Assembly: GCA_028710985.1 (NCBI GenBank)
Contig: JAQTTB010000001.1
Span: 655,073 to 719,072 of the forward strand
Direction of reading: 5' to 3'
Source of the DNA: Patescibacteria group bacterium
GTDB lineage: Bacteria > Patescibacteriota > Patescibacteriia > JAHJFT01
DNA: 64,000 nucleotides
Shown: one piece after another, positions 1 to 64,000 of the stretch
Layout: the number at the start of each line of letters is the position of its first letter
Position numbering within the stretch: position 1 is the first letter of the stretch
Program-made: the position numbers and the translations under genes
Notes under the pieces: generated by a model
Told to the model about the DNA's origin: nothing
The model's database searches: none
What the model saw: only the letters and a program-made list of their open reading frames with translations

Positions 1-2
1 TT

Positions 3-1910
3 TTGTTCTTGAATTGGGCGAGTATTAACAAGAAAGACAATTTATACGTACGTGCAAATGAACGGGATAATAATCTTTCAAGCGTTATTGCTCGCACAAA
101 GGACGAGAGTAGGATAATTTTTCTCGTGATTGATGAGAGCCATCACACCGCGAATAGCGAGAAATCAAAAGAACTCATCCAGGATATTGGACCGAAAATT
201 ACGATTGAAGTTTCGGCTACGCCACAACTCAATAATGCGAACAGGATAGTGGAAGTGGAACTCAAGGACGTGAAAGACGAGGAGATGATCAAGAAAGAAA
301 TTATCATTAATCCGGGTTTTGAAAATTATATTATTGATAAGAAGAAAAGCGATAAAACGGCGGATGAGCTCGTGCTAGAAAGTGCGCTCAAGAAACGCAT
401 TGAATTGCACAAGAAACTAGAAGCCGAGGGATCGGGCGTGAATCCGCTTTTACTCATTCAATTACCGGACGCCATGCAGGGAGTTTCGGACAAAAAAGAC
501 GAAATTATCGCCCTACTCAAGAAATTTGGATATACGACAGAAAACGGACGGCTCGCGATTTATCTTTCCGACAAAGATAACAAAATAAACTTAACGAATA
601 TAGAAAAAAATGAAAACGAAGTGGATGTGATGATATTCAAACAAGCAATCGCGCTCGGTTGGGATTGTCCGCGCGCCACAATTTTGGTTCTATTCAGGCA
701 ATGGCGTGAAGAAAATATTACCTTTTCTATCCAAACGCTTGGTCGTATTATGCGCATGCCGGAACAGAAACATTACAACGATCAGGATTTGAATGTTGGT
801 TATGTATTTACGAGTTTGCAGGATATTAATGTTGCAGAAGATTTGTCTCGTGATTATATTACAACTTTCACGGGGTTTAGAATTAAAAATTATAAAAATC
901 TTAACTTGTTATCTTATCACTCAAAACGTTTCCGTGAGGAGACGCGCCTTTCTTCCGACTTTACCCCGCTTTTCATCGAAGCGGGAAAGAAGCTGAATGT
1001 CAAAGAAAAATTTTCATTCAAACATAGTATTTTAAAAACGAGCTTGATTGCAAGCGGTCGTATTACTGATGCCGACAAGGAGGCGAAAAGCATCGAGAAA
1101 AAAGGAACCCTTGATATTCCTAAAAATGAGGTTGAATTACAAAATGCCTTTGATATGTTCGCACATAATAATCTTGCGCCATTCGCACCGGAACAGCGCT
1201 CGATAGGCCGTATTAAAAGCTCAATATACGCATTGTTTGAAGCAACACGAAACGAGGATGAATGGCCAAAGATTCAAGCCGCCGTTTTAGCGGAGGAAAA
1301 TCGCCAGGTTATGATCGATATTATTAACCTTGCAAAAGAGATGTATCAAGAGGAAGTTGGAAAAGGTAAAAATGAATTGATAAAAAATGAGGAGTCCTGG
1401 AATGTGCCGAAAGTAATAAATTATACCCTCTCTTTTGCGAAGAAAGATTACAAAAAGTCAGTAATACAGCCGTACTATGCGAAAAAAACCGGCGTCGGAA
1501 CAGCGAGTTTATTTGAAGAAGACAGTGAAATCGAAGTTGATTTCATTGACTATTTGGAAAAATCAAAAGCAGTCGGATGGTGGTTTAAGAATGGAAAAAG
1601 CGATACGACATATTTCGCTGTGCCACATGTTGAGCACGGAGTTGAGAAACCATTCTATGTCGATTTTGTGGTAATGCAAAAAGATGGTCGCGTCGGTTTG
1701 TTCGATACAAAGGGTGGAATTACTGCTGAAACAGCGAAATCGCGTGCCGAGGGATTGGCGAAATATATCGTTGAACAAAACAAGAAGGGCAAGAAATTAT
1801 ATGGCGGAATCGTATTGAAAGAAAAAAATAGTTGGCGTTATCACGATGGACTAAAATACGAATACAATCCAAACGATTTAAAAGATTGGAAGTTTTTAGA
1901 TTTAAAATAA
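3..1910 (+). CDS. 5'-truncated helicase-nuclease, type III restriction Res-like (DEAD/DEAH family); start lies outside the window
   Basis: Motif II-like VIDESHH, motif VI-like QTLGRIMRMP, and a C-terminal PD-(D/E)xK-like motif (YVDFVV ... GLFDTKGG). The ORF is open to the window edge. Confidence 0.5.
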   Translation: MFLNWASINKKDNLYVRANERDNNLSSVIARTKDESRIIFLVIDESHHTANSEKSKELIQDIGPKITIEVSATPQLNNANRIVEVELKDVKDEEMIKKEIIINPGFENYIIDKKKSDKTADELVLESALKKRIELHKKLEAEGSGVNPLLLIQLPDAMQGVSDKKDEIIALLKKFGYTTENGRLAIYLSDKDNKINLTNIEKNENEVDVMIFKQAIALGWDCPRATILVLFRQWREENITFSIQTLGRIMRMPEQKHYNDQDLNVGYVFTSLQDINVAEDLSRDYITTFTGFRIKNYKNLNLLSYHSKRFREETRLSSDFTPLFIEAGKKLNVKEKFSFKHSILKTSLIASGRITDADKEAKSIEKKGTLDIPKNEVELQNAFDMFAHNNLAPFAPEQRSIGRIKSSIYALFEATRNEDEWPKIQAAVLAEENRQVMIDIINLAKEMYQEEVGKGKNELIKNEESWNVPKVINYTLSFAKKDYKKSVIQPYYAKKTGVGTASLFEEDSEIEVDFIDYLEKSKAVGWWFKNGKSDTTYFAVPHVEHGVEKPFYVDFVVMQKDGRVGLFDTKGGITAETAKSRAEGLAKYIVEQNKKGKKLYGGIVLKEKNSWRYHDGLKYEYNPNDLKDWKFLDLK

Positions 1911-1912
1911 TT

Positions 1913-2203
1913 ATGACCATCTCTCTAACCGAAATTAAACACTTGGAAGACCTCGCGCGCATTGAGCTTTCTGACAAAGAGCGCAAACTTTATTCCGAAC
2001 AGCTTTCGTCGATTTTGGATTATGTTAACAAATTGCAGGAAGTTGATGTCGCGGGCGTTGAAGCAACCGCGCACGCGAGCGAATCGGAAAATGTCTGGCG
2101 GGAGGACGGGGTTATCGCTTGTCCCAAGGAAGAGCGGGAGCGGATCCTCAAGAACGCGCCCGAGCGCTCGGACGATTTATTCAAAGTAAAATCGGTTTTT
2201 TAG
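1913..2203 (+). CDS. gatC: Asp/Glu-tRNA amidotransferase subunit C
   Basis: The 96-aa product (MTISLTEIKHLEDLARIELSDKE ... SEQLSSILDYVNKL) matches GatC length and sequence pattern and sits immediately upstream of gatA. The ATG at 1913 was chosen over the longer tracked ORF. Confidence 0.85.
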   Translation: MTISLTEIKHLEDLARIELSDKERKLYSEQLSSILDYVNKLQEVDVAGVEATAHASESENVWREDGVIACPKEERERILKNAPERSDDLFKVKSVF

Positions 2204-2204
2204 T

Positions 2205-3635
2205 ATGGAGCCCTGCGAGTTAAATATCCAGGAGGCCCACGCGCGCCTCAAATCCAAAGAATTGAGCGCCGCCGAGCTGACTGATTCCTGCCTCAAAGCG
2301 ATCAAGAAAAAAGACGGAAAAATTTCCGCGTTTCTTGAGGTTTATGAAAAAGAGGCAAAAGAGCGCGCCCGTGAAATTGACGAAAAAATTGCGCGGACCG
2401 GAGAAGTCGGGCCGCTCGAGGGCATTCCAATCGCCATCAAGGACAACATGATGTACACCGGCCATGTTTCTTCCGCCGGTTCAAAAATCCTGGAAAAATA
2501 CCAGGCAACTTATACTGCCACCGCGGTGGAGCGTCTCATCGACGCCGGCGCCGTTATCATCGGCCGGACTAATATGGATGAGTTTGCCATGGGTTCGTCA
2601 ACCGAAAATTCGGCCTACGGACCGACCAAAAATCCCCATGATTTAAAACGCGTGCCCGGCGGATCGTCCGGCGGCTCGGCCGCCGCGGTCAGCGCCAACA
2701 TGTGCCTCGCGGCGCTTGGCTCGGATACCGGCGGTTCAATCCGCGAGCCGGCGGCTTTTTGCGGCGTGGTTGGTCTAAAGCCAACCTATGGCCGTGTTTC
2801 GCGCTCCGGCCTGATTGCCATGGCCTCAAGCCTGGATCAGATCGGCCCGCTTGCCAAGACCGCGCAGGACGCGTCCTGGGCGGCGCGCGCCATCGCCGGC
2901 ATTGATGCCAAAGATTCCACGAGTGTGAATGCCGAACCCATACCCGCCGAATTCCCGGACAATATCAAGGGAATAAAAATCGGCGTGCCGGCCGAATTTT
3001 TCGGCAAAGGGCTGGACTCCGGAGTCGAGAAAGCCGTGCGCCAAGCCATTGCGAAGCTCGAGAAACTCGGCGCCAAGATTATTGACATTAAACTGCCGTA
3101 CACTGAATATGGGCTCGCGGTATATTATATAATCATGCCGTGCGAAGTGAGTTCCAATCTCGCGCGCTTTGACGGCATGCGCTACGGCAAAAGAGAGGCT
3201 GGCAAGAATCTTGCCGAAGTTTATAAAATTACCCGCGGAAAAAATCTCGGTCCCGAGGTGCGCCGCCGCGTCATGCTCGGAACGTACGCACTATCGGCCG
3301 GATATTATGACGCTTATTATACCCGCGCCCAGAAAGTCCGCACACTCATCCGCAATGATTTTAAGGAAGCGTTCAAGAAAGTGGACTGCATCGTCGGCCC
3401 GACCGCGCCGACCGCGGCATTCAAGCTCGGTGAAAAATTCAATGATCCGCTCACTATGTATCTTTCCGACATTTACACCGTCACCGCCAATGTCGCCGGC
3501 GTTCCGGCAATTTCTATTCCCTGCGGCCTGGCGGATAAACTGCCGGTTGGCCTGCAAATTATGGGCAATCATTTTGATGAAAAAACAATTCTGCGCGTCG
3601 CGAATGCGTACGAGCTTGTAGGAAGTAGCTTGTAG
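2205..3635 (+). CDS. gatA: Glu-tRNA(Gln) amidotransferase subunit A (amidase signature family)
   Basis: Amidase signature GGSSGGSAAAV with a Ser-cisSer-Lys context. Length is 476 aa and the gene follows gatC. Confidence 0.9.
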   Translation: MEPCELNIQEAHARLKSKELSAAELTDSCLKAIKKKDGKISAFLEVYEKEAKERAREIDEKIARTGEVGPLEGIPIAIKDNMMYTGHVSSAGSKILEKYQATYTATAVERLIDAGAVIIGRTNMDEFAMGSSTENSAYGPTKNPHDLKRVPGGSSGGSAAAVSANMCLAALGSDTGGSIREPAAFCGVVGLKPTYGRVSRSGLIAMASSLDQIGPLAKTAQDASWAARAIAGIDAKDSTSVNAEPIPAEFPDNIKGIKIGVPAEFFGKGLDSGVEKAVRQAIAKLEKLGAKIIDIKLPYTEYGLAVYYIIMPCEVSSNLARFDGMRYGKREAGKNLAEVYKITRGKNLGPEVRRRVMLGTYALSAGYYDAYYTRAQKVRTLIRNDFKEAFKKVDCIVGPTAPTAAFKLGEKFNDPLTMYLSDIYTVTANVAGVPAISIPCGLADKLPVGLQIMGNHFDEKTILRVANAYELVGSSL

Positions 3636-3667
3636 GTTGTAGGAATTAGGAAGTTAGCTTGTAGGTT

Positions 3668-4036
3668 ATGGAATCAGATATTATTAAAAGTTATCGAGAT
3701 TTGGTTGTTTGGCAGAAGTCAATGGATTTAGTAACCAAGATTTACGAATTGACTGAGCAGTTTCCGAGGTCGGAAATATTCGTTCTCACTGCGCAGATGA
3801 GACGTTGTGCTATATCGATTCCCTCAAATATCGCCGAGGGTAGAAGACGGGGTAGTCGGATTGAATTTCGACGCTTTCTAATTATCGCGTTTGGTTCCGG
3901 GGCCGAACTTGAGACCCAGCTCGAAATAGCTAAGAGATTATCTTTTGGAAAAAATTTTGACTTCAGTGCAATCGAATTATTACTCAATGAAATAATGAAG
4001 ATGCTCAATAAGATGATTGCGACATTGAGCAAGTAG
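3668..4036 (+). CDS. Four-helix-bundle protein of the 23S rRNA intervening-sequence protein family
   Basis: 122 aa with the characteristic LVVWQKS ... IPSNIAEG ... GSGAELETQL pattern. The gene is flanked by imperfect inverted repeats at 3613-3667 and 4034-4080. Confidence 0.7.
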   Translation: MESDIIKSYRDLVVWQKSMDLVTKIYELTEQFPRSEIFVLTAQMRRCAISIPSNIAEGRRRGSRIEFRRFLIIAFGSGAELETQLEIAKRLSFGKNFDFSAIELLLNEIMKMLNKMIATLSK

Positions 4037-4087
4037 GCGTATTTCCTACAAGCTGATTTCCTAACCTCCTAATTCCTAAAACCAAGC

Positions 4088-4558
4088 ATGATTACAGTTG
4101 ACTACTCATATTTCGAAAACACGTCATTAATTGAGCTCCTCATCTATTTCTTGATTGGCGCAATTATTATATTTTTTCTTGTTTGGAGTATTAATTTGCT
4201 TCGTCGTTTTCTCCGCCGACCCGAGCTTGAGGGCCTGGACCGGAAGGGGATTCAAACGCGCTGGCAAGAAATTGAATCCATGCTTGGAAAGGGAAGCGAG
4301 ATGACCGACAAGGTGGCCATTCTTGAAGCCGATAAGCTTTTAGACCACGCGCTCAAAGCCATGGCCATGCCCGGCACCACGCTCGGCGAGCGGCTCAAAG
4401 TCGCGACTTATAAATTTCCCAAGCTTCATCGCGTCTGGTGGTCGCACAAACTACGCAATCAGCTGGTGCACGAAGCGAGTTTCAGCGTCAGCCACCGTTC
4501 CGCCAAGTCGGCGATTGACGGTTTTAAAAACGCGCTCAAAGAACTTGGCGTACTTTAA
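4088..4558 (+). CDS. Hypothetical protein with an N-terminal transmembrane segment
   Basis: 156-aa ORF with one hydrophobic helix (LLIYFLIGAIIIFFLVW). No family was recognised. It is bounded by gcttgtagg-type repeats. Confidence 0.4.
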   Translation: MITVDYSYFENTSLIELLIYFLIGAIIIFFLVWSINLLRRFLRRPELEGLDRKGIQTRWQEIESMLGKGSEMTDKVAILEADKLLDHALKAMAMPGTTLGERLKVATYKFPKLHRVWWSHKLRNQLVHEASFSVSHRSAKSAIDGFKNALKELGVL

Positions 4559-4655
4559 CGAGCCTGCCTACCGGCAGGTAGGCTTGTAGCTTTTTAGCTT
4601 GTAGGAATTTTCCATTCGCAAGCTACCAGCTACAAGCTACCAGCTACAAGCTAGT

Positions 4656-5432
4656 ATGATTCCATATCTTCACCTAACAACCTTTAATCTCGGACCGATT
4701 CAATTTCAAGTCTGGGGAACGTTCGTCGCCCTGGGATTTATTGCCGCGATTTTATGCGCCTGGGTTTTTCTCAAACGCCGCGGTCTGAATCACGAAGCCG
4801 TCTGGGATATCAGTTTCGCCGGCCTTGTCGGCGCGGTCATCGGCGCCCGGCTCGGGCACGTGTTTTTTTACGAATGGCATTATTACGCCGCTCACGCGGC
4901 CGAGATATTTTACGTCTGGAAGCCGGGATATTCTTTTTTCGGCGGCTTGTTCGGAGTGATCGCCGGGTATTTGATTGTCGCCCGGATCAAGAAACTGAAT
5001 TATTTTAAATACGCGGACGCGCTGGCTTTCGCCGCGCCTCTCGGCATCGCGGTCGGGCGAATCGGGTGTTTTTTGATAAATGACCATCCGGGCATACGCA
5101 CCGCGTCGTTTCTGGGCGTTCATTATCCGCTCGGCGACCGTTTTGACCTCGGCCTCCTGGAATCCGCGGCCGCCGCGATCCTGTTCATCATTTTTATTAT
5201 GCTCGCGCGCAAAATGCGGACAACCGGTTTTTTCACCGGGCTGTTTCTTATTATGTATGGCGCAGTGCGTTTTGGCCTTGATTTTTTGCGGATCTGGGAC
5301 GGTCCGGGTGCGGAGGCGCGCTACGCGGGCCTCACACCGGCTCAATATTTTTCCATTGCAATTTTTATTATTGGAATCGCGTTGTTATTAAAACTGCGCG
5401 TAAAAAAAATAAATGTCCAAACACAAGCCTAA
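4656..5432 (+). CDS. lgt: Prolipoprotein diacylglyceryl transferase
   Basis: Lgt signature GRIGCF, multi-pass membrane topology, 258 aa. Confidence 0.85.
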   Translation: MIPYLHLTTFNLGPIQFQVWGTFVALGFIAAILCAWVFLKRRGLNHEAVWDISFAGLVGAVIGARLGHVFFYEWHYYAAHAAEIFYVWKPGYSFFGGLFGVIAGYLIVARIKKLNYFKYADALAFAAPLGIAVGRIGCFLINDHPGIRTASFLGVHYPLGDRFDLGLLESAAAAILFIIFIMLARKMRTTGFFTGLFLIMYGAVRFGLDFLRIWDGPGAEARYAGLTPAQYFSIAIFIIGIALLLKLRVKKINVQTQA

Positions 5433-6951
5433 ACTGCCGTACGTTATCGCGTTCATTACCGGCATGTGTATTATGGCGATTGAACTCACCGCGTCGCGCC
5501 TCTTGGCGCCGTATTTTGGTACATCTCTTTTTGTCTGGACTAATATTATCGCTGTCATCATGCTCGCGCTCGCGATTGGTTACTGGTTCGGCGGCCGCAT
5601 TTCCGAACGCCGTCCGGAGCTGTCGCTGTTGCTGAAGATAATTTTAACTGCCGGACTTTTTTGTTTCATTATTCCATTTGCGGTTGAGCCGCTTTCCATG
5701 GTTGTGCTTAAGGATTTTTCCGGCAGCGCCCCGGCGTCGGTTCTGATTCTCGTTGGTTCATTTTTTTCCACGCTAATTTTATTCTTCGTGCCGATTATGT
5801 TTCTGGGAATGTGCAGCCCTTTCCTGATTAAACTTGCATCGATTTTTGACCACAATATCGGCAACATCTCCGGTCGTATCTTTGCTATCTCCACGGTCGG
5901 CAGTATTGTCGGCACTTTTTTGCCGTCGATTGTATTCATCGCCTGGGTTGGATCAAAAAAGACCGTACTCATCTTTGCTGTTATCCTGATTATGACTGCC
6001 GCCTGGGGTCTGGCCCGGCGGAAGCATTATGCCTGGTTTGGATTTTTTATTTTCGTCGCCGGTCCGTTATTTGCGCCTTCGGCCCTAAGTTACGATCCGT
6101 CCATAATCTATCAAACCGAATCGGTCTACCAGTATATTCAAGTGCGGGAAAGAGAAGGGCTACGCGAATTAATCTACAATGAAGGAACCGGCACGCAATC
6201 GGCTTATCGTCTCGGGTCTGACTTGATCGGCCGGATGTATTTTGATGTTATGTCCGCCATCCCGGCATTTTTTGAGAAGGAAAATATTAAAATTTTAAAT
6301 ATCGGGCTTGCCGGCGGCACGGCTGTTCACGGCATGCTTGAGATTTTTCCGGACAAAGTATTCAATATTGACGGGGTTGAAATTGACGATAAGGTAATCC
6401 AGGTTGCGAAAAAATATTTTGACCTCGATCCAGCCAAGGTAAACATTTTCAATCTGGACGGCCGGATTTTCGCCCGAACCTCGGAAAAAAAATACGATCT
6501 GATTCTGGTCGATGCTTATTCAAACCAGCTTTACATTCCCTGGCACCTGGTAACCGATGAATTTTTCTTTGACCTGGGCAATATTCTTGAACCCCAGGGT
6601 ATTATAGCGCTTAATCTCAATGCCACATCCGAGGAATCCCGGCTTTACCGCGCCATTACCAATACCATGGCTCATAATTTCAAGTATGTTTATACCGCGC
6701 CGGTGGCCGATTCGTTCAATTACATAATTTTTTGCTCCGACGAGCCTCTGGAGTTTGACCGCCTGCTCTCGCACCCGGCCATTGTCGGCCGTCCGGATCT
6801 TTCGGAGATGATCCATTATCTTTCCCTGAATTCAAAATTAGTGAAATTCAATTCAGTCGAAGAGTTGCTCACCGACGACCGCGCTCCGGTTGAGCACATG
6901 ACCGACGCCATGTATTTTGACTATTTCACCAAGGAGCTGCATAAAAAATAA
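5413..6951 (+). CDS. Fused polytopic membrane domain plus spermidine synthase-like (class I methyltransferase fold) protein
   Basis: The N-terminal ~200 aa are strongly hydrophobic. The C-terminal part has a spermidine synthase-like GGTAVHG ... ILVDAYS pattern. Confidence 0.6.
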   Translation: MSKHKPKLPYVIAFITGMCIMAIELTASRLLAPYFGTSLFVWTNIIAVIMLALAIGYWFGGRISERRPELSLLLKIILTAGLFCFIIPFAVEPLSMVVLKDFSGSAPASVLILVGSFFSTLILFFVPIMFLGMCSPFLIKLASIFDHNIGNISGRIFAISTVGSIVGTFLPSIVFIAWVGSKKTVLIFAVILIMTAAWGLARRKHYAWFGFFIFVAGPLFAPSALSYDPSIIYQTESVYQYIQVREREGLRELIYNEGTGTQSAYRLGSDLIGRMYFDVMSAIPAFFEKENIKILNIGLAGGTAVHGMLEIFPDKVFNIDGVEIDDKVIQVAKKYFDLDPAKVNIFNLDGRIFARTSEKKYDLILVDAYSNQLYIPWHLVTDEFFFDLGNILEPQGIIALNLNATSEESRLYRAITNTMAHNFKYVYTAPVADSFNYIIFCSDEPLEFDRLLSHPAIVGRPDLSEMIHYLSLNSKLVKFNSVEELLTDDRAPVEHMTDAMYFDYFTKELHKK

Positions 6952-6959
6952 TCGGGCTT

Positions 6960-7880
6960 ATGCCAACGAATAAAAAAATCTACGATTGCGTAGTAATCGG
7001 CGGGGGACCGGCCGCCCTATCAGCGGCCATTTATCTTGCCCGTCAAAAGATGGATTTTGCATTAATCGCGTCGCAGGCCGGCGGGCAGGTCATTTTCAGC
7101 GAAGAGGTGGGGAATTATTTGGGATTTCGGACAATTTCCGGCGCCGCTCTTATAAAAAATTTCACCAATCATCTTACTGATTATAAAATCATTTTGATTG
7201 AGGGAGAAACCGTGAAACGCGTCTCCCGAAACGGCAAATCATTTATCGTCCGTACTGAAAATGATGCTTATTACTGCCGGACCGTGCTCGTTGCCACCGG
7301 CGAGAAATACCGCGAACTGAATGTTCCTGGCGAAAAAAAATATTTCGGAAAGGGAGTAACTTATTGCGCCACTTGTGATGCTCCGCTTTTTTCCGGCAAG
7401 GATGTTGTGGTGGTGGGCGGAGGCAACTCGGCCATGGAATCGGCTCTTCTTCTCGCCAAACACGCCCGGTCGGTTGCGATTCTCACTATTAATGATGCCC
7501 TCAAGGGCGAAAAACTGCTCATTGAAAGAATCAATCGCGACAGAAGTATTAGAGTAATCGCCGGCGCGAAAACCATCGGCATATTCGGCGATAAATTCGT
7601 GCGGAGTCTGCGCTACGAACAGGACGGCCGGCCGTACGACATCCCAATGCAGGGGATTTTCGTGGAGATCGGCCTGGTGCCGGCCGCTGACTTCATTGAT
7701 TTTGTTAAGAAAAATAAAAAGGGCGAAATTGTTATCAATAAGTACAATGCCGCGAGCGTCCCGGGCATCTGGGCCGCCGGCGATGTCACGGACGTTACTG
7801 TGAAACAGATTGCGGTTAGTGTGGGCGAAGGCGCCAAAGCCGCGGTTCAGATTATCGGATACATTCAAAAAAACGGATAG
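6960..7880 (+). CDS. trxB: Thioredoxin-disulfide reductase (FAD/NAD(P)-dependent)
   Basis: GGGPAA FAD-binding motif, redox-active CATCDAP, second Rossmann motif VVGGGNSA, and AAGDV near the C-terminus. Confidence 0.8.
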   Translation: MPTNKKIYDCVVIGGGPAALSAAIYLARQKMDFALIASQAGGQVIFSEEVGNYLGFRTISGAALIKNFTNHLTDYKIILIEGETVKRVSRNGKSFIVRTENDAYYCRTVLVATGEKYRELNVPGEKKYFGKGVTYCATCDAPLFSGKDVVVVGGGNSAMESALLLAKHARSVAILTINDALKGEKLLIERINRDRSIRVIAGAKTIGIFGDKFVRSLRYEQDGRPYDIPMQGIFVEIGLVPAADFIDFVKKNKKGEIVINKYNAASVPGIWAAGDVTDVTVKQIAVSVGEGAKAAVQIIGYIQKNG

Positions 7881-7943
7881 CATTGCGCTAGCCGATAAAA
7901 TGTGTTATAGTTATTTAATTAAAAAAATTAATCTATTTATTTT

Positions 7944-8690
7944 ATGGCCAAGGAGAATAAAAGTATATTTGGAGAAAATCCAACGTTATCATTTTTTCTA
8001 GGATTATTTGTCGGTCTCGCGTCATTCAGCACCATCGCGGCAATTATTCTGGTTCTGGCGATGTATTCCGGCAATCCGTTAAGTTTCGCCAAGAACGATG
8101 CGGCCGGCGATGCGGTTGCCGCTGGAGCGCAGGAGGCCGTCGCCGCCGAAGAGGACGTCGGAGTCGCCGAGGTTCCGGCAGTGGGTGAAACGGATTATGC
8201 CGTTGGTCCCGAAGACGCATCAATTACACTGATTGAATATTCGGATTTTGAATGTCCGTATTGCCTAAGTTACAAAACCACCATGGATCAGGTGCTCAAG
8301 GACTATGACGGAAAGATTCGTTTCGTTTTCCGTCATTTCCCGCTCTCATTCCATGAGAACGCGCGCGGCGCGGCCATGGCCGCCGAATGTGCCGGCGAGC
8401 AAGGCAAATTTTGGGAAATGTATGAAAAGATTTTTGACGCCAATGCTGATGGAACCATGGGAACCGATGTCTGGAAACAGGCGGCTAAGGAAATCGGGTT
8501 AAATACCGGCGATTTCAATGTCTGTCTTGATGAGAACCGTTACGACAGTAAGATAAACGAGGAAATGCAGACTGGCGCCCAAGCCGGCGTCCGCGGCACT
8601 CCGGCCACATTCATCAACGGCCAGATGGTTTCCGGAGCCCTGCCGATTGCGGATCTTGAAGCGATCTTGGACCAGATTCTGGCACAGTAG
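7944..8690 (+). CDS. DsbA-family thiol:disulfide oxidoreductase with an N-terminal membrane anchor
   Basis: CPYC active site, a thioredoxin-fold pattern and one N-terminal transmembrane helix. Confidence 0.75.
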   Translation: MAKENKSIFGENPTLSFFLGLFVGLASFSTIAAIILVLAMYSGNPLSFAKNDAAGDAVAAGAQEAVAAEEDVGVAEVPAVGETDYAVGPEDASITLIEYSDFECPYCLSYKTTMDQVLKDYDGKIRFVFRHFPLSFHENARGAAMAAECAGEQGKFWEMYEKIFDANADGTMGTDVWKQAAKEIGLNTGDFNVCLDENRYDSKINEEMQTGAQAGVRGTPATFINGQMVSGALPIADLEAILDQILAQ

Positions 8691-8756
8691 ATTGGTAATC
8701 AAAAAGCTCGTCTATACATACATGGACGGGCTTTTTTAGTCAAAGAATCGGTTAAT

Positions 8757-8830
8757 CGGTGAATCAGTGAATCGGGCTTAAATGGTCTAAGCCGGTTCCG
8801 ATCAACCGATTCACCGGTTAACCGATATCC
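8757..8830. repeat. Palindromic element of the ggtgaatc/cggtt family with no gene between its arms
   Basis: Arms atcggttaatcggtgaatc and gattcaccggttaaccgat are near-perfect reverse complements around a ~45-bp hairpin core. The same arm motif flanks the four-helix-bundle gene at 34423. Confidence 0.6.
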
Positions 8831-8847
8831 CGTGTCGCCTTGACGAT

Positions 8848-9035
8848 TTTTAACAGTTGTGATACCGTTGTTCGTGCCGCCCTATGCAACAACAACGCAT
8901 GGGCGGCCCCATGCCAAAACCGGGAGGTGTGACTTGGGGCAGAAAGTAGCGCGCGCCCCTCCGTAGGGAGGAACGAGAAGGATCGGGCAAAAAGATCAAG
9001 GTCTTAGAGTCGCTCCCTGAGCGACTCTATTTTTT
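8848..9035 (+). ncRNA. Candidate small structured RNA: putative promoter, stable hairpins and an intrinsic terminator
   Basis: TTGACG-17nt-TACCGT promoter-like site at 8848-8876. Strong hairpin gccgccctatgc-aacaacaac-gcatgggcggc. It ends with the hairpin gagtcgctccctgagcgactc plus a T-run at 9007-9035. No ORF is present. Confidence 0.3.
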
Positions 9036-9045
9036 ATGAAAAATA

Positions 9046-9074
9046 TTGAAAAATGGCCCAAAATGGGATATAAT
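9046..9074 (+). promoter_or_regulatory. Sigma70-type promoter for the glutaredoxin-like gene
   Basis: TTGAAA (9046-9051), 17-nt spacer, TATAAT (9069-9074). Confidence 0.6.
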
Positions 9075-9100
9075 CACCACATAATAAATAAGCCAAATCT

Positions 9101-9337
9101 ATGAACATTAAGGTCTTTTCCACGCCGACATGCCCTTATTGCGTTCAACTTAAAGAGTTTTTATCCAAGCATGAGCTTAAATACGATGATATTGATGTGT
9201 CCAAGGATTTGGCCGCGGCTCAGGAAATGATCGATAAGTCAGGGCAGATGGCCGTGCCGGTCGCGGAGATTGACGGTCAGATTGTCATTGGTTTTAACAA
9301 GCCTAAAATCATGGAGATTTTAGGAATGGGAGAATAA
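9101..9337 (+). CDS. Glutaredoxin-like / NrdH-like redoxin
   Basis: 78 aa with a CPYC motif near the N-terminus and a glutaredoxin fold pattern. Confidence 0.7.
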   Translation: MNIKVFSTPTCPYCVQLKEFLSKHELKYDDIDVSKDLAAAQEMIDKSGQMAVPVAEIDGQIVIGFNKPKIMEILGMGE

Positions 9338-9343
9338 AATATT

Positions 9344-9532
9344 ATGATTTATAATTGTCCAATGTGCGGAGAGGTATTGGTCCAGGACATCGACATGAAC
9401 TGCATGAAGTGCGGCAGTGAAGGAGTGGAGGAGCGTGGCAATGAGTTTTATTGTCCGGCCTGCAATGAGCTGAATCCGGACGAAGTCCGCATGGTTTGCC
9501 GGCTCTGCGGCTCGGATGAAGTAAGCGTTTAA
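9344..9532 (+). CDS. Small zinc-ribbon protein with four CxxC motifs
   Basis: CPMCGE, CMKCGS, CPACNE and CRLCGS motifs in 62 aa. Confidence 0.5.
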   Translation: MIYNCPMCGEVLVQDIDMNCMKCGSEGVEERGNEFYCPACNELNPDEVRMVCRLCGSDEVSV

Positions 9533-9533
9533 C

Positions 9534-10208
9534 ATGACTGAATTTTTTGTTGTCGCAACCCCGATCGGCAACCTTGAGGACACGAGCCCGCGGGCCGTGC
9601 GAGTTCTTGCCGAAGCCGATTTGATACTTTGCGAAGATACGCGCGTCACGCGCAATCTTCTTGCGCATTTTAAAATAAAAATCCCTGTTGAAAGTTATCA
9701 CCAGCATTCAAAATTTACCAAAGTAAATCATATTAAAGAGATGGTGCGGCGGGGGAAGCGGATTGCCCTGGTTTCGGACGCCGGTACGCCGGGCGTGAGC
9801 GATCCGGGTGGCAAGCTCGTGGAAGAGCTGGTGCGCGAATTCGGTGCTGAAATCAACATCATTCCGGTTCCCGGACCGTGTGCCGCAGTTACGCTTCTCT
9901 CGGCTTCAGGATTTCCGGCGGACAAATTTTTATTTTTGGGATTTCCGCCGCATAAAAAAGCACGGCAGAAATTTTTCAAAGAAGTTGCCGCCGAAGAGCG
10001 GACGGTCGTGTTTTACGAATCAACTCACCGGATCATTAAAGCGCTCGCCGAACTTGAGGAGACAATTGCCGACCGGCCAATCGTGGTCGGCCGCGAGCTC
10101 ACAAAAAAATTTGAAACAATTTACCGCGGCACGGCTGCGGAAATTAAAAGCAGGCTGCAGGCAGGCGTATCAAAAGGAGAATTTGTAATCGTAATCTCTT
10201 CAAAATAA
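9534..10208 (+). CDS. rsmI: 16S rRNA (cytidine1402-2'-O)-methyltransferase
   Basis: Tetrapyrrole-methylase fold with FVVATPIGNLEDTSPRA ... ILCEDTR, typical of RsmI. 224 aa. Confidence 0.85.
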   Translation: MTEFFVVATPIGNLEDTSPRAVRVLAEADLILCEDTRVTRNLLAHFKIKIPVESYHQHSKFTKVNHIKEMVRRGKRIALVSDAGTPGVSDPGGKLVEELVREFGAEINIIPVPGPCAAVTLLSASGFPADKFLFLGFPPHKKARQKFFKEVAAEERTVVFYESTHRIIKALAELEETIADRPIVVGRELTKKFETIYRGTAAEIKSRLQAGVSKGEFVIVISSK

Positions 10209-10209
10209 A

Positions 10210-10628
10210 AATAATCCCCGTTGCTCAACTAGGGTCAAGCAACGGGGAGAGGAAGGAGGACGTGCTGCAGTCTGTGCATCGGTGATCCAGTCGGACAGAG
10301 ATCGGGGCAGGGGGCCACATCCTTTTCGCTCGTCGGGAACATCCCAACGTCTACTTCGGATTATGGCGAACAGGAGTTCTTGCCAGGATTCTTGGCTCAC
10401 AGACCGAAGTCTGAATCGCGTGCCCATGAGAAGGGAATGGCCCAGTGTCCCCGGACGCGGCCGATCGACAAAGCTGCGACCGAACCGATTTTGCATGATA
10501 CGCGTAATGCCATGCTCAAACTACGAGGTGGTGGGACTCGCGGCTTGAGGAATCCCCTTCGCGTAGCAACACATTCCACAGCACACGCAATTATTACACA
10601 ACGATAATATTTTGTCAATGGCGGACCT
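10210..10628 (+). ncRNA. ORF-free GC-rich structured region (~58% GC); candidate RNA gene or long regulatory leader of metG
   Basis: Only short mutually overlapping ORFs in all frames, none protein-like. Multiple stable hairpins, for example ccccgttgc ... gcaacgggg and cagaccgaagtctg. There is a weak resemblance to the T-box motif (GGUGGUGGGACUCGCGG versus AGGGUGGNACCGCG). The identity is unresolved. Confidence 0.35.
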
Positions 10629-12128
10629 ATGAAAAAATTCTATATTACAACGCCGATTTACTATGTAAACAGCAAGCCGCACATCGGCCACGCTTATACC
10701 AACTTCGCGGCCGATGCGGCCGCGCGCTGGCACCGCATGGCCGGGGCGGATGTTTATTTTTTGACCGGCACGGATGAGAACAGCCAGAAGAATGTTGAAG
10801 CCGCGGCCAAGGAGGGCGAAAAAGATATTCAGAAATTCGTTGACCGCATGAGCGCGGTCTGGCAGGAAACCCTTGATTCACTCGGAATGACTCATGATGA
10901 TTTTATCCGCACCACCGAACCGCGGCACAAAGAAGCCGTGGAAAAATTTGTAAAAACAGTCGTTGACGCCGGCGACATATATCAAGGCACCTACGAGGGC
11001 TGGTATTGCGGCGGCTGTGAAGCATTTGTCACCGATTCGGATCTAATTGACGGCAAATGCCCTATCCACCAAAAACCGGTCCAGAAAATCAAGGAAAAAA
11101 ATTATTTTTTCAAACTCACCAAGTATCGGAAACAGCTGCTTAAGCACATTAAGGATAATCCGGATTTTATCCAACCGGTTTCGCGCCGCAACGAAGTGGT
11201 GAGCTATATCAAAGATTTCATGGAAGATGTCAGCATCACCCGCGAAAGCATGGAATGGGGGATAAAGATGCCCGGCGATTCAAAGAGCGTTATTTATGTC
11301 TGGTTTGACGCGCTGATCAATTACATTTCTGCAATCGGATACTTCAATGACCAGAAAAAGTTTAAAAAATACTGGCCCGCCGATGTGCATATCGTGGGCA
11401 AGGATATCATTAAATTTCATTGCGCGCTTTGGCCGGCCATGCTCATGTCCGCCGGCCTTGAACTGCCGAAGCGGATTTTCGCGCACGGATTTTTTACGGT
11501 TGAAGGCCAAAAAATCAGCAAATCCCTAGGAAACGCCGTTGACCCGGTCGAACTCGCGAACAAATACGGCGTAGAGGCCCTGCGCTACTATCTCTTGCGC
11601 GAGATTACCTTCGGCGAGGACGGAGTTTTCTCAATTTCGCGCCTGGAGGAGCGCTATAATAACGATCTCGCAAACGAATTGGGCAATCTTCTCCAGAGAA
11701 CGCTCGCTATGACGGAAAAATACGTTGATTCCAAAGTGCCGGAGTTAGCGGCCGAAAAAATTGAAAACTGGCCGTTAATCATCCAGGCCATGGAAAAATT
11801 AAATTTTTCCGAAGCACTCGATGAAACATGGGAAGTGGTGCGCGAAGCCAACCGTTTCATTGACAGGGAACAACCCTGGCAGCTCGCAAAGATAAATTCC
11901 GAGCGGCTTGCCGCGGTTCTCTACATCCTGCTTGAAACCCTGCGAAATGTCGGCTGGATGCTTCTTGCCGTCATGCCTCAGACCGCGGAAAAAATCTGGA
12001 CCCAGCTCGGACTTGATCCGGCCAAAGAGAAGTCAAAGAAATTTGAAACTGCAATCAAATGGGGTGGCCTCAAATCGGGTACAGCTATCAAAAAAGCGGA
12101 ATCATTATTCCCGCGCCTAAATTCTTAA
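10629..12128 (+). CDS. metG: Methionyl-tRNA synthetase (class I)
   Basis: HIGH motif (HIGHAY), zinc knuckle CGGC ... C ... H, and KMSKS-type KISKSLGN. Confidence 0.9.
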   Translation: MKKFYITTPIYYVNSKPHIGHAYTNFAADAAARWHRMAGADVYFLTGTDENSQKNVEAAAKEGEKDIQKFVDRMSAVWQETLDSLGMTHDDFIRTTEPRHKEAVEKFVKTVVDAGDIYQGTYEGWYCGGCEAFVTDSDLIDGKCPIHQKPVQKIKEKNYFFKLTKYRKQLLKHIKDNPDFIQPVSRRNEVVSYIKDFMEDVSITRESMEWGIKMPGDSKSVIYVWFDALINYISAIGYFNDQKKFKKYWPADVHIVGKDIIKFHCALWPAMLMSAGLELPKRIFAHGFFTVEGQKISKSLGNAVDPVELANKYGVEALRYYLLREITFGEDGVFSISRLEERYNNDLANELGNLLQRTLAMTEKYVDSKVPELAAEKIENWPLIIQAMEKLNFSEALDETWEVVREANRFIDREQPWQLAKINSERLAAVLYILLETLRNVGWMLLAVMPQTAEKIWTQLGLDPAKEKSKKFETAIKWGGLKSGTAIKKAESLFPRLNS

Positions 12129-12159
12129 ATCTAGATTCTAGGTACTAGATTCTAGATAC
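12129..12159. repeat. ctagattctag-type short palindromic repeats immediately upstream of the 12174 gene
   Basis: The sequence tctagattctaggtactagattctagatact is present here. A related copy, gctagattctatattctagattcta, is at 39843-39867. Confidence 0.5.
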
Positions 12160-12173
12160 TAAAATATTTATCT

Positions 12174-12686
12174 ATGACACTTTTTGACGTAATCCTCATC
12201 GTCTGCCTCGCGGGTTTTGTTTTTTACGGCCTGTTTTTCGGCATAGTGCAAACACTCGGCGGCCTTTTTGGCGTGTTTGCCGGCGCGCTGATCGCGAGCC
12301 GCATCTACGAGCCCATCGCCGGGCTTTTTGAACCGTTTTTCTGGGGCAATGAGAACATGTCAAAGGTGGTGTGCTTTATAATTATATTTATTTTGATAAA
12401 CCGGCTCGTCGGATTACTTTTTCACATCCTTGACAAAATATTCGGATTTTTGAAAATTATTCCGTTCATGAAATCAATAAGCAGTTTGCTTGGCGGACTC
12501 GTCGGATTTATTGAAGGTGCTTTTCTTCTCGGCGGAATTCTCTATGTGGCGTCCCGCTATCCGATAATTGACTGGCTAAACCAGTGGATGGTTGATTCAT
12601 CCATTGCCCATTATTTGGTTATGATTTTTAATTTGATATCTCCGCTTCTGCCCGAGGCTGTCAGACAAATTCAGTCCTTAATATAA
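12174..12686 (+). CDS. CvpA-family membrane protein
   Basis: 170 aa with four predicted transmembrane helices and a glycine-rich N-terminal helix pattern typical of CvpA. Confidence 0.55.
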   Translation: MTLFDVILIVCLAGFVFYGLFFGIVQTLGGLFGVFAGALIASRIYEPIAGLFEPFFWGNENMSKVVCFIIIFILINRLVGLLFHILDKIFGFLKIIPFMKSISSLLGGLVGFIEGAFLLGGILYVASRYPIIDWLNQWMVDSSIAHYLVMIFNLISPLLPEAVRQIQSLI

Positions 12687-12690
12687 TGCC

Positions 12691-13551
12691 ATGAACCCAT
12701 TTTTAATTGATACGCACAGCCATCTGAATTTCAGCGCTTTTAAAAATGACGCCGAAATTATCGCTCGTCAGTGTCTGGACCAAAACATCTGGATGATTAA
12801 TGTCGGATCGCAGGCTTCAACTAGCGAACGCGCCGTGCGTTTTGCCGAGCAATTTAGCGAAGGCGTATATGCCGCCGTCGGCCTGCACCCCAGCCACCTT
12901 GTTGACATGGAGGTGGAGGAAGAGGAGGCCAAGTTCGCGGCTCATGCCGAGGATTTTGATCATGACTTTTATAAAAACCTAGCGCAGAGTCCCAAGGTTG
13001 TGGCAATCGGCGAGTCCGGCCTTGATTACCATTACGTACCCGAGCACGAAGAACTCAACGGCGTAAAAACCCGGCAGGCCGATATTTTCCGCCGGCACCT
13101 GGACCTGGCCGATGAACTGAATCTGCCAATTATCATCCACGCGCGTGAGACTTACGGTGCGGTCGCGGAAATAGTTGAGGAATATATAAATCAGGACAAA
13201 TTAAAAAAACGCGGCGTTCTCCATTGCTTCCTCGGCACGTGGGAGGAAGCAGAAAGATTTTTACAATTTGGATTTTTAATTTCTTTCACTGGTATAGTTA
13301 CCTTTGCCCCTAAGCAGTCACAGATTTTTGAGCATTCGGCGCTTGCGGAGACGGTTAAGAATATTCCATTGGACCGCGTCATGGTGGAAACCGACGCGCC
13401 GTTTCTCACGCCCGAACCCCACCGCGGAAAGCGCAATCTGCCGCAATATGTGGTCGAGGTGGCGAAAAAAATCGCGGAAATCAAGGGAATAACCATGGAA
13501 GAAGTGGCGGCCGCGACCACCGCTAACGCTCGCAATTTTTTTGGAATTTAA
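12691..13551 (+). CDS. tatD: TatD-family metal-dependent hydrolase (DNase)
   Basis: N-terminal IDTHSHL and the conserved His/Glu/Asp pattern of TatD. 286 aa. Confidence 0.85.
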   Translation: MNPFLIDTHSHLNFSAFKNDAEIIARQCLDQNIWMINVGSQASTSERAVRFAEQFSEGVYAAVGLHPSHLVDMEVEEEEAKFAAHAEDFDHDFYKNLAQSPKVVAIGESGLDYHYVPEHEELNGVKTRQADIFRRHLDLADELNLPIIIHARETYGAVAEIVEEYINQDKLKKRGVLHCFLGTWEEAERFLQFGFLISFTGIVTFAPKQSQIFEHSALAETVKNIPLDRVMVETDAPFLTPEPHRGKRNLPQYVVEVAKKIAEIKGITMEEVAAATTANARNFFGI

Positions 13552-13562
13552 ACAAGAAAAGT

Positions 13563-14387
13563 ATGCCAAGAAATCCCGAAAATATTTATTCGCCAAGCCC
13601 GGAAGACAGAAAACCGCTTGAAATCGCGCCGGCGAAAGAAATATTCACCGACGAAGAGTATATTAGGTATCGGGAGGGCGCCATCCTGGCAAATCCCCAG
13701 GGCAAAAAATTTCGAATTGAGGGTATAGGCAATGATTTTGAGACCGGTGAAAAGATGTTGGTCGTTGCTAAAGCGGATAAAAGCGTGAAGAATAAGAAAA
13801 CTTATGAATTCATAAAGTCGGATGAGCTTAAAGACTATAAAAGAATTTTGCAGGATTTAGATTATCATGGAGAATATTTTTTGCATCGCCACAAACCAAT
13901 GGCAGTTTACGTGAGGGGATGTGCGCCCAAGAAAAACGCAATAATATTACATGATCAAGGGGGAAAAGATTTTGAAGTGCCGTATGAATCATTTGTAAAA
14001 AATTACTCCGAATTGCCTGATGACTCACACGCTCCGTTCAAGCATACTTGGCTCATGAAAAAGGGGACGCAGGAGCCGGTGTTTATTAGTGATATCGATA
14101 TTGATCGTCAGAGCATTGAAATCGTTGAAATCGTTCGAACGATTGATACAAAAAGCGGAAAATTCAACACAATAATTTTGCCAGATACTAAAAAGCGCAT
14201 CTCTTTTGATGATATGGGTAAGGAGTTCATTAGTGTCCCAAATGGGCCTGAGGAACTAACCTTTTCATTTTCGGATGAGGACGAGGACGCTAAATATGCC
14301 GAGGCGATTGAAGTAGAGGGAACGCGGCTGGATGAACGCGACACCACGGTAGATTCTGACAAACAGGACTGGGAAGATGCCGCGTAG
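13563..14387 (+). CDS. Hypothetical protein with an acidic C-terminus
   Basis: 274-aa ORF with no recognised family, followed by an intrinsic terminator. Confidence 0.5.
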   Translation: MPRNPENIYSPSPEDRKPLEIAPAKEIFTDEEYIRYREGAILANPQGKKFRIEGIGNDFETGEKMLVVAKADKSVKNKKTYEFIKSDELKDYKRILQDLDYHGEYFLHRHKPMAVYVRGCAPKKNAIILHDQGGKDFEVPYESFVKNYSELPDDSHAPFKHTWLMKKGTQEPVFISDIDIDRQSIEIVEIVRTIDTKSGKFNTIILPDTKKRISFDDMGKEFISVPNGPEELTFSFSDEDEDAKYAEAIEVEGTRLDERDTTVDSDKQDWEDAA

Positions 14388-14423
14388 AATCGTTGGGTAG
14401 TTCGCGAATCATCCACAATTTCG

Positions 14424-14454
14424 AAGCGCTCCAAGGGAGCGCTTTTTGTTTTTG
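14424..14454 (+). terminator. Intrinsic terminator
   Basis: Hairpin gaagcgctccaagggagcgctt followed by a T-run. Confidence 0.6.
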
Positions 14455-14471
14455 AACAACCCGCTCGTATT

Positions 14472-14627
14472 GTCATCCTGAGTCCCGACATCCGCGAAGC
14501 GGAATGTCGGGGCGAAGGATCTCACAGTCTCGAGATGAGCGTCCACGGCGCCACCATGGTCATGGCGAGATGCGAGATCCTTCGCCCCTCACCCCTCGAC
14601 AAGCTCGAGGCTCGGGCTCAGGATGAC
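14472..14627. repeat. Inverted pair of GTCATCCTGAG-[hairpin]-CGAAGGATC nested repeat elements
   Basis: Copy a1 at 14472-14523 is on the plus strand and copy a2 at 14574-14627 is on the minus strand. Inner hairpins are tcccgacatccgc-gaag-gcggaatgtcggg and cctcgagcttgtcgagggg. Confidence 0.7.
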
Positions 14628-14650
14628 AATATTATGGATGTGTATGCGAT

Positions 14651-14688
14651 AAAAAAACCGGCCGTCAATCTTGCGATTGAACGGCCGA
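14651..14688 (-). terminator. Intrinsic terminator of the minus-strand GC-rich cassette
   Basis: On the minus strand, hairpin ccggccgttcaatcgcaagattgacggccgg followed by T7. Confidence 0.6.
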
Positions 14689-14704
14689 TGAGAGCGTTAT
14701 CGAT

Positions 14705-14851
14705 TTACGGGAGTGGCGGAAATCGTATGGCCGGTCCCGTTACCGATGCATCGATGGGAATTATGAACCAGAGGATGATCGGCAGAAAGAACATGATGAG
14801 AAATAATACTAGCAAGAGCGGGTAGTCGCGTGGTTTGTCGTTTGGTTGCAT
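14705..14851 (-). CDS. Small hydrophobic peptide (48 aa), translationally coupled downstream of the 14865-15719 gene
   Basis: Strong SD TAGGAGGAA 7 nt upstream of the ATG. The peptide MQPNDKPRDYPLLLVLFLIMFFLPIILWFII is transmembrane-like. It is followed by the terminator at 14651-14688. At 48 aa it is below the ORF-track cutoff. Confidence 0.35.
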   Translation of the reverse strand: MQPNDKPRDYPLLLVLFLIMFFLPIILWFIIPIDASVTGPAIRFPPLP

Positions 14852-14864
14852 CTGCTGCTTCCTC

Positions 14865-15719
14865 CTACTTCGCCCGGACCGCCACGTACCCGCGCGGTAT
14901 GAGCCAGCGCCGCGTCACGAGCTCGTAGTTCACGAGGCCGATGAGGCCGCCCGCGAGCGCGCCGATGATCGCCGAACCCGCGACGTACCCGGCCACCGAA
15001 CCGATGACCGCGTCGGTGAAGCAGAGCGCCCGCCGCTCCGAGTGGATGCGGACGAACACCTGCCAGCCGAAACGTCCGAGGAAGCGGACCAGAGCGACGG
15101 AACCGCGTCCGATCGCCATGATGGATCGTCCCATGAAGCGCAGAATCTCCACCATGGCTCTCGGCGTTCTCTTCATGAGCCACCACATGCCGCGGGGCAG
15201 GTGGTAGAAGAGGACGATGGGCGGGGCTAGACAGTATGCCGCAGTCCACGCGGTTTTTCGATGATGGTCGAGAATTTCGTCGCGTTTTGGTGCTTGGGCA
15301 CATCCGGTGGTATAGAATAACAGTATTACTGTACTGATGCACATGATTGTAGCACCAGTGACGATCTTGAGCACTTCGAACGCTCCTTGAAAAATTTCGA
15401 CCTTAGGTTCGAATATGTCTATCGCAATAAAGAAGATGATGGTCGTTGTTGCAAGATCCAGGAAGAAGCAGAAAAAAGCGACCAAACCCGCCGCAGTGGT
15501 TTTCCAGAAACGCCGATCCGGCCTCCATCCTCTGGCCGCCCGGTACGCCGCCGGGATGACGCCGATGACGCGCCGGAAATCGTAGGCCAGGTAGCCCACG
15601 AGTCCGCCGGTGATGAGCCCGACCCAGATGAGCCAGGGCTTGAGCTCCAGAGCGATGAGCGAGCCAATGAATGCGCCCACGCCACACGCGAACATGATTT
15701 TCCAGGATTCCTTCTTCAC
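14865..15719 (-). CDS. Hypothetical polytopic membrane protein in a GC-rich (~60%) segment
   Basis: 284 aa with several predicted transmembrane helices. GTG start preceded by a strong SD (AAGGAGG with a 6-nt spacer). The composition differs markedly from its neighbours. Confidence 0.55.
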   Translation of the reverse strand: MKKESWKIMFACGVGAFIGSLIALELKPWLIWVGLITGGLVGYLAYDFRRVIGVIPAAYRAARGWRPDRRFWKTTAAGLVAFFCFFLDLATTTIIFFIAIDIFEPKVEIFQGAFEVLKIVTGATIMCISTVILLFYTTGCAQAPKRDEILDHHRKTAWTAAYCLAPPIVLFYHLPRGMWWLMKRTPRAMVEILRFMGRSIMAIGRGSVALVRFLGRFGWQVFVRIHSERRALCFTDAVIGSVAGYVAGSAIIGALAGGLIGLVNYELVTRRWLIPRGYVAVRAK

Positions 15720-15823
15720 GACGAACCTCCTTTTTGGTTGTCAGAGAACAATCAGTCGGTTTCCCGACTTTTCATCACATTATAGTGGAAAAAGCCCATT
15801 TTGTCAAGCCATTCACTCTTATC

Positions 15824-15939
15824 GTCATTGCGAGCCCCGAGCTTGTCGAGGGGCGAAGCAATCCCGTTGCAGGCGCTTCAAAATAGGTACAGGATTGCTT
15901 CGGTCGTCCCGACTGCTGTCGGGACTCTCTCGCAATGAC
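15824..15939. repeat. Inverted pair of GTCATTGCGAG-[hairpin]-CGAAGCAATCC nested repeat elements
   Basis: Copy b1 at 15824-15864 is on the plus strand with inner hairpin ccccgagcttgtcgagggg. Copy b2 at 15892-15939 is on the minus strand with inner hairpin gtcccgacagcagtcgggac. The inner hairpins match those of the a1/a2 pair, with the flanks and cores swapped. Confidence 0.7.
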
Positions 15940-16008
15940 GATAAGAAAAGAAGAAGATAAAGCGTCGGGGCTCTACCCAAATTACCGATTTTTTGTTAAA
16001 ATCAACCC

Positions 16009-16710
16009 ATGAACCTCATGCAAATCTATCGCAACCTCTACCGTCACTTCGGCCCCCAGCATTGGTGGCCGGTTTCAGCTAAAAAGGGGGATAAGGTCTT
16101 TGAAATCTGCGTCGGCGCCATCCTGACCCAGAACACGAATTGGAAAAATGTTGAATTAGCCCTCGCCGGCCTCCGGAAGGCGCGCCTTCTGACCCCGTGC
16201 GCCATTGCCAAATCGCCGGCGCGAAAAATTGAGCGTCTGATCCGGCCGTCCGGGTATTTCCGCCAGAAAGCCAAAAAGCTCAAGATTTTTGCCAAATATA
16301 TCTGCGACAACTATCAGTCCAGCGCGAAAAAGTTTCTGCAAGGCAGTCTGGAAAAAAAGCGGCCCGAACTCCTGTCAATCTGGGGCATCGGACCCGAGAC
16401 GGTTGATTCCATGCTGTTGTATGCCGGAAAAAAGACGACATTCGTGATTGACGCCTACACGCGGCGTTTGTGCAAAGAGCTGGGCATTGAATTTAAAGAT
16501 TACGAAGAATATCGCGCGTATTTTCAAAAACGCCTTCGCCCGAACGTTGAATTGTATAATGAATTTCACGCTTTGATTGTCGCCTGGGGCAAGCTGTTGC
16601 GACAGAACCGTGGGCAAGCGGTCGTATTGCTCAAGATAAAAAAATGCCCGAGGCGGGTGCCAAGGGCTGGGAAAAGGAATAAAGGAGCTAGCGTACGAGA
16701 ACGTCTTTAA
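16009..16710 (+). CDS. HhH-GPD superfamily base-excision DNA repair protein (endonuclease III-like)
   Basis: Helix-hairpin-helix plus Gly/Pro-rich loop pattern (LLSIWGIGPETVDSMLLYA ... VIDAYTRR). 233 aa. Confidence 0.75.
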   Translation: MNLMQIYRNLYRHFGPQHWWPVSAKKGDKVFEICVGAILTQNTNWKNVELALAGLRKARLLTPCAIAKSPARKIERLIRPSGYFRQKAKKLKIFAKYICDNYQSSAKKFLQGSLEKKRPELLSIWGIGPETVDSMLLYAGKKTTFVIDAYTRRLCKELGIEFKDYEEYRAYFQKRLRPNVELYNEFHALIVAWGKLLRQNRGQAVVLLKIKKCPRRVPRAGKRNKGASVRERL

Positions 16711-17158
16711 CGAGCTTGGCGAGGAACGCATCGTCGATCTCGCCCGGATTTGGGCGCTGACGCATTGAGCCGAGGCGGACAATGTCAACGGTTCTTTCAG
16801 AGAGAACAATCGCACGAGTGAATGGAAAATCGTGCCTTAGCGTCCTCACGAATTCGGCAGCCGACTGCTCGGACGATAAGTGTTCGGATATTACCAGATC
16901 AACCGTTGAGATTATTTTTCCGTGCCTCTGATGGTTTGCGTAATCCTCGACAAAGCTGCCGGACATGTCAGCTGGCAAGAGTTCCTTTCCGAGCACCTGC
17001 TTTCCTTGTTCACGTAAAAACATAATGGCCTGGTTGGTGCTATCGGCGCGCAGAACCATGTGGCCGATCGATTCAAGACGTTGCTTCAGACTGATGCCAA
17101 ACGGTTTTTGTTCACTGACCACAAGGATCGTTGCATTGATCGTTGCTTCCCTGGGCAT
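16688..17158 (-). CDS. Receiver-like (pseudo-receiver) domain protein
   Basis: CheY-like topology, but the acidic pocket is SE instead of DD and the phospho-acceptor position reads VISE (Glu instead of Asp). Confidence 0.5.
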   Translation of the reverse strand: MPREATINATILVVSEQKPFGISLKQRLESIGHMVLRADSTNQAIMFLREQGKQVLGKELLPADMSGSFVEDYANHQRHGKIISTVDLVISEHLSSEQSAAEFVRTLRHDFPFTRAIVLSERTVDIVRLGSMRQRPNPGEIDDAFLAKLVKDVLVR

Positions 17159-17299
17159 ACTCCACCTCCTCCTTATTGTTAAAAAACCAAACTAATATTA
17201 TCATATTTCAAAACCCGGCAACAGGCGATTTATACACAAAAAAATCGTCCCGACCGATGGATCGAGACGACAGTATTGAGAGCATGGGCTGGAAGTGGA

Positions 17300-17665
17300 T
17301 CAGGAACGGGGGGATGACATCTGGAGCGCGGCATCGACGGCTTTCGTGAAAGCGTCGAAGTTGAGTGGCTTGGCGAGGTGCTGGGTCCGGTCGTCGGAGG
17401 GCAGTTTGTCGCTTCCTCCGGTCATGAGGATGAACGGCAGGTCGGGACACGTGGCGCGCACGCGCGCGAACAGCTGTTTGCCGTCCATGACCGGCATGTT
17501 CACATCCGAGATGATGAGCGCGGCCGTATCCTTCCAGACCTCGAGCGATCGCAGGGCCTCCTCACCGTTTTCGCACAACACTGTGAGGTTGCCCATGCGC
17601 TTTAAGATGCGCGAGATTGCGTTTCTGATTTCCTGGTCGTCATCCACGACAATGATCAGCGACAT
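17300..17665 (-). CDS. Single-domain response regulator (CheY-like receiver)
   Basis: Canonical receiver residues: VVDDD, ISDVNMP (phospho-acceptor Asp), LMTG and LAKP. 121 aa. Confidence 0.75.
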   Translation of the reverse strand: MSLIIVVDDDQEIRNAISRILKRMGNLTVLCENGEEALRSLEVWKDTAALIISDVNMPVMDGKQLFARVRATCPDLPFILMTGGSDKLPSDDRTQHLAKPLNFDAFTKAVDAALQMSSPRS

Positions 17666-17706
17666 ATGATTCTCCCTTCGTTGATATTAGAAATGCGCGA
17701 AAGATA

Positions 17707-20670
17707 ATGAATCGTACCATGAATAAGCCAATCTGTCAAGATTTGAATCCCGAACAGCGTAAGGCCGTCACCGTGACCGACGGCCCGATTTTGATTGTCG
17801 CCGGCGCTGGCACCGGCAAAACCATGGTTATTACGCGGAAAATATCCCATCTTATCACCGAAGGTTTTGCCCGTCCCGAGGAAATACTCGCCCTCACATT
17901 CACTGACAAAGCGGCCGGCGAAATGGAAGAGCGCGTGGACAAGCTTTTGCCGTACGGGTACTTGGATCTCTGGATTTCTACTTTCCATTCTTTTGCCGAG
18001 CGGGTTCTGAAAAATCATGCGTTAGAAATCGGACTTCCGAATTCATTTCGACTGCTTTCCCAGGTTGATTCCTGGCTCTTGGTGCGCCGGAATCTGGATA
18101 AATTTGACCTTGATTACTGGCAGCCGCGCGGCAATCCGACCAAGTTTATCCGCGCAATGATTGAGCATTTTTCCCGCGCCAAGGACGAGGATCTCTGGCC
18201 CGAAAGTTATCTTGAATATGCCGAGAGCCTAAAGCTCAATAAAGATTCGGATCAGGCCGCGGACCAGGAAGTGAAGCGCGTAAATGAACTTGCCAACGCC
18301 TATCATGTTTATCAAAAATTATTGCTGGATAACGACGCGCTTGATTTCGGCGATCTCATTAATTATACGCTCAAGCTTTTTCGCGAGCGGCCGCATATTC
18401 TGGAGCAATACCGCGCGCAATTTAAATATATTCTGGTGGATGAGTTTCAGGATACTAACTGGGCGCAGTATGAACTCATCAAACTGCTTGCCGCTCCGCG
18501 CAATAACCTGACCGTGGTGGGGGATGATGATCAGTCGATTTACAAATTTCGCGGTGCCTCGCTTTCAAACATTCTGCAGTTTAAAAAAGATTTTCCCGAA
18601 TCCAAAGAGGTGGTGCTTGTCAAAAATTATCGCACGCGCCAGAACATCTTGGATCTGGCTTACGAGTTTATTCAGCGCAACAATCCCAACCGCCTTGAAG
18701 CCCAGCTCAAAAATAAAAATTTAAAAAAGAAAATAAACAAAAAACTGGATGCCCAGTGTCCGGGCGAAGGCCGCGCCGAACATCTGCATTATAAAACCCT
18801 TGAACAGGAGGTGCGCGGCGTTGCCCAAACCATTGCCGAGCTCAAGGCCGGGGACAGTGGTTTGACCTGGGACGATTTTGCCGTGCTCGTTCGTTCAAAT
18901 GACGCGGCTGCTCCATTCTGCAATTATTTTGCCAAACAGGAAATCCCGCATCAGTTTCTGGCGCTCAAGGGCCTTTACACCCGCCCGGTGGTGCGCGACA
19001 TTTTGAGTTTTTTTAAATTACTTGATAATTATCATGAGAGTCCGGCGCTTTATCGCGTCATGTCTTTGCCGGTTTGGAAAATCAGCCAAGCGGATTTGAT
19101 TGAGATGGCCATGGAGGCAAAGCGCAGTTCGTCGTCTCTTTGGGAGGTTGTTAAACGCCACCAGGGCCTTAAGAATCTTTCTGCCGGCGCCCAGGAATCA
19201 CTGCCGCGCCTGATTACCCTGGTTGAGGGTGCAGCCGCGCTTACGCGGGATAAAAGCACGGGCATGGTATTTAAATATTTTTTGGAGCAAAGCGGCTTTT
19301 TGCATTGGCTTGACCATCTGCCCGAGCTTGAAAAGAACCAAAAGATCGGCTGGCTGGAGCAATTCTGGGAGAAAATTAAAAAATTCGAAACCGACAACGT
19401 TGAGTCGCGCCTCTCTGATTTTATGGCGCAGATTGAGTTTGAGCTTGAGGCCGGGGAAGAGGGTTCTTTGCGTTTTGAAGCCGAAGAGGGTCCGGAGATG
19501 GTCCGCATCATGACCATCCACGGCGCCAAGGGGCTGGAATTCAAATATGTTTTTATCGTCAATATGGTGGACCGACGTTTTCCGACCACCGAACGCTCCG
19601 AGGCCATTCCCGTGCCTGATCCACTGGTGAAGGAGATTCTGCCCGCCGGCCAGGACACGCACCTGGAAGAAGAGCGGCGTTTGTTTTACGTGGCCATCAC
19701 CCGCGCGAAAGACGGAGTGTTTTTCACTTCGGCCGATGATTACGGCGGAATTCGCAAAAAGAAAATCTCTCAATTTTTGTTTGAACTCGGCTATTCGGCC
19801 GATGCCAGGGCTGGGGCCGGCCGCCAGTCAAAACTTTCGATTGAAGTACCAGTTCCGGCGCCAAAGCACGAAAAGAAAATAGAATATCCCTTTCCACAAA
19901 AATTCAGCTTCACGCGGCTTGCCGCGTTCCGCACCTGCCCGTTGCAGTATAAATACGCGCATATTCTGAACATTCCGGTATTCGGCAAAGCGGTATTCAG
20001 CTTTGGAAAATCAATGCACGCCGCGCTGGAAAGATTTTTCCGCGAGTGGCTTGCCCAGGGTTCGCAGTCAACGCTTTTTGGCAAAACGTCAGTTAAAAAA
20101 GGCAGCCCCGGCCTGCCGCCTCTTGAAAAATTGCTGGAAATCTATGGCCAGGAATGGATCCCGGCGTGGTATGAAAACCGCGATGAGATGCGCGGGAACA
20201 AAGAAACCGGGCGCCGGGTTCTCAAAAAATACTGGGAAGAGCTGGCCAAGGATCCGCCAAAAACAATTGCCGTGGAGCAGACATTTAATGTCAAATTCGG
20301 CGATTATACTCTTTTTGGAAAAATCGATCGCGTTGACGAACTCGCAAACGGCAATCTGGCTCTGGTTGATTACAAGACCGGCAAAGCAAAGGACGAATTA
20401 AAGGCCGAGGATAAAGAGCAGCTGATCATTTATCAAATTGCCATGGAAGAACCGCGTCTCTTTAACCGCAAAGTAGAAAAATTGGTTTATTATTATCTCG
20501 AGAGCGGAAATCGGCAGGAGTTTGTGGCGAGCGAGAAAGACAAGGAGAGGGTTACGGCCGCTCTCATTGAGCGCATTGAAAAAATAAAAAACAGCGATTT
20601 TCCGCCGGCGCCGAGCGAGCTTTGCCGGCACTGCGACTTTAATTTTATCTGCGATTACCGAAAAATCTGA
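17707..20670 (+). CDS. UvrD/PcrA-family ATP-dependent DNA helicase fused to a C-terminal RecB/Cas4-like PD-(D/E)xK nuclease with a predicted 4Fe-4S cluster
   Basis: Walker A AGAGTGKT, DEFQDT motif II, and helicase motifs through MTIHGAKGLEF. The C-terminal nuclease domain has Cys in FRTCPLQY plus a CRHCDFNFIC triad. 987 aa. Confidence 0.8.
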   Translation: MNRTMNKPICQDLNPEQRKAVTVTDGPILIVAGAGTGKTMVITRKISHLITEGFARPEEILALTFTDKAAGEMEERVDKLLPYGYLDLWISTFHSFAERVLKNHALEIGLPNSFRLLSQVDSWLLVRRNLDKFDLDYWQPRGNPTKFIRAMIEHFSRAKDEDLWPESYLEYAESLKLNKDSDQAADQEVKRVNELANAYHVYQKLLLDNDALDFGDLINYTLKLFRERPHILEQYRAQFKYILVDEFQDTNWAQYELIKLLAAPRNNLTVVGDDDQSIYKFRGASLSNILQFKKDFPESKEVVLVKNYRTRQNILDLAYEFIQRNNPNRLEAQLKNKNLKKKINKKLDAQCPGEGRAEHLHYKTLEQEVRGVAQTIAELKAGDSGLTWDDFAVLVRSNDAAAPFCNYFAKQEIPHQFLALKGLYTRPVVRDILSFFKLLDNYHESPALYRVMSLPVWKISQADLIEMAMEAKRSSSSLWEVVKRHQGLKNLSAGAQESLPRLITLVEGAAALTRDKSTGMVFKYFLEQSGFLHWLDHLPELEKNQKIGWLEQFWEKIKKFETDNVESRLSDFMAQIEFELEAGEEGSLRFEAEEGPEMVRIMTIHGAKGLEFKYVFIVNMVDRRFPTTERSEAIPVPDPLVKEILPAGQDTHLEEERRLFYVAITRAKDGVFFTSADDYGGIRKKKISQFLFELGYSADARAGAGRQSKLSIEVPVPAPKHEKKIEYPFPQKFSFTRLAAFRTCPLQYKYAHILNIPVFGKAVFSFGKSMHAALERFFREWLAQGSQSTLFGKTSVKKGSPGLPPLEKLLEIYGQEWIPAWYENRDEMRGNKETGRRVLKKYWEELAKDPPKTIAVEQTFNVKFGDYTLFGKIDRVDELANGNLALVDYKTGKAKDELKAEDKEQLIIYQIAMEEPRLFNRKVEKLVYYYLESGNRQEFVASEKDKERVTAALIERIEKIKNSDFPPAPSELCRHCDFNFICDYRKI

Positions 20671-20671
20671 T

Positions 20672-20968
20672 ATGCTGATCCACATAAAAAAACTTTTAGA
20701 CGAGGCCGTGAAACGCGCCGGCATCACCCAGAGTGTCAACGCCGCGCGCGTGGTTGAAGAATTCAACCGTGTCTGCCGCGAGCTCTACGGCAAGTTAACC
20801 TGCGACGCGGTGGCTCACGTTTCGTTCCGCAACGGTATCGTGCGCGTTTCCTGCGGGCACGCGGTTGTCGCGCAGAACCTGCAATTCAATAAATCGCGGC
20901 TTATAAATGAAATTAATCGCGGTCTAAAAGCCAAAGCCGTTTCCGGCATAAAAATTACGATTGCCTGA
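20672..20968 (+). CDS. DUF721-family (DciA-like) small protein
   Basis: 98 aa matching the DUF721 pattern (AVAHVSFRNGIVRVSCGHAVVAQNLQF ... INRGL ... KITIA). Confidence 0.5.
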   Translation: MLIHIKKLLDEAVKRAGITQSVNAARVVEEFNRVCRELYGKLTCDAVAHVSFRNGIVRVSCGHAVVAQNLQFNKSRLINEINRGLKAKAVSGIKITIA

Positions 20969-21001
20969 TTCAGACATCCCGGGTCCCGACCTGTCGGGAC
21001 G

Positions 21002-21409
21002 ATGAATCTGTGTTATAATACCGGTATGACATTGCGTGCTTTTATTTTATTCATGCTTCTCGCCACCATAATTTGCTGGTCCGCTTTTTTGATAATAATT
21101 TTTAAAACAAATCCCTACGAAACCGGCGCCCTGGGATTTATTTTTTTCTATGCCAGCCTTTTCTTAAGCCTGATCGGCACGTTGACTGTCGCCGGCATAT
21201 TCGTCCGCATGATTATTCTGAAAAGAGATGATTTTATCTCGCGGCGGGTCGCTGCTTCGTTCCGCCAAGGGGCATTCTTAGCGGCCGTTGCGGTCGCCGG
21301 CCTGTACCTCATGAGCCGGGGCCTTTTAACTTGGTGGAATGTGCTGTTTTTTGTTGCCGGAGTGAGCCTTTTGGAGTTCTTTTTTATCTCAATAAAAAGG
21401 CTAAAATAA
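21002..21409 (+). CDS. Hypothetical membrane protein
   Basis: 135 aa with three to four hydrophobic helices. No family recognised. Confidence 0.4.
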   Translation: MNLCYNTGMTLRAFILFMLLATIICWSAFLIIIFKTNPYETGALGFIFFYASLFLSLIGTLTVAGIFVRMIILKRDDFISRRVAASFRQGAFLAAVAVAGLYLMSRGLLTWWNVLFFVAGVSLLEFFFISIKRLK

Positions 21410-21425
21410 GCCAAATTTTCATATC

Positions 21426-21454
21426 TTGTCAAAACAGGGTCTTCAAGATATAAT
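21426..21454 (+). promoter_or_regulatory. Sigma70-type promoter of mreBCD
   Basis: TTGTCA (21426-21431), 17-nt spacer, TATAAT (21449-21454). Confidence 0.6.
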
Positions 21455-21486
21455 ACTAGTCCGCAGTGTGGACTATATTTTTTAAT

Positions 21487-22548
21487 ATGTTTGAAAAATT
21501 TCTCGGACAATTTTCACGTGATTTGGGCATCGATCTCGGTACGGCGAATACCCTGGTTTATGTTGATAAAAAAGGCATTGTCATCAACGAGCCGTCGGTT
21601 GTGTCCATCAACATGCGCAACAGCCAGATTCTCGCCGTGGGCCGCGAAGCCAAGGAGATGCTCGGCAAAACCCCGCCGCATATCCAGACCGTGAAACCCC
21701 TGGTCAAGGGAATCATTTCCGATTTTGAGGTTACCGAAAAAATGCTGAAATATTTTATTGACAAGGTCCATCAGGATACATTCACTTTCGTGCCGCGTCC
21801 GCGCGTTATCATCGGCGTGCCCATGGAAATTACCGAAGTGGAAAGAAAAGCCGTTGAAGACGCCGCCATCTCGGCCGGCGCCCGCGAAGTGTATCTTGTT
21901 GAGGAACCCATGCTCGCTGCGCTCGGCGCGCGCCTCAATATCACGGATTCGGTCGGCAACATGATTGTTGACATCGGCGGCGGAACTTCCGAAATCGCGG
22001 TAATTTCTCTTTCCGGCGTGGTGACCTGGAAATCATTGGCCATCGCCGGCGACGAATTGAATCGAAACATTGTTCAGTACGCGCGCGACACATTTAATCT
22101 CTTGCTCGGAGAAGTGGTGTCCGAACAGATTAAAATTAAAATCGGTTCGGCCAAGCCCATGGCGGACAATCTGGAGATTGAGATGCGCGGCCGTGATCTC
22201 TTAACCGGCTTGCCCAAAGAAATTATCGTGAATGACGCCCAGATCCGCGAGGCGCTCCGCCGGTCGGTCAATTTGATAATTGATAATATTAAAGCAACGC
22301 TTGAAATAACCCCGCCTGAACTTGTCGCCGATATCTACGAGCGCGGCCTGGTGCTCTCCGGAGGCGGTGCCCTTTTGCGTGGCCTGGACGAATTGATTTC
22401 CGAATCCGCCGATGTTCCGGTTCGCGTGGCCGACGACCCGCTGACTTGCGTCGTGCGCGGCACCGGTATGCTTTTGGATAATCTGCCCCTTCTCCGCGAA
22501 ATCGCATTGCCTTCAACCAACGAGCAGATGGCAAAGAACATGAGATAG
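21487..22548 (+). CDS. mreB: Rod shape-determining protein MreB (actin homolog)
   Basis: Actin-fold phosphate-1 motif DLGTANTLVYV, further DIGGGTSE and LSGGGALLRGL motifs. The start was placed at ATG 21487, downstream of the promoter -10. Confidence 0.9.
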   Translation: MFEKFLGQFSRDLGIDLGTANTLVYVDKKGIVINEPSVVSINMRNSQILAVGREAKEMLGKTPPHIQTVKPLVKGIISDFEVTEKMLKYFIDKVHQDTFTFVPRPRVIIGVPMEITEVERKAVEDAAISAGAREVYLVEEPMLAALGARLNITDSVGNMIVDIGGGTSEIAVISLSGVVTWKSLAIAGDELNRNIVQYARDTFNLLLGEVVSEQIKIKIGSAKPMADNLEIEMRGRDLLTGLPKEIIVNDAQIREALRRSVNLIIDNIKATLEITPPELVADIYERGLVLSGGGALLRGLDELISESADVPVRVADDPLTCVVRGTGMLLDNLPLLREIALPSTNEQMAKNMR

Positions 22549-22559
22549 ATTAATCTGCC

Positions 22560-23390
22560 GTGGTTTGGGCGTTTAATCTCAAGATGAAGAAATCATTTAT
22601 AAAAAGTTCGAATATATTAATTGCAGGCATAATCCTGCTTATTATTTTATCGTTTTTTGGATTTTTTGGGCCGTTTGAAAACGCCATCGCATTTGTGCTG
22701 CGCCCGTTTCAGAGCGCCTATCAGGCTGTGGCGCGCGGCGCTTCGTCGGCTTATGTTTCGGTTTTTCGGCGGGATGAAATCATGGGGCGTCTCAAGGAGC
22801 TCGAGGGTGAAGTGCAGAATCTGGCGGTTGATTATGTGGAGCTTAGTGCCCTGAAGGAAGAAAATGTCCTGCTCAAAAAACAGCTGGACTTCACTGAAGC
22901 CAACGATTACGCCACGGTTTCGGCCAAAGTGCTCACCTATATCAGTTCGCCGCATGAAAAGTACATGGTCATCAACCGCGGGCTCTCTGACGGCATTCAG
23001 GCCGGTTACCCGGTCATTAGCGGCGAAGGCTTGATTATCGGCCGCATCCTGGAGGCCCACGACCACCTTGCCGAAGTGCGGCTCGTTACCGACCCGCGCA
23101 GCAAGATTCCGGTCAAGATTCTCGGCGCCGACAAAACCATCGGCATCGCGAGCGGCTCCTATGGTTCCATTATCCGCATGGAGCTCATTCCGGTGCAGGA
23201 AAATATTAAGGCTGACGACCTGGTCGTCACGTCCAATCTTGAAGAAAATATACCCGCCGGCCTGATCGTCGGCGTGATAAATGAAATCATTGTGTCCGGC
23301 AACGAACCGTTCAAAACCGCGCTCGTCGAGCCGCTTGCCGATTTCTACGCCATCGGCATGATTTCCGTAATAATTCCAAGCCATGATTAG
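22560..23390 (+). CDS. mreC: Rod shape-determining protein MreC
   Basis: N-terminal transmembrane segment, a coiled-coil (LKELEGEVQNL ... LKKQLD) and a C-terminal beta-barrel (GLIIGRI). Its position after mreB supports the call. Confidence 0.75.
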   Translation: MVWAFNLKMKKSFIKSSNILIAGIILLIILSFFGFFGPFENAIAFVLRPFQSAYQAVARGASSAYVSVFRRDEIMGRLKELEGEVQNLAVDYVELSALKEENVLLKKQLDFTEANDYATVSAKVLTYISSPHEKYMVINRGLSDGIQAGYPVISGEGLIIGRILEAHDHLAEVRLVTDPRSKIPVKILGADKTIGIASGSYGSIIRMELIPVQENIKADDLVVTSNLEENIPAGLIVGVINEIIVSGNEPFKTALVEPLADFYAIGMISVIIPSHD

Positions 23391-23901
23391 GGGATTCGCC
23401 ACATTATCGCTTTACGTCCTGCTCGCGCTCCTTGAAATAAGTTTTCTCGCGTCCTTGCCGTATCCGATTAATCTGACGAGTTTGGTGATACCGGTACTCC
23501 TTATATTTATGGTTTCCGGCCACAACCGCGAGGCATGGACATACATTTTCGTAACCGGCATATTGTTTGATATATTTTGTTTCTATTCGATCGGCGCGTA
23601 CATTTTGATTTTTGCGGCCCTGTATCTCTGGGGAAGGAATATTTTTATGAATTACGTATCTAACGCATCGCTTCTCGGCGTTGGGCTTATCGGCAGCGCC
23701 ATGGTCGTGCCGTACTGGCTGCTCCGCCATATTTTGAATTCGTTCGACGGAGGTTTGGAAAAATTTTCCAGCGGGCAGGAGTTCCAGGTCATTCTGACCG
23801 CCATGCTGGTGAACATCGCATTTGTTTTTATTTTTTATTCCCTGTACCGGTTTTTTTCAAAGATGGGCAGGCCGAAAAAAATGGCGTATGGAAAAATATA
23901 A
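23383..23901 (+). CDS. mreD: Rod shape-determining protein MreD-like membrane protein
   Basis: 172 aa with five hydrophobic helices, located after mreC. Confidence 0.55.
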   Translation: MIRGFATLSLYVLLALLEISFLASLPYPINLTSLVIPVLLIFMVSGHNREAWTYIFVTGILFDIFCFYSIGAYILIFAALYLWGRNIFMNYVSNASLLGVGLIGSAMVVPYWLLRHILNSFDGGLEKFSSGQEFQVILTAMLVNIAFVFIFYSLYRFFSKMGRPKKMAYGKI

Positions 23902-24292
23902 AAAACTTGAGCATCCGGCCGATCTGCGCCTCCGCGTTTTTGGCCGCGATATGGCCGAACTTTTTCAAAACGCGCTCTTCGGTATGTTTGAAAGCATTGA
24001 GCCGGATATTGCTTCACGGGATTTGGTGCGCCGCAAAATTCAGGTTCAGGCCGGTGATCCGGAGCTGCTGCTTGTGGATTTTTTGAGCGAAGCTCTGCTT
24101 CAGAGCGACACTCATGACGAGGCGTATCATGATGCCGAAATTGATAATCTTGCCGCTGACTCGGTTACCGCGACCCTGATCGGTTATCCGATCCGCGGTT
24201 TCCGGCAGGAGATAAAAGCCGTTACTTATCATGGATTTAAAATTGAGCAAACGGCCGAGGGGCTCACGGCGGAAATAATTTTTGATATATAA
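23888..24292 (+). CDS. Archease (RtcB activator)
   Basis: N-terminal LEHPADLRLRVFG archease motif, ~135 aa, immediately upstream of rtcB with an overlapping stop and start. Confidence 0.65.
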   Translation: MEKYKKLEHPADLRLRVFGRDMAELFQNALFGMFESIEPDIASRDLVRRKIQVQAGDPELLLVDFLSEALLQSDTHDEAYHDAEIDNLAADSVTATLIGYPIRGFRQEIKAVTYHGFKIEQTAEGLTAEIIFDI

Positions 24293-25745
24293 AATGGATA
24301 TAAAGCAATTAAAACGAATTGAGGATTATCTCTACGAAATTCCGGCGGATTCCCGCCGCGGCATGCTGGTTCCGGCGCGCATTTATGCCACCGCGCGCAT
24401 GCTTGAGGAGATTTCCAGCGACAGTTCTCTCGATCAGCTTATCAACGTTGCCGCGCTCCCGGGTATTCAAAAATATGCGCTCGCCATGCCCGACATTCAC
24501 GAAGGCTACGGATTTCCCATCGGCGGCGTCGCGGCCATGGATTTTTCCGAAGGCGTGGTTTCGCCCGGCGGCGTGGGATATGACATAAACTGCGGCGTGC
24601 GACTTCTCCGGAGCGGATTGAAAGTTGAAGAAATTTCGGAAAAATTAAAATCACTCGCGCATCAGATCAGCCGCGATGTGCCAAGCGGGGTCGGCCGGGG
24701 CGGTGAGATTGTTCTCACTCCCGAAGATCTTGACGAGGTTTTGAAAAAAGGAGTAAAGCGCCTGCTTGAACTTGGCTGGGCGGAAAAAAACGATCTGGAA
24801 AACATTGAAGAAAACGGCTGCATGAAAAACGCGGATCCCGAAGCCGTGAGCGCGCAGGCCAAAAAGCGCGGGCGAGACCAGCTCGGCACGCTCGGCTCAG
24901 GTAATCATTTTTTGGAAATCCAGGCGGTTGATCAAATCTACGACGAGCCGCTTGCCAAAGAACTCGGCATTGAAACCGGCCGCGTTATGGTGATGATTCA
25001 CACCGGCTCGCGCGGCTTGGGCCATCAGGTCTGCACGGATTATGTAAAAATCATGGCGCCAAAACTCGCGAAATGGGGGATTGAGCTCCCGGACCGCGAG
25101 CTTGCCTGCGCCCCGATTTCATCCCCCGAAGGGAAAAGCTATCTTGCGGCCATGGCCGCGGCCGCGAACTTTGCCTGGTCAAACCGCCAGATGATTACGC
25201 ACCTTATCCGCAATGCCTGGAAGCGCATCCTTGAACCCGCCGGGCTCGATCCGCGGCTTGATACAGTCTATGATGTTGCCCACAATATTGCTAAAATTGA
25301 AGAGCACATAATCAAGGACAAAAAAGTTAAACTTTGCGTGCACCGCAAGGGCGCGACGCGCGCCTTTGGTCCGGGCCGGCCCGAGCTCAACGAGCTCTAC
25401 CGGCGCATCGGACAGCCGGTGCTGATTCCCGGAACCATGGGAACCTCATCGTATCTGCTCATGGGCACGGAAATGGCGGAAAAAACCACCTTTGGTACGG
25501 TGTGCCACGGCGCCGGCCGCCGCATGAGCCGGCACGAGGCCAAACGCAGAATCACCGGCCCCGAAGTGCGCAAAGAGCTTGAATCGCGCGGCATTATTGT
25601 CGAATGCGCTTCATCCGCCGGTCTGGCCGAAGAAGCGCCGCTCGCATACAAGGACGTGGATGAAGTGGTGGACGTTGTCGTGCGCGCCGGATTGGCTAAA
25701 CGCGTTGCGAAGTTAAAGCCAATTGCCGTGATTAAGGGAGGGTAG
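24282..25745 (+). CDS. rtcB: RNA-splicing ligase RtcB (3'-phosphate/5'-hydroxyl RNA ligase)
   Basis: Conserved metal and GTP site motifs: GYDINCG, HTGSRGLGHQ, HNIA ... and GTVCHGAGR. 487 aa. Confidence 0.9.
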   Translation: MIYKMDIKQLKRIEDYLYEIPADSRRGMLVPARIYATARMLEEISSDSSLDQLINVAALPGIQKYALAMPDIHEGYGFPIGGVAAMDFSEGVVSPGGVGYDINCGVRLLRSGLKVEEISEKLKSLAHQISRDVPSGVGRGGEIVLTPEDLDEVLKKGVKRLLELGWAEKNDLENIEENGCMKNADPEAVSAQAKKRGRDQLGTLGSGNHFLEIQAVDQIYDEPLAKELGIETGRVMVMIHTGSRGLGHQVCTDYVKIMAPKLAKWGIELPDRELACAPISSPEGKSYLAAMAAAANFAWSNRQMITHLIRNAWKRILEPAGLDPRLDTVYDVAHNIAKIEEHIIKDKKVKLCVHRKGATRAFGPGRPELNELYRRIGQPVLIPGTMGTSSYLLMGTEMAEKTTFGTVCHGAGRRMSRHEAKRRITGPEVRKELESRGIIVECASSAGLAEEAPLAYKDVDEVVDVVVRAGLAKRVAKLKPIAVIKGG

Positions 25746-25790
25746 GAGACAGTTCAATGAATTTTTTTTACTTTCATTACATAATGCGCA

Positions 25791-26963
25791 ATGGAAAAAC
25801 AAGCATTACAACCAAACATTATTTTCAGACTCGTATTAGCAAAAACGCTCTTCAAGAGTGGTTTAGAGTGTTGCGATACCGGAGTGGATATTTACAATTT
25901 TTCTCATGGGTTGATCGCTCTGCACGATGCTCTGGACAATTTTTCGGGTGCGATAGCATCAATTTTGAATATTGCTCTTAGTCGGCCCAGTAAATTTATT
26001 GATACGTTAGATTCAATTGAGCAATACGAGAAAAAATCTAATTCAAATTTCGTATTAACGAGTAGGAATGAATTATACCAGCTCAACACTCTTCGTAATA
26101 GTATTAAGCACCAAGGAATTGTTCCCGATATCAAACACGCCAAGGCATTGATAGAGCCGATTGTTAAATTTTTCAAAGAATATTCCCGTTATTATTTCGA
26201 CCTAGAATGGGATATTATTAGCCTGGCGGATTTGATAAAAAATGACACTACGAAAAATGCACTTAATAAAGTTGAGAAATTTATTGGCCGTGGTCAACAT
26301 AAAGAAGCATTGAACGAAATGGCTATTATAAAATTTCAAGTATTTGATGAACAACATATTCGAGCAAAACTTGATTCACGATTGGCGGCCTACTACCTAG
26401 AAACGGCAAACATTGAAAAGCTAAGAATGGCTAAAAATATATTTCCTAAGCGAGAAATATTAGTTTCAGACACTGACCAACGTACTCGGCTTCTTGAATG
26501 GGGTATCGATAGTGGTCAGATGCAGAAATTCGAAGATTTAACCGCGGAAGTTGGTATTAATAACGTGAATGATTGGGAGTATGTGTTAAGGCACGGTAGC
26601 GCCTGGGGAAGACCCAACTGGACTAGGGAAATCTCAATTTTCTGTTTCGATTTTTTGATAGATGCCATTATTAAACACCAGCGTAAAGATTATGGAGTAA
26701 GGCAGGTGGTCATTCCATGGCTCATTCATATAAGGGCGCGAGAAGAAATTAAATTGTATGTTGATGATAAAGAAATATACTCTATTTCAAAAGGCGAAGA
26801 ACGCGTTGCGCTAATTCCCGGTAGGGTAGATGATGGCTGGGAAATTTTCGAAAATAAAGATCGCTTGTTGGTTCTTATGGATAAAGATGGCAGTGCGAGC
26901 AATATGATTTCGGGCTTCTTCAATGAGGGAGATGAGGACAAAATTGAAATTCTAGGAAAGTAA
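25791..26963 (+). CDS. Hypothetical protein with an N-terminal HEPN-like Rx4H motif, in an AT-rich island
   Basis: 390 aa. The motif LRNSIKHQG at about residue 103 matches the HEPN R-x4-6-H signature in the position expected for a ~120-aa N-terminal HEPN domain. GC is about 35% against ~55% in flanking rtcB. Confidence 0.45.
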   Translation: MEKQALQPNIIFRLVLAKTLFKSGLECCDTGVDIYNFSHGLIALHDALDNFSGAIASILNIALSRPSKFIDTLDSIEQYEKKSNSNFVLTSRNELYQLNTLRNSIKHQGIVPDIKHAKALIEPIVKFFKEYSRYYFDLEWDIISLADLIKNDTTKNALNKVEKFIGRGQHKEALNEMAIIKFQVFDEQHIRAKLDSRLAAYYLETANIEKLRMAKNIFPKREILVSDTDQRTRLLEWGIDSGQMQKFEDLTAEVGINNVNDWEYVLRHGSAWGRPNWTREISIFCFDFLIDAIIKHQRKDYGVRQVVIPWLIHIRAREEIKLYVDDKEIYSISKGEERVALIPGRVDDGWEIFENKDRLLVLMDKDGSASNMISGFFNEGDEDKIEILGK

Positions 26964-27132
26964 TTTTTCTCAAGGATGGGCATGGAAAGATAAATAGAAT
27001 AATCAGTAATCAAAGATAGTTTGATGAGAATATGATTTATAAAAACCGCTCCTAAGCAGAGTCAAACTCTAGTTATTCTAATGCGCATAACATAGCTAGG
27101 GCTTTAAGATTCATCCGCAAAATTAAATTTTT

Positions 27133-27648
27133 ATGCAAACAAAACGATTAACAGCCGATGAAATCATCACACTGAATGATTTTCCGGTGCACAACGGGCA
27201 GATATTGAAAATATTTTTTATTATATTTAGAAAAAAATGTTCTAAAATTATTCCACCTTGCCCTATAATGGATGTATCCTTGGTACTTCCTTTTTTCTCG
27301 GCCAAGCTTAAAAATCTATTTTTAAAATTTAGAATCAAGAACCCCCAAGCAAAATATTTTTTACTCGATGGTAGTCACAAAACAACCGCGGCGGCACTAA
27401 CCGGATCGCGAATTCCAGTAATGATTTTAAAAAATAACAAAGACATACAAGAAGCCAAGCAAATGGTAAAAATAGGCGATTTATTTAGTTTGACGGTAGC
27501 GAATACTATGAAAAATAACGCCATTGAATTGAAAAATCATTTTAACAAGAAAAAATATTTTCAAACAGTAAATGAGAAAACTCAAATAATGGTAAAGAAA
27601 AAAGTCATTCCCCGGTATATGATTGATTATTACAAGAAGCATAAATAA
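27133..27648 (+). CDS. Hypothetical protein with a ParB/Srx-like DGxH[KR]xxAA motif
   Basis: 171 aa. LLDGSHKTTAAAL resembles the ParB/sulfiredoxin-fold signature (DG.HR..A). AT-rich. Confidence 0.4.
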   Translation: MQTKRLTADEIITLNDFPVHNGQILKIFFIIFRKKCSKIIPPCPIMDVSLVLPFFSAKLKNLFLKFRIKNPQAKYFLLDGSHKTTAAALTGSRIPVMILKNNKDIQEAKQMVKIGDLFSLTVANTMKNNAIELKNHFNKKKYFQTVNEKTQIMVKKKVIPRYMIDYYKKHK

Positions 27649-27651
27649 TTC

Positions 27652-28173
27652 TTGAGCAATAATTTTAACAGCATGGGTTACTATATTATCATCCGTGGAC
27701 CACTGGGTTGCGGTAAATCAACAATATCCGAGAAACTCGCTCATATTCTTGACGCTAAATATATTGGAATGGACGAGGTGCTAGAAAAACACGGGCTTGA
27801 TAAAATGCCGCCCGACGCACCCTGCATCCCAGCGGAAAACTTTATTAAAGCAAACGAAATTATCGTGCCAGAAGCTAAGCAGCTTTTAGACGCCGGCAAA
27901 ATAGTTATTTTTGATGCGTGCTTCTATCATAGAGAAGTAATTGAGCACCTCTTGAAGAATCTTCTTTATGAACATTACATTTTTACGCTAAGGGCACCGC
28001 CGGAGCTCTGCATTAAAAGAGATAGCGAGCGTCATAAAACCCATGGTGAAGGCGCGGCATTAGCCGTTCATTCGCTCGTTTCTCGGTTTGATTATGGCAA
28101 TATTATTGACGTTACCGGAAGCCTCGAAGACGCATTGAAAGATATTCTTTCCTATTTGCCTTTAAAAAATTAA
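27652..28173 (+). CDS. P-loop NTPase / small-molecule or polynucleotide kinase-like (AAA_33, zeta-toxin or Pnk-like)
   Basis: Walker A GPLGCGKST, Walker B-like VIFDACF. At ~170 aa it is typical of standalone kinases. Confidence 0.6.
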   Translation: MSNNFNSMGYYIIIRGPLGCGKSTISEKLAHILDAKYIGMDEVLEKHGLDKMPPDAPCIPAENFIKANEIIVPEAKQLLDAGKIVIFDACFYHREVIEHLLKNLLYEHYIFTLRAPPELCIKRDSERHKTHGEGAALAVHSLVSRFDYGNIIDVTGSLEDALKDILSYLPLKN

Positions 28174-28187
28174 CTCGCTTACAACGT

Positions 28188-28538
28188 ATGGAAGAAAAAC
28201 AAATTACCACAATGAAGGATGCGCAGAAATTACTCAAATTTTTTGCCGAGCGTAATAATTGGAAAGATGTTCCGAATGTTGATAAGTTTGACCATCTGCA
28301 CGAGGAATTGATTGAGATGTCTCAACATTTGAGATATAAATCAGAAGAAGAACGCAATAAATTCGTTGAGGATAATAAAGAGATTTTTATTGATGGTATC
28401 GGCGATTTGTTTTTCGGAACGTGTCGTCTTGCCAATCAACTTGGTGTAGATATTGAAGAAGCTTTCAATTTGGTAAAGAAAGAAATTCTAGGAAAATATA
28501 ATCATAAAAATCCAGAAAATAATTTAACAGCAGATTAA
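28188..28538 (+). CDS. MazG-like all-alpha NTP pyrophosphohydrolase (YpjD-like small form)
   Basis: LHEELIEMSQHL and IDGIGDLFFGTCRLANQLGVDIEEAF align with the EExxE ... E.D metal-binding helices of MazG/YpjD. 116 aa. Confidence 0.6.
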   Translation: MEEKQITTMKDAQKLLKFFAERNNWKDVPNVDKFDHLHEELIEMSQHLRYKSEEERNKFVEDNKEIFIDGIGDLFFGTCRLANQLGVDIEEAFNLVKKEILGKYNHKNPENNLTAD

Positions 28539-28603
28539 AAAATCGTTCTTTGATACAAATACTTTTAAAGAATTGGACTCAATGACAAAATAAGGAGGAA
28601 CCC

Positions 28604-28804
28604 ATGATCTCGAGCCAGAAATTACTGGATATGGTGGCAACCGAGGCCCTTTCATCGGACACTCATCGATGCCATCGATGTGGACGCACATTTTCACCCA
28701 ACGAAGATGGTTGTCCGTTCTGCGGCACGAATGCACCCGTTTCACCAATCCCCGAGCTGCCAAAACCGGGGACCGGATCAGGGGAAGATGAAGAAAACAA
28801 GTGA
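28604..28804 (+). CDS. Small zinc-ribbon protein
   Basis: HRCHRCG ... CPFCG motifs and a strong SD AAGGAGG upstream. Confidence 0.5.
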   Translation: MISSQKLLDMVATEALSSDTHRCHRCGRTFSPNEDGCPFCGTNAPVSPIPELPKPGTGSGEDEENK

Positions 28805-28886
28805 TTCAATTCACTCCTGGGGGAAGTCGGATAATGGCTTCCCCAATTCTCTAAGAGTATTTGTCGCTCAACAAATTCGTAGCTAT

Positions 28887-29525
28887 ATGATCTACAAAAA
28901 CCGCTCCGAAGCGGGCAAGGCCTTAGCCAAGGAGATTAAGACAATCAAAAAGCTCGGGGAATGCGTTGTCGTGGCTTTGCCGCGCGGCGGAGTGGTGCTT
29001 GGTGCGGAAATTGCCAGGGCCATGAAATTGCCGCTTGACATTGTGGTGCCGCGCAAAATCGGCGCTCCGGAAAATCCGGAATTTGCCGCCGGCGCCATTG
29101 CCGAAGACGGCGAGTTTATTGCCAATCCGGACGCCGGAAAAATTGAAAAAGATTATCTGGAAAAAGAAATTGAAAAAGAGAAGCAGGAATCCAGCCGCCG
29201 CCTTAAGACATACCGCGGCGACCGGCCAGTGCGTCAATTTGAGGGCAAGACCATCCTGCTCGTGGACGACGGAATCGCCACCGGCCTCACTATGATTGCC
29301 GCCATCCGGACTCTCCGCAAAATGGGTGTGAAAAAAATTATTATCTGCGTGCCGGTCTCGGCCCAGGATTCGTATAACCGCATCAACCCCATGGTTGAGC
29401 GCGTCATCTGCCCGTCGGTCCCGTTTCTATTCGGGGCCGTGGGCCAGTTTTACCGCGAGTTTCCGCAGGTTGAAGACAACGAAGTCGTTGAATTAATGTC
29501 ATTAGTATATGAAAACCGCGCCTAA
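28887..29525 (+). CDS. Type I phosphoribosyltransferase-domain protein
   Basis: N-terminal MIYKNRSEAG ... and PRPP-binding VLLVDDGIATGLTM. The start was moved to ATG 28887; the longer tracked ORF overlaps the preceding gene. Confidence 0.75.
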   Translation: MIYKNRSEAGKALAKEIKTIKKLGECVVVALPRGGVVLGAEIARAMKLPLDIVVPRKIGAPENPEFAAGAIAEDGEFIANPDAGKIEKDYLEKEIEKEKQESSRRLKTYRGDRPVRQFEGKTILLVDDGIATGLTMIAAIRTLRKMGVKKIIICVPVSAQDSYNRINPMVERVICPSVPFLFGAVGQFYREFPQVEDNEVVELMSLVYENRA

Positions 29526-30417
29526 AATAATATTCAGCCTCGGAACCCATCCCCAGCTTGAGAAAAAGATTTTTAAATTACTGAATTTCGAAATCGGTCA
29601 ATTTGAAGACCGGGTTTTTGGCAATCACGAATATTATGCCCGGATCAAAAGCGATGTAAAAAATAAAATTTGCATTTTACTTGCTGTGATTACCGAGCCG
29701 GTTGGCGAGTTTATGAAACTGCTCGTTATCGTAAACGCCTTTAAATCAAACGGTGCAAAAAAGATTGCCGTCGTTATGCCGTACTTTATATATTCGCGCC
29801 AGGACCGCGTGGATAAGCCAGGCGCGCCGGTAACGCGCGATCTCGCGGCCAATCTCCTGGCCTCGGCCGGCGCCGACCGGATTATCACGGTTGACTTGCA
29901 CAATCCGTCCGGGCTGGGAATCATAAAAAAAATTATTAATTTGTCACCCCTCGGGTCAATGCCTCCGGCAGTCAAAAATTATGTTGATTCATCCTGGACA
30001 ATTGCCGCCCCTGATCATGGCGCAGTCAAGCGCGCCCGGGATCTCGCCGCCGTTCTGAAAATTAAAAAAATTATTGAACTTACAAAAGCGCGGCCGCGTC
30101 CTGGCGAGGCGCGCATTGTCGGCATCACCGGAGCCCCGGCCAAGGACCAGAAGATCCTGATCGTTGACGATATGATTGATTCCGGCGGAACGCTTATCCA
30201 GGCAGCGAATTTCCTGAAGGAGCGCGGCGCTATGCAGATTGCCGCGGTCTGCACGCACGGGATTTTTTCCGGTGCCGCGGCCGATTCAATAAATCGTTCG
30301 GTTATCAAAAAGGTTTTCGCTTCTGAAAGCCTGCCGCAGTGCCCCAAATGTTCGGGCAAGATTTCTTATTATCCGATTGACAGCCTCATCGCGCAGGGCA
30401 TAAAAAAACATGTATAA
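29509..30417 (+). CDS. prs: Ribose-phosphate pyrophosphokinase (PRPP synthetase)
   Basis: Prs motifs including DLHNP and the PRPP loop ILIVDDMIDSGGTL. 302 aa. Confidence 0.9.
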   Translation: MKTAPKIIFSLGTHPQLEKKIFKLLNFEIGQFEDRVFGNHEYYARIKSDVKNKICILLAVITEPVGEFMKLLVIVNAFKSNGAKKIAVVMPYFIYSRQDRVDKPGAPVTRDLAANLLASAGADRIITVDLHNPSGLGIIKKIINLSPLGSMPPAVKNYVDSSWTIAAPDHGAVKRARDLAAVLKIKKIIELTKARPRPGEARIVGITGAPAKDQKILIVDDMIDSGGTLIQAANFLKERGAMQIAAVCTHGIFSGAAADSINRSVIKKVFASESLPQCPKCSGKISYYPIDSLIAQGIKKHV

Positions 30418-32422
30418 TTTTTTCAGAAAAAAAAGTTTTTCCAGCCCGGATCCTTCGGATCCGTTTGTTATTAAATATGATGTGAGCGGTGGCGCGCTCC
30501 CGCATCGGCTGGATAAATTTACCATTGACCATGATATCGGCGCCGAAGCGAGTATGTCTTCCAGCGAGGAAAACAAGTATATTGGCGTCACGATTTCGTC
30601 CAAAAAAATTAAATTTTTTGCCATTGCCATCATTGCGGTTGTCTTTGTTCTGGTCGTGCGATCCGCGTATTTGCAGGTCGGCCTGGGTGATTATTATTCC
30701 GAACTGGCCGAGGGCAATCGCATCAGAATTAAGCAGATACCGTCGCTTCGCGGCGTTATTTACGACCGTTCGGGAAAGATGCTTGTAAAAAATGACTCTT
30801 CTTTCGCGTTGGCCGTGACGCCGCTTGATTTACCGCGCGACAAAACCGCGCGCGAGCAGGCGATTGCCGGCATTGTTGCCGAATTCGGCCTGAACGCCGA
30901 CGAAGTCAGTAAAACCCTGGAAGAGTTTCCATGGAATTACAGCCAGCCAGTAATTGTAAAAACAGACCTTGTCTATGAAGAGGCGCTGGTGGTGTATCTG
31001 AAAACCGGCGACTTTCCGGGTATCAGCGTCACCACGGATACGCGGCGTGACTACTTAGCGGCGCAGGATGTTGAAAGTTTTTCGCACCTAATTGGATATA
31101 TGGGGCGTATTAATGACAAGGAATATGAATCTCTGCAAGCAGAGGATTATCTGCGCGGCGACAAAATCGGCAAGTCCGGGCTGGAGGCGACACATGAGCG
31201 CGAACTGCGCGGGTATTACGGCAAGAAAAAGATTGAAGTTGACGCCTTCGGAATTGAGACAAAAATAATCAGCCAGGAGGACCGGGTTGACGGAAACAAC
31301 CTCTATCTCTCAATTGATTATTCCCTGCAGAAGGAAGTGGAAACAATACTTAATTCCCAACTTGCCGCATACGGAAAATCAAAAGGGGCGGTGATTATCA
31401 TGGATCCGCGAAACGGCGAGATATTGAGTTTGGTTAGCACGCCGGGATATGACAATAATTTGTTTGCCGGCGGCATTTCCACCGAGGATTATCAAAACCT
31501 AATCAGCGATCCGGACAACCCGTTATTCAATCGCGCCGTATCGGGCGAATATCCCTCGGGTTCAACTTTTAAATTAGTTGTTGCCGCGGCCGGGCTTGAA
31601 GAGGGGATTATCTCACCCGCAACAACCGTAATGAGTACGGGCGGACTGCTGATCGGCAAATGGTTTTTTCCGGACTGGAAAGCCGGCGGCCACGGCTTGA
31701 CCGACGTTTACAAAGCCCTGGCGGATTCGGTCAATACTTTTTTCTATTATATTGGCGGCGGTTTTGAGGATTTCGAGGGCCTGGGCGTCAAACGGCTGAC
31801 CGAGTACGCGCAAAAGTTTGGCATCGGCAATCCGACCGGCATCGACCTGCCTGGCGAGGCCAGCGGGCTCTTGCCGTCTCCGGAATGGAAAAAGAAAACC
31901 AAAAAAGAGCAGTGGTACATCGGCGATACCTATCATTACGCCATCGGCCAGGGTGATTTGTTGGTTACCCCGCTTCAGGTCGCGGTGTATACTTCGATTT
32001 TCGCGAATGGCGGCACGCTGTACCAGCCGCACATTGTCCATCAGATTGAGGATGTGCTGACTCACAGGCTCACGACCGTCCCGCCGGTAACTATAAATAA
32101 TCAGGTGGCAAATCCGGAGAATATCCAGGTTGTTCGCGCCGGCATGCGCTATGGCGTGACCGAGGGAAGCTCGCGGCGGCTTTCCACACTGCCCGTATCA
32201 ATAGCCGGTAAGACTGGAACCGCCCAATGGAGCACGACGCGCGATCCCCATGCCTGGTTTACGGGCTTTGCTCCGTACAACAATCCCGAGATTGTCGTGA
32301 CCGTGCTCGTTGAGGAGGGCGGCGAGGGCAGCGAGGTGGCTGTTCCTATTGCCTATGACATTTTTTTATGGTATTTTAATAATTATAAAAAGAGCCAAAT
32401 TGAAGTTATAAATTTGGATTAA
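30410..32422 (+). CDS. mrdA: Penicillin-binding protein 2 (peptidoglycan D,D-transpeptidase)
   Basis: N-terminal transmembrane segment, a PBP dimerisation domain, and transpeptidase SxxK (GSTFK), SxN and KTGT motifs. Confidence 0.85.
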   Translation: MYNFFRKKSFSSPDPSDPFVIKYDVSGGALPHRLDKFTIDHDIGAEASMSSSEENKYIGVTISSKKIKFFAIAIIAVVFVLVVRSAYLQVGLGDYYSELAEGNRIRIKQIPSLRGVIYDRSGKMLVKNDSSFALAVTPLDLPRDKTAREQAIAGIVAEFGLNADEVSKTLEEFPWNYSQPVIVKTDLVYEEALVVYLKTGDFPGISVTTDTRRDYLAAQDVESFSHLIGYMGRINDKEYESLQAEDYLRGDKIGKSGLEATHERELRGYYGKKKIEVDAFGIETKIISQEDRVDGNNLYLSIDYSLQKEVETILNSQLAAYGKSKGAVIIMDPRNGEILSLVSTPGYDNNLFAGGISTEDYQNLISDPDNPLFNRAVSGEYPSGSTFKLVVAAAGLEEGIISPATTVMSTGGLLIGKWFFPDWKAGGHGLTDVYKALADSVNTFFYYIGGGFEDFEGLGVKRLTEYAQKFGIGNPTGIDLPGEASGLLPSPEWKKKTKKEQWYIGDTYHYAIGQGDLLVTPLQVAVYTSIFANGGTLYQPHIVHQIEDVLTHRLTTVPPVTINNQVANPENIQVVRAGMRYGVTEGSSRRLSTLPVSIAGKTGTAQWSTTRDPHAWFTGFAPYNNPEIVVTVLVEEGGEGSEVAVPIAYDIFLWYFNNYKKSQIEVINLD

Positions 32423-32430
32423 ATTATATT

Positions 32431-32895
32431 ATGTCAAACCCGTATTATCTTTCCAAAGAAGCACTCGCTAAGCTCAAGGAGGAGCTGGATTACCTAAAAA
32501 AGGTCAAGCGGAAAGAAGTCGCCGAAAAGATCCAGGCCGCCATCGCGCTCGGCGATCTTTCGGAGAACGCCGAATATCATGATGCCAAGGACGAACTCGG
32601 CATGCTTGAAGGCAAGATTTCGGTGATTGAGGATCAGATTAAAAACGCGGTTATCATTGAAGAAAAGCATGCGGCCGGCGATGCCGTGGCAATCGGCAGC
32701 GAGGTAATACTTGAAACCGACGGCACTAAGCTAAGGTACCGTATCGTCGGACCGAATGAGGCCGATCCGGCCCACGGGCTCATTTCCAACGAAACGCCCT
32801 TGGCGCACGCTATGCTCGGCCATCGCGCCGGCGAGAGCATCGAATTTGAGGCGCCGTCCGGAAAAAAGATTTATCGTATTTTGGAAATTGGTTAA
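32431..32895 (+). CDS. greA: Transcription elongation factor GreA
   Basis: N-terminal coiled-coil with DLSENAEYHDAK (acidic tip) and a C-terminal FKBP-like domain. 154 aa. Confidence 0.9.
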   Translation: MSNPYYLSKEALAKLKEELDYLKKVKRKEVAEKIQAAIALGDLSENAEYHDAKDELGMLEGKISVIEDQIKNAVIIEEKHAAGDAVAIGSEVILETDGTKLRYRIVGPNEADPAHGLISNETPLAHAMLGHRAGESIEFEAPSGKKIYRILEIG

Positions 32896-32904
32896 AACAA
32901 TAAT

Positions 32905-34365
32905 ATGGCAAACGAAGAACAAGTCAGAATTGATAAGCTCCAAAAAATTCGCGAGCAGGGGATTGAACCCTATCCGTCGGCGGCCCCGAGGACCCATGCC
33001 ATAGCCGCGATCTTGGAGAATTTTTCAAAACTTGAAAATGATAAAGCCCAGGTGACGGCCGCCGGCCGCCTGCGCACCGTTCGCGGCCACGGCGGATTGA
33101 TTTTTGCGCATCTCGAGGACGCCACCGGCCGGATGCAGGTTGTTTTCAAAAAAGACGAACTCGGCGAAAAGAAACACAGGCTTTTTACCCAGCTTATCGA
33201 CCCGGCGGATTTTATTTCCGTGACCGGGCCGCTTTTTATAACGCAAAAAGGCGAGCAGTCGATTCTGGCAAAAGATTTCACCCTGATTTCCAAGGCTCTT
33301 CTGCCATTGCCGGAAAAATGGCACGGCCTTCAGGATATTGAAAAAAGATACCGCCAGCGCTATCTTGATCTGCTTTCCAACCCCGAAGTCCGGGAAATTT
33401 TTCAAAAAAGATGCCTCGTCATAAAAACCCTGCGCCGCCTTCTTGACGAACAGGGCTTTATTGAAGTGGAAACCCCCATGCTCCAGGCCATTCCCGGCGG
33501 CGCGACCGCCCGTCCGTTCGTGACGCATCATCACGCCCTGGATCAGGACATGTATCTGCGCATCGCGCCCGAACTCTTTCTCAAACGCCTGATTATCGGC
33601 GGCTATGAAAAAGTTTATGAGCTCGGCCGGCAATTCCGCAACGAGGGCATAGACTGGCAGCACAATCCCGAATTCACCAGCCTTGAATTTTATTGGGCGT
33701 ATAAAAATTATGAAGATCTCATGGAATTTACCGAGCAGTTAATTTCCAAAGTCGTAAAAGAAGTGAACGGTTCAATGAAAATCATGTACCGCGAAGCGGA
33801 GATCGATTTTTCTCCGCCGTGGCCGCGCAAAAAGTTTCATGACGCCATTCTGGAAAATTCCAGCCTGGATATTGATAAACTAAACGATAAAGATCTCGTC
33901 AAAGAGATGAAAAATTTGAAAATTGATTCCGACTACAAGGCCGGCCGCGGAAAATTGCTTGATGATTTATATAAAGATACGGTCCGCGCCAAGATTGTCC
34001 AGCCGACAATTATTTATGACTATCCGGTTGAAATGGAACCGCTCGCTAAAAAATGTCAGGACGATCCGAATTATGTTCAGAGATTCCAGCCCATTGTCTG
34101 CGGCATGGAGCTTCTCAAAGCATATTCCGAGCTAAATGACCCCGGGGATCAGCTGGAACGCTTCCGTGAGCAGCAGAAAATGCGCGAGAAAGGGGATGAA
34201 GAGGCGCAGATGATTGACCAGGATTTTATTGAAGCCCTGAAGCACGGCCTGCCGCCAACCGCCGGCTGGGGCCTGGGCGTTGATCGATTCGTCGCGATTT
34301 TGACCAATCAGCCGAATTTAAAGGATGTGATACTGTTTCCAACGCTAAAAGCCGAGAAGGAATAG
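32905..34365 (+). CDS. lysS: Lysyl-tRNA synthetase (class II)
   Basis: N-terminal OB anticodon-binding domain and class II motifs 1-3 (FIEVETPMLQ, YELGRQFRNEG, GLGVDRF). Confidence 0.9.
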   Translation: MANEEQVRIDKLQKIREQGIEPYPSAAPRTHAIAAILENFSKLENDKAQVTAAGRLRTVRGHGGLIFAHLEDATGRMQVVFKKDELGEKKHRLFTQLIDPADFISVTGPLFITQKGEQSILAKDFTLISKALLPLPEKWHGLQDIEKRYRQRYLDLLSNPEVREIFQKRCLVIKTLRRLLDEQGFIEVETPMLQAIPGGATARPFVTHHHALDQDMYLRIAPELFLKRLIIGGYEKVYELGRQFRNEGIDWQHNPEFTSLEFYWAYKNYEDLMEFTEQLISKVVKEVNGSMKIMYREAEIDFSPPWPRKKFHDAILENSSLDIDKLNDKDLVKEMKNLKIDSDYKAGRGKLLDDLYKDTVRAKIVQPTIIYDYPVEMEPLAKKCQDDPNYVQRFQPIVCGMELLKAYSELNDPGDQLERFREQQKMREKGDEEAQMIDQDFIEALKHGLPPTAGWGLGVDRFVAILTNQPNLKDVILFPTLKAEKE

Positions 34366-34422
34366 CAAATATCGGTGAATCAGTGAATTGGTGAATCGGT
34401 TTATAAAACCATTATATTTCCC

Positions 34423-34812
34423 ATGAGCCATTCAATGAAATTTAGTGATCTGGAAATATGGAAAATCGGATTCAAGTCGCTATCGGAAATCTACGCGTTA
34501 ATTAAAAACTTTCCTAAATTTGAACAGTTCGCGTTAGCTAGCCAGTCAATTAGATCAGCAAATTCGATCATTGCCAATATCGCTGAAGCTCATGGTAGAT
34601 ATTTTTTCAACGACAAGATACGGATATTGTATATCGCACGCGCCGAGGCCGAAGAGGTTCAGAGTCATTTAATGGTAGCTTGCTCGCAAGAATATATTTC
34701 AAAAGAAATTGCCAACCAGTTAATTGAAAGATATGAAGTTCTTATTAAAAAAATCAATTCATATATTTCATACCTGTCGCAGAAACGTCCTGACTCACCG
34801 ATTAACCGATAA
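34423..34812 (+). CDS. Four-helix-bundle protein of the 23S rRNA intervening-sequence protein family
   Basis: 129 aa with the same family pattern as 3668-4036 (IWKIGFKSLSEIY ... NIAEAHGRY ... AEAEEVQSHL). It is flanked by inverted repeats of the ggtgaatcggtt family at 34371-34402 and 34797-34823. Confidence 0.7.
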   Translation: MSHSMKFSDLEIWKIGFKSLSEIYALIKNFPKFEQFALASQSIRSANSIIANIAEAHGRYFFNDKIRILYIARAEAEEVQSHLMVACSQEYISKEIANQLIERYEVLIKKINSYISYLSQKRPDSPINR

Positions 34813-34824
34813 CCGATTCACCGT

Positions 34825-35235
34825 ATGATTAAAGTCATGGTTTTCGGCACCTTTGAAGGCGTCCATCCTGGACATAAGAATTTTTTTGAGCAGGCAAAAA
34901 AACACGGTGATTATCTCATTGCCGTGGTCGGCCGCGATAAAACCGTGGAGAAGCTCAAGGGCCAACGGCCCGAATTTTCCGAAGTGGAGCGCAAGAATTT
35001 AGTCTCGCAGGTCCCGGGCGTGGATTTGACTGTGCTCGGTAAATACCGAAATAAATTTGAGATTATTGCCGATCACCGGCCGGACGTTATCTGCCTTGGC
35101 TACGACCAAAACAGCTTTGTTGAAAATATAGAATATGAAGTTAAGAAAATGGGGCTCGCGACAAAGATCGTCCGTCTGAAATCCTACCACCCGGAAATCT
35201 ACAAGTCTTCGCTGTTGAAGAAACATAAAAAGTAA
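34825..35235 (+). CDS. Cytidylyltransferase-family nucleotidyltransferase (RibL / glycerol-3-phosphate cytidylyltransferase-like)
   Basis: FGTFEGVHPGH (HxGH) nucleotidyltransferase motif. 136 aa. Confidence 0.65.
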   Translation: MIKVMVFGTFEGVHPGHKNFFEQAKKHGDYLIAVVGRDKTVEKLKGQRPEFSEVERKNLVSQVPGVDLTVLGKYRNKFEIIADHRPDVICLGYDQNSFVENIEYEVKKMGLATKIVRLKSYHPEIYKSSLLKKHKK

Positions 35236-35247
35236 ATCATCTCATTC

Positions 35248-35272
35248 GTCATTCCCGCGAAGGCGGGAATCC
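35248..35272. repeat. GTCATTCCCGCGAAGGCGGGAATCC palindromic mini-repeat (single copy)
   Basis: Perfect 8-bp stem ATTCCCGC/GCGGGAAT with a GAAG loop. It is the core form of the repeat family also seen at 14472, 15824 and 47806. Confidence 0.7.
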
Positions 35273-35314
35273 AGGTGCAATAATCGGGCAGAAAGTATTT
35301 AAAAATAAAATATT

Positions 35315-36580
35315 ATGTTAGATATAAAATTTATCCGCGAAAATCCGGACAAAGTTATAAAAGCGCTGGCAACCCGCGGGTATAAGGCTGACATCAAATC
35401 AATTTTGAAAATCGACGACAAGCGCCGTGAATTTTTGCATAAAATCGAACAGGCCAAAGCCGAGCAAAACAATGTTAGTAAAGAAATTGGCAAGATGAGC
35501 AGTAAAGATAAGAAAGCCGCCCTCGCGCGGATGAAAAAAGTTAAAGATTCGGTCCGTAGCGAAGAGGAAAAGCTTGAAAAAGTAGAATCCGAACTCGCGG
35601 TCAAGCTGGTTGATTTGCCCAACATTCCGCTTGAGGATGTGCCGGTCGGCAAGGATGAATCATTTAATGTAGTTCTGCGCGGCGATGAGCCGCCCAAAGC
35701 CCTGGGCTTTGAGCCCAAGGATCACATCGCCCTTGGCGAATCCCTGGACCTGATTGACGTTGAGCGCGCCGCCAAAGTATCGGGTTCGCGTTTTTGTTAT
35801 TTAAAAAATCAAGCTGTGATGCTGCAGTTCGCTCTCGCGCGCTATGCCGTGGACACGGCTGCGGAACAGGGATTCATGCCCATGATTCCGCCGGTTCTTA
35901 TAAAGCACGAGGCAATGCGGGCCATGGGCTATCTTGAGCACGGCGGCGATGAGGAGACCTATCAATTCGAAGAAGATAATTTGATTCTTGTGGGCACGTC
36001 CGAGCAATCCGGCCTGCCGTATCACATGAATGAGACTTTGGACGAAAAAGAATTGCCCAAACGCTACATTTGCTATTCAACCTGCTTCCGCCGCGAAGCC
36101 GGAAGCTACGGCAAAGACGTGCGCGGCATTTTGCGCGTGCATCAGTTTGATAAACTGGAAATGCTTTCCGTCACCGCGCCGGAAAAATCTCGCGCCGAGC
36201 ACGAGCTCATAATTTCGATTCAGGAAAAACTGGTCAAGGGCCTGGGGCTGCCGTATCGCGTGGTCGCGCTCTGCACCGGCGATCTCGGCGCGCCTTCGGC
36301 CAAAACAATTGATATTGAAACCTGGATGCCGTCGCAGAAGCGCTTCCGCGAAACCCACTCATCGTCCAATTGTACGGATTTCCAGGCGCGTCGTCTTAAT
36401 CTGCGCTGCAAGACAAAGTCCGGCAATGTCTTTTGCCACACCCTGAACGGCACGGCCTTTGCCATGGGCCGCATCCTGATCGCCATTCTGGAAAACTTCC
36501 AGCAAAAAGACGGGTCAATAAACATTCCCGAGGTATTGCACAAGTATCTTGATTTCACAAAAATTCCATTCGGCAAATAA
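35315..36580 (+). CDS. serS: Seryl-tRNA synthetase
   Basis: N-terminal coiled-coil arm and class II catalytic motifs. 421 aa. Confidence 0.9.
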   Translation: MLDIKFIRENPDKVIKALATRGYKADIKSILKIDDKRREFLHKIEQAKAEQNNVSKEIGKMSSKDKKAALARMKKVKDSVRSEEEKLEKVESELAVKLVDLPNIPLEDVPVGKDESFNVVLRGDEPPKALGFEPKDHIALGESLDLIDVERAAKVSGSRFCYLKNQAVMLQFALARYAVDTAAEQGFMPMIPPVLIKHEAMRAMGYLEHGGDEETYQFEEDNLILVGTSEQSGLPYHMNETLDEKELPKRYICYSTCFRREAGSYGKDVRGILRVHQFDKLEMLSVTAPEKSRAEHELIISIQEKLVKGLGLPYRVVALCTGDLGAPSAKTIDIETWMPSQKRFRETHSSSNCTDFQARRLNLRCKTKSGNVFCHTLNGTAFAMGRILIAILENFQQKDGSINIPEVLHKYLDFTKIPFGK

Positions 36581-36599
36581 ATTCATTCTTTATTGTCAT

Positions 36600-36675
36600 T
36601 CAAGGCGGGGCTAGAGAGCCCCGCCTATTATTAATAAATTTTTTATAAATAGGTGGGGCTCTCCAGCCCCACCGA
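36600..36675. repeat. Inverted pair of GC-rich hairpins (ggcggggctagagagccccgcc and ggtggggctctccagccccacc)
   Basis: The two hairpins are near reverse complements, separated by an AT-rich spacer, at the left edge of the GC-rich paralog cassette. Confidence 0.55.
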
Positions 36676-36773
36676 AAATAAAAAAATCCGGCCCAGCAGG
36701 GGTCGGATGTGCGGTTGGGGAAAGAACATGGGGGCGTCTATCGTTCGGCCAAGCCTCAGCCGGCCGAATCGCG

Positions 36774-37670
36774 CTATTCGGGGTCGGCTTCGCCTAGGCA
36801 GTGCTTGCGTAGGTAGGCGAGAAGGTCTTGCAATGCGGCCGGTGATGCTGCCCGTGACACTACTTTATCGTCGGCTTCAATTATCAGCTTCCTGACGCTG
36901 TCCTTGTCGCCGCGTGCATGAGCCGCGAGAACACCATCCATCCATCCGGTAAAAGAAAATGGAAATACTTCTCCGCAGCTTTTCATGGTGGTGTATATCA
37001 GACCGAATGTGATGGGATCCAGCGGAATCACGCCCGGCTTGGGCTCGGCCTTGGTCATCTGGTTCAGCAGGTCGTACAGGATGTCGGTGATTTTCGCGGC
37101 ATCCTTGTATGGTGTCGATGACGTATCCCAATACCGGGGGTTTACCTTCGGTAAGAACTCGGCTAATATCTCATCTCGATGCCATGGATGGCCGCACAAG
37201 GCGGTATCGAGGATGGCGCAGAGTCCGTCCATGAAACGAATCTTCAGTTCCTTGTCCCTCTGATCATTGATGGTTAATACGATCTTGAGAAGGTCGCGGA
37301 GCGGGATGTGGCCGGCCGGTGCAGACGGGTTGGCCGCCACGGCAGTTTCCGTCCCGGGGAAGCGTCCGATGGCGTTGAAGATCTTCTGGAGCAGGGCGGC
37401 GGGGATCGGATCGCCCTTGTGCGCGCCCTCGCGTGAGACCAGATTCTCATCCTGGTCGGTGTCAACGGCGAGCCGGTTCTCAACCGACTTCCGGTCGCCG
37501 ACCATGAACTCGGCGATGGAGATTTCCACCTTGTCGCGGTTGCCCTGGCGGCTTCCGCTCTTGGTGACGCGGAAGTAAGGATTGCCCTGGGCGTCGCAGT
37601 TTTCCTTTGAAACCTGCAGGGCATAGAGACGGGCGGTCTCTTCGGGGTTGAGGTCGATTCTCAAAAACAT
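36774..37670 (-). CDS. Hypothetical protein, paralog 1 of a tandem pair
   Basis: 298 aa. The C-terminal ~90 aa align with the 37874-38512 product (AEPKPGVIPLDP ... AYLRKHCLGE versus AEPKPTAIPLTAD ... AHLRKHCLGE). GC-rich. Confidence 0.55.
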   Translation of the reverse strand: MFLRIDLNPEETARLYALQVSKENCDAQGNPYFRVTKSGSRQGNRDKVEISIAEFMVGDRKSVENRLAVDTDQDENLVSREGAHKGDPIPAALLQKIFNAIGRFPGTETAVAANPSAPAGHIPLRDLLKIVLTINDQRDKELKIRFMDGLCAILDTALCGHPWHRDEILAEFLPKVNPRYWDTSSTPYKDAAKITDILYDLLNQMTKAEPKPGVIPLDPITFGLIYTTMKSCGEVFPFSFTGWMDGVLAAHARGDKDSVRKLIIEADDKVVSRAASPAALQDLLAYLRKHCLGEADPE

Positions 37671-37873
37671 GGGCTCCTCCTTGCCTGGCCGACCGTTGAG
37701 CGACTGCCCAAAGGTCCCGACACTGCGGGACAGGCCAAGACATTACAATCTAGCAATAAACTTGATGTTTGTCAATATATGGGTGGGGTGCTAATAAACC
37801 TCGCCGCGTGGTAAATAAAAAAATCCGGCCCAAGGGGGTCGGAAGTGTGGAAGGGAGAAGGAGCGATGATTAG

Positions 37874-38512
37874 CTATGTGGTTTTGCCGGGCATGGGTTC
37901 GGCGGGCGTCTCGGTCTCGCCCAGGCAGTGCTTGCGCAGGTGGGCGACGATCAGTTTGAAATAGAGATCATCCTTCAGCTCGCTGTTCAGAGCACCGGCC
38001 CGATCTAACTGAAGGCGCAGGTCAGGGTCATTCTCGTAATAGCGTACAATGATTCCAACCAGCCAAGCCCCAAAAGTATGGGGATGATACTCGAGCGGCA
38101 GTGTGCTGATGGCGTGAAGCGCGCGTACGAAGTCAGCGGTGAGCGGAATAGCAGTCGGCTTGGGCTCGGCCGTGGCCGCGTTTTCGTCCGCCACGGATTC
38201 TGGAAAGATATCCAGCGCGTCAGCGAGCTTGCGCCAGTATACGGGCGGAAGCGGCTTGAAGAGCATGACTTCCTTATCTTCCTCCCGATACCCGACCGCC
38301 AGCTCTAAGGTGACTGAGTATTCCAGAAGTTTGCCCCTCTTCACGCTTAGAACGTCCACGAACTTGGTTAATGGGAAGTTATATTCGCTGAAGCTCTTTC
38401 CGGCCGGCGCGGGCGGCTCTCGGTTCATGGCCATGTCCACGAATTTGAGAAGCTCGGCCAGCTGTTTGCCCGTGAGTTCCTTTTTAACGATCATGGTTTC
38501 TCCGTCTGGCAT
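37874..38512 (-). CDS. Hypothetical protein, paralog 2 of a tandem pair
   Basis: 212 aa, homologous over its full length to 36774-37670. It has the same promoter-like upstream motif and a terminator paralogous to that of paralog 1. Confidence 0.55.
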   Translation of the reverse strand: MPDGETMIVKKELTGKQLAELLKFVDMAMNREPPAPAGKSFSEYNFPLTKFVDVLSVKRGKLLEYSVTLELAVGYREEDKEVMLFKPLPPVYWRKLADALDIFPESVADENAATAEPKPTAIPLTADFVRALHAISTLPLEYHPHTFGAWLVGIIVRYYENDPDLRLQLDRAGALNSELKDDLYFKLIVAHLRKHCLGETETPAEPMPGKTT

Positions 38513-38589
38513 TTCATGGACACCGTCCAGGGTTCCGATACCATCGGAACAGGCCAGAATAGGTAAACATTAAAATAAACCTTGATTTT

Positions 38590-38705
38590 TGTCAAGAAAT
38601 AAGCTAAAATATCGAATGTCCAATGCCTGAATGTCTAATGTCTAACCCGATTAATTATTGAGTCATTGGGCATTATTTAGGCATTCGCTATTAGGCATTA
38701 GTCAT
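38590..38705. repeat. Imperfect palindrome built from aatgtc/taggcatt units
   Basis: gaatgtccaatgcctgaatgtctaatgtctaa ... cattgggcattatttaggcattcgctattaggcatt; the left half is close to the reverse complement of the right half. Confidence 0.5.
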
Positions 38706-38707
38706 TT

Positions 38708-39835
38708 ATGAAAGTTTGGGTCGAAATTATCAAAAACAACCTCATATACAATCTCCAAACCTTTCGGTCAATTATTGGTCCCAAGGTTGCTTTAATGTCC
38801 GTGGTTAAATCCAATGCCTACGGCCATGGCATGATTGAAGTTGCAAAAATCGCCGAACCGCACGCCGACTGGTTTGGCGTTGATTCAATTGACGAAGCCT
38901 TGGCCCTCAAAGCCGCCGGTATTGCTAAGCCCATTTTGATTCTCGGTTACACCATGAATGGCCGCTTGACCGATGTGGTTGAAAACGGATTTGCGCAAAC
39001 GGTTTACAACCGGGACACAATCAAAAATCTCGGAGAACTTTCGAAAAAAATAAATAAAAAAGTAAATCTGCATTTTAAAATTGAAACTGGTACTTCCCGG
39101 CAGGGGATTGGGGAGACGGATCTCATGGATCGGATCGCGATTGTCAAACAATATTCCAATCTCGTGATTCAGGGATTGTCCACGCATTACGCCAACATCG
39201 AAGATACAACGGATCACAGCTTTGCGAAGTCGCAGCTGGAAAAATTCAATGACGCAATAAAAAAATTATCCGAACAGGGGATTGAGGTGCCGATGAAGCA
39301 TACGGCCTGTTCGGCGGCCACGATTTTATTTCCGGAGACGCATTTTGACCTGGTGCGCGTCGGCATTTCCCAGTACGGCCTGTGGTCGTCCAAGGAAACA
39401 TTTGTGTCCGCGAACGGCGAGGCCCGGAAAATCGATTTAAAGCCGGTTTTAACCTGGAAAACCGTGGTTAGCCAGGTAAAGAGCGTGCCCGTCAGTACGC
39501 CCGTCGGCTACGGCCTGACCGAAAAAGTAAGCCGGGATTCGCGCCTCGCGGTTCTGCCCATTGGCTACTGGGACGGCTTTGACCGCCGTCTATCCAGCGT
39601 GGGCAATGTTTTGATCCGCGGCAAGCGCTGCAAAGTCCTTGGCCGCGTCTGCATGAATATGATCATCGTTGATGCCACCGATCTGCCGGAAATTAAGGCT
39701 GAAGACGAAGTCGTTCTGATCGGCCGCCAGGGCAGCGAAGAAATCACGGCCGATGAAATGGCGCAAAAAATCAGCTCAATCAACTACGAAGTGGTCACTA
39801 GAATTAATCCGTTGATTAAAAGAAAAATCGTTTAA
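38708..39835 (+). CDS. alr: Alanine racemase
   Basis: PLP-lysine motif VVKSNAYGHG and the two-domain TIM-barrel plus beta architecture. 375 aa. Confidence 0.9.
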   Translation: MKVWVEIIKNNLIYNLQTFRSIIGPKVALMSVVKSNAYGHGMIEVAKIAEPHADWFGVDSIDEALALKAAGIAKPILILGYTMNGRLTDVVENGFAQTVYNRDTIKNLGELSKKINKKVNLHFKIETGTSRQGIGETDLMDRIAIVKQYSNLVIQGLSTHYANIEDTTDHSFAKSQLEKFNDAIKKLSEQGIEVPMKHTACSAATILFPETHFDLVRVGISQYGLWSSKETFVSANGEARKIDLKPVLTWKTVVSQVKSVPVSTPVGYGLTEKVSRDSRLAVLPIGYWDGFDRRLSSVGNVLIRGKRCKVLGRVCMNMIIVDATDLPEIKAEDEVVLIGRQGSEEITADEMAQKISSINYEVVTRINPLIKRKIV

Positions 39836-39876
39836 ATATTGCGCTAGATTCTATATTCTAGATTCTAATTATAACC

Positions 39877-40806
39877 ATGATAAAGGACTTTAAAGTCGCA
39901 AAGCATTTCAAAAAACACCGCCTTCTTGATCATTCGCGCCGCGTTGGCCGTTACAAAAATCCGCTTTTTGCCCAGCGCGCCGACCAGATTTTAAAATTGC
40001 GCAAGGTTAAAAAGCGCATCATCATTGTCGCGGTTATTGTCGCGGTTTGCGCTCTGTTTTATTTTTTTATCATCGGGCCGTATTTTTATATATCAAAAGT
40101 ATCGGTTGAGGGAATCAATACTATCAAGGGCCAGGAACTCCAGAAATTGGTTGAAGAATTTTTAAACACGCGCCGTTATTTAGTTTTGCCAAATCAGAAT
40201 ATTTTATTTATGGACACTGGTCGCCTGCGTCGCGAGATAGGGGAGAACTACGTGTTGGATGATTTAAAAATAAAGAGGAAATTACCAAATGAATTAATAT
40301 TGCAGATTCAGGAACGTGCGTCAGACTCCATTCTGTCTATTGGCGGAAATTATTATTATTTGGATTCCCGTGGTATTATTTTGCGACGCTTGAGTGAGGC
40401 AGAGATTTATCCCGGTCTTTCGGCCGGTCCGTTTAGCGGAGACCTGCCGGAATTCAAAAATATTATTGACGAAAGAACTTTGCCGTTAATCTATGTATTG
40501 ACTCCAGGCGATGTACAGATTGGCCAGCAGTTCATGAATTTTGAATGTTACGACAAAATACTCGGATCTCAGTATATTCTGACCATGAACACGCCATATA
40601 CCATTAAATATTTTAAAATAAACGATTTAAACGTCAGGTGGTTCAAGCTGGTAACCGTCGATGGTTGGGAAATACATCTTGATTTGGACAAGAATTTGCA
40701 AACGCAGATTGTAAAAGTTTACACTTTTATAAAGGAAGAAAAATTAAATCCGTCCGATTATCAATATTTCAATGCGCGTTATGAAGATAAGATATATTAT
40801 AAGTAG
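39877..40806 (+). CDS. FtsQ/DivIB-like cell-division protein (POTRA domain)
   Basis: Single N-terminal transmembrane helix followed by a POTRA-like pattern (ISKVSVEGINTIKGQEL ... NILFMD ... ELILQIQER). Confidence 0.5.
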   Translation: MIKDFKVAKHFKKHRLLDHSRRVGRYKNPLFAQRADQILKLRKVKKRIIIVAVIVAVCALFYFFIIGPYFYISKVSVEGINTIKGQELQKLVEEFLNTRRYLVLPNQNILFMDTGRLRREIGENYVLDDLKIKRKLPNELILQIQERASDSILSIGGNYYYLDSRGIILRRLSEAEIYPGLSAGPFSGDLPEFKNIIDERTLPLIYVLTPGDVQIGQQFMNFECYDKILGSQYILTMNTPYTIKYFKINDLNVRWFKLVTVDGWEIHLDLDKNLQTQIVKVYTFIKEEKLNPSDYQYFNARYEDKIYYK

Positions 40807-40875
40807 GGTTTTGATAGGTATATAGTGTCGCATAAGATACATTGTGCGACGCTAGATATATGTAAAAACAATACA

Positions 40876-40913
40876 AAATACGGCCTCCCCTCGCGGGTAC
40901 GGCCGTATTTTTT
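40876..40913. terminator. Bidirectional intrinsic terminator between convergent genes
   Basis: aaaatacggcc-tcccctcgcgggt-acggccgtatttttt, with an A-run and a T-run on either side of the hairpin. Confidence 0.65.
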
Positions 40914-40926
40914 ATTTGAAAACAAT

Positions 40927-42198
40927 CTATTGATTAATCAAATAATCCAGCGGATTTGTCGGGATTCCGTTTTTGCGAACTTCAAAGTGCAAATGCGGTC
41001 CGGTTGAGAGTCCGGCGCCCGGTGTGCCGGGCATTCCCCCGGAAAGGCCGATTATGTCTCCCCTCTCCACGAATTCATCAACCTTAACACTAATCTTTGA
41101 AAAATGTCCGTAAACCGTGGAAATGCCATTGGCATGAAGAATCATGACAAAGTTGCCGTACATTTTGCCCTGCTTGGCCCAGACAACATATCCCGGGGCC
41201 GCAGCGGCCACCGGAGTCCCCTGGTACACGCGCAAATCAATGCCTGAGTGTTCAAACAAATAACGGAACGGATAAGTCGGGTCATGAAAATATGCGGTTA
41301 TGCCGCGTGCCGGACTCACCGGCCAGGAAAGCAGCGTGTCCGCTCCGCCGGAAAAAGCCTTATCCATGGCTTCTATCTTTTCGCGGAGAGTATCTTCAAG
41401 CGAAGAAACCTGATTATCAATATATTGTTTTTCCTGTCGGATGTTATTCAGCAATTCGCGGTACATGCTCTCGGATGATTGAGTATCCTCAATAAGAATA
41501 TTTTTCAGATTAAACTCTTCAAAAAGACTTTCCTGATTAAGTTCAAGTTGGATTTTTGATGCTTCGAGCTGAGTTTTTTTAGTCTCGCGAAGTGACCGCT
41601 TGGTTTCAAGATCGGTTTTCAGGCCTTTGATTTCCTCAACCGATGTCTGTAAATCGGCCTGGATGTCTTCCAGATACTTAATTTGATCAAAAAATTCGGA
41701 AAATGAATCATTCGCCAGCAGCACCTCGAGATATGTGCGCTGGTCCAGCTTGTTAATCCGTTGGATCAGTTTAGTGAGAGACTCTTTTTGTTTTGATATC
41801 AATTCTTCTTTTTCGGCAATTTGCTTTTCTAACAGCGAAAGCTCCAGGTTGATTCCTTCAAGTTCGGTTTTAACGATTTGAATATCCAATTCGGCCTTGG
41901 CAATGCGATTCTCGACCATTTCCATCTGTTCTTGCAATGAAGATATTTCCGACTGCTTGGATACGATTTTTTGCTTGTAAATTTCCATCTGCTGAGACAG
42001 ATTGTCAACAAGGTCCTGCTTTTCCTTCACCTGCTCGTTGAGAGCCTCGATTTCATCCTTGTTCGGCGATGATCCTTCTTCGCTCGATATGCTCACTACG
42101 CCATTCTGCGCGAATGCCTGATTGAAATCAACAAAAATTAAAACCGCTGCGATTATCAAAATCAGGCATTTATAATATTTTGAATGGATTCTTTTCAT
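40927..42198 (-). CDS. M23-family peptidoglycan metalloendopeptidase with an N-terminal coiled-coil (EnvC-like)
   Basis: Signal or transmembrane segment, a long coiled-coil, and C-terminal M23 motifs HSGIDL ... HLHFEV. Confidence 0.8.
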   Translation of the reverse strand: MKRIHSKYYKCLILIIAAVLIFVDFNQAFAQNGVVSISSEEGSSPNKDEIEALNEQVKEKQDLVDNLSQQMEIYKQKIVSKQSEISSLQEQMEMVENRIAKAELDIQIVKTELEGINLELSLLEKQIAEKEELISKQKESLTKLIQRINKLDQRTYLEVLLANDSFSEFFDQIKYLEDIQADLQTSVEEIKGLKTDLETKRSLRETKKTQLEASKIQLELNQESLFEEFNLKNILIEDTQSSESMYRELLNNIRQEKQYIDNQVSSLEDTLREKIEAMDKAFSGGADTLLSWPVSPARGITAYFHDPTYPFRYLFEHSGIDLRVYQGTPVAAAAPGYVVWAKQGKMYGNFVMILHANGISTVYGHFSKISVKVDEFVERGDIIGLSGGMPGTPGAGLSTGPHLHFEVRKNGIPTNPLDYLINQ

Positions 42199-43697
42199 GA
42201 TTCAAGTTTAGAGATCGCTTCCTGGATGCGCTGCAATGAAATTTTTTTGCCCAGTATTTCGGCGATGTTAAACGGCGGTGGTGATTTTTCAAGTCCAGAG
42301 AGAGCTACCCTCATCGGCCAAAGCACAGGGCCGTTTTGGAGATTGTTTTGCATAATCCAATCTTTGATTGTCTGCTCCAGGTTCTCGGCAATAAATTCGT
42401 CTTCGGGTATGGGTTCCATTAGAGCGAGCAGACCGCGCAGATTTTCAGCGGCTTCGAGCGGGGTCATTTTTTTCCAAACGAGCAGTTCTTTATCATAGTG
42501 TAGCGATTTTTTGAAGAAAAGCCCAGAATCATCGGCAATGTCTTTGAGCGTATTCGCGCGTTCGCGCATGAGCATGACAATCTTCGCGAGCCAGTCAAGT
42601 TTTTCTTCGGCCTCCGGGGCGTCAATCAGCTGATTTGCGATAAAATACGGGACGCACAGGCGCGTCAGTTCCATGGGGTCTTTTCCGCGGATATAGTGGT
42701 TATTGAGCCAGTTGAGTTTTTCCACGTTGAATACCGCGCCGGATTTATTGATGTTCCGGAGATCAAATCGTTTCATAAGTTCAATCCGCGGATATATTTC
42801 GCGCTCTGAACTCGGATTCCAGCCGAGCAGAGCCACGAAGTTTATGATTGCCTCGGGCAGATAGCCGTTTTTTGCATAATCGCTCACCGCCACGTCTCCC
42901 TGGCGCTTGGAGAGCTTGCTACGGTCGGGATTTAACAGCAGCGGCAGATGCGCGAATTGCGGCGGTTTCCAGCCGAATGCCTTGTACAGAAGAATATGTT
43001 TGGGCGTGGACGGCATCCACTCATCCCCGCGGATCACGTGCGTGATGCGCATGAGATAATCATCAATCACATTGGCCAGATGATAGGTCGGAAAGCCGTC
43101 GGATTTTATAAGTACCTGATCATCAAGTTCGGAGTTTTTAAATTCAATGTCGCCGTGGATAATGTCATTAAATTTAGTCGTCCCCTGCTCCGGCACGCGG
43201 AGACGGATGACGTGCGGAATATTTTGTTTCAATTTTGCATCCACGTCCGCGGCCTTGAGGTCGCGGCAAAGTCCGTCATATCTCGGCGGCTGTTTTTTTT
43301 GGATTTGATCTTCGCGCATTGCCCGTAAACGGTCTTCAGTGCAAAAGCAATAATATGCCCTGCCTTGGGCAATCAGATCCTGGGCATGCCTTTTATATAA
43401 ATCAAGGCGTTCCGACTGGCGATAAGGCCCGAATTTGCCGGTTTGATCAACCTCGCCGTCACGAAGCACCATTCCTTCGTCAGGCATGAGATCGGCCCAC
43501 CCAAGGCTCTCCAAAATATTTTTTTCGCCGCCGGCCACGGTCCGCGTCTGATCCGTATCCTCAATTCTGAGAATAAACGTTCCCCCGCTGCGCCGCGCGA
43601 AAAGCCAGTTATAAAGCGCGGTGCGCAGGCTGCCAATATGAAGAAGACCGGTCGGACTGGGCGCGAATCTGACCCTTACTTTTTTCTTGAAAAACAT
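42195..43697 (-). CDS. gltX: Glutamyl-tRNA synthetase
   Basis: FAPSPTGLLHIG (HIGH) and KLSKR (KMSKS) motifs. 500 aa. Confidence 0.9.
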   Translation of the reverse strand: MFFKKKVRVRFAPSPTGLLHIGSLRTALYNWLFARRSGGTFILRIEDTDQTRTVAGGEKNILESLGWADLMPDEGMVLRDGEVDQTGKFGPYRQSERLDLYKRHAQDLIAQGRAYYCFCTEDRLRAMREDQIQKKQPPRYDGLCRDLKAADVDAKLKQNIPHVIRLRVPEQGTTKFNDIIHGDIEFKNSELDDQVLIKSDGFPTYHLANVIDDYLMRITHVIRGDEWMPSTPKHILLYKAFGWKPPQFAHLPLLLNPDRSKLSKRQGDVAVSDYAKNGYLPEAIINFVALLGWNPSSEREIYPRIELMKRFDLRNINKSGAVFNVEKLNWLNNHYIRGKDPMELTRLCVPYFIANQLIDAPEAEEKLDWLAKIVMLMRERANTLKDIADDSGLFFKKSLHYDKELLVWKKMTPLEAAENLRGLLALMEPIPEDEFIAENLEQTIKDWIMQNNLQNGPVLWPMRVALSGLEKSPPPFNIAEILGKKISLQRIQEAISKLES

Positions 43698-44440
43698 AAT
43701 CTTGTTTTTATAACTAAATAGGTGAAGATAATTATGGCTTTATAAATTCGCGGCAGACGGATCATGGGCTCTTGGGCGAGCCGCCAGAGCCATTCCAGGC
43801 CGGTTTTGCGCATTATTTTCGGCGCTCTTCTTATTCTACCGCAAATAAAGTCAAAAGTCCCGCCCACGCCGATTGCGAGCTTAACCGACGGCAGGCGTGC
43901 CTTAAAATCGTTAATGAATTTTTCCTGCCACGGGTGCCCCCGTCCGATTATTAGTATACTCGGATTTGCGGATGCGATTTTTTCAATCAGCCCAGTCTCA
44001 ATCTCCCACTCACCTGCAAATTTCGCGAGCCGTCCGCCCGACTCGGCTCCGCAGATGTTAATTCCCGGAAAAGTGTCTTTGATAATTTCGGCAGTTCGTT
44101 TGGCGATTCCCGGCAGTCCGCCGAGCAAAAAAACCGGCTGATTTCGTTTTTTCGCGAGTTCCAAAATGTCCCAAACCAGATCCGCGCCGGAAACGCGGTT
44201 GATTTTGCCAAGTCCCAGAATCGTGGCGGCCATAATTATGCCGAATCCGTCGCTCACCGCAATATCCGCGCGGTTTAAAATATCGCGGAATTCGGTGTCG
44301 TTCTGCGCGTCAACAATCATTTCCGGATTCGGAGTGACGATATAGTGAAATCCAGTGGAAGTCAAAAAGCTTTCCGTCTTGCTGATCAGCGCGTCGCGCT
44401 CGAGATTATCAAGATTAATGCCAAGAATATTAATTTTCAT
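43676..44440 (-). CDS. WecB/TagA/CpsF-family glycosyltransferase
   Basis: 254 aa with a family pattern resembling N-acetylmannosaminyltransferase. Confidence 0.75.
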   Translation of the reverse strand: MKINILGINLDNLERDALISKTESFLTSTGFHYIVTPNPEMIVDAQNDTEFRDILNRADIAVSDGFGIIMAATILGLGKINRVSGADLVWDILELAKKRNQPVFLLGGLPGIAKRTAEIIKDTFPGINICGAESGGRLAKFAGEWEIETGLIEKIASANPSILIIGRGHPWQEKFINDFKARLPSVKLAIGVGGTFDFICGRIRRAPKIMRKTGLEWLWRLAQEPMIRLPRIYKAIIIFTYLVIKTRLCFSRKK

Positions 44441-44984
44441 GTTTCAGTTCAAAACTTTTTATAATCGTGTATTCCGCGCCGTCTGCCTCAAGATTGCTCT
44501 GCATTAGTTCAAAGCTCCGGACCGTCCACGCGAGCCCGGGAACTTCCGGCAGATCCAAATTGAGCCGTGTGCCGGAATCTTTGTTGCGTGCCACGGTCAG
44601 GTGAGTCCGCCACGGCCGGCGGTCAATTTCAAATCCGGCCCGTTCAAGCTGGCGGCCGATTTCGGTTTGTATGTCGGCAAGAGAATTTTCAGTTCCAAGG
44701 CCGATGAATACAACGCGCGGGAATTCAAGATCCGGAAACCCGCCCCAATCCCCTGTCTGTATTTTTGAGCCGCTAAATTGACCGGCGGCATGTTCGCCGA
44801 TCTTGATAATTCTTTCAATGTCATCCTGCTCCAGTTCGCCTAAAAAATGCAGAGTCAGGTGCACGGATTGCGGCTTAACCCAGCGCAGACCGGGAAAATC
44901 ATTGTCTTCGCGCGCCCTTGTCAGAATCGGAGCCAATTCACGCTTGATTTCATCCGGCAAATTAATGGCCAAAAATACTCTCAT
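44430..44984 (-). CDS. thpR: RNA 2',3'-cyclic phosphodiesterase (2H family, LigT/ThpR)
   Basis: Two HxT/S motifs (HLTLHF and HLTVAR). The start was placed at MRVFLAINLP. Confidence 0.7.
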   Translation of the reverse strand: MRVFLAINLPDEIKRELAPILTRAREDNDFPGLRWVKPQSVHLTLHFLGELEQDDIERIIKIGEHAAGQFSGSKIQTGDWGGFPDLEFPRVVFIGLGTENSLADIQTEIGRQLERAGFEIDRRPWRTHLTVARNKDSGTRLNLDLPEVPGLAWTVRSFELMQSNLEADGAEYTIIKSFELKHEN

Positions 44985-45014
44985 ACAGGCATATTTTAGC
45001 AAAAATAAACGGGT

Positions 45015-45043
45015 TTGACAATATAAAAAGTTTATATTATAGT
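45015..45043 (+). promoter_or_regulatory. Sigma70-type promoter of clpB
   Basis: TTGACA (45015-45020), 17-nt spacer, TATAGT (45038-45043). Confidence 0.55.
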
Positions 45044-45047
45044 GGAT

Positions 45048-45074
45048 TTAGCACTCTAACGCTCTAACTGCTAA
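45048..45074 (+). promoter_or_regulatory. CIRCE-like inverted repeat (candidate HrcA operator) overlapping the clpB transcription start
   Basis: TTAGCACTC-N9-AACTGCTAA against the CIRCE consensus TTAGCACTC-N9-GAGTGCTAA. The left half is perfect and the right half matches 6 of 9. Confidence 0.45.
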
Positions 45075-45098
45075 AAATTAACCATCTATTTTTTTGCT

Positions 45099-47747
45099 AT
45101 GTTACCGCAAAATTTTACTACCAAGTCGCAGGAAGCCCTGCAAAATGCCCACATGCTCGCCTCCGAAGCCGGCCAGGTTCAGCTTGAACCGCTTCATCTT
45201 CTCCTCGCTCTCATTGAGCAGGAAGAAGGCGTGGTTGTGAATGTCTTGAAAAAACTGAATATCAGCCCGGATGAGATAAAAGCACTGGTTCGTTCCGAGC
45301 TCTCGGCAATGCCCCGCGTTCAGTCTCCGGAGCGCATGGCCGGCGGCGTTGGCCAGATCTATGTCTCTCCTGGCCTTTTTAAGGTTATAAAACAGGCCGA
45401 AAAAGAAGCCAAGGATTTTAAAGATGACTATATTTCCACCGAACATATTTTGCTCGGCCTCATTCAGGTGAAAAGCGAGGCCCAGGAAATCCTGGCTGAA
45501 TTTGGGGTTAACTATGACCAGGTTCTCAAGGCCCTGAAAGACGTGCGCGGCACGCAAAAGGTTGATTCGCCCGAACCCGAATCGCGATACCAGACAATTG
45601 AAAAATACTGCGTCAATCTGACCCAGATGGCGCGCCAGGAAAAGCTGGACCCAATTGTCGGCCGCGATCAGGAAATCCGGCGCGTTATGCAGGTATTGTC
45701 CCGCCGGACCAAGAATAATCCGGTCCTGATCGGCGAAGCCGGAACCGGCAAAACCGCGATTGTTGAGGGCCTGGCGCAAAGAATTATCGCCGGCGATGTT
45801 CCGGAAAGCCTTAAAAATAAAGAAATCGTTTCATTGGACCTCGGGTCGCTTGTCGCGGGCACCAAATTCCGCGGCGAGTTTGAAGACCGCCTCAAAGCGC
45901 TGATTAAAGAAGTCAAGGATTCAGAAGGAAAAATTATTTTATTCATGGATGAACTCCATACCCTGGTCGGCGCCGGCACTTCGGAGGGCAGCTCGCTTGA
46001 TGCGTCAAATATGCTCAAGCCCTCGCTCGCCCGCGGCGAACTCAAGGCAATCGGCGCGACCACTCTCCGTGAATATCAAAAGCACATTGAAAAGGACCAG
46101 GCCCTGGAACGCCGCTTCCAGCCGGTATTTGTGGCCGAACCTTCGGTTGATGACACCATCGCCATTCTCCGCGGCATCAAGGAAAAATACGAAGTCCACC
46201 ACGGCGTGCGCATCACCGACCCGGCGATTATCGCGGCCGCGGAATTATCATCGCGCTATATTACCGACCGGTTTTTACCGGACAAGGCCGTTGATTTGAT
46301 CGATGAAGCCGCTTCGGCCCTGCGCATGGATATTGATTCCATGCCCGAAGAGCTGGATAAGTCAAAACGCCAGATTGTGAAGCTGGAAATCGAAAAACGC
46401 GCCCTTTCCAAAGAAGACGACAAGCGCTCCAAGGCGCGCCTCAAGGAACTTGAAAAAGATCTCGCCGAACTCAAGGAAAAATCATCCGAATTCGAGCTTG
46501 CCTGGAAATCGGAAAAAGATGTTATCCAGAATTTTCGTGAAATTAAGAAAAAGCTGGATGTTTTAAAGCAGGAATCCGATATCAAGGAAAGAAAGGGCGA
46601 CCTTGAGGCCGTGGCCAAGATTCGCTATGCTGAAATCCCCCGCCTGCAGAAAGAAGCCAAGGAACAGGAAAAGCGCCTGCGCGACCTTCAAAAAAACCGC
46701 GGCCTGCTCAAAGAGGAAGTCACGGAAGAAGACATTGCCACGGTTGTTTCGCGCTGGACCGGCATTCCGGTCGCCAAAATGCTGGAAACCGAAGCCGGCA
46801 AGCTGGTGCGGCTCGAGGATGAGCTCGGCAAGCGCGTCATCGGCCAGCGGGAAGCCATTGTTGCCGTTTCAAACGCCATCCGCCGTTCGCGCGCCGGCAT
46901 CGCCGAAGAGCAGCGCCCGATCGGTTCGTTTATCTTTCTCGGGCCGACCGGCGTGGGCAAAACCGAGCTCGCCCGGGCCTTGGCCGAATTTCTATTTAAC
47001 GATTCCGACGCCCTGATCCGCATGGATATGTCCGAATACATGGAAAAGCACAGCATCTCCAAAATGATTGGTTCGCCGCCGGGCTATGTGGGTTATGACG
47101 AAGGCGGCCAGCTTACCGACACAATCCGCCGCCGCCCTTACTCGGTTATTCTTTTTGACGAAATCGAAAAAGCCCACCCGGATGTGTTTAATATGCTTTT
47201 GCAGATTTTGGAAGACGGCCGTCTGACCGATGCCAAGGGGCGGGTCGCGAATTTCAAAAACACGATTATCATCATGACATCAAACGTGGGCTCGGAGTTT
47301 ATCCTCAATATTTCAACCAAGAAAGGCCGCATTGGTTTTGAAGACGCCGAAGAGCGCACCGAATCGTCCGACTACGCGGAAATGCGTACGCGCGTCATGG
47401 AAATGCTTAAAGAAAATTTCAAGCCCGAGTTCCTGAACCGCGTTGACGATATCATCATCTTCCATTCCCTCTCCCCCGCCGATATCGCGGCGATTGTTGA
47501 GCTGCAGATTGAAAATGTGCGCCGGCGCATCGCCAAAAAGAATATCAATATAAAAATGACCGAAAAGGTAAAAAAACACCTGTCCGAAAAGGGTTACGAT
47601 CCGTCCTTCGGCGCGCGTCCCCTGAAGCGCCTCATCCAGACCGAAATCCTCAATCCCCTGGCCATGGCCATTATCCAGGGCAAGGTTAAAGAGGATGAAT
47701 CCGTGGTTATTGATCTGGACCGGAGCGGCAAAGTGGTGTTCAAATAA
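45099..47747 (+). CDS. clpB: Chaperone ClpB (two AAA+ domains with a middle coiled-coil)
   Basis: Two Walker A motifs (GEAGTGKT and GPTGVGKT), a coiled-coil M-domain, and ~880 aa. Confidence 0.9.
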
Positions 47748-47805
47748 ATCTTTTCCATTACCGAAACGTTAATCAGATAGGCATGGCGGTTGAATTCAAG
47801 CTACT

Positions 47806-47882
47806 GGATTCCCGCTTTCGCGGGAATGACGATGAGCGGTGTATTCCGTTTTTTTCGTCATTCCCGCGCAGGCGGGAATCCA
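47806..47882. repeat. Inverted pair of GTCATTCCCGCG(N)AGCGGGAATCC mini-repeats
   Basis: Copy d1 at 47806-47830 is on the minus strand. Copy d2 at 47857-47882 is on the plus strand. They are separated by a short spacer ending in T7. Confidence 0.7.
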
Positions 47883-47960
47883 CAGTGTAAAAGCACATTA
47901 TCTCTAAATAATTTATAGTCAGACATAAAGTACGAAATGAGAGAGTCTCTCACTATCGTC

Positions 47961-47989
47961 TTGACACGGCGAGTAAAACGTGATAATAT
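47961..47989 (+). promoter_or_regulatory. Sigma70-type promoter for a small transcription unit
   Basis: TTGACA, 17-nt spacer, TAATAT. Confidence 0.55.
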
Positions 47990-48070
47990 TTCATGTGGTC
48001 AAGATGCGGCACTACTCCTTGGTGTATGGGGACGCCCAAGAAAGATAACCCCAAACCACTGGAGGAACCC

Positions 48071-48259
48071 ATGACTCGTTTCAAAGGTCTGTCCCTTGAG
48101 GAAAGACGGAGACTATACCTCCGGCCTATGTCTGAGCGGGCGGCCGAACAATTACGAAATGCGAGTCTTTCCTCTGCATGGCTCTGGCGATATCGTCGGG
48201 ACCCTTTGGAGGAGGAAAAAGAGGAGCAATCCTCTGAATCCGAATCCAAACCCGAGTAA
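48071..48259 (+). CDS. Small hypothetical protein (62 aa) with its own promoter, SD and terminator
   Basis: SD GGAGG 7 nt upstream of the ATG. Product MTRFKGLSLEERRRLYLRPMSERAAEQLRN ... with an acidic, serine-rich tail. Intrinsic terminator at 48287-48317. Confidence 0.35.
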   Translation: MTRFKGLSLEERRRLYLRPMSERAAEQLRNASLSSAWLWRYRRDPLEEEKEEQSSESESKPE

Positions 48260-48374
48260 CCTCATCCGACCGTCTTCCCCGACCTCGCGCGTCACCCCTG
48301 GGTGGCGTGCTTTTTTTATTGCCAAATTTGGAGAATTTTGCTATAATTTAAGCGCAAATTATTAAAAACTTATC

Positions 48375-49784
48375 ATGAAAACGATGCTAAAAATCGCCAA
48401 TTTTACAGTAATAATTTCATTTTTATTGCTGCCCCTCTCCCCGGCTCTGGCCGCGGAATTCAATCCCAATTATGTCATCAGTGACGACGATATGACCGAG
48501 TACTCCTCAATGGGGCTGGTTGATGTTCAGAATTTCCTGGAGAGAAAAAGCAGCTATCTTGCCAATTATGTTACCCTGGACACGGATGGTTCAATCCGCC
48601 GCGCTTCGGAAATTATTTTCCGCATCGCCAATTTGTATTTTATAAATCCGCAGTTTCTTCTCGCACTGATTCAAAAGGAGCAGAGCCTGGTTGAAGACCC
48701 GGCACCGACCGAGAAGCAGCTTGACTGGGCCGCCGGTTACGGAGTTTGCGACGACTGCACCACCGACGATCCGGCCATTCAGCGCTGGCGTGGTTTCGCC
48801 AAACAGGTCCGTTCGTCGGCCATGCAGTTCCGCGAAGGTTATCTCACCGACCTCGCTCAGATCGGCCGTACCAACGCCGGCCTGGCGCCTGGCGAAGTGA
48901 CTGTAATTGACGGTCAGCTCGTGACGCCGGTCAATAACGCAACCGCGTCGCTTTATTCCTACACCCCGCATCTTGAGGGCAACGAGAACCTGTGGCGCAT
49001 CTGGCAGCGCTGGTTTACTTTAATGTATCCGGACGGCTCCTTGCTTCAGGCCCAGGGGGAAGATGGTGTTTGGCTGATTCAGTACGGGCAAAAACGCGCT
49101 TTCCTGTCAAAGGCGGCTTTGCTCTCAAGATATGACATCGGTAAAATTATTTCCGTATCCCAATCCGACCTTGACCGTTACGAAGACGGAAAACCCATTA
49201 AATTCGCCAACTATTCGCTGATCCGGTCGCCGCGCGGCACCGTGTTTCTTATTGACGGTGACAACCGGCGCGGCATTGTGTCCTGGGAAACGTTCCGCGC
49301 CATCGGCTTTAATGCGGATGAAATCATCAATGTGACCTGGGAGGATATCAACATGTACGCAGAGGGAGATGCCATTACCATGGAAAGTGTTTATCCGAGC
49401 GGCGCGCTTTTGCAGAACAAATTGACCGGCGGAGTATATTGGGTGCAGGATGCGAAAAAATATCCAATTTGGTCACGTGAAATTTTGAAGGCAAATTATC
49501 CTTATTATACGATCACGGCGGTTTTACCGGCTGAGCTTGATAAATACGAAACCCAGACGCCGGCCAAGTTCCGCGACGGCGAACTCGTTAAAGCCAAAGG
49601 CGATCCCGGAGTCTACGTTGTGAGCGAGGGCGCGATTCGTCCGATTCCTTCAGCCGAAATATTCGAGCGCATGGGATACAAGTGGGAAAATATCATTGAA
49701 ACTTCGGCTAAAGCCCTCTCCCTTCACCCAATCGGCGAACCTTTATATCTGATTACCGGCGAAGTTGAAACAGCCGGCCAATAA
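48375..49784 (+). CDS. Secreted hypothetical protein with internal repeats
   Basis: N-terminal signal peptide (ends LSPALA-AE). Repeated G-x-x-G-V-[YW] ... I/V motifs in the C-terminal half. Confidence 0.5.
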   Translation: MKTMLKIANFTVIISFLLLPLSPALAAEFNPNYVISDDDMTEYSSMGLVDVQNFLERKSSYLANYVTLDTDGSIRRASEIIFRIANLYFINPQFLLALIQKEQSLVEDPAPTEKQLDWAAGYGVCDDCTTDDPAIQRWRGFAKQVRSSAMQFREGYLTDLAQIGRTNAGLAPGEVTVIDGQLVTPVNNATASLYSYTPHLEGNENLWRIWQRWFTLMYPDGSLLQAQGEDGVWLIQYGQKRAFLSKAALLSRYDIGKIISVSQSDLDRYEDGKPIKFANYSLIRSPRGTVFLIDGDNRRGIVSWETFRAIGFNADEIINVTWEDINMYAEGDAITMESVYPSGALLQNKLTGGVYWVQDAKKYPIWSREILKANYPYYTITAVLPAELDKYETQTPAKFRDGELVKAKGDPGVYVVSEGAIRPIPSAEIFERMGYKWENIIETSAKALSLHPIGEPLYLITGEVETAGQ

Positions 49785-49785
49785 A

Positions 49786-49905
49786 CCCGTCCCTGCGGCA
49801 ATGCCGCAGGGCACCAGGGCGGGTTTTTTAGACAAAGTGTCGGCTCCGCCGACCTTATCAAGCATAATTGCCCCGATAGTCATCGGGGCATCTAATAAAT
49901 CTTTA
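49786..49905 (+). repeat. Copy 1 of a ~120-bp composite element (terminator hairpin plus two further hairpins); inverted partner at 60636-60760
   Basis: Near-identical reverse complement of 60636-60760. Contains cccgtccctgcggcaatgccgcagggcaccagggcgggtttttt, then gtcggctccgccgac and gccccgatagtcatcggggc hairpins, and ends ~20 nt before the 49908 start codon. Confidence 0.7.
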
Positions 49906-49907
49906 CT

Positions 49908-50699
49908 ATGATTGTTTTTGCATCTTTCTGTCCCCATCCCCCCATTCTTATCCCGAGCATCGGCAAGGAAAATACCGTTAAGCTGAAAAAAACTGCCGAT
50001 GCATATGGTCAGCTTGAACAGGGTTTTACTGCCAGCCGGCCGGATACAGTGGTAATCGTTAGTCCCCATGGTATTGTCTACAAAGACGCTTTTTCAATAA
50101 ATCTTTGTGATAATTTTTTCGGCGGATTTGAAGAATTCGGAGATTTTTCAATAAAAACCGAATACCCTGCCGATTATTTGACGATTGAACGCGCTCAACG
50201 CCATTTGCGGAACCGTAAAATCGCCGTCAAACTTGATACATGCGCCAAGCTTGATCACGGCGTGACCGTGCCGCTTTATCTCCTGGCAAAGAATTGGACG
50301 AATTTTAAACTAGTGCCGATTGTCTATTCCGGACAAGGATTGAAAAGCCATTTTGAATTCGGTCAGGAGCTCAAGGAAGCGCTCGCCGAATCTAACGATC
50401 GGGTTGCCGTGATTGCTTCCGGCGACCTGTCGCACTCGCTCACGAGCGATGCCCCGGCCGGTTACAATGAATTCGGAAAACAGTTTGACGACAAGATTCT
50501 TGAGCTGGTGGCGAACCAAAACAGCGCCGCCATGATTGGCATTAATGAAAAAATGATCGACGGCGCGCATGCATGCGGCCTTCGTTCGCTCGTAATGCTT
50601 TTCGGGATATTGCACGGAACCGAATGCCAGTCCGAAATACTTTCCTACGAAGCGCCATTTGGCGTCGGATATCTCGTGTGCCGCTTTAAATTTGCTTAA
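49908..50699 (+). CDS. AmmeMemoRadiSam system protein B (Memo1-like, class III extradiol dioxygenase fold)
   Basis: 263 aa matching the MEMO1-family pattern (SPHG ... DLSH). Confidence 0.7.
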   Translation: MIVFASFCPHPPILIPSIGKENTVKLKKTADAYGQLEQGFTASRPDTVVIVSPHGIVYKDAFSINLCDNFFGGFEEFGDFSIKTEYPADYLTIERAQRHLRNRKIAVKLDTCAKLDHGVTVPLYLLAKNWTNFKLVPIVYSGQGLKSHFEFGQELKEALAESNDRVAVIASGDLSHSLTSDAPAGYNEFGKQFDDKILELVANQNSAAMIGINEKMIDGAHACGLRSLVMLFGILHGTECQSEILSYEAPFGVGYLVCRFKFA

Positions 50700-50701
50700 C
50701 T

Positions 50702-52597
50702 ATGTATGCCAAGGTAGCGCCTAGCTATCGCATGCCTCTTGAACTGGACGTTTTTGATTATCTGGTTCCAAGAGAACTGGAATCCGTGCTCAAGCCGGGT
50801 TTTTTTGTAATGGTGCCATTTCGTGGCCGGTTGATCCAGGGCGTTGTTTGGGAATTAAGCGGCACGCCGTCGATTAAAAGCGAAAAGATTTTGTCAATCC
50901 ATTCTGCGATTACGCGGCAGGAGCTGTTTGATGAATCGGATTTAAAACTTCTTGAATACGCGGCCGAATATTATCTTGTATCCAAGGGCGCGTTGGTAAA
51001 GGCCGTGATACCGGATGCGCCTAAGCGATTCCGGGAGGAGCCTTTAAATGATTCACGCGGCAGCCAAAATATTGCCGCCGGATTCGGCCCATCCCCTCTC
51101 CTTGATCGCCTGGCCGTCAAACCGGCTTTGTTTTTATATCAGGACAAGCGTCGGATGCTTGAAGAAATCAGAAATTGGATTGCTGATAAATTCAGCGCGA
51201 AAAATCAATTTTTGATTCTTGAACCGCAGATTAAATCCATTGAACAAACCGCGGCTTACCTCAATGAATCATTCCCTGGCGCGGTCGCGAGTCTGCACAG
51301 CGGCCTTTCCAGAGGGTCGTATTGGAAAAACTGGATTGATTTCGCGTGCGGAAAAAAATCAATCCTGGTAGCGTCCCGCGTTGGAATATTCGCGCCGTCG
51401 GCGAATTTAACGGCCATATTCGTTATTGATGAAGAAATGCCGGATTTTAAGCAATATGATCAAAATCCGCGCTATGATGCCCGGTCGCTCGCTCTCAAAG
51501 TCAGCGAATCACGGAAAATACCGGCCGTCTTTTGTACCGGCGCGCCTCGGCTAGAAACATGGCATGCCGCAAAGAACCAGGGCTGGTTGGTTATTGAGCA
51601 GAAGGGCAAGGATTCAGCCGTTTCAACGATTGACTTGAAGTTTGAAAGGCAGACGCATAATTTTTCCCTGCTGTCCGACCGTTTGCTTCAGGCCGGGCTG
51701 GGGGCTTTACAAAATCATCAAAAAGTGCTACTTTTCTTTAATCGCCGCGGCTGGGCAACGAGCACGATTTGCCGCGATTGCGGTTATGCCTATTTGTGCC
51801 CTGAATGCCAAATTCCGCAGATTGCGCACAAAAACCGCCTGGTATGCCATCATTGCGGCGAGAGCCGCGATATTCCCCTCGCCTGCGACAAATGCGGCGG
51901 AACAAATATTAAGATGGTCGGCGCCGGTACCGAAACGCTCGAACGGGAAATAAAAGAATCATTTGGAAATTACCGCATTCTCCGCCTGGATAAAGATGTT
52001 GACACGCCGATCCGTTACAATCTGGACGACTATGACGTTATTCTGGGCACCAATTATCTTGTCAAAGAATATTACGGCGAAATTCTGCAACAAAAAATCG
52101 GCGTGGTGGGAATAATCAATTCGGATAATTTATTCAACATTCCCGACTTTCGTTCAACCGAAAGGGCGTGGCAGGAAATCCGGAAGATTAGGAACCTAGC
52201 CGGCGCGCTTGGCGCGGAGATATTTATTCAGACAATGAGGCCGGATAATAAGGTTCTACAAAGCGTTGATTCGCCGGATAATTTTTTCCGAGACGAAATC
52301 GCGGCGCGTCAGTCATTTAATTACCCCCCATTCACCAAGCTCATTAAGCTGATCATTCAGAATACAAACGAAGAATTGGCCCAAGGTTTGGCGCAAAGGA
52401 TTTATGCCGAGCTTGGCGCACTCGTCCAAAAAGGCGCAGAAATACTCGGGCCGTACCCGGCAACTCCGAAAAAAATCCGCGGCCAGTTCAGGATTCTTAT
52501 CACTCTTAAGATTCCACGCGATATGGACAAGAATTTTCTAAAAACATACGCAAATGATATAATTATCGATGTTGACCCGGAATTTATACTAAGTTAA
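50702..52597 (+). CDS. priA: Primosomal protein N-prime (PriA)-like, with a degenerate Walker A
   Basis: PriA architecture with an N-terminal 3'-BD, a zinc-binding CRDCGYAYLCPECQ ... CHHCG ... CDKCGG region and a C-terminal domain. The position of GxGKT reads LFLYQDKRR. Confidence 0.7.
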   Translation: MYAKVAPSYRMPLELDVFDYLVPRELESVLKPGFFVMVPFRGRLIQGVVWELSGTPSIKSEKILSIHSAITRQELFDESDLKLLEYAAEYYLVSKGALVKAVIPDAPKRFREEPLNDSRGSQNIAAGFGPSPLLDRLAVKPALFLYQDKRRMLEEIRNWIADKFSAKNQFLILEPQIKSIEQTAAYLNESFPGAVASLHSGLSRGSYWKNWIDFACGKKSILVASRVGIFAPSANLTAIFVIDEEMPDFKQYDQNPRYDARSLALKVSESRKIPAVFCTGAPRLETWHAAKNQGWLVIEQKGKDSAVSTIDLKFERQTHNFSLLSDRLLQAGLGALQNHQKVLLFFNRRGWATSTICRDCGYAYLCPECQIPQIAHKNRLVCHHCGESRDIPLACDKCGGTNIKMVGAGTETLEREIKESFGNYRILRLDKDVDTPIRYNLDDYDVILGTNYLVKEYYGEILQQKIGVVGIINSDNLFNIPDFRSTERAWQEIRKIRNLAGALGAEIFIQTMRPDNKVLQSVDSPDNFFRDEIAARQSFNYPPFTKLIKLIIQNTNEELAQGLAQRIYAELGALVQKGAEILGPYPATPKKIRGQFRILITLKIPRDMDKNFLKTYANDIIIDVDPEFILS

Positions 52598-52598
52598 T

Positions 52599-53075
52599 AT
52601 GCCAGTCTTAAAAATCTTTACTCACCCGAGCGCTTACTTACGAACCAACAGTTCGCGCGTCAAGAAGAAATATTTGGAAATCGATGAAGCCCAGCGGTTT
52701 ATTGATTCTATGATTGAGACAATGCACGCGGCTAAGGGTATCGGTCTCGCCGCTCCGCAGGTGGGTAAAAACATTAGAATAATCGTTGCCATGGACGGCG
52801 AAAAGCCGCTCGTATTTATTAATCCAAAACTTTATCGCAAGTCTTTGCGTAAGGTTGAGGTGGAGGAAGGCTGCCTCTCCCTGCCCGGCGTCTGGGGCAT
52901 GGTAAAACGCCACGCCGCGTTGTCGGTTTCCGCTACGGACCGGAAGGGTAAAAAATTCCGTATGCGCGCCAAGGGCGGCATGCTCCCAATCATCTTGCAG
53001 CACGAAGTAGATCATTTAAACGGTATTTTGTTTATTGATCGCATTAAGAAATGTTCGTCTCTCCCAACGAAATAA
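52599..53075 (+). CDS. def: Peptide deformylase
   Basis: GIGLAAPQVG, EGCLSLPG and HEVDHLNG motifs. Confidence 0.9.
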   Translation: MPVLKIFTHPSAYLRTNSSRVKKKYLEIDEAQRFIDSMIETMHAAKGIGLAAPQVGKNIRIIVAMDGEKPLVFINPKLYRKSLRKVEVEEGCLSLPGVWGMVKRHAALSVSATDRKGKKFRMRAKGGMLPIILQHEVDHLNGILFIDRIKKCSSLPTK

Positions 53076-53077
53076 AC

Positions 53078-54025
53078 ATGGTAGAATCCACAAAACCATT
53101 ACGTGTAATATTTATGGCCACGCCGGCATTCACCCTGCCGGTGTTTGAGGTTTTGACGCAGGACAAGCGATTTGAGATTATCGCGGTTTATACCCAGCCG
53201 GATAAGCCAGCCGGACGCCACGCCATTCCCCTGCCCCCGGCCGTAAAGCTCCGGGCATCGCGCCATGATATACCGGTCTTTCAGCCCGAGAAGTTCAATA
53301 ATCCGACCACCATCCGCCAGATCGAACTTCTGGAGCCGGATATAATTCTTGTTTTTGCCTACAGCCACTTTTTGCCCAAGGAGGTGCTCGCCATCCCCAA
53401 GTTCGGCTGCGTGAACATCCATCCTTCGCTTCTGCCGCGCTGGCGCGGTCCGTCGCCGGTCGCCTTTGCTATATTGAACGGCGATAAAGAAACTGGCGTA
53501 ACTTTCATGCTCATGAATGAAAGGATGGACCAGGGGCCCGTAATTTTGCGATTTCGCGCGCCCATCGCTCCGGCAGATAACCGAGAAGATCTGACCGCCC
53601 GCCTGTCTGTTTTGGCCGCAGAAAGATTACCGTCCGTATTGATTGACTGGACCGAAGGAAAAATCAAAGCACAGCCGCAGGAAGAAAATAATGCCACATA
53701 TTCAAAACTTCTGTCGCGTCCGGACGGCAGGATTGACTGGAAAAAAACCGCGGTGGAGATTGAACGCCAAATTCGTGCCTTCTCGCCGTGGCCGGGCGCG
53801 TTTTGTTCCTGGGGCGGCAAACAGCTGAAGATATTGAAGTCTTCCATTGATTCAACGGCGACACTTCCGCCCGGTCAGGCGCGTATCGCAAATAAAAATT
53901 TGATTGTCGGAACCGCTCGCCAAGATATAAAAATTCTTGCCCTTCAACCCGAGGGCAAGAAACCCATGAATATTAAAGATTTTTTGAATGGCGGTCCGAA
54001 GATTGACGGCTCGATATTATCCTGA
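53078..54025 (+). CDS. fmt: Methionyl-tRNA formyltransferase
   Basis: N-terminal formyltransferase domain (HPSLLPRWRG) plus a C-terminal domain. The start was set at ATG 53078, abutting the def stop. Confidence 0.9.
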   Translation: MVESTKPLRVIFMATPAFTLPVFEVLTQDKRFEIIAVYTQPDKPAGRHAIPLPPAVKLRASRHDIPVFQPEKFNNPTTIRQIELLEPDIILVFAYSHFLPKEVLAIPKFGCVNIHPSLLPRWRGPSPVAFAILNGDKETGVTFMLMNERMDQGPVILRFRAPIAPADNREDLTARLSVLAAERLPSVLIDWTEGKIKAQPQEENNATYSKLLSRPDGRIDWKKTAVEIERQIRAFSPWPGAFCSWGGKQLKILKSSIDSTATLPPGQARIANKNLIVGTARQDIKILALQPEGKKPMNIKDFLNGGPKIDGSILS

Positions 54026-55480
54026 CGTCCGATCGCGTTCCAGATAGCACGACATGAGGAGAAGGTAGCCGATTCCCAGCGGATGGTTGAGATACGGCGT
54101 AAAAAAATTCGTAATAAATAAAACAACAAGCCCGATCGTAAGGGCCAGCGGCATGACATTGTCGCTGTTTTTTAAATATGCTACGATTCCGGTTTTTCCC
54201 AACCGTACCATTAGCCAGAGATAGGCCGCGATTCCGAGTATGCCGATTTTATACCAGATGTCCAAAAGCCCCCACTCCATGGCTGAAGTGGTATATTCGC
54301 CGGTCGGATATTCGGCGCGAACGCGCGGGTCGTTTGAAATATAGGTAACCTGGGCGCCAAAACCCTGTCCCAGAAAAGGTTCGTTGATTATCCCCTGCCA
54401 CAATACGGGCAGGAGATTCCAACGGCTGGAAGCCGCGGCTTCGGCTCCGATATCCGCTCGTTCAAGAAGCATCGTGCCAAGTGAGCCGGCCCCCGGCGTG
54501 GGAATCGGAAATTTAACCACGGCGGCGATTAGCATGAATCCAATGCAAAGTGCGAGTAGCCCGAGCGTGGCGCGGCCGATAATCCGTAAAAAAGATATTT
54601 TCCTAATCAGGGCGAAAATAAAAATGATTGGCAGAGAAACCGCGGCGCCAAGCCAAAAGCTGCGCGACAAACTAATTAAAACAACCGCCGCGCCGACCGA
54701 CATGAATATAATCAGCAGTTTTTTTTCCAGTGGATTGAGCTTGTCGCGGTGAAGAATAAGAATCGCGACAAGTATGGAGAGCCCAATCAATGGATAAATT
54801 TGTGATTGGAAAAATACGCGAAAAATATTTGACATCATGAGCGTAATTTCACCAACGCCGGTGTTGCGGATCCAGTGGTAAAGAGGCCAGACGGCCCACT
54901 CAATGTTGTGTGAGAAGAAGTAAAGAACCAGCATTGTTTTTGCGGAAAGCCAGATATAAGAGGCGGCCGCCGCGGTCCAGAGACGGTTCCAGGTATAATC
55001 ACCGCTAAGGAATTCATACCAGATCGGCAGATATAAGAAGAAAATATAGGCGTTAAAATCAAAAAATATATTTGATAATCCGTTTTTTCGAAGCAGGGCA
55101 TTAATAAGGCCGACGATTAGAAATGCAAAAAATATAAGATAAGGAACAAGAAACTTAGAGTGGAGAAACTTGATCCGGCGGGTCATGATAACACCGGTAA
55201 GCCATAGTGCGGCCATTATGCCAAAAATCACCATGCGGCCGGAAATCATGTAACCATTTATATCCATGTGAAAAAGATATCCCATGCCGCCGATAAAAAG
55301 TTCAATCGCGGATATTACCGCCGCGGTGCGCGGGTTGACCACGCCGACGCATGAAAATAGAACCGCAAGGGCAATAAAGCCCGCGATATTGAGATAATTT
55401 GGCGAATAATACAGAGCAAAAGAAACAATTTCAAAAGTTGCGATGTAGAGAATTACTGTCCAGAAAGTTTTTTTGTCCAT
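54017..55480 (-). CDS. O-antigen ligase/polymerase-like (Wzy/WaaL family) polytopic membrane protein
   Basis: About 12 transmembrane helices with a large periplasmic loop. The start was trimmed to MDKKTFWTVILY (ATG at 55480), abutting the upstream GT2 stop. Confidence 0.55.
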   Translation of the reverse strand: MDKKTFWTVILYIATFEIVSFALYYSPNYLNIAGFIALAVLFSCVGVVNPRTAAVISAIELFIGGMGYLFHMDINGYMISGRMVIFGIMAALWLTGVIMTRRIKFLHSKFLVPYLIFFAFLIVGLINALLRKNGLSNIFFDFNAYIFFLYLPIWYEFLSGDYTWNRLWTAAAASYIWLSAKTMLVLYFFSHNIEWAVWPLYHWIRNTGVGEITLMMSNIFRVFFQSQIYPLIGLSILVAILILHRDKLNPLEKKLLIIFMSVGAAVVLISLSRSFWLGAAVSLPIIFIFALIRKISFLRIIGRATLGLLALCIGFMLIAAVVKFPIPTPGAGSLGTMLLERADIGAEAAASSRWNLLPVLWQGIINEPFLGQGFGAQVTYISNDPRVRAEYPTGEYTTSAMEWGLLDIWYKIGILGIAAYLWLMVRLGKTGIVAYLKNSDNVMPLALTIGLVVLFITNFFTPYLNHPLGIGYLLLMSCYLERDRTSG

Positions 55481-55481
55481 A

Positions 55482-56351
55482 TTAAATTTTTGATTGGGTT
55501 CTTGGTTTGACGTGTAAAAAATTTGCGATATAAGCAAGCGCCATGCTTTTGGGTGAAAGAAGGGCAAGCAGTAGGTAGTCATAAATCGGATGATATAAAC
55601 GAAAATAAATAAGCATTCCCCGGATAAACTTTTTTTGCTTTGCCGGACTCGCGACTTGGGCAAAGCTCCTTCCCTCGTGGTGGACCACGCGGGTGGATGG
55701 AGTATAAAATATTTTCTTTCCGGCCAGGGCGGCTCGTTTGCACAAATCCACATCCTCCCACCAAAGTGGAAATTTTTCATTCCAGCTTCCAAATTGCCGG
55801 AATTCTCTCGATCGGCTGTAAACAAATGCGCCCATGATGTTTTCAACCGGCTGTTCAACGGAATAATCAAAATCTTTGGCAAGATAATTTTTGATTGCCG
55901 GCAGCCATGAGAACAGGTGATGCAATTTTAGCATTATTAAAGCCTGTGACCAAAAATCAGGTAGGCGTTTAATGTTGTTTTGGCGCGTTCCATCGCCATA
56001 TGTAAGTGTCGTAGTGGCGATGAATACATCAGGGTGGGAATCTATGAAAGCACGCATTTTGATAAGCGTATTTTCCGTAAATTCCATGTCAGGATTCATA
56101 AAAAGCACATGATCGCCCGCGGCTTTAGCCAGGCCCATGTTATTGGCTCTGGAGAAACCGGCATTAAAATCATTTGTAATGATTTTGACATTCGGGAATT
56201 CGGAACGGACCATTTCGGCCGTACCGTCGTGAGAATTGTTGTCAACAACGATAATTTCATATTCAACGTCCTGTGAATACGAAACTATGCTCGCGAGGCA
56301 CGCCTTGAGCAAATTTTTTACGTTCCAACTGACAATAATTACGGAAGTCAT
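55482..56351 (-). CDS. Family 2 glycosyltransferase
   Basis: VIIVSWN ... VVDNNSHD ... DxD-type GT-A motifs. Confidence 0.75.
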   Translation of the reverse strand: MTSVIIVSWNVKNLLKACLASIVSYSQDVEYEIIVVDNNSHDGTAEMVRSEFPNVKIITNDFNAGFSRANNMGLAKAAGDHVLFMNPDMEFTENTLIKMRAFIDSHPDVFIATTTLTYGDGTRQNNIKRLPDFWSQALIMLKLHHLFSWLPAIKNYLAKDFDYSVEQPVENIMGAFVYSRSREFRQFGSWNEKFPLWWEDVDLCKRAALAGKKIFYTPSTRVVHHEGRSFAQVASPAKQKKFIRGMLIYFRLYHPIYDYLLLALLSPKSMALAYIANFLHVKPRTQSKI

Positions 56352-57046
56352 GGCAGTTTATGTTTCTGTTTGATAATTTTTTCGGCAGCGCGGTATTTCT
56401 GCACCGAAGGAAGAAAACCAAAAAATTTCCAATACGCAAAGGACGGAAGCCATTCGCTCATATTGTGGCGATGGCGCGGCTTTATGGTAAATAAGACTTC
56501 GTCAATCCACCATCCCCTGTTTTTATTTTTAAGCATGGTAAGCCACAAATCCCAGTCCTGAAAGCGCGTGATATTCTCGTCAAAGCGCGGAAAATCAAAA
56601 CGTCGGATAAGCGAGGTGGTATGTATAAAATTCATGGCGCCAAGCCTTTTGTCGTTGAACGGAAAAAGTTTAAACAATTTAAAACCAAACCTGAATGAAC
56701 TATAGGCATAAGAATATTCCGGCCGATCTTTTAACGATTGCAACATGGCGTCAAGCATGTCAGGAGACATTTGGACGTCGGCATCGCAAAATATTACATA
56801 ATCTCCGGAGGATGCGTCAAATCCGCGGTTTCTCGCAGCATTGGCGCCGCGGTTTTCCTGGTTAATTAGTTTAATTTTGTTAAGATGCGGTGCAATCGCG
56901 GCGTCAAACGCGTCGGTAGAGCCGTCGTTGACGACGATAATTTCATAATCTGAAAAAGTCTGGCGATAAATCGAATCCAGGCAAGGCCCGATCTCCTCGC
57001 GATGATTAAATACAGGTATAATTATACTGATTACAGGTTTATCCAT
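56348..57046 (-). CDS. Family 2 glycosyltransferase
   Basis: ISIIIPVFN ... VVNDGSTD GT-A motifs. Confidence 0.75.
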   Translation of the reverse strand: MDKPVISIIIPVFNHREEIGPCLDSIYRQTFSDYEIIVVNDGSTDAFDAAIAPHLNKIKLINQENRGANAARNRGFDASSGDYVIFCDADVQMSPDMLDAMLQSLKDRPEYSYAYSSFRFGFKLFKLFPFNDKRLGAMNFIHTTSLIRRFDFPRFDENITRFQDWDLWLTMLKNKNRGWWIDEVLFTIKPRHRHNMSEWLPSFAYWKFFGFLPSVQKYRAAEKIIKQKHKLP

Positions 57047-58178
57047 ATGTATGGCCGCTCAGGAAAAGTCGTAATTTTTCGGTTTCTTTACGCCATTGAA
57101 AATCATTTTCGGCACGAACGCGGCCATTTTCACCGAGTGTTTTGGCCCATTCGCGGTCGGTCATTAAATCATTTATGGCCTGATAAATATCATTCGTATC
57201 GTTCGGATTCACCAGTAAACCGGTTTGCCGGTCAATCACCGCTTCTGGTACGCCGCCGCTCCTTCCGCCAACCACGGGCAAACCAAAAAGATTTGCCTCA
57301 AGATAGACCATGCCAAAGCCTTCCACGTCCGGTCCAATTTGGCGCGAAGGCAGGGCAAATACTTCGGCAATCGAATAAAACTTGCTCATGTCCTGGTCGC
57401 TTACACTGCCGGCGAATCGTACGAGATTATGAATTTTTAAATCATCAACAATTTTGGCGAGCCGGTTGATATCCGGGCCGTCGCCCACGATTACGTAGAT
57501 GATATCCTTAAATTTTTCGTAGAGGCGGGGCAGGCATTCCAGCACCTTATCAATCCCCTTTCGTTCAACTAAACGAGCCACGGAAAGTAGCACGCGCTTT
57601 TCGGAAAGACCATATTTTGCAACCACGTCGTAGGTTTCAATAGTTTCGCGGTTCGGTACAAATGCTGGGCAGGGATAAACAACCAAAACCTTGCTGTCGG
57701 GTACGCCGAGTCCACTGATTAAGCCGCGAGTGTACTCGCTATTTACCACGATTCCGGAAGCTTTATTCAGAATTTTTATCAAGCGCTGCTTTTTTTGGGG
57801 CGTCGCCTGAGCCTTGAGTATATCCAATCCATGGCAGAACACGGCATAGCGTAATTTAAGTGTTTGGTTCAGTCGATATGCGATATAGCCAACCGGCAGC
57901 ACGTGCGAAATATGCAACATCGTAATCTTGTGTTTTTTTACCAATGTTTTGACGCGAAAATAGAGCATCAGCCAGTGAGGCCAGATATAAGATGTCAGAA
58001 GATTGCCGCGCATGATTTTATACGCGCAGGTCGCGTCATATTCCTGTGAACCTTTTGTCTTCGGAGCGAGCACAAAAACCTTGTCGCTCGGCAGCCGCGA
58101 ATACAAATTCGCCAGATAGTTCGCAATTCCGCCTTTTTGCGGCGGAAACTCAAGAGTTATCAGCAGGCTCTTATCCAT
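57039..58178 (-). CDS. Family 4 (GT-B, group 1) glycosyltransferase
   Basis: C-terminal EGFGMVYLEANLFGLPVVG motif typical of GT4. Confidence 0.75.
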   Translation of the reverse strand: MDKSLLITLEFPPQKGGIANYLANLYSRLPSDKVFVLAPKTKGSQEYDATCAYKIMRGNLLTSYIWPHWLMLYFRVKTLVKKHKITMLHISHVLPVGYIAYRLNQTLKLRYAVFCHGLDILKAQATPQKKQRLIKILNKASGIVVNSEYTRGLISGLGVPDSKVLVVYPCPAFVPNRETIETYDVVAKYGLSEKRVLLSVARLVERKGIDKVLECLPRLYEKFKDIIYVIVGDGPDINRLAKIVDDLKIHNLVRFAGSVSDQDMSKFYSIAEVFALPSRQIGPDVEGFGMVYLEANLFGLPVVGGRSGGVPEAVIDRQTGLLVNPNDTNDIYQAINDLMTDREWAKTLGENGRVRAENDFQWRKETEKLRLFLSGHTYG

Positions 58179-58180
58179 GG

Positions 58181-59632
58181 TTAGGGATTATTTTTATTAA
58201 ATAATAGGCCGGTAATCTCCTTAACATCATTCTTGTCCCACCCCCGAACGATGTAGAGCACTAAGAAATAGACAATCGCACCAAGTGGAACGAGCAGAAT
58301 AAAGTGTAACTGTTCCTTGAGAGCGAGAATGACGATGGCCATAACGAGGCCGCTCAGAAATGTCTTGATAAAACATGAGAATATGGGACGCAGGCTAAAG
58401 CCGATATATTTTTTACCATAATAAATTCCGGCGACGGCCATGAACGTGAAGCTAATCAAGCCGGAAATTGCCGCGCCAACTGCAAAAAATCGTGGGACTA
58501 AAATTGCATTAAGAGCAACGTTGATGACCATCGTCGCGATCATGATTGCGGTTTTGGTTGTTTGGCGGTCGCATGCATTGAGTAGGGATCCGACCGGAAA
58601 ATCGACGAAGATGGCAAAGAGTACAAATATCAAAATTTGAAGCGGAAGGATTGAGTTAAAAAAATCCGGACCATAGAAAGCAATTACGATTTTATCCGCC
58701 AGCGCCCAGACGCCGAAACAAATTGGGATTGAAATGGCGCTCATGTATCTGACCGATTGCGTGAAAGTGTGAATAAGCTTTTCGCGGTTGAATTTCCAAT
58801 GCTCGGATAATACTGGATAGAGGCCGGCAACGAAAGCCATGGGAATAAACTGGAAAGCATAAGTTAGTTTGTAGGCGATGCTGTACCACCCCACATAAGC
58901 GTCGCCGGCAAGAAGTGAGAGTAATATAGAATCGATGTAGGAGTAAATTTTCACTGATACGCCGGCGATTGCAAACGGCAGGGCAATTTTAAAAGTCTTT
59001 CTCAAGAATGTAAAATCCAATTCCCACCGTGGCAAAATACCAGCGCGTTTTTTGAGCAGAAAGAGTACATAGATAATATGGAACAAACTTCCGGCAAGCA
59101 GGGCTAATATCAATATCGGCAGGGAGCGGTGAATTAGCAGAGAGGCGGTACCCAGTCCGACGATAATAATTTCGCAGATAAAAATTCCCAGGGCTTCGTA
59201 ACTCAGGATTTTTAAACCTCGGAAAATGCCATAAAACGTCATGTGAAATGAGTCGGCGACCATCACCAGGAGCGCGAGATAGACAAGCAGGGTGGTGAGG
59301 CTGTCGTATCCCATTATATTGATTACCACGGCGGCGACAATCGCGGTTGCCGCGGCCATAAAGAGCTTGATGCTGAAAATATTGTTGAGATATTTCGGTA
59401 TCAAACTGTGATCGCGGGCCGTTTCCCGGATAAGCACCGAATTAAGCCCAAAATCAACAAAAATGGAAAATATCGTGGTAAATGAGAGGGCGAGAAAATA
59501 TTTTCCCGTCCATTCCACGCCGACCATTCGCGCAATTAGGGCAAAATAGATGAATGCAAGTACTTTCTGCCCGATTGCCGCAAGGGTCAAATAGAATGTA
59601 TTTTTAGCAAGATTCGCCGCCATAATTACCAC
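58181..59632 (-). CDS. Wzx-type oligosaccharide flippase (MOP superfamily)
   Basis: 483 aa with about 12-14 transmembrane helices and a polysaccharide biosynthesis protein pattern. Confidence 0.7.
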   Translation of the reverse strand: MVIMAANLAKNTFYLTLAAIGQKVLAFIYFALIARMVGVEWTGKYFLALSFTTIFSIFVDFGLNSVLIRETARDHSLIPKYLNNIFSIKLFMAAATAIVAAVVINIMGYDSLTTLLVYLALLVMVADSFHMTFYGIFRGLKILSYEALGIFICEIIIVGLGTASLLIHRSLPILILALLAGSLFHIIYVLFLLKKRAGILPRWELDFTFLRKTFKIALPFAIAGVSVKIYSYIDSILLSLLAGDAYVGWYSIAYKLTYAFQFIPMAFVAGLYPVLSEHWKFNREKLIHTFTQSVRYMSAISIPICFGVWALADKIVIAFYGPDFFNSILPLQILIFVLFAIFVDFPVGSLLNACDRQTTKTAIMIATMVINVALNAILVPRFFAVGAAISGLISFTFMAVAGIYYGKKYIGFSLRPIFSCFIKTFLSGLVMAIVILALKEQLHFILLVPLGAIVYFLVLYIVRGWDKNDVKEITGLLFNKNNP

Positions 59633-59716
59633 TATTTTACACTAAATTTATAATAAATCCAAGCTTTCTAAATCAAAACCCCCGGCAACGCGGCCAGGGG
59701 TTTATGTTAATCAATT

Positions 59717-60253
59717 TTAGCGTTTGGACCATTGCGGGGCACGTCTGGCACGTTTGAGGCCAGGTTTCTTTCGTTCCTTAACGCGTGAATCACGCGTGAG
59801 AAATCCCGGTTTCTTAAGACTGGATTTTAATTCAGGATTAAGTGCAATAATTGATCGGGCGATGCCGAGTCTCACCGCTTCGGATTGGCCATGTTTGCCC
59901 CCGCCAGAAACCTTTGCGGTAATATCCACGCTCCCCTCAAGTCCGACAGTCTTTAGCGGATCATTGACGCAGATTTGCTGTGAAGCGACCGTGAAGTATT
60001 CAATCAAGGGTTTATCATTGATCGTGATGCTCCCCTTTCCCGGCTGGTAGAGTCGAACTTGCGCGATGGCGCATTTGCGTCGTCCGATAGCACGAATGTA
60101 TTTGCCGGATTTAGTGGCAGCAGCTTTTGACTCAGCCGGTTTTTCAATCTTTACATCTTCCTTTTTTAAAATTACCGGATGTTTTTTGACAGTTTTCCTT
60201 GGAGATTTAGCAGTGGTTTTAGTTGTTTTCTTTGTAGCTTTCTTCACTGGCAT
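59717..60253 (-). CDS. rpsI: 30S ribosomal protein S9 with a Lys-rich N-terminal extension
   Basis: C-terminal GGGKHGQSEAVRLGIARS ... LTRDSRVKERKK ... KRARRAPQWSKR. The N-terminal ~60 aa are lysine-rich. Confidence 0.9.
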   Translation of the reverse strand: MPVKKATKKTTKTTAKSPRKTVKKHPVILKKEDVKIEKPAESKAAATKSGKYIRAIGRRKCAIAQVRLYQPGKGSITINDKPLIEYFTVASQQICVNDPLKTVGLEGSVDITAKVSGGGKHGQSEAVRLGIARSIIALNPELKSSLKKPGFLTRDSRVKERKKPGLKRARRAPQWSKR

Positions 60254-60255
60254 AA

Positions 60256-60627
60256 TTATTTTGCTTTACCAAAAGTTATTCTTCGCAATCGAACGGTGCG
60301 GTAGCTGTTTTTCGGCAGCATTCGGGTAATTGTATTTTTAATAATTTTCTCAAATTGTCCGGTCGAAACAAGCGTTTTAAGAGGCATGGATTTCAAACCA
60401 CCCGGATAGAAAGTGTGATGCAGATATTGCTTTTGTTCTATTTTGTTGCCGGTAAATTTTAGCTTTTCGGCATTTACGATATGAACAAAGTCGCCGGCAT
60501 CAATATGAGGCGCATAATCCGGTTTGTGTTTGCCCTGCAGCAAAAAAGCCGCTTTGGAAGCAAGGCGTCCAACCGACTGGTCGGCGGCATCAAGTTTAAT
60601 TGTATTGCGGATAATTCTCTTCGCCAT
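60256..60627 (-). CDS. rplM: 50S ribosomal protein L13
   Basis: L13 pattern (LGRLAS ... HIDAGDFVHIVNAEKL ...), 123 aa, upstream of rpsI. Confidence 0.9.
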   Translation of the reverse strand: MAKRIIRNTIKLDAADQSVGRLASKAAFLLQGKHKPDYAPHIDAGDFVHIVNAEKLKFTGNKIEQKQYLHHTFYPGGLKSMPLKTLVSTGQFEKIIKNTITRMLPKNSYRTVRLRRITFGKAK

Positions 60628-60635
60628 ATTTATTA

Positions 60636-60760
60636 GTGGCCCCGATGACTATCGGGGCAATTATGTTTGATAAGGTCGGCGGAGCCGACACTTTTTCTAA
60701 AAAACCCGCCCTGATACCACGCGGCAAAGCCGCGGGGTCGGGTTTATTTAATCAGCTCAA
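60636..60760 (-). repeat. Copy 2 of the ~120-bp composite element, lying between rplQ and rplM
   Basis: Reverse complement of 49786-49905 with a few mismatches. Read on the minus strand it sits in the same position relative to the rplM start as copy 1 does to the 49908 gene. Confidence 0.7.
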
Positions 60761-61097
60761 TTTGCACAATTTCCGCGGAATCGCCTTTGCGGAATCCGAG
60801 TTTAGTCATTCGGGTATAACCGCCGTTTCTATCCTTGTAGCGGACAGCAAGGTCTTCAAAGATTTTTTTCACCGGGTTTTCGATATAGAAAAATTTGTGG
60901 GCCTGGCGCCGGGATGCGAGCGTACCATGTTTGCCGAGAGTGATCATCTTGTCAACCAGCGGCTTGATAACGCGCGCTTTGGCCTTGGTTGTCTTTACCT
61001 TTTCGTAAAGAATGAGACTCGAAACCAGATTTCTAAGCAGGGCTTCTCGCGGAGCTTTTTTTCTGTCCAGGGTTTTATTTTTAACTCGGTGCCTCAT
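60744..61097 (-). CDS. rplQ: 50S ribosomal protein L17
   Basis: MRHRVKNKTLDRKKAPREALLRNLVSSLILYEKVKTT, the L17 pattern. Confidence 0.9.
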   Translation of the reverse strand: MRHRVKNKTLDRKKAPREALLRNLVSSLILYEKVKTTKAKARVIKPLVDKMITLGKHGTLASRRQAHKFFYIENPVKKIFEDLAVRYKDRNGGYTRMTKLGFRKGDSAEIVQIELIK

Positions 61098-61100
61098 AAA

Positions 61101-61931
61101 TTATTTCTTTTTTGCAGTTTTCTTCGCAACTTTCTTTTTTGTAGATTTTTTTTCTTCTTTTTCCTCGGTCGTTACGGCTTCGGGTTCGGTAATTTCAGAT
61201 GGCTTTTCTTGCTCCAGAATAACCTGCTCGTGCGCTGGCGGTATGCCGCGCGTTTGAAGTACGGTGAAGTAGTCGAGCAAGATCGCAACGCTCTGATTGA
61301 CTGCCTCTTCCGGCGTGATGGTTCCGTCAGTTTCGATATTCATCACCAGCTTATCATAGTCGGTGATTTCACCGACGCGGGTATTTTCAACCTTAAATCC
61401 GACATTGAGAACCGGGCTGTATAGTGCGTCCATGGCAATATGACCGACCTCAAGGTTAGATTTATCGCGTTCCTCGATTGGCAGATAGCCGCGTCCGCGA
61501 TTAGCCATTATCTCCATTTCGAGAGCGGAATCCTTATCGGTTAATTCCGCAATATATAAATCATCATTGATAATTTCAATATCCGAGTTTTTTTCAATAT
61601 CCTTGGCTTTAACTACGCCGGCGCCCTTGGCCTTAATGACGAGCCTCACTGGCTCATCGGTAAATACTTTGAGCCGGAGCTGCTTCAGATTGAGAATAAT
61701 GCCCAATGCGTCCTCTTTGACGCCTTTAATTGGGCTAAATTCGTGTTGTACGCCCTTAATTTTAACGGCGTAACATGCAGCGCCGGGCAGGGATGATAGA
61801 AGGACCCTCCTTAATGCATTGCCCACGGTTGTACCATAACCCTGGAAGCAAGGTTCGACGGTCAAAACCGCGTCGTTCTTGCCGGTTCCCGGAGCTATGA
61901 TTATTTTATTTGGCAATAAAATCTCCTTCAT
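61101..61931 (-). CDS. rpoA: DNA-directed RNA polymerase alpha subunit (N-terminal domain; no recognisable alpha-CTD)
   Basis: Alpha-NTD pattern (IAPGTGKNDAVLTVEP ... GYGTTVGNALRRVLLSS). 276 aa ending in an EKKEKKSTKKKVAKKTAKKK tail. Confidence 0.85.
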   Translation of the reverse strand: MKEILLPNKIIIAPGTGKNDAVLTVEPCFQGYGTTVGNALRRVLLSSLPGAACYAVKIKGVQHEFSPIKGVKEDALGIILNLKQLRLKVFTDEPVRLVIKAKGAGVVKAKDIEKNSDIEIINDDLYIAELTDKDSALEMEIMANRGRGYLPIEERDKSNLEVGHIAMDALYSPVLNVGFKVENTRVGEITDYDKLVMNIETDGTITPEEAVNQSVAILLDYFTVLQTRGIPPAHEQVILEQEKPSEITEPEAVTTEEKEEKKSTKKKVAKKTAKKK

Positions 61932-61946
61932 AATAAAATTTAATAT

Positions 61947-62576
61947 TTAGCGGGAATAAAACTCAATGATAAATTTTGGATCAAACGGTTGCTTCAGTTC
62001 CTCGCCCTCGGGGTATGAAAGCATCTTGCCTTCAAGTTTTTCGACATCGATGAAGAGCCAGCTCGGCGTTTCGTGTTTCTTTAGCTGATCATGAAGATTC
62101 TCAAAGATTTTCTTGGAGGCCTTGGAGGGGTCAATCGTAATAACGTCATTGGGTTTGAGGGCGACGGAGGGTATATCATTCTTATGCCCGTTGATATTAA
62201 ACATGCCGTGATTAACCATCTGACGGGCCATGGCTCGCGATTTTGCAAGACCGAGTCGGAAAACCACGTTGTCAAAACGAGTTTCGAGCAGGCGTACCAT
62301 AATTTCGCTTGAATTACCCTTGATTCTCCGCGCATTTTCGTAATATTTTCTAAACTGGGCTTCAAGAAGGCCGTAGAGACGCTTGGCCTTTTGTTTTTCT
62401 CGCAACTGTAGGCCGTAACCCGACATGCGTCCGGTGCCCTTGGCGCCGTGTGCTCCGGGCGGAAAATTGCGTTTGAGAATCGCGCATTTTGCCGTACCGC
62501 AACGCTCACCCTTGAGGAAGAGTTTTTCACCCTGGCGGCGGCACATTCTGCATTTTGAACCGGTTGTTGTTGCCAT
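61947..62576 (-). CDS. rpsD: 30S ribosomal protein S4
   Basis: N-terminal zinc-ribbon-like CRMCRRQGEKLFLKGERC and an S4 domain (RLDNVVFRLGLA). Confidence 0.9.
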   Translation of the reverse strand: MATTTGSKCRMCRRQGEKLFLKGERCGTAKCAILKRNFPPGAHGAKGTGRMSGYGLQLREKQKAKRLYGLLEAQFRKYYENARRIKGNSSEIMVRLLETRFDNVVFRLGLAKSRAMARQMVNHGMFNINGHKNDIPSVALKPNDVITIDPSKASKKIFENLHDQLKKHETPSWLFIDVEKLEGKMLSYPEGEELKQPFDPKFIIEFYSR

Positions 62577-62581
62577 ATTGA

Positions 62582-62989
62582 TTAGACCTTTCTCGCTCTC
62601 GGCTTTCGGCAGCCGTTGTGAGGAATTGGGGTAATATCTTTAATTGATAATACATTCAGACCGTTTGCGTTCAGCGATCGGATGGCGGATTCGCGGCCGG
62701 CGCCGACTCCCTGGACGTAAACGTTCACTTCCTTGAGTCCGTATGGCGCGACTTTATCGCATACATTCTTACCGATGATCGTTGCGGCAAACGGTGTCGC
62801 CTTTTTTGGTCCCTTGAATCCGCAAAGTCCGGCGCTTGACCACGCGAGCACATTGCCGTTCAGATCGGTAAGGGTAATGAGCGTATTGTTGTATGTTGCC
62901 TGAACGTAACCGCGTCCATGGCTGATTTGGCGGATGATTTTTTTCTTTTTTCGAGGCTTAGCCTCTGTTTTTTCTTTTTTTTCTTCCAT
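62582..62989 (-). CDS. rpsK: 30S ribosomal protein S11
   Basis: S11 pattern (GRGYVQATYNNTLITLTD ... FKGPKKATPFAA). Confidence 0.9.
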   Translation of the reverse strand: MEEKKEKTEAKPRKKKKIIRQISHGRGYVQATYNNTLITLTDLNGNVLAWSSAGLCGFKGPKKATPFAATIIGKNVCDKVAPYGLKEVNVYVQGVGAGRESAIRSLNANGLNVLSIKDITPIPHNGCRKPRARKV

Positions 62990-62995
62990 ATTTTT

Positions 62996-63385
62996 TTATG
63001 TCTTCAGACCGCTTGGTTTCCTGCCGCTGCCCATGGTCTTGCGCGGACCCTTCCTGGTCCGGGCATTGGTCTTTGTTCTCTGGCCGCGAACCGGAAGATT
63101 CTTAGCATGTCTTGAACCGCGGTAGCAGCCGATATCCTTAAGGCGCTTGATGCCCGATTGTATGTCGCGTTTTAATTCGCCCTCAATCACCAGCTCTTTT
63201 TCAATAATGGTGCGGATTTTTGAAATCTCATCTTCCGTTAATTCAGATGTTTTCTTATCGGGATTAATTCCGGTTTTTTTTAAAACGCGGCCCGATGTTG
63301 AACGGCCGACGCCGTAAATCGAAGTCAGCGCGATCTCAATCCTTTTATTTAACGGTAAGTTGATGTTTGCAATTCTGACTGCCAT
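62996..63385 (-). CDS. rpsM: 30S ribosomal protein S13
   Basis: [11 protein letters not shown] ... [11 protein letters not shown], the S13 pattern. Confidence 0.9.
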
Positions 63386-63389
63386 AAAT

Positions 63390-63503
63390 TTATCCCTGTC
63401 TCTGTTTATGTTTAGGATTTTTGCAGATAACGTGAATACGCCTGTTGCGTCTCACAATTTTGCAATCGCGGCATATTTTTTTTACAGAGGCTCTGACCTT
63501 CAT
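63390..63503 (-). CDS. rpmJ: 50S ribosomal protein L36
   Basis: Manual translation of the minus strand gives [37 protein letters not shown] (37 aa, C-x2-C ... C ... H zinc ribbon). This is below the ORF-track cutoff. Confidence 0.85.
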
Positions 63504-63553
63504 ACTCACAAAAATAATTAAACAGCCGGATAAAGCTGGTTTGTTTACTCTAT

Positions 63554-63769
63554 CTAGAATCGGTAGGTAATCCTACCCTTGGTGAGATCGTAAGGAGTCA
63601 TCTCTACTCTGACTTCATCGCCCGGTAGAATGCGGATTTTATTAATTCTCATCCTTCCCGAGAGATGGCCGAGTATCTCGTGGCCGCTTTCAAGCTGTAT
63701 CTTGAATGTCGCGGCCGGTAAAAGCTCTATGACCCTGCCTTTCATTTCTATAAAATCGTTGCCGCTCAT
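63554..63769 (-). CDS. infA: Translation initiation factor IF-1
   Basis: [35 protein letters not shown] ... [25 protein letters not shown], an S1-like IF-1 pattern. The start was trimmed to ATG 63769 with the SD GGGGGA. Confidence 0.85.
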
Positions 63770-64000
63770 AGAGTCCCCCGTTTTGTTTGCATCATAATGA
63801 AGTGCGCGTATTATAACAGAGTAATATTTTTTTGACAAGTTTGCCTATATTCTAGCGGATTTATGAATAATCGTCAAGTGTTTTTAAGTTAAAAAAACTT
63901 GAGATATTTTTTGGCTAATTTTAGCCAAAATTACTCAAGTTTCGCTTTAATTCGTCTTATGCCCGATGAGCTGGCTTCTTCTTTCATGATAAAAAATTTG

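Follow-up and report, generated by a model that had tools for sequence, protein, structure and literature searches.

Two genes of the 23S rRNA intervening-sequence (IVS) family, which encode four-helix-bundle (4HB) proteins, lie between protein-coding genes in the 64-kb stretch of DNA analyzed here (the window). Each of them is bounded by inverted repeats. The question arises what kind of element such a gene forms together with its repeats in an ordinary operon. Our preferred answer, for which we see somewhat better than even odds, is that both are IVS-type cassettes which lack a promoter, are probably mobile and reside in mRNA operons, and that the stem formed by their repeat arms would be cut by RNase III.

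The protein encoded by 4HB gene 1 (3668..4036, plus strand, 122 aa) matched PF05635 with an E value of 6.9e-38 and 129.6 bits (cut-off 33.8) and TIGR02436 with 124.2 bits (cut-off 24). For 4HB gene 2 (34423..34812, plus strand, 129 aa) an E value of 1.5e-28 and 99.5 bits were obtained for PF05635 and 94.3 bits for TIGR02436. Both are full-length family HMM matches above the curated cut-offs, and the identity between the two proteins is only 35%. The motif (G/Q)xxRxxxSxxxNxxE has been reported for homologues of Xanthomonas XCC0516 (PMC3936711). Gene 1 carries it as QxxRxxxSxxxNxxE (Q43-R46-S50-N54-E57, invariant in the homologue alignment) and gene 2 as SQSIRSANSIIANIAE. XCC0516 is also the best PDB match of gene 1 (2GSC, five chains, E 8.7e-25); a reference given in PMC3936711 describes its four-helix bundles as assembled into a pentamer. 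A protein identical to that of gene 1 is encoded on a 744-kb Patescibacteria contig. Both window proteins matched four-helix-bundle/Avd family models only and no IS200-like Y1 transposase.

The first cassette is located at the 3' end of its host gene gatA (2205..3635, plus strand; PF01425 Amidase, E 1e-152). Its 5' arm (3613..3667, plus strand) consists of the tandem units GCTTGTAGG, TTGTAGG, AATTAGG and AAGTTAG, and TRF detected arrays with periods of 7 and 14 at 3613-3665. The 3' arm (4041..4083, plus strand, CCTACAAGC ... CTAACCTCCTAATTCCTAA) is the complement of the 5' arm. The core arms at 3635-3657 and 4061-4083 (23 nt) show 91% complementarity, those at 3646-3665 and 4045-4064 (20 nt) 90%, and an outer pair at 3609-3642 and 4623-4656 (34 nt) 82%. 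In the predicted RNA fold the 5' arm pairs with 4041-4083, and the flanks are paired in both the MFE and the centroid structure. All exact copies of GCTTGTAGG in the 64 kb fall within 3614-4605, and the nine clustered matches (five exact, four with one mismatch) within 3614-4651. Moreover, the 5' arm provides the last six codons of gatA (LVGSSL) together with the TAG stop; the alignment with gatA of relatives ends at residue ~470 of 476 (tblastn).

Outside the cassette, on its 3' side, the host gene for a 156-aa membrane protein follows (4088..4558, plus strand), which had no Pfam or NCBIfam match. This gene is the conserved 3' neighbour of gatA in relatives. Of 80 related loci, ~45 had the order gatC-gatA-[156-aa homologue], frequently with lgt as the next gene, and in none of the 80 was gatB found on the 3' side of gatA. 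Thus, the assumption of the initial annotation that gatB normally follows gatA had to be abandoned. In the locus with the closest gatA (L003) only 2 nt separate gatA from the 156-aa homologue, and the 156-aa|lgt junction comprises just 3-6 nt in L031, L044 and L050. Because the relatives keep the order gatC-gatA-[156-aa membrane protein]-lgt with a tight junction, cassette 1 is, judged by this comparison, an insertion of ~450 bp into the normally tight gatA|156-aa junction. The block 4561-4655 in front of lgt had been described as tandem repeats. Repeats are indeed present, but the block really consists of two parts: a GC-rich, terminator-like hairpin with a T run behind it, directly 3' of the 156-aa gene (4558..4587, plus strand), and an unstranded ORF-less array hairpin of the GCTTGTAG family that fills the 156-aa|lgt junction (4581..4654). 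The latter contains a TRF array with period 7/14 at 4619-4653 and folds at -44.7 kcal/mol (z -5.6).

The second cassette is flanked by lysS and a cytidylyltransferase gene. Its 5' arm (34371..34401, plus strand) begins 6 nt past the lysS stop and is composed of four 8-nt units (CGGTGAAT, CAGTGAAT, TGGTGAAT and CGGTT; TRF 34371-34400, period 8). The 3' arm (34797..34824, plus strand; TRF 34797-34823) overlaps the final codons and the stop of 4HB gene 2 and extends right up to the ATG (34825) with which the following gene begins. The arms are complementary at 34373-34400 and 34797-34823 and are paired in the MFE and centroid RNA folds, although the fold of the whole cassette was no better than that of shuffled sequences (z -1.2). 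Within the 64 kb, members of the GGTGAATCGGTT family are confined to 8750-8815 and 34374-34822.

Local alignment of the arms yielded scores of 36 for cassette 1 and 28 for cassette 2, compared to a mean of 14.1 (sd 2.3) for 2794 random pseudo-genes in the window. Together with the HMM matches these scores confirm the initial annotation of two 4HB genes in inverted-repeat cassettes, and the proposed folding of the flanks as RNA showed the arms pairing with each other in both cases. The term imperfect inverted repeats was correct as to the inversion; more specifically, both arms of each cassette are built of tandem 7-8-nt units and form arrays in inverted orientation. The unit families of the two cassettes are unrelated, though they reside in one genome. 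No sigma70-like promoter was found 5' of either 4HB ORF. A scan for intrinsic terminators (GC-rich stem plus T tract) called only 4558-4587 and not the arms. MITE-type near-identical copies were absent; the copies had no more than the unit motif in common, and the longest strings that they shared measured 13-18 nt. In the sequences read, the arm boundaries gave no sign of a target-site duplication. The 64 kb contained no RNase III gene, and no rRNA or other Rfam family was detected in the window.

Arrays of this type also occur without any ORF. The hairpin at 8746..8826 (unstranded, GGTGAATC/GGTTAATC family) has the 18-mer ATCGGTGAATCAGTGAAT in common with the 5' arm of cassette 2. Its arms (8747-8775 and 8798-8826) show 86% complementarity around a loop of 22 nt, and it folds at -42.5 kcal/mol (z -6.3). 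Two further unstranded features are a hairpin of a third unit family (AATGYCT / TTAGGCATT) at 38613..38706, directly 5' of alr (z -3.9), and a short, self-complementary CTAGATT heptamer array at 12129..12161 between metG and cvpA, whose unit has a second copy at 39844-39867. At least five ORF-less arrays are present in the window, next to metG, alr, ftsQ-like, dsbA-like and lgt genes, and the AATGYCT and CTAGATT families have no cognate ORF within the 64 kb. Other loci, mostly of Patescibacteria and without any 4HB gene, contained 74 inverted array pairs in 882 kb, 38 of them with arm gaps of at most 150 nt. Array hairpins are as dense there (1.8 per 10 kb) as in the window. Since ORF-less array hairpins are thus a common class, the copy reported as empty at 8757-8830, a genuine repeat, need not be an excision scar. 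Likewise, the possibility that the repeats are ordinary terminators present at many genes holds in so far as array hairpins stand at other junctions, but these have no T tail, and the terminator scan did not call them.

In order to assess how general the arrangement is, 80 metagenomic 4HB loci from about as many other genomes (46-66% protein identity to gene 1) were surveyed for 8-mers common to the upstream flank and the reverse-complemented downstream flank. At least one shared 8-mer was detected in 64 of the 80 loci (~80%) and at least three in 50, and 16 loci had none. Only 6 of 173 control ORFs contained at least three, and four of these six were cassette-related. The dominant repeat period was 7, followed by 8. 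In 61 of 64 loci the upstream neighbour was co-oriented, with a median gap of 52 nt; the cassettes depend on a co-oriented upstream gene. TAG and CTA were counted at 215:69 in the 5' arms and at 65:203 in the 3' arms. Stops in all three upstream frames were found in 65% of the 4HB loci versus 17% of the controls, and the C content of the 5' arm was 9.8% versus a background of 21%. In four copies on plasmids of cultured bacteria (three from cyanobacteria, one from Gemmatirosa) a clear array was present only 3' of the gene. Overall, the survey points to repeat-bounded packaging of 4HB genes as a widespread kind of gene cassette. Our literature search found no paper describing such cassettes in mRNA operons, and the operon-lodged form is apparently new to the literature.

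Two observations bear on how the arms are maintained and spread. Arm mismatches comprised 69 G:T and 85 A:C pairs (p = 0.23), and hence no sense-strand wobble bias. Consequently, selection for an RNA stem is not demonstrated by these data, and complementarity could be kept at the DNA level. No presence/absence polymorphism was found between close strains, so that the argument for mobility rests on different junctions compared across different genomes.

The arm sequences follow the gene that they enclose. Arm 6-mer similarity increased with protein identity (rho 0.25-0.32), also when only pairs with comparable GC content were considered. GTTAATC/GTGAATC units surround the homologues of gene 2 at each of four different junctions, and the gene-1 subfamily uses TAGCTTNT/TAGGAAT. 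Between genomes and between insertion sites, repeat-unit family and ORF subfamily move together. An identical layout, with (T)ACGAAA units, surrounds the GxxExxY genes, an unrelated small-gene family. Their units TACGAAAT contain no stop codon, and stops in every frame are therefore not a universal property.

The preferred reading as an IVS-type cassette can be formulated as follows. A TIGR02436 ORF stands between two inverted arrays of ~3-6 tandem 7-8-nt units each. The 5' arm is typically G/T-rich, C-poor and stop-rich and ends ~10 nt before the ATG, and the 3' arm, its complement, begins at the stop codon. Normally tight junctions of co-oriented housekeeping genes serve as insertion sites. 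There the cassette is probably transcribed within the host operon, and the arms may pair into a stem of ~25-35 bp. RNase III would cut this stem, as shown experimentally for the ORF-bearing 23S rRNA IVS of Coxiella, and cleavage would free the 4HB message and part the flanking cistrons. A stop-rich 5' arm would allow the element to insert at a gene end or within it, whatever the reading frame; here it supplies the gatA stop. One possible route of movement is recombination between the arms and an ORF-less hairpin with the same unit family, which would then serve as the landing pad. The original idea of a small mobile and/or RNA-processed cassette is retained as the best reading; the two 4HB genes form discrete cassettes with the architecture of an ORF-bearing 23S rRNA IVS, and cassette 1 is an insertion.

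The lack of a wobble bias would also suit a selfish element of the REP/RAYT (REPIN) type that acts at the DNA level, an alternative which we regard as possible but rather unlikely. Here the arrays would be terminal binding sites for the encoded protein, e.g. with one heptamer per subunit of a pentameric 4HB, and arm complementarity would be a by-product of one binding array inverted at both ends. The ORF-bearing copy would represent the autonomous partner and the dispersed ORF-less hairpins its non-autonomous derivatives. Such an element is expected to have its own unit family for each ORF family or subfamily, as observed, and same-unit ORF-less hairpins in the genome. Both window families have one, and clustered same-unit arrays within 3 kb were found in ~20 of 58 other loci. 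The closest solved homologue, XCC0516, is the five-chain protein for which the above-mentioned reference gives a pentamer, and a GGGAATC array, one of 186 in the Xanthomonas genome, overlaps its start (PMC4692102 supplement). Because true RAYT genes flanked by REP hairpins are present in the same data set (L006, L016, L051), the layout of a small gene between inverted hairpins has a precedent. However, neither nuclease nor recombinase activity is known for a four-helix bundle. That 4HB and PD-(D/E)XK-like GxxExxY proteins, with unrelated folds, share one architecture argues for cargo rather than a dedicated transposase. The equal density of array hairpins in the 882 kb without 4HB genes and the two window families without a cognate ORF also speak against it. 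It is unlikely that the ORF-bearing cassettes and the ORF-less heptamer/octamer arrays form one system in which the 4HB protein, and in parallel GxxExxY, specifically recognises its cognate arm in RNA or DNA. The protein would then promote spread, maintenance or processing of the arm, and the pairing of autonomous and non-autonomous forms would resemble that of RAYT and REPIN.

The abundance of hairpins without a gene can be read in yet another way, namely as ordinary intergenic elements of the host (cistron separators, mRNA stabilisers or translation insulators) that tolerate or retain 4HB genes in their loops, with neither cassette nor co-mobility. Period-7/8 inverted arrays are indeed common at junctions without a small ORF, as in the 74 pairs of the 882 kb and the five ORF-less arrays of the window, and at the rpiB|rpe junction a 4HB cassette is present in L083, while L170 has there a hairpin that lacks an ORF and is unrelated in sequence. 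We nevertheless consider this improbable: the two cassettes of one genome have unrelated units, a subfamily's unit is common to homologues across genomes and junctions, and arm similarity correlates with protein identity even at similar GC. The trend is in the direction expected if the arm units were congruent with the ORF tree and not with the host tree. Finally, the proteins might be Avd-type accessory factors of diversity-generating retroelements (DGR), and the repeats their template/variable-region machinery. Weak bAvd similarity exists (33 and 28 bits for PF22296, 27.8 and 23.6 bits for NF033474), but the curated cut-offs are 40 bits and, for the Avd equivalog NF033474, 80 bits, and both proteins fall far below. 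No reverse transcriptase was found when virtually every ORF of the 64 kb was searched with Pfam, and the neighbours are housekeeping genes. For this window the Avd/DGR reading is effectively refuted.

The nature of rRNA IVS, the conserved ORF in some of them and their spread have been questions since about 1990, and the tandem heptamer arrays of cyanobacteria, Xanthomonas and Geobacter are unexplained so far. Our results suggest that both are facets of one cassette type which also colonises ordinary operons. If the 4HB protein and the arrays were one system, a joint account would emerge of rRNA IVS and the Xanthomonas, Nostoc (STRR) and Geobacter arrays, and the small genes scattered through operons, cas loci and Patescibacteria genomes would be explained. 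As the arms co-vary with the cargo gene, the problem is testable in tractable organisms. Cassettes change C-termini (gatA closes here with repeat-encoded residues), would split operon transcripts and can be mistaken for functionally linked genes; compare the '23S_rRNA_IVP' genes reported in cas loci. In Patescibacteria, whose streamlined genomes are considered poor in selfish DNA, such cassettes are frequent.

Several known systems share part of this architecture. PF05635 and Avd are related (PMC10053308), and the DGR protein Avd has a homologous fold, both being pentameric four-helix bundles; unlike a DGR, the window offers only scores under the equivalog cut-off and neither RT nor TR/VR. As in REP/RAYT elements, inverted hairpins flank a small gene, and dispersed ORF-less intergenic copies exist in the same genome. 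Here, however, the protein is a 4HB (or GxxExxY elsewhere) instead of a Y1 transposase, and the arms are sequence-varying tandem 7-8-nt arrays instead of a fixed REP palindrome. The Correia/NEMIS MITEs of Neisseria are short, co-transcribed intergenic elements with inverted repeats whose stem is an RNase III substrate. They contain no ORF, their copies are almost identical, and they have defined TIRs and duplicate a TA target. In contrast, neither a target duplication nor a high-copy identical family was seen for the window cassettes. With integron cassettes they have in common the promoterless single ORF, the presumed transcription from the upstream host and imperfect inverted-repeat bounds. 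Unlike these, the arms stand on both sides of the ORF and not as an attC-type downstream-only site, the cassettes are scattered singly at housekeeping junctions rather than stacked, and the Pfam sweep of the window found no integrase.

The GGGAATC arrays of Xanthomonas are intergenic and transcribed, ~70 of them as convergent inverted pairs; they were interpreted as G-quadruplex motifs, and a 4HB gene is not mentioned (PMC4692102). Like these and the GGGGAYT (STRR-type) arrays of Nostoc/Anabaena, the arms are intergenic tandem heptamers with one G-rich, C-poor strand, and in Xanthomonas one array extends over the start of XCC0516, which among solved structures is the closest homologue of gene 1. 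Most units found here, e.g. GCTTGTAG and GGTGAATC, differ in that they cannot form a G4. The layout is the same as in the helix-45 IVS of Coxiella burnetii, in which two to three tandem GACAGAT heptamers, differing in copy number between strains, precede the S23p ORF (PMC4990558). It has a 28-bp terminal stem cleaved by RNase III at the first repeat, lacks a promoter of its own, is transcribed with the host gene and is regarded as selfish and horizontally spread (PMC4990558). The window cassettes differ from 23S rRNA IVS in their host transcript, which is a protein-coding operon and not 23S helix 9, 25 or 45, and in a 5' arm that also terminates the upstream ORF. RNase III cleavage was shown for Coxiella and is predicted for the window cassettes. 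Like the IVS of Coxiella and Leptospira, these encode a PF05635 protein in an ORF within terminal inverted repeats, and like that of Coxiella they carry tandem units 5' of this ORF, in the period 7/8 arrays at 3613-3665 and 34371-34400.

Two small ORFs at 3668–4036 (122 aa) and 34423–34812 (129 aa) match the four-helix-bundle (4HB) protein family PF05635 of 23S rRNA intervening sequences (IVS) with E-values of 6.9e-38 and 1.5e-28, respectively. Both lie well above the cut-off of TIGR02436 and far below that of the DGR Avd equivalog, and the identity between the two proteins is only 35%. Each gene is enclosed by a pair of inverted arms, which were located at 3613–3667 and 4041–4083 (cassette 1) and at 34371–34401 and 34797–34824 (cassette 2). 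The arm core of cassette 1 (3635–3657/4061–4083) is 91% complementary over 23 nt. The arm-alignment scores were 36 for cassette 1 and 28 for cassette 2 against a window background of 14.1 ± 2.3 (2794 random pseudo-genes), and folding as RNA paired the 5′ arm of each cassette with its own 3′ arm. Thus, the proposal of the initial annotation that these genes are bounded by inverted repeats holds. It had called the repeats imperfect inverted repeats; they are indeed inverted but not generic, since Tandem Repeats Finder resolved the arms as arrays of tandem 7-8-nt units, with a period of 7/14 at 3613–3665 and of 8 at 34371–34400 and 34797–34823. Within the window, exact copies of GCTTGTAGG are confined to 3614–4605 and the GGTGAATCGGTT family to 8750–8815 and 34374–34822. 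As two cassettes of one genome carry unrelated units, the unit is not a property of the host.

Cassette 1 lies downstream of gatA, where gatB had been expected. This expectation was refuted by 80 GatA loci from other genomes, none of which has gatB after gatA. In about 45 of them the gene directly after gatC-gatA is homologous to the one for the 156-aa membrane protein (4088–4558 in the window), and lgt often comes next. The reasoning based on gatB should therefore be dropped. The gap between the gatA stop and the start of the 156-aa homologue is 2 nt in the closest locus (L003) and 25 nt in L014, and 3–6 nt separate the 156-aa homologue from lgt in L031, L044 and L050. These tight junctions bear out cassette 1 as an insertion: judged from the comparison of sequences, the window lineage gained a 4HB cassette of about 450 bp between gatA and the 156-aa gene and an ORF-less hairpin of about 75 nt, of the cassette 1 unit family, between the 156-aa gene and lgt. 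The gatA reading frame extends into the 5′ arm, where repeat sequence makes up its last six codons and the TAG stop; the similarity to relatives stops at residue ~470 of 476. Since a GatA scan of genome contigs (at most 62% identity) yielded no close relative with an empty site and Logan contigs from the same organism were identical, the insertion was judged from deeper synteny only.

Arrays of this kind also occur without a gene. The repeat block at 4561–4655 before lgt was resolved as a terminator-like hairpin (4558–4587) and an ORF-less hairpin (4581–4654, z −5.6) which is built of the first repeat family and includes a period-7/14 array at 4619–4653. The repeat at 8757–8830, read earlier as an empty or excised site, is a real and clean ORF-less hairpin (8746–8826, z −6.3; period-8 arrays at 8745–8775 and 8798–8826), but it belongs to a common class and need not be an excised site. 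The irregular 18-mer ATCGGTGAATCAGTGAAT occurs both in this hairpin and, 25 kb away, in the cassette 2 5′ arm. The hairpin may be a cassette that has decayed, a precursor or a non-autonomous derivative. Further ORF-less arrays are an AATGYCT/TTAGGCATT array forming a 94-nt hairpin upstream of alr (38613–38706) and CTAGATT arrays between metG and cvpA (12129–12161) and between alr and an ftsQ-like gene (39844–39867). These heptamers are unrelated to the units of cassettes 1 and 2, and no small ORF cognate to these ORF-less arrays was found within the 64 kb. Arrays number 1.7 per 10 kb in the window; GatA loci totalling 882 kb, in which no 4HB gene was found, have period-7/8 arrays at 1.8 per 10 kb. 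For 74 of the latter an inverted partner lies no more than 700 nt away, and in 38 of these 74 the arms are at most 150 nt apart. In five Moranbacteria loci (L018, L027, L029, L042 and L047) gatC is bracketed by AT-rich arrays of 7-8-nt AAATTTAAAATT-type units with inverted common 8-mers. Evidently, ordinary short genes of some lineages have an array hairpin on either side.

Other structured elements were observed in the window. Immediately after the hairpin at 8746–8826 lies a structured intergenic stretch of 175 nt on the plus strand (8862–9036; MFE −69.7 kcal/mol, z −3.3) which ends in a strong intrinsic terminator (9005–9029) and may be a small RNA. It has no Rfam match even at E ≤ 1, and an Rfam E-value scan of 8690–9100 gave chance hairpin matches only; a gathering scan of the window found no Rfam family, and ARAGORN found no tRNA. 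Dispersed palindromes of another kind, without tandem units, occupy 14468–14631, 15817–15946 and 47805–47882. They comprise nested inverted repeats (TTGTCATCCTGAG.../GGGGCGAAGGATCTC), CGTCATTGCGAG (18 nt, 100% complementary) and GGATTCCCGC...GCGGGAATGACGA (28 nt, 93% complementary), and look like another REP-like hairpin family. The ORF at 14535–14825 within the first of these regions is probably spurious. Two back-to-back GC-rich hairpins with A/T tails at 36593–36684, between the convergent serS (35315–36580) and a minus-strand gene (36774–37670), are an ordinary bidirectional terminator and exemplify the real terminators of this genome.

A metagenome scan with an alignment of gene 1 homologues yielded 80 loci of 46–66% identity. 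Inspection of their flanks revealed the same architecture in nearly all of them, namely an upstream array of 7-8-nt units and its reverse complement downstream. The units vary by locus (GCTTTTAG, GGGATTAG, GTGGTTAG, GCCACTAG, CAGTGGA, AGTGGGA and others), 7 being the commonest period and 8 the next. Flank–flank energies calculated with RNAduplex were dropped as a statistic, since they are confounded by GC content and, in high-GC loci, by spurious ORFs (control minimum −80 kcal/mol), and common k-mers were counted instead. At least one 8-mer of the 80 nt upstream recurs in the reverse-complemented flank downstream in 64 of the 80 loci, and at least three do so in 50. Only 6 of 173 control ORFs from the same loci reach three, and four of these are cassette-related: window gene 1, the 156-aa gene (which shares an arm with gene 1), a GxxExxY gene and one lying between two hairpins. 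The aligned arm has a median length of 32 nt. About 10 nt separate the end of the 5′ arm from the ATG; the 3′ arm starts at the stop codon and in 22 of 48 loci overlaps the coding sequence. Not all copies are two-armed, since in cultured bacteria four plasmid copies (three from cyanobacteria and one from Gemmatirosa) have a clear array downstream only. These heptamer arrays of Nostoc, Calothrix and Gemmatirosa are accompanied by an often rearranged upstream side, in two Nostoc copies beside IS elements. Plasmids gamma and alpha of Nostoc sp. PCC 7120 (L166 and L167) encode an identical 4HB protein (WP_010994075.1) adjoining IS elements, with a common downstream CTTCTGC/CCTCTGC array and differing upstream sequences, which suggests that gene and 3′ array were recently duplicated or moved.

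Arms and cargo are inherited together. Gene 1 homologues that lie at other junctions have units of the same TAGGAATTAG/GCTTGTAGG type, as at rpiB|rpe in L083 (66% identity), and homologues of gene 2 (58–74% identity) carry GTTAATC/GTGAATC-type units at four junctions (HIT|FdtA, MacB|MacB, acylphosphatase|rplI and x|sigma-70). The arm 6-mer similarity grows with protein identity (rho 0.25 for all pairs, 0.32 for pairs of similar GC), and about 20 of 58 other loci have a clustered array of the same unit within 3 kb of the cassette. The same architecture was found around an unrelated small protein, GxxExxY (TIGR04256/PF13366, PD-(D/E)XK fold), in other Patescibacteria (L083 797–1204; L170–L177; L185 2966–3382). 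Its genes occupy tight junctions between co-oriented genes (GalT|TIM, wzm|wzt, PolX|NUDIX, TraC|TraG and sigma-70|x), and inverted (T)ACGAAA(N) arrays flank them in six different genomes. This second cargo family indicates a cassette format and not the peculiarity of one gene. The initial observation is real and more general than its first description. Operon junctions appear to be recurrent targets: rpiB|rpe holds a 4HB cassette in L083 (2472–2891) and, in Doudnabacteria L170, an ORF-less hairpin (3127–3249; ATACGGATGATACTGATAATAC... and its complement) unrelated to the L083 arms.

The cassettes have a defined polarity. The 5′ arm contains 9.8% C versus 21% in the background and has a GC skew of +0.55, positive in 42 of 48 loci. 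The ratio of TAG to CTA is 215:69 upstream and 65:203 downstream of 4HB genes. Stops in all three frames occur within 49 nt upstream of 65% of 4HB genes versus 17% of controls. Stop codons in all frames were rejected as a universal rule, the GxxExxY units being without stops. Whatever the register of the upstream frame, the 5′ arm can end it, examples being gatA in the window and rpiB in L083. In 61 of 64 cases the ORF nearest upstream has the same orientation (median gap 52 nt); downstream this holds for 36 of 52. No promoter-like site was found upstream of either 4HB gene in the window. Given this polarity and context, 4HB genes look promoterless and reliant on read-through from the host gene.

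These elements are best regarded as promoterless gene cassettes of the IVS type that are bounded by repeat arrays and have inserted into housekeeping operons; ORF-less hairpins built from their repeat families accompany them. Such a cassette would be co-transcribed with its host operon, its arms would form a stem of 25–35 bp, and RNase III may cleave this stem as in rRNA IVS. Among the arm mismatches, G:U (69) is not in excess over A:C (85), which gives an RNA-level stem no support, though the multiple pairing registers of tandem arrays weaken this test. With the RNA-level evidence incomplete, a role at the DNA level stays a serious rival. The arms would then be protein-binding terminal arrays and the 4HB protein their cognate factor, analogous to RAYT/REP systems, in which inverted hairpin repeats flank a gene and ORF-less copies are dispersed. 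No recombinase is encoded near the cassettes. A Pfam sweep of essentially all ORFs in the window, which comes from a Patescibacteria (CPR) genome, found housekeeping genes only (tRNA synthetases, mreBC, PBP2, clpB, priA, ribosomal proteins, rpoA and others) and no reverse transcriptase, transposase, integrase or gatB; together with a signature regex it found no RNase III gene (rnc). The window also encodes, without apparent link to the cassettes, the RNA-repair proteins RtcB (E 5e-178) and a LigT-like 2′-5′ RNA ligase/phosphoesterase (24282–25745 and 44430–45002). RtcB would not act on RNase III products.

Full-text literature searches found no description of 4HB or GxxExxY genes as repeat-bounded cassettes outside rRNA, and Geobacter genome supplements do not mention the 4HB family. 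Among solved structures, Xanthomonas XCC0516 (2GSC, E 8.7e-25, five chains) comes nearest to gene 1; according to a reference in PMC3936711, four-helix bundles form a pentamer in this protein. For X. campestris 186 unexplained GGGAATC heptamer arrays were reported, about 70 of which form convergent inverted pairs; one array lies between bccP (XCC0517) and XCC0516 and overlaps the XCC0516 start, and the 4HB family is not mentioned (PMC4692102). Genes termed 23S_rRNA_IVP inside cas operons, e.g., between cmr3 and cmr2, were taken as functionally associated (PMC3936711). The cassettes suggest opportunistic insertion instead. IS200-like/RAYT-type genes, assigned by reading the sequences for HxH motifs such as HIHILLQG and NHYHFVLKQ, were observed in L006 (2866–3375), L016 (2754–3419) and L051 (102–776). 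They are flanked by a fixed palindrome in inverted copies, the classic REP/RAYT arrangement in Patescibacteria, whereas the cassettes are bounded by arrays. The 23S rRNA IVS of Coxiella burnetii bears an S23p (PF05635) ORF, RNase III cleaves its stem at the first repeat, and the number of repeat copies differs between strains (PMC4990558). The cassettes have their architecture in common with this element but reside in mRNA operons, whereas the Coxiella element resides in 23S rRNA.

Follow-up and report, generated by a model that had tools for sequence, protein, structure and literature searches.

A predicted minus-strand structured RNA gene between rsmI and metG of a Patescibacteria genome

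Which gene, if any, occupies the 420-nt gap (10210-10628) between an rsmI-like gene and metG? The gap was analysed within a 64-kb window (positions 1-64000) of a 744-kb contig. The genes bounding it were as follows.

9534-10208 (+): rsmI-like gene with a TP_methylase match (tetrapyrrole-methylase fold, consistent with rsmI)
10629-12128 (+): metG

These limits agree with an earlier sequence-only reading, which had described an ORF-free stretch of ~420 nt at this place. The closest MetG among GTDB species representatives was 63% identical to the window protein, placing the window in the Patescibacteria (CPR). MetG proteins with 69-75% identity were found in a larger protein database and the corresponding contigs were compared. 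Our preferred explanation, which we consider likely as a whole, is that the minus strand of the gap holds an independent structured non-coding RNA gene of ~375 nt, antisense to rsmI-metG, whose product would act in trans through its fold.

The gap is overlapped by only four ORFs (98, 88, 75 and 73 aa), which lie on both strands and overlap each other. None of them matched Pfam. The gene caller gave zero calls within the gap in an independent assembly of 100% identical sequence (L001), and likewise zero calls here in eight independent assemblies. Following a six-frame all-against-all peptide comparison of nine homologous units, no conserved frame was found; short similarities were spread over several frames and over the two strands, the pattern expected from nucleotide conservation. 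The 98-aa minus-strand ORF passes straight through the terminator hairpin described below, and substitutions in the helices are compensatory. The four ORFs are what would favour a small protein gene or a decayed remnant of one, an explanation that we find hardly credible, and the earlier description of them as short and overlapping was upheld.

GC content was 54.7% over 10210-10628 versus 48.0% for the whole window, with a peak of 57.5% at 10300-10499. The rise to ~58% given in the sequence-only reading was not confirmed as such; it is modest and unremarkable, as about 11% of equal-sized windows were at least as GC-rich. Folding was compared with that of shuffled sequences on each strand. The minus strand gave z = -2.95 (0/100 shuffles folded as well) and the plus strand z = -1.90 (6/100).

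Transcription signals were located by a promoter scan and by inspection of the hairpins, and bracket a unit on the minus strand.

10613..10618 (-): -35 box TTGACA of the RNA promoter
10590..10598 (-): extended -10 element TGTAATAAT, with hexamer AATAAT at 10595..10590
10205..10248 (-): intrinsic terminator, with UUAUUUUUAU (U-tract) after a 15-bp stem (10248..10215)
10205..10589 (-): whole predicted non-coding RNA gene, bracketed by promoter and terminator

In a consensus scan, the promoter TTGACA-17-AATAAT (10618..10590, minus strand) obtained a sigma-70 score of 11/12 in addition to a TG extension. It adjoins the metG start. The pattern TTGACW-N14-15-TGYRAYAWT occurred once in the window versus 0.01 times expected and, among 147 loci (~1.3 Mb), was confined to the homologous RNA loci; as the pattern was derived from the RNA units themselves, this demonstrates exclusivity and not independent discovery. 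Transcription is predicted to start at ~10582-10586, based on the usual spacing downstream of the -10 hexamer. At the other end, the terminator adjoins the rsmI stop. Read on the plus strand, its hairpin is followed by GAGAGGAAGG and not by a U-tract, and therefore does not resemble a terminator of rsmI. Promoter and terminator together define a minus-strand unit of ~375 nt, the mature RNA being predicted to run from ~10584 to 10207. Both perfect hairpins reported earlier were recovered: ccccgttgc/gcaacgggg is the terminator of the RNA (10215-10248), and cagac-cgaa-gtctg lies at 10400-10413 within the RNA.

Equivalent promoters and terminators were located on the minus strand in all nine units compared. 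At the corresponding position, eight Patescibacteria loci with MetG 71-75% identical to that of the window carried this promoter, a closing stem that covaries, a pyrimidine-rich linker and a terminator. The minus-strand layout was present in L082-L086 and L088-L092 and absent from L087, L108 and relatives with MetG of at most 63% identity. Adjacency of rsmI and metG is widely conserved, with spacers of varying length.

L087: 3-nt spacer (gap 4997-5001), no RNA
L108 (MetG 65%): 4-nt overlap of rsmI with metG (3001-3004), no RNA
L084, L085, L082: spacers of 167-215 nt, with RNA
L090, L088, L092: spacers of 300-374 nt, with RNA
L089: 700-nt spacer, with two complete units in tandem

In every spacer of at least 160 nt the promoter abuts metG and the intrinsic terminator abuts rsmI, on the minus strand. 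Comparison of the gap with 80 GTDB metG loci (MetG at most 63% identical) by nhmmer and blastn gave no homology; spacers in these loci measured 0-145 nt and were unrelated. Many of the GTDB records (L002-L081) with clearly CPR-type rsmI-metG loci were titled 'uncultured Gammaproteobacteria', 'Aenigmatarchaeota', 'Hadesarchaea' or 'Nanoarchaeia', and are probably mislabelled or mis-binned MAGs.

Judged from gene order, the relatives without the RNA imply that rsmI and metG would form one operon there, and that the RNA gene would have been inserted antisense into this operon in the clade of the window. Such an arrangement raises the explanation that the minus-strand RNA is a cis-antisense regulator, pairing or colliding with read-through from rsmI to metG and thereby tuning metG or rsmI. 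One operon is what the 3-nt gap and the 4-nt overlap in the RNA-less relatives suggest. In the window, no promoter-like site was found on the plus strand between rsmI and metG; the hairpin, lacking a plus-strand U-tract, would let transcription through, and the resulting transcript would be complementary to the RNA over its full length. Only 10 nt separate the -35 box of the RNA from the start codon of metG. A pure antisense RNA, however, needs neither a covarying stem nor a four-way-junction core with invariant junction nucleotides, all of which are described below, and the complementary plus-strand sequence exists only owing to the RNA gene itself. Cis-antisense action is in our judgement unlikely as the main explanation; it is compatible with an independent structured RNA gene as an added effect and is no true alternative to it.

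The 5' end of the RNA (first 10-14 nt) pairs just upstream of the linker and terminator in all nine RNAs. The elements involved in the window RNA were the following.

10576..10585 (-): P1 closing stem, 5' strand UGUGCUGUGG, pairing with 10261-10270
10261..10270 (-): P1 closing stem, 3' strand CUGCAGCACG, pairing with 10576-10585
10569-10573 with 10273-10277 (-): P1b, a 5-bp extension of P1
10249..10260 (-): pyrimidine-only single-stranded linker UCCUCCUUCCUC, between P1 and terminator

Across the nine homologous RNAs, compensatory changes were observed in 10/10 pairs of P1 and 93% of the cells were paired, as counted in a 10-bp mini-alignment of which the register was chosen by eye. Observed values were reached by 0/500 shuffles, and slid controls paired in 23-60% of cells. 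Eleven cells were G-U, which the plus strand would read as A-C mismatches. The P1 sequence UGCGGC(G/A)G is common to most units.

A short pyrimidine-rich linker preceded the terminator in all nine homologues; its composition is conserved and its sequence is not. CCUCC or CACCUCC strings were found in several units. Gram-positive sRNAs are well known to target Shine-Dalgarno (SD) regions through C-rich seeds, and the exposed C/U stretches of this RNA (the linker, and a loop UCCCACCAC in its 5' domain) might accordingly be anti-SD seeds of a trans base-pairing sRNA that occludes ribosome-binding sites. The single-stranded linker in nine of nine homologues and the strings just mentioned suit this idea, but SD sequences are scarcely used in the window: an SD-like motif at -20 to -3 was present in 4/59 ORFs of at least 150 aa, with upstream regions being A/T-rich, and translation initiation in the host seems to proceed mostly without SD sequences. 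As only the composition of the linker is kept and the large conserved core is left unexplained, we rate base pairing with SD regions as improbable. The linker, read as its plus-strand complement, contains a perfect SD-like string (AAGGAGG, 10252-10258). Neither a suitably spaced start codon nor a conserved ORF was found after it, and it is probably a by-product of the minus-strand linker.

Inside P1, a conserved core domain of ~130 nt was identified in the independent structured RNA. Its helices meet in a four-way junction, within which a three-way junction is nested, and the junction nucleotides are conserved.

10312..10445 (-): conserved core domain
10437-10440 with 10315-10318 (-): helix Hx, closing the four-way junction (NCAU/GUGN)
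10423-10435 (-): arm Ha
10416-10419 with 10366-10369 (-): arm Hb, enclosing hairpins Hc and Hd
10400-10413 (-): hairpin Hc
10382-10396 (-): hairpin Hd
10358-10361 with 10319-10322 (-): arm He

Covariance models R1 and R2 were trained on the long-form RNAs L088, L089a and L092 only, the window sequence being left out. With filters off, the best match of R1 in the window was 10334-10445 (-), with 21.8 bits and E = 0.0028, the next match having 10.9 bits. When R1 was run on 0.8 Mb of loci, the window RNA was the best match outside the training set (E = 0.034). RNAalifold, applied to the alignment derived from R1, independently recovered Hx, Ha, Hb, Hc and He, of which Hx was newly added. Model R2, which includes Hx, matched the window best at 10312-10445 (-), with 23.7 bits and E = 8e-4; the next best matches of the two models scored 11-13 bits. 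E-values of both models derive from a shortened calibration. The R2 alignment uses a partner for He that carries the family motif GAUGUGG, and the long-form core, to which the window RNA was assigned, is characterised by the motifs CAUUCCC, GUGAGC, AUAAU and GAUGUGG.

In the four-sequence alignment of the core, 97% of cells were paired and 7/26 pairs showed compensatory changes. The observed score was reached by 0/500 shuffles and slid controls paired in 30-44% of cells. All four long forms keep one U-G pair unchanged, and in the R1 (A3) alignment each of two pairs is of a different Watson-Crick type in every one of the four sequences. Hairpin Hd, which was misaligned by the model, paired in 75% of cells in the model alignment; read directly in the window sequence, it pairs as GCCA/UGGC. 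The covariation is drawn from a thin base of four long-form sequences and nine RNAs in total, in alignments that were model-fitted or registered by eye. In nhmmer searches the window RNA had no significant sequence similarity to any relative, and its membership in the family rests on the model E-value of ~1e-3 together with shared position and shared layout. The fold and covariation comparison with orthologous loci that had been proposed earlier revealed a conserved, covarying structure, in P1 and in the core alike.

Because promoter, terminator and G-U pairs (including the invariant U-G pair) fit the minus strand only, the RNA was assigned to that strand. The structured RNA gene proposed in the sequence-only reading is thereby supported by promoter and terminator, homologues and covariation, while the strand is the minus strand, whose specific signals had been missed. 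With the strand settled, the proposal of a long regulatory leader of metG on the plus strand, a T-box or other riboswitch, could be weighed. The region does lie directly upstream of metG, a classic T-box-regulated gene in Firmicutes, and some excess of folding over shuffles was seen on its plus strand (z = -1.9). No T-box or riboswitch model matched on either strand, however. The 'T-box-like' string at 10528-10544, reported as a weak element near metG, had no Rfam support, resembled the T-box consensus no more closely than shuffles did, and is the complement of the minus-strand loop UCCCACCAC. Promoter and terminator face away from metG in nine of nine units, and the hairpin, being at the rsmI end and without a U-tract, is unsuited to attenuating metG from the plus strand. 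The eleven G-U cells of P1 and the invariant U-G pair of the core would become A-C mismatches if the plus strand were transcribed. Moreover, close relatives lack the spacer; as metG directly abuts rsmI in them, the gene needs no such leader. A metG leader is largely refuted and retains a very small probability. Had only the strand of the flanking genes been read, a T-box or leader would wrongly have been called.

Outside the core, the four long forms of the minus-strand RNA share an arrangement and not a sequence. A long helix that encloses an inner hairpin comes first, followed by one more hairpin and the core; a C-rich segment or hairpin on the 3' side then leads to P1. Two segments of the window RNA correspond to these outer parts.

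10446..10568 (-): variable 5' domain, with long helix P2 containing an inner hairpin (loop UCCCACCAC), then hairpin P3
10278..10311 (-): C-rich 3' segment between core and P1, weakly structured in the window and a hairpin in relatives

The 5' domains of the window RNA, L088, L089a and L092 were folded separately and gave the same arrangement, with sequences that could not be aligned. Constraining the window RNA to the homology-derived helices gave -145.3 kcal/mol versus -150.4 kcal/mol for the unconstrained minimum free energy fold, a cost of ~5 kcal/mol.

Known RNA families were searched next to the promoter and covariance evidence. The whole window contained no match to Rfam 15 at gathering thresholds, and ARAGORN found no tmRNA in it. 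At E of at most 10, in a scan showing only scores above about 11 bits, neither strand of the gap matched RNase P RNA (RF00010/RF00011), tmRNA, SRP RNA, 6S RNA, T-box (RF00230) or a riboswitch, and the same scan of seven to eight related loci gave only tRNAs elsewhere and terminator-like noise. The families suggested for a check on both strands in the sequence-only reading (RNase P, tmRNA, T-box, SRP and 6S) were thus negative throughout. The 64-kb window had zero tRNA or tmRNA genes and zero gathering-level Rfam matches, which is unusual for a genome of ~1 Mb. One or two tRNA genes lie a few kb upstream of rsmI in relatives (L084:3452-3523, L087:3615-3686, L085:1717-1863); the corresponding part of the window is without them.

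In RNase P RNA, a P4 pseudoknot is formed by CR-I (GAGGAAAGUCC) and CR-V (ACAGAANNCGGCUUA; ACAGAA..CGGCUUA-like) near the 3' strand of P1. Signature motifs of this kind (RNase P, T-loop, SRP domain IV, T-box) were searched as consensus strings, and their matches were compared with those in shuffled sequence. Best matches to CR-I and CR-V in the RNA had 3-6 mismatches, equalled those in shuffles and were not at the expected positions. For the tRNA-like T-loop the best match was equalled in shuffles, and the SRP domain IV motif (GGAA tetraloop flanked by AGCA loops) was matched at chance level only. The stretch before the 3' strand of P1 pairs locally as P1b. No candidate for a long-range pseudoknot of the P4 type was found, the order of helices being a chain of local domains inside P1. 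Signatures of RNase P RNA were tested separately because CPR forms can fall below Rfam thresholds: Lui et al. (2021) reported RNase P RNAs below these thresholds, with helices missing or extended, in ~10/35 complete CPR genomes (PMC8172020).

A highly diverged housekeeping RNA missed by Rfam must therefore be weighed, RNase P RNA being the best candidate by size besides tmRNA, SRP RNA and 6S RNA; RNase P RNA and tmRNA had also been named, by size, in the sequence-only reading. A length of ~375 nt, an end-to-end closing stem, a strong stand-alone promoter of consensus type and a multi-helix fold with conserved junction nucleotides suit RNase P RNA, which has ~330-400 nt, paired ends and many helices. 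In diverged CPR forms it is known to be missed at Rfam thresholds (PMC8172020). None of the four housekeeping RNAs was found elsewhere in the 64 kb of the window, which is part of a 744-kb contig. Against this stand the Rfam and ARAGORN results for the gap and the related loci, the chance-level signature motifs, a helix order unlike that of RNase P RNA and the missing P4. With ~95-130 nt without terminator, homologues at this locus that have the same promoter and P1 fall short of the size of an RNase P RNA or a tmRNA, and one genome (L089) carries two different units in tandem. RNase P RNA is expected to be a single essential gene with homologues that all have ~270 nt or more, which these units do not fit; its identity with the gap RNA is unlikely. 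6S RNA is highly expressed, stand-alone and poorly conserved in sequence, has a closing stem and sometimes paralogues, and in this respect resembles the gap RNA. It is, however, a rod of ~150-200 nt with a large central bubble, whereas the gap RNA is branched and ~375 nt long; 6S RNA was rejected, as both the minimum free energy and the homology-constrained folds were multi-branched and no Rfam model matched. In sum, we give a housekeeping RNA only a slim chance.

Three further candidates were tried and rejected. A T-box leader shares with the gap RNA that it adjoins an aminoacyl-tRNA synthetase gene, here metG, but RF00230 did not match, the motif was at chance level and the structure is specific to the opposite strand. 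A tRNA with a group I intron, as occurs in Patescibacteria (PMC13011429), was not compatible with the RNA, which has no T-loop, no tRNA-like ends and no intron model match. The third was a riboswitch with an anti-terminator. Multi-way-junction aptamers such as SAM-I resemble the gap RNA in having a covarying junction core of ~130 nt with invariant nucleotides, followed by an intrinsic terminator. The gap RNA differs from them in that no gene lies downstream on its strand, no aptamer model matched, and no anti-terminator pairing is evident: by inspection, the 5' half of the terminator stem has no possible pairing partner other than the 3' half of that stem.

The gap RNA is probably a genuine, novel and lineage-restricted structured non-coding RNA gene. 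In the narrow searches made, its family was found only in the clade with MetG of at least 71% identity. A metagenome scan with a core-motif pattern gave 15 matches, all of them chance or coding, and did not return the JGI contig with L089 itself; two pattern scans of viral contigs, evaluated by model, gave only chance matches. Phage and plasmid collections contained no blastn match to the RNA. No description of such an RNA was found in the literature on CPR.

Within the family, nhmmer distinguished three groups of RNAs, with interiors of ~95-350 nt.

L088, L089a, L092: long forms
L089b, L090: medium forms
L082, L085, with L084 alongside: short forms, these units having ~95-130 nt without terminator
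L089 (2396-3062, -): tandem of a long unit (2709-3062) and a medium unit (2396-2668), each with its own promoter and terminator

As a modular family, these RNAs all keep promoter, P1, linker and terminator whether they are long, medium or short, and none matches Rfam. Long and medium forms have in common the motif AAUCA[stem]...GGCCCGAGC[stem]GAUG(U/C)GG at the same relative position. Since this motif and the P1 sequence are shared, the three forms were read as a single gene lineage in which internal domains have been exchanged. The tandem pair of L089 points to duplication with exchange of domains among family members and, as the forms are interspersed among relatives, may reflect an ancestral duplication followed by differential loss. 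One syntenic site with long, medium, short, tandem and absent forms could show how modular RNA domains are gained and lost.

These RNAs probably constitute a new orphan family of structured bacterial non-coding RNAs. Like raiA motif RNA, OLE, ROOL, GOLLD and HEARO, the family is stand-alone, lineage-restricted and multi-helix, and is defined by covariation and conserved junctions. It differs from them in size and helix layout, matches none of their Rfam models and, unlike those orphan large RNAs, has modular long, medium and short forms. HEARO, furthermore, has an associated IscB protein gene and the gap RNA has no such gene. A bolder proposal is that this is an undescribed class of large structured RNA specific to a Patescibacteria lineage, with a four-way-junction core of riboswitch or ribozyme grade, diversified by domain swapping between tandem paralogues while promoter, closing stem and terminator are kept; we put it forward tentatively, at somewhat below an even chance.

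Because its promoter is near consensus (sigma-70, extended -10), which would provide high and constitutive expression, and because its 5' and 3' ends are both sequestered in P1, which would stabilize it, the RNA is expected to be abundant and stable. It would act in trans via its folded core, with a protein or small molecule as partner, and not as a simple antisense seed, since covarying helices and invariant junction nucleotides typify RNAs that work by their three-dimensional fold. Under the bolder proposal above, a strongly promoted RNA of 375 nt in so reduced a genome would probably either be part of an undescribed ribonucleoprotein or sense a metabolite in trans. Patescibacteria have genomes of ~1 Mb and almost no characterised regulatory or structural RNAs besides the universal ones. 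A constrained, strongly promoted 375-nt RNA is costly in such a genome, and the RNA is probably important for that reason. As a gene it has remained unannotated, missed by protein-centred and Rfam-based pipelines alike.

On the other side of rsmI, a small ORF of 56-63 aa with a faint Zn-ribbon match was observed in the 9360-9530 region, directly upstream of the gene. This ORF was called in all relatives (e.g., L083:3928-4116, L085:3940-4131, L088:1787-1978 and L090:1924-2115) and stops 1-2 nt short of rsmI.

Follow-up and report, generated by a model that had tools for sequence, protein, structure and literature searches.

Seven intergenic hairpins of a Patescibacteria genome are copies of the NTS/Ssn-related-motif repeat family, with variant stems and nested tips

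The seven GC-rich hairpins of a 64-kb stretch of DNA analysed here (the window), which belongs to the 0.74-Mb genome of a Patescibacteria MAG, are copies of the NTS/Ssn-related-motif (SRM) family of bacterial DNA repeats. This family is widespread and has already been described recently; the earlier note on this DNA had left it without a name. New in this case are the variant stems and nested tips within a known repeat family; the host genome is a tiny one of the candidate phyla radiation, and the nested tips, present in four of the seven copies, are unusual. We consider it likely, with good confidence, that the combined reading holds, that is, membership in the SRM superfamily together with gene-less miniatures, recognition by Ssn and a recombination-prone site.

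The GIY-YIG nuclease SsnA recognises NTS as its target in single-stranded DNA (Chenal 2025, Nat Commun, PMC11893778). Ssn is a single-domain GIY-YIG enzyme of ∼95 aa whose binding to the folded hairpin requires single-stranded DNA; it acts on neither duplex DNA nor RNA, and cleaves a few nucleotides 5′ of GTC (PMC11893778). The GTC located 5′ of the palindrome is critical for cleavage and the C located 3′ of it for binding, mutations of Y6, Y17 and E64 of SsnA abolish nuclease activity, and in Neisseria Ssn activity lowers the integration of transforming DNA that carries NTS (PMC11893778). The main text of that paper does not mention Patescibacteria or use the word 'doublet', and paired repeat units are not described there.

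All seven copies listed in the earlier note are present at the positions it gave and are intergenic, as it had claimed, and the frame it saw in them turns out to be a single oriented one, common to 7 of 7: GTC, a palindrome starting with AT, then C, with (C/T)GTC + AT-started palindrome + C as the unit formula. Three stem classes occur in the window, namely ATTCCCGCG (canonical NTS, which contains dRS3; type 1), ATTGC (type 2) and ATCCT (type 3). Units of the ATTGC and ATCCT classes continue after the stem with GAG, a variable tip and CGAAG, and in copies A–D this tip is a second, lineage-specific hairpin. Copies A (14472–14521, + strand) and B (14576–14627, − strand) have ATCCT stems and form the left and right halves of a heads-outward doublet at a distance of 54 nt; both run from GTCATCCTGAG to GCGAAGGATC, enclosing the nested tip TCCCGACAT-CCGCGAAGCGG-AATGTCGGG in A and CCCGAGCCTCGAGCTTGTCGAGGGGTGAGGG in B, with CCTCGA-GCTTG-TCGAGG as the tip of the latter. 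Copies C (15824–15863, + strand) and D (15893–15939, − strand) have ATTGC stems and are likewise the left and right halves of a heads-outward doublet, with a C–D distance of 29 nt that matches the usual doublet spacing elsewhere. Each starts with GTCATTGCGAG, followed by CCCCGAGCTTGTCGAGGG and GCGAAGCAATC in C (tip CCCCGAGCTTGTCGAGGGG) and by AGAGTCCCGACAGCAGTCGGGACGAC and CGAAGCAATC in D (tip GTCCCGAC-AGCA-GTCGGGAC). The inner hairpins are TCCCGAC...GTCGGGA in A and D and GAGCTTGTCGAG in B and C, so the swapping of inner types between outer frames that had been proposed is real. The gene caller placed a 96-aa ORF with no Pfam hit on record across copy B; this ORF is probably spurious.

The other three copies are of type 1 and lie among core housekeeping genes. 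Copy E (35247–35274, + strand; CGTCATTCCCGCGAAGGCGGGAATCCAG) is found 12 nt past a cytidylyltransferase-like gene and 40 nt ahead of serS, copy F (47804–47831, − strand; CGTCATTCCCGCGAAAGCGGGAATCCAG) downstream of clpB, and copy G at 47856–47883 (+ strand). F and G face each other heads-inward with 26 nt between the heads, unlike A/B and C/D, and in this respect the earlier account is corrected. With the threshold of ≤1 mismatch taken from PMC11893778, the 28-nt NTS consensus CGTCATTCCCGCGMAVGCGGGAATCYRG is matched exactly by E and F and with 1 mismatch, at the last consensus base, by G, while A–D do not match; the dRS3 definition ATTCCC-N8-GGGAAT likewise covers E, F and G (ATTCCC GCGMAVGC GGGAAT) and not A–D. 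The published degenerate SRM pattern, HGTCWYN(0-2)YYVSBRHN(0-5)WNVSBRGN(0-2)RNCYNB (PMC11893778), gives 3 matches in the window (E, F and G) versus 0.16 expected from shuffles, and misses A–D as well as canonical 25–33-nt ATTGC, ATCCT and ATTCT units. The pattern is narrower than the family, because in 80 ssn loci it finds only 10 sites where GTC-hairpin-C units number 293. The repeat family is present across bacterial phyla, and elsewhere, too, its tips are generally variable or nested; together with the shared frame, the occurrence in many phyla supports the modular REP-like or MITE-like family that had been suggested.

The heads GTCATTGCGAG and GTCATCCTGAG, both 11-mers, occur exactly twice each in the window and always with the matching 3′ end, and copies B and C have 26 nt in common at 92%. 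A loose detector (GTC, a 5-nt AT arm, the arm's complement and C) finds exactly the seven copies, a result that is weak alone, as the same detector scores 1.8 ± 1.3 hits on shuffles and up to 7. The earlier note had offered RNA folding as a check; folding as single-stranded DNA gives the hairpin expected in each of the seven copies, and five of them fold better than shuffles (A, −16.5 kcal/mol, z −4.3; D, z −2.97; E, −3.7; F, −4.2; G, −4.0; overall z −3.0 to −4.3), and B (z −1.15) and C (z −1.39) fold no better. The outer stems of A–D are just 5 bp.

In other genomes, each of the three stem classes is found flanking SsnA homologues. For type 2, ATTGC-dominated hairpins lie ≤400 bp from ssn in 76 of 80 metagenomic SsnA-homologue loci and on both sides of the gene in 63 of the 80, and their density is 5.7 per kb ≤300 bp from ssn versus 0.23 per kb beyond. 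Around ssn genes 97% of ATTGC..GCAAT palindromes are bounded by GTC and, on the opposite side, by C, and one locus (L077) has the clean layout of hairpin, ssn and inverted hairpin. Type 1 hairpins border the ssn genes of N. gonorrhoeae (L356) and of four viral contigs (L334, L336, L344 and L345). Type 3 is represented by one locus only, a Planktothrix plasmid (L354) in which ATCCT/ATTCT doublets stand on both sides of a GIY-YIG gene; no GIY-YIG gene was found near type 3 repeats in 120 viral loci. The flanked proteins have Pfam PF01541 on record and share 39–62% identity with the N. gonorrhoeae protein (E 5e–17 to 7e–41), and in their alignment (A1) Y7, Y18 and E65 do not vary and are spaced like Y6, Y17 and E64 of SsnA. 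Elsewhere the partner gene encodes a single-stranded-DNA nuclease of the GIY-YIG type rather than a transposase.

The doublet is also the usual form elsewhere, where the heads point outward in 95 of 111 neighbouring pairs (median gap 26 nt), and this bears out the earlier claim that the copies are mostly inverted pairs (A/B, C/D and F/G). Halves are unequal in 59 of 73 doublets elsewhere, as in A/B and C/D. The commonest gene layouts are hairpin-ssn-inverted hairpin (14 loci) and doublet-ssn-doublet (13 loci), and the ends of heads-outward doublets are arranged as in the 'hairpin - ssn - hairpin' gene unit. By analogy with MITEs, REPINs and their parent elements, the doublets may be gene-less miniature derivatives of the hairpin-ssn-hairpin unit that have spread between the genes of this Patescibacteria lineage. 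Putative Ssn enzymes, one or several, encoded elsewhere in the genome, would recognise the copies when DNA becomes single-stranded during uptake, replication or repair. Several points count against this explanation, which is the best one: the published pattern misses A–D, the outer stems of these copies are short and B and C fold no better than shuffles, type 3 is tied to ssn at a single locus, no ssn gene was found in the window, and a homologue of the bracketed membrane gene described below lacks the hairpins. Three stem classes would also need several paralogues or cross-specific enzymes, and to our knowledge nobody has demonstrated how these repeats multiply.

Between doublets A/B and C/D lies a gene for a 284-aa membrane protein (14865–15719, − strand). 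Its GC content is 59.5% (63–67% at the ends) versus 48% for the window, so the observation that the pairs bracket a GC-rich membrane gene holds. The protein family is real (1152 representatives at E ≤ 1e–3, no Pfam hit), and a sigma-70-like promoter (12/12) is found at 15807–15779; such hairpins are missing around a homologue from another metagenome. The segment 13552–16008, between tatD and an HhH-GPD gene, occupies the position at which relatives L125 and L127 carry their F1Fo ATP synthase operon; the window has two doublets around the GC-rich membrane gene there. Within this segment, a 274-aa ORF (13563–14387) is 26.5% identical (E 3e–16) to a 231-aa ORF without a Pfam hit that L127 carries between its genes for the alpha and gamma subunits of ATP synthase. 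The earlier note had advised comparison with relatives lacking the copies: the syntenic relatives (∼65% protein identity, ∼54 kb compared) have none of the hairpins, and at the site of copy E one of them (L123) has a 20-bp spacer versus 79 bp, copy E included, in the window, in line with an insertion within this lineage. An independent assembly contig begins at the first GTC base of copy E. The copies might mark a recombination-prone site, at which a foreign GC-rich membrane gene would have replaced ATP synthase genes.

Of the alternatives, the most serious, though clearly less probable than the combined reading, is that the copies are orphan relics, Ssn-type by descent and inert here with no cognate nuclease, brought by horizontal DNA or left by a past burst. 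Regex and HMM searches found no ssn or GIY-YIG gene in the 64-kb window and a recovered extension of ∼5 kb to the left, three different stem classes are met together in a very small genome, and A/B and C/D adjoin a GC-rich, probably foreign gene; viral contigs, which carry both NTS-associated ssn and numerous type 3 copies, would offer an import route. Against relics, E and F are still perfect to the 28-nt consensus and the GTC...C frame is kept in all seven copies, as would be expected if they arose recently or are under constraint, and E, F and G stand outside foreign DNA. Transcription terminators, attenuators or 3′-end stabilisers, RNA-level roles that have been proposed for some REP elements, seem improbable here. 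The intergenic position of every copy, E shortly after a stop codon and A/B between convergent genes would fit such roles, and the hairpins would form in RNA too. However, no T-run follows any copy, contrary to the terminator role offered earlier as a possibility, and a terminator scan calls none of them, though the genome does use classic stem and T-run terminators nearby (14423–14445, which the scan calls, and 36593–36684); two divergent promoters have C/D on their upstream side, the hairpins match no Rfam family, and the characterised enzyme is inactive on RNA.

Mobile elements of other kinds appear still less plausible. DDE-transposase MITEs, or sites used for integration by recombinases of the IS110 type or of filamentous phages, as dRS3 is in Neisseria, are very unlikely to explain the data. 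Doublets A/B and C/D do form extended inverted repeats (TATTGTCAT...ATGACAATA and CTTATCGTCAT...ATGACGATAAG), and like MITEs (Correia elements) the window doublets are intergenic, gene-less miniatures that would retain nothing but the ends of a unit with a gene. Yet the bases just outside A/B and C/D contain no target-site duplication, no transposase (a DDE enzyme included) or integrase is encoded in the window, and no prophage adjoins the copies. With dRS3 the window shares the motif in E, F and G, and with dRS3 and the Neisseria intergenic mosaic elements (NIMEs) the position of repeats next to genes that differ between relatives; presumably the mosaic of conserved hairpin ends and variable inner blocks also resembles NIMEs. 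The host, however, is not Neisseria, and only three dRS3-type copies are in view. REP/REPIN elements mobilised by RAYT, an IS200/IS605-like Y1 transposase, are the least credible of all, although there are likenesses: short imperfect palindromes in many intergenic copies, an asymmetric conserved head, REPIN-like inverted doublets that are apparently the replicating unit, and a partner gene that is itself repeat-flanked. But the head is GTC rather than GTAG/GTGG, the repeat-flanked gene elsewhere is a GIY-YIG nuclease (the 76 of 80 loci above) rather than a Y1 transposase, and a Pfam scan of 30 window ORFs revealed no Y1 transposase or RAYT domain; a further difference is that the two hairpins of a unit are on opposite strands (heads outward). 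NTS/SRM repeats with SsnA (PMC11893778) remain the closest known system, sharing with the window copies a multi-copy, intergenic, hairpin-forming character and the GTC-palindrome-C frame. The window differs from it by the ATTGC/ATCCT stems, GAG...CGAAG collar and nested lineage-specific tips of A–D, by the lack of an ssn gene in view and by its Patescibacterium host.

The inner hairpins are also met on their own. A related hairpin that had been reported at 37708–37730 does exist as a degenerate relative (37714–37731, GTCCCGACACTGCGGGAC, fold z −1.8), but it has just a 6-bp imperfect stem. A perfect free-standing inner hairpin, missed before, is found at 20983–21000 (GTCCCGAC-CT-GTCGGGAC); none of the other 349 loci fetched contains it. 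It repeats the module seen at the tip of copy D and stops 1 nt short of an ATG, and this module has 2 matches in the window versus 0.01 expected.

Reading of the sequence together with repeat and pattern searches recovered all seven of the hairpin repeats described in the earlier note, and all seven lie between long ORFs, in agreement with its statement that every copy is intergenic. Copies A (14472-14521, +) and B (14576-14627, -) read GTCATCCTGAG...CGAAGGATC, copies C (15824-15863, +) and D (15893-15939, -) read GTCATTGCGAG...CGAAGCAATC, and copies E (35247-35274, +), F (47804-47831, -) and G (47856-47883, +) read CGTCATTCCCGCG-NNN-GCGGGAATCC. One frame and orientation is common to all of them: (C/T)GTC, then a palindrome beginning with AT, then C. 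The stem is ATTCCCGCG/CGCGGGAAT in E, F and G (type 1), ATTGC/GCAAT in C and D (type 2) and ATCCT/AGGAT in A and B (type 3), and in the window types 2 and 3 continue from their short stem into GAG, a tip and CGAAG. The copies were said to stand mostly in inverted pairs, and so they do: A/B and C/D are heads-outward doublets, with GTCAT outside and gaps of 54 and 29 nt, and F/G is a heads-inward pair whose heads are separated by 26 nt. As single-stranded DNA all seven give the hairpin expected from their predicted stem complementarity, and the folds of A, D, E, F and G are clearly better than those of shuffled sequences (z -3.0 to -4.3), while those of B and C are not. A loose hairpin detector, tried as a statistic, discriminates too little by itself.

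A full-text literature search with the type 1 core pointed to a paper by Chenal et al. (2025, PMC11893778). It gives the 28-nt Neisseria Transformation Sequence (NTS) as CGTCATTCCCGCGMAVGCGGGAATCYRG, with the older dRS3 repeat inside it, and describes SsnA as a 94-aa GIY-YIG protein that binds the NTS as single-stranded DNA only and cleaves a few nucleotides upstream of it, 5' of the GTC head. Cutting depends most on the three bases before the palindrome and binding on the C after it, transformation is lower if the donor DNA has the NTS and SsnA is present, and related hairpins, the Ssn-related motifs (SRMs), flank ssn genes in many phyla (PMC11893778). The NTS consensus is exact in E and F and has one mismatch in G, and the published degenerate SRM pattern has three matches in the window (E, F and G), where shuffles give an expectation of 0.16. 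The canonical copies represent an element already described. The pattern matches neither copies A-D nor types 2 and 3 in their plain 25-33-nt form. Three things go beyond the main text of the paper: a host among the Patescibacteria, stems of the ATTGC and ATCCT classes that the published pattern does not cover, and the heterodimeric doublet with nested tips. Literature text queries with the type 2 and type 3 heads returned unrelated primer matches only, Rfam gave nothing at the gathering threshold for the whole window, and a tRNA and tmRNA scan of the whole window found none.

The link between the other stem classes and ssn genes comes from loci elsewhere. A scan of one genome per species with the type 2 frame gave at least 120 loci, and the hosts among the 80 matches listed include Alpha-, Gamma- and Deltaproteobacteria, Bacteroidota, Chloroflexota, Cyanobacteria, Zixibacteria, Armatimonadota, Helicobacter, Spirochaetes and others. 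At one of these loci (L077) a 96-aa GIY-YIG gene is flanked on either side by a type 2 unit whose head points outward. An ssn gene lies within 8 kb in only 2 of the 120 GTDB loci picked by the type 2 pattern, as expected for a family of many copies and few genes; the association test had to start from the gene side. Proteins like that of L077 form a tight family of ~95 aa and share 48-55% identity with the protein of the N. gonorrhoeae locus that NTS copies flank. Their invariant Y7, Y18 and E65 have the spacing of Y6, Y17 and E64 in SsnA, the mutation of which abolished nuclease activity (PMC11893778). When 80 metagenomic loci were found with the protein alignment, GTC-hairpin-C units lay within 400 bp of the gene in 76 of them and on both sides in 63, with an overwhelmingly ATTGC stem. 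Across these loci there are 5.7 units per kb up to 300 bp from the ssn gene and 0.23 per kb farther away, and 97% of the ATTGC palindromes around ssn genes are bordered by GTC and, at the opposite end, by C. Type 1 units flank a sister clade of the Ssn protein in viral contigs. For type 3 the link to the gene came from the protein side only, through a single locus on a Planktothrix plasmid, where a further family member has ATCCT/ATTCT doublets on both sides and exact type 3 units nearby; 120 viral loci with type 3 repeats had no GIY-YIG gene and no recurrent neighbour gene, and two plasmid loci matching type 3 had no GIY-YIG gene either. Since types 1, 2 and 3 were each found flanking ssn homologues, all three stem classes are Ssn-flanking motifs. 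The published SRM pattern is narrower than the family.

The ssn-like Planktothrix gene (L354, Planktothrix agardhii plasmid NZ_LR882964.1; 559-750, 2248-2427, 3698-4502) is placed between drmA, a DISARM gene, and a restriction-modification gene of the MmeI type, and so inside a defence island; the MmeI coding sequence, as annotated, contains several type 3 doublets. Some viral ssn homologues have further hairpin classes on their flanks (L337 1371-1475 and 1811-1890; L333 and L335 ~1280-1990), among them GTCATCCCAGCGAAAGCTGGGACCCA doublets and units with a ...CCGGGACCCAG end, and the stems of these classes resemble the inner TCCCGAC hairpin of the window. Many ssn homologues in the protein database sit on contigs of just 0.5-2 kb.

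The doublet is the usual form of these repeats. Of 111 neighbouring units at type 2 loci, 95 have their heads outward (median gap 26 nt), and the halves are unequal in 59 of 73 such doublets (typically 26 + 32 nt); for type 3 in viral contigs the heads-outward arrangement is seen in 74 of 129 neighbouring pairs. Two layouts are commonest around ssn, the gene between a hairpin and an inverted hairpin in 14 loci and the gene between two doublets in 13, so that a heads-outward doublet corresponds to the ends of a gene unit without the gene. The tip varies: CGNAG and a duplicated core, GAG-CGNAG-CGA, are its common forms, and there are also long inserts specific to a lineage, one of them common to several Bradyrhizobium loci, and the tips in the window are of this kind. 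Both the nesting of a second hairpin inside the outer stem and the swapping of inner types between outer frames, reported earlier, are real: A and D contain TCCCGAC...GTCGGGA, and B and C contain GAGCTTGTCGAG, with 92% between B and C over 26 nt (repeat pair I19). Among the 351 loci fetched, ~2.5 Mb in total, the TCCCGAC hairpin has no occurrence outside the window. The earlier note lacks a perfect free-standing copy of the inner hairpin (GTCCCGAC) at 20983-21000; the related hairpin that it placed near 37708-37730 is present (37714-37731), only as a weak relative.

The nearest relatives available are syntenic, with ~65% protein identity, and have no copy in ~54 kb. At the serS site the spacer is 20 bp in the relatives versus 79 bp with copy E in the window. 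Relative to these available genomes the copies are lineage-specific insertions. The empty site matching copy E in one relative (L123 9975-9995) has GTCATTATAATC just before serS, which reads GTC, the palindrome ATTATAAT and C: perhaps a chance match, perhaps a decayed site or a proto-site. In an independent assembly, a contig from this organism (L351, Logan SRR22315509_439014) has as its first base the first GTC base of copy E (window 35248), as would be expected of an assembly graph interrupted by a multi-copy repeat.

A complete F1Fo ATP synthase operon of ~7 kb separates tatD from the HhH-GPD gene in both relatives compared at this site (L125 10853-18026; L127 1661-10169). The operon is not at the corresponding window interval (13552-16008), and no F1 alpha- or beta-subunit P-loop signature was found anywhere in the 64-kb window; the interval contains a 274-aa ORF, doublet A/B, a 48-aa ORF, a 284-aa membrane-protein gene and doublet C/D. 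The 274-aa ORF is 26.5% identical (E 3e-16) to a 231-aa L127 ORF that has no Pfam match and is located between the genes for the alpha and gamma subunits of ATP synthase. The two doublets do bracket a GC-rich membrane gene, as had been proposed, with 59.5% GC in the 284-aa gene versus 48% in the window. The gene is real; its family has 1152 representatives, and in the window it has a perfect sigma-70-like promoter. As a regular cargo of such doublets it was rejected, with a homologue (48% identity, n = 1, 1.4-kb contig) that has no hairpins around it.

A terminator role, raised in the earlier note as something to check, is not supported; no T-run follows any copy and the terminator scan calls none of them, although true terminators close by are called by the same scan. 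Between the convergent serS and a 298-aa ORF, two back-to-back GC-rich stem-loops with A/T-rich tails (36593-36684) look like a bidirectional terminator pair, so the genome uses classic terminators. For REP elements with a RAYT partner both the head of the copies and the partner gene are wrong, a classical MITE would leave target-site duplications and none were seen around the doublets, and a phage or IS110 target site has no such element near it. Among 30 window ORFs scanned against Pfam there was no ssn, transposase, RAYT or integrase. The most serious alternative concerns function and not identity: the copies may be inert relics in a genome without the enzyme. Regex and HMM searches in six frames found no Ssn or GIY-YIG ORF in the window, in ~5 kb to its left (L209) or in the relatives L123, L125 and L127; the critical GTC and C are kept in all seven copies.

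One or more Ssn enzymes are presumably encoded elsewhere in this Patescibacteria genome, and the doublets are probably miniature derivatives of the ssn gene unit that may influence recombination or uptake of single-stranded DNA and may mark junctions of gene replacement. The layout of the doublet, ssn, doublet unit is mirrored in the window, but with a putative cargo gene instead of the nuclease. We regard it as unlikely that the hairpin doublets are boundaries of gene-cassette exchange in the 0.74-Mb genome and, relatedly, that the small GTCCCGAC hairpin is a mobile module entering the loops of other hairpin repeats. What suggests such exchange is the pair of heterodimeric doublets, of different stem classes and with swapped lineage-specific tips, around a probably foreign GC-rich membrane gene that stands exactly where relatives have ATP synthase genes.

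The family of Ssn-motif repeats is now placed in the candidate phyla radiation, whose members, with their minimal genomes, are generally considered to rely on taking up DNA, and where a system restricting single-stranded DNA or shaping recombination would be relevant. The published pattern misses at least two abundant classes, ATTGC and ATCCT/ATTCT, which are seen on the flanks of clear SsnA homologues and commonly in contigs of bacteria and viruses, so published motif counts are probably underestimates. Each missed class would be a candidate new specificity of single-stranded DNA cutting, which the field wants as a tool, and the match of the unequal heads-outward doublet to the hairpin, ssn, hairpin unit offers a concrete and testable picture of how the repeats spread. 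For annotation, the repeats create spurious small ORFs and assembly breaks. A public gene call of 96 aa across copy B (14535-14825, +), with no Pfam match on record, is probably spurious. Read-through of the repeats yields peptides such as LDSRFRGND and SFPRRRES, strings that are often met in hypothetical proteins of the databases.

Several other features of the region were observed. Two copies of a 121-nt sequence, 90% identical and inverted relative to each other, lie 10.7 kb apart (49780-49900 and 60628-60748). Each is immediately upstream of a gene, in one case a LigB/Memo-like gene at 49908 and in the other a 123-aa ORF (60627-60256) that by sequence alone resembles ribosomal protein L13. 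Within the unit there are a terminator-like stem with a T-run, two more small hairpins and a promoter-like stretch, and Rfam has no convincing match for it (isrJ, E 0.52). Short runs of an 8-nt unit (ATCGGTGA / ATCAGTGA / ATCGGTTA) stand in two distant intergenic places, 8739-8826, where they are arranged inverted (D1, I12), and 34363-34407. Immediately to the left of the window (L209 1-5882) the organism has a defence-like cluster of an N6/N4 DNA methyltransferase, a CAP12-PCTIR TIR-domain protein and a DEAD/ResIII helicase. The small ORFs at 3668-4036 and 34423-34812 have similar, four-helix-bundle-like sequences; the former matches the 23S rRNA intervening-sequence protein and bAvd families in Pfam, and the latter, which appears related by sequence resemblance, is directly followed by the cytidylyltransferase-like gene located before copy E.
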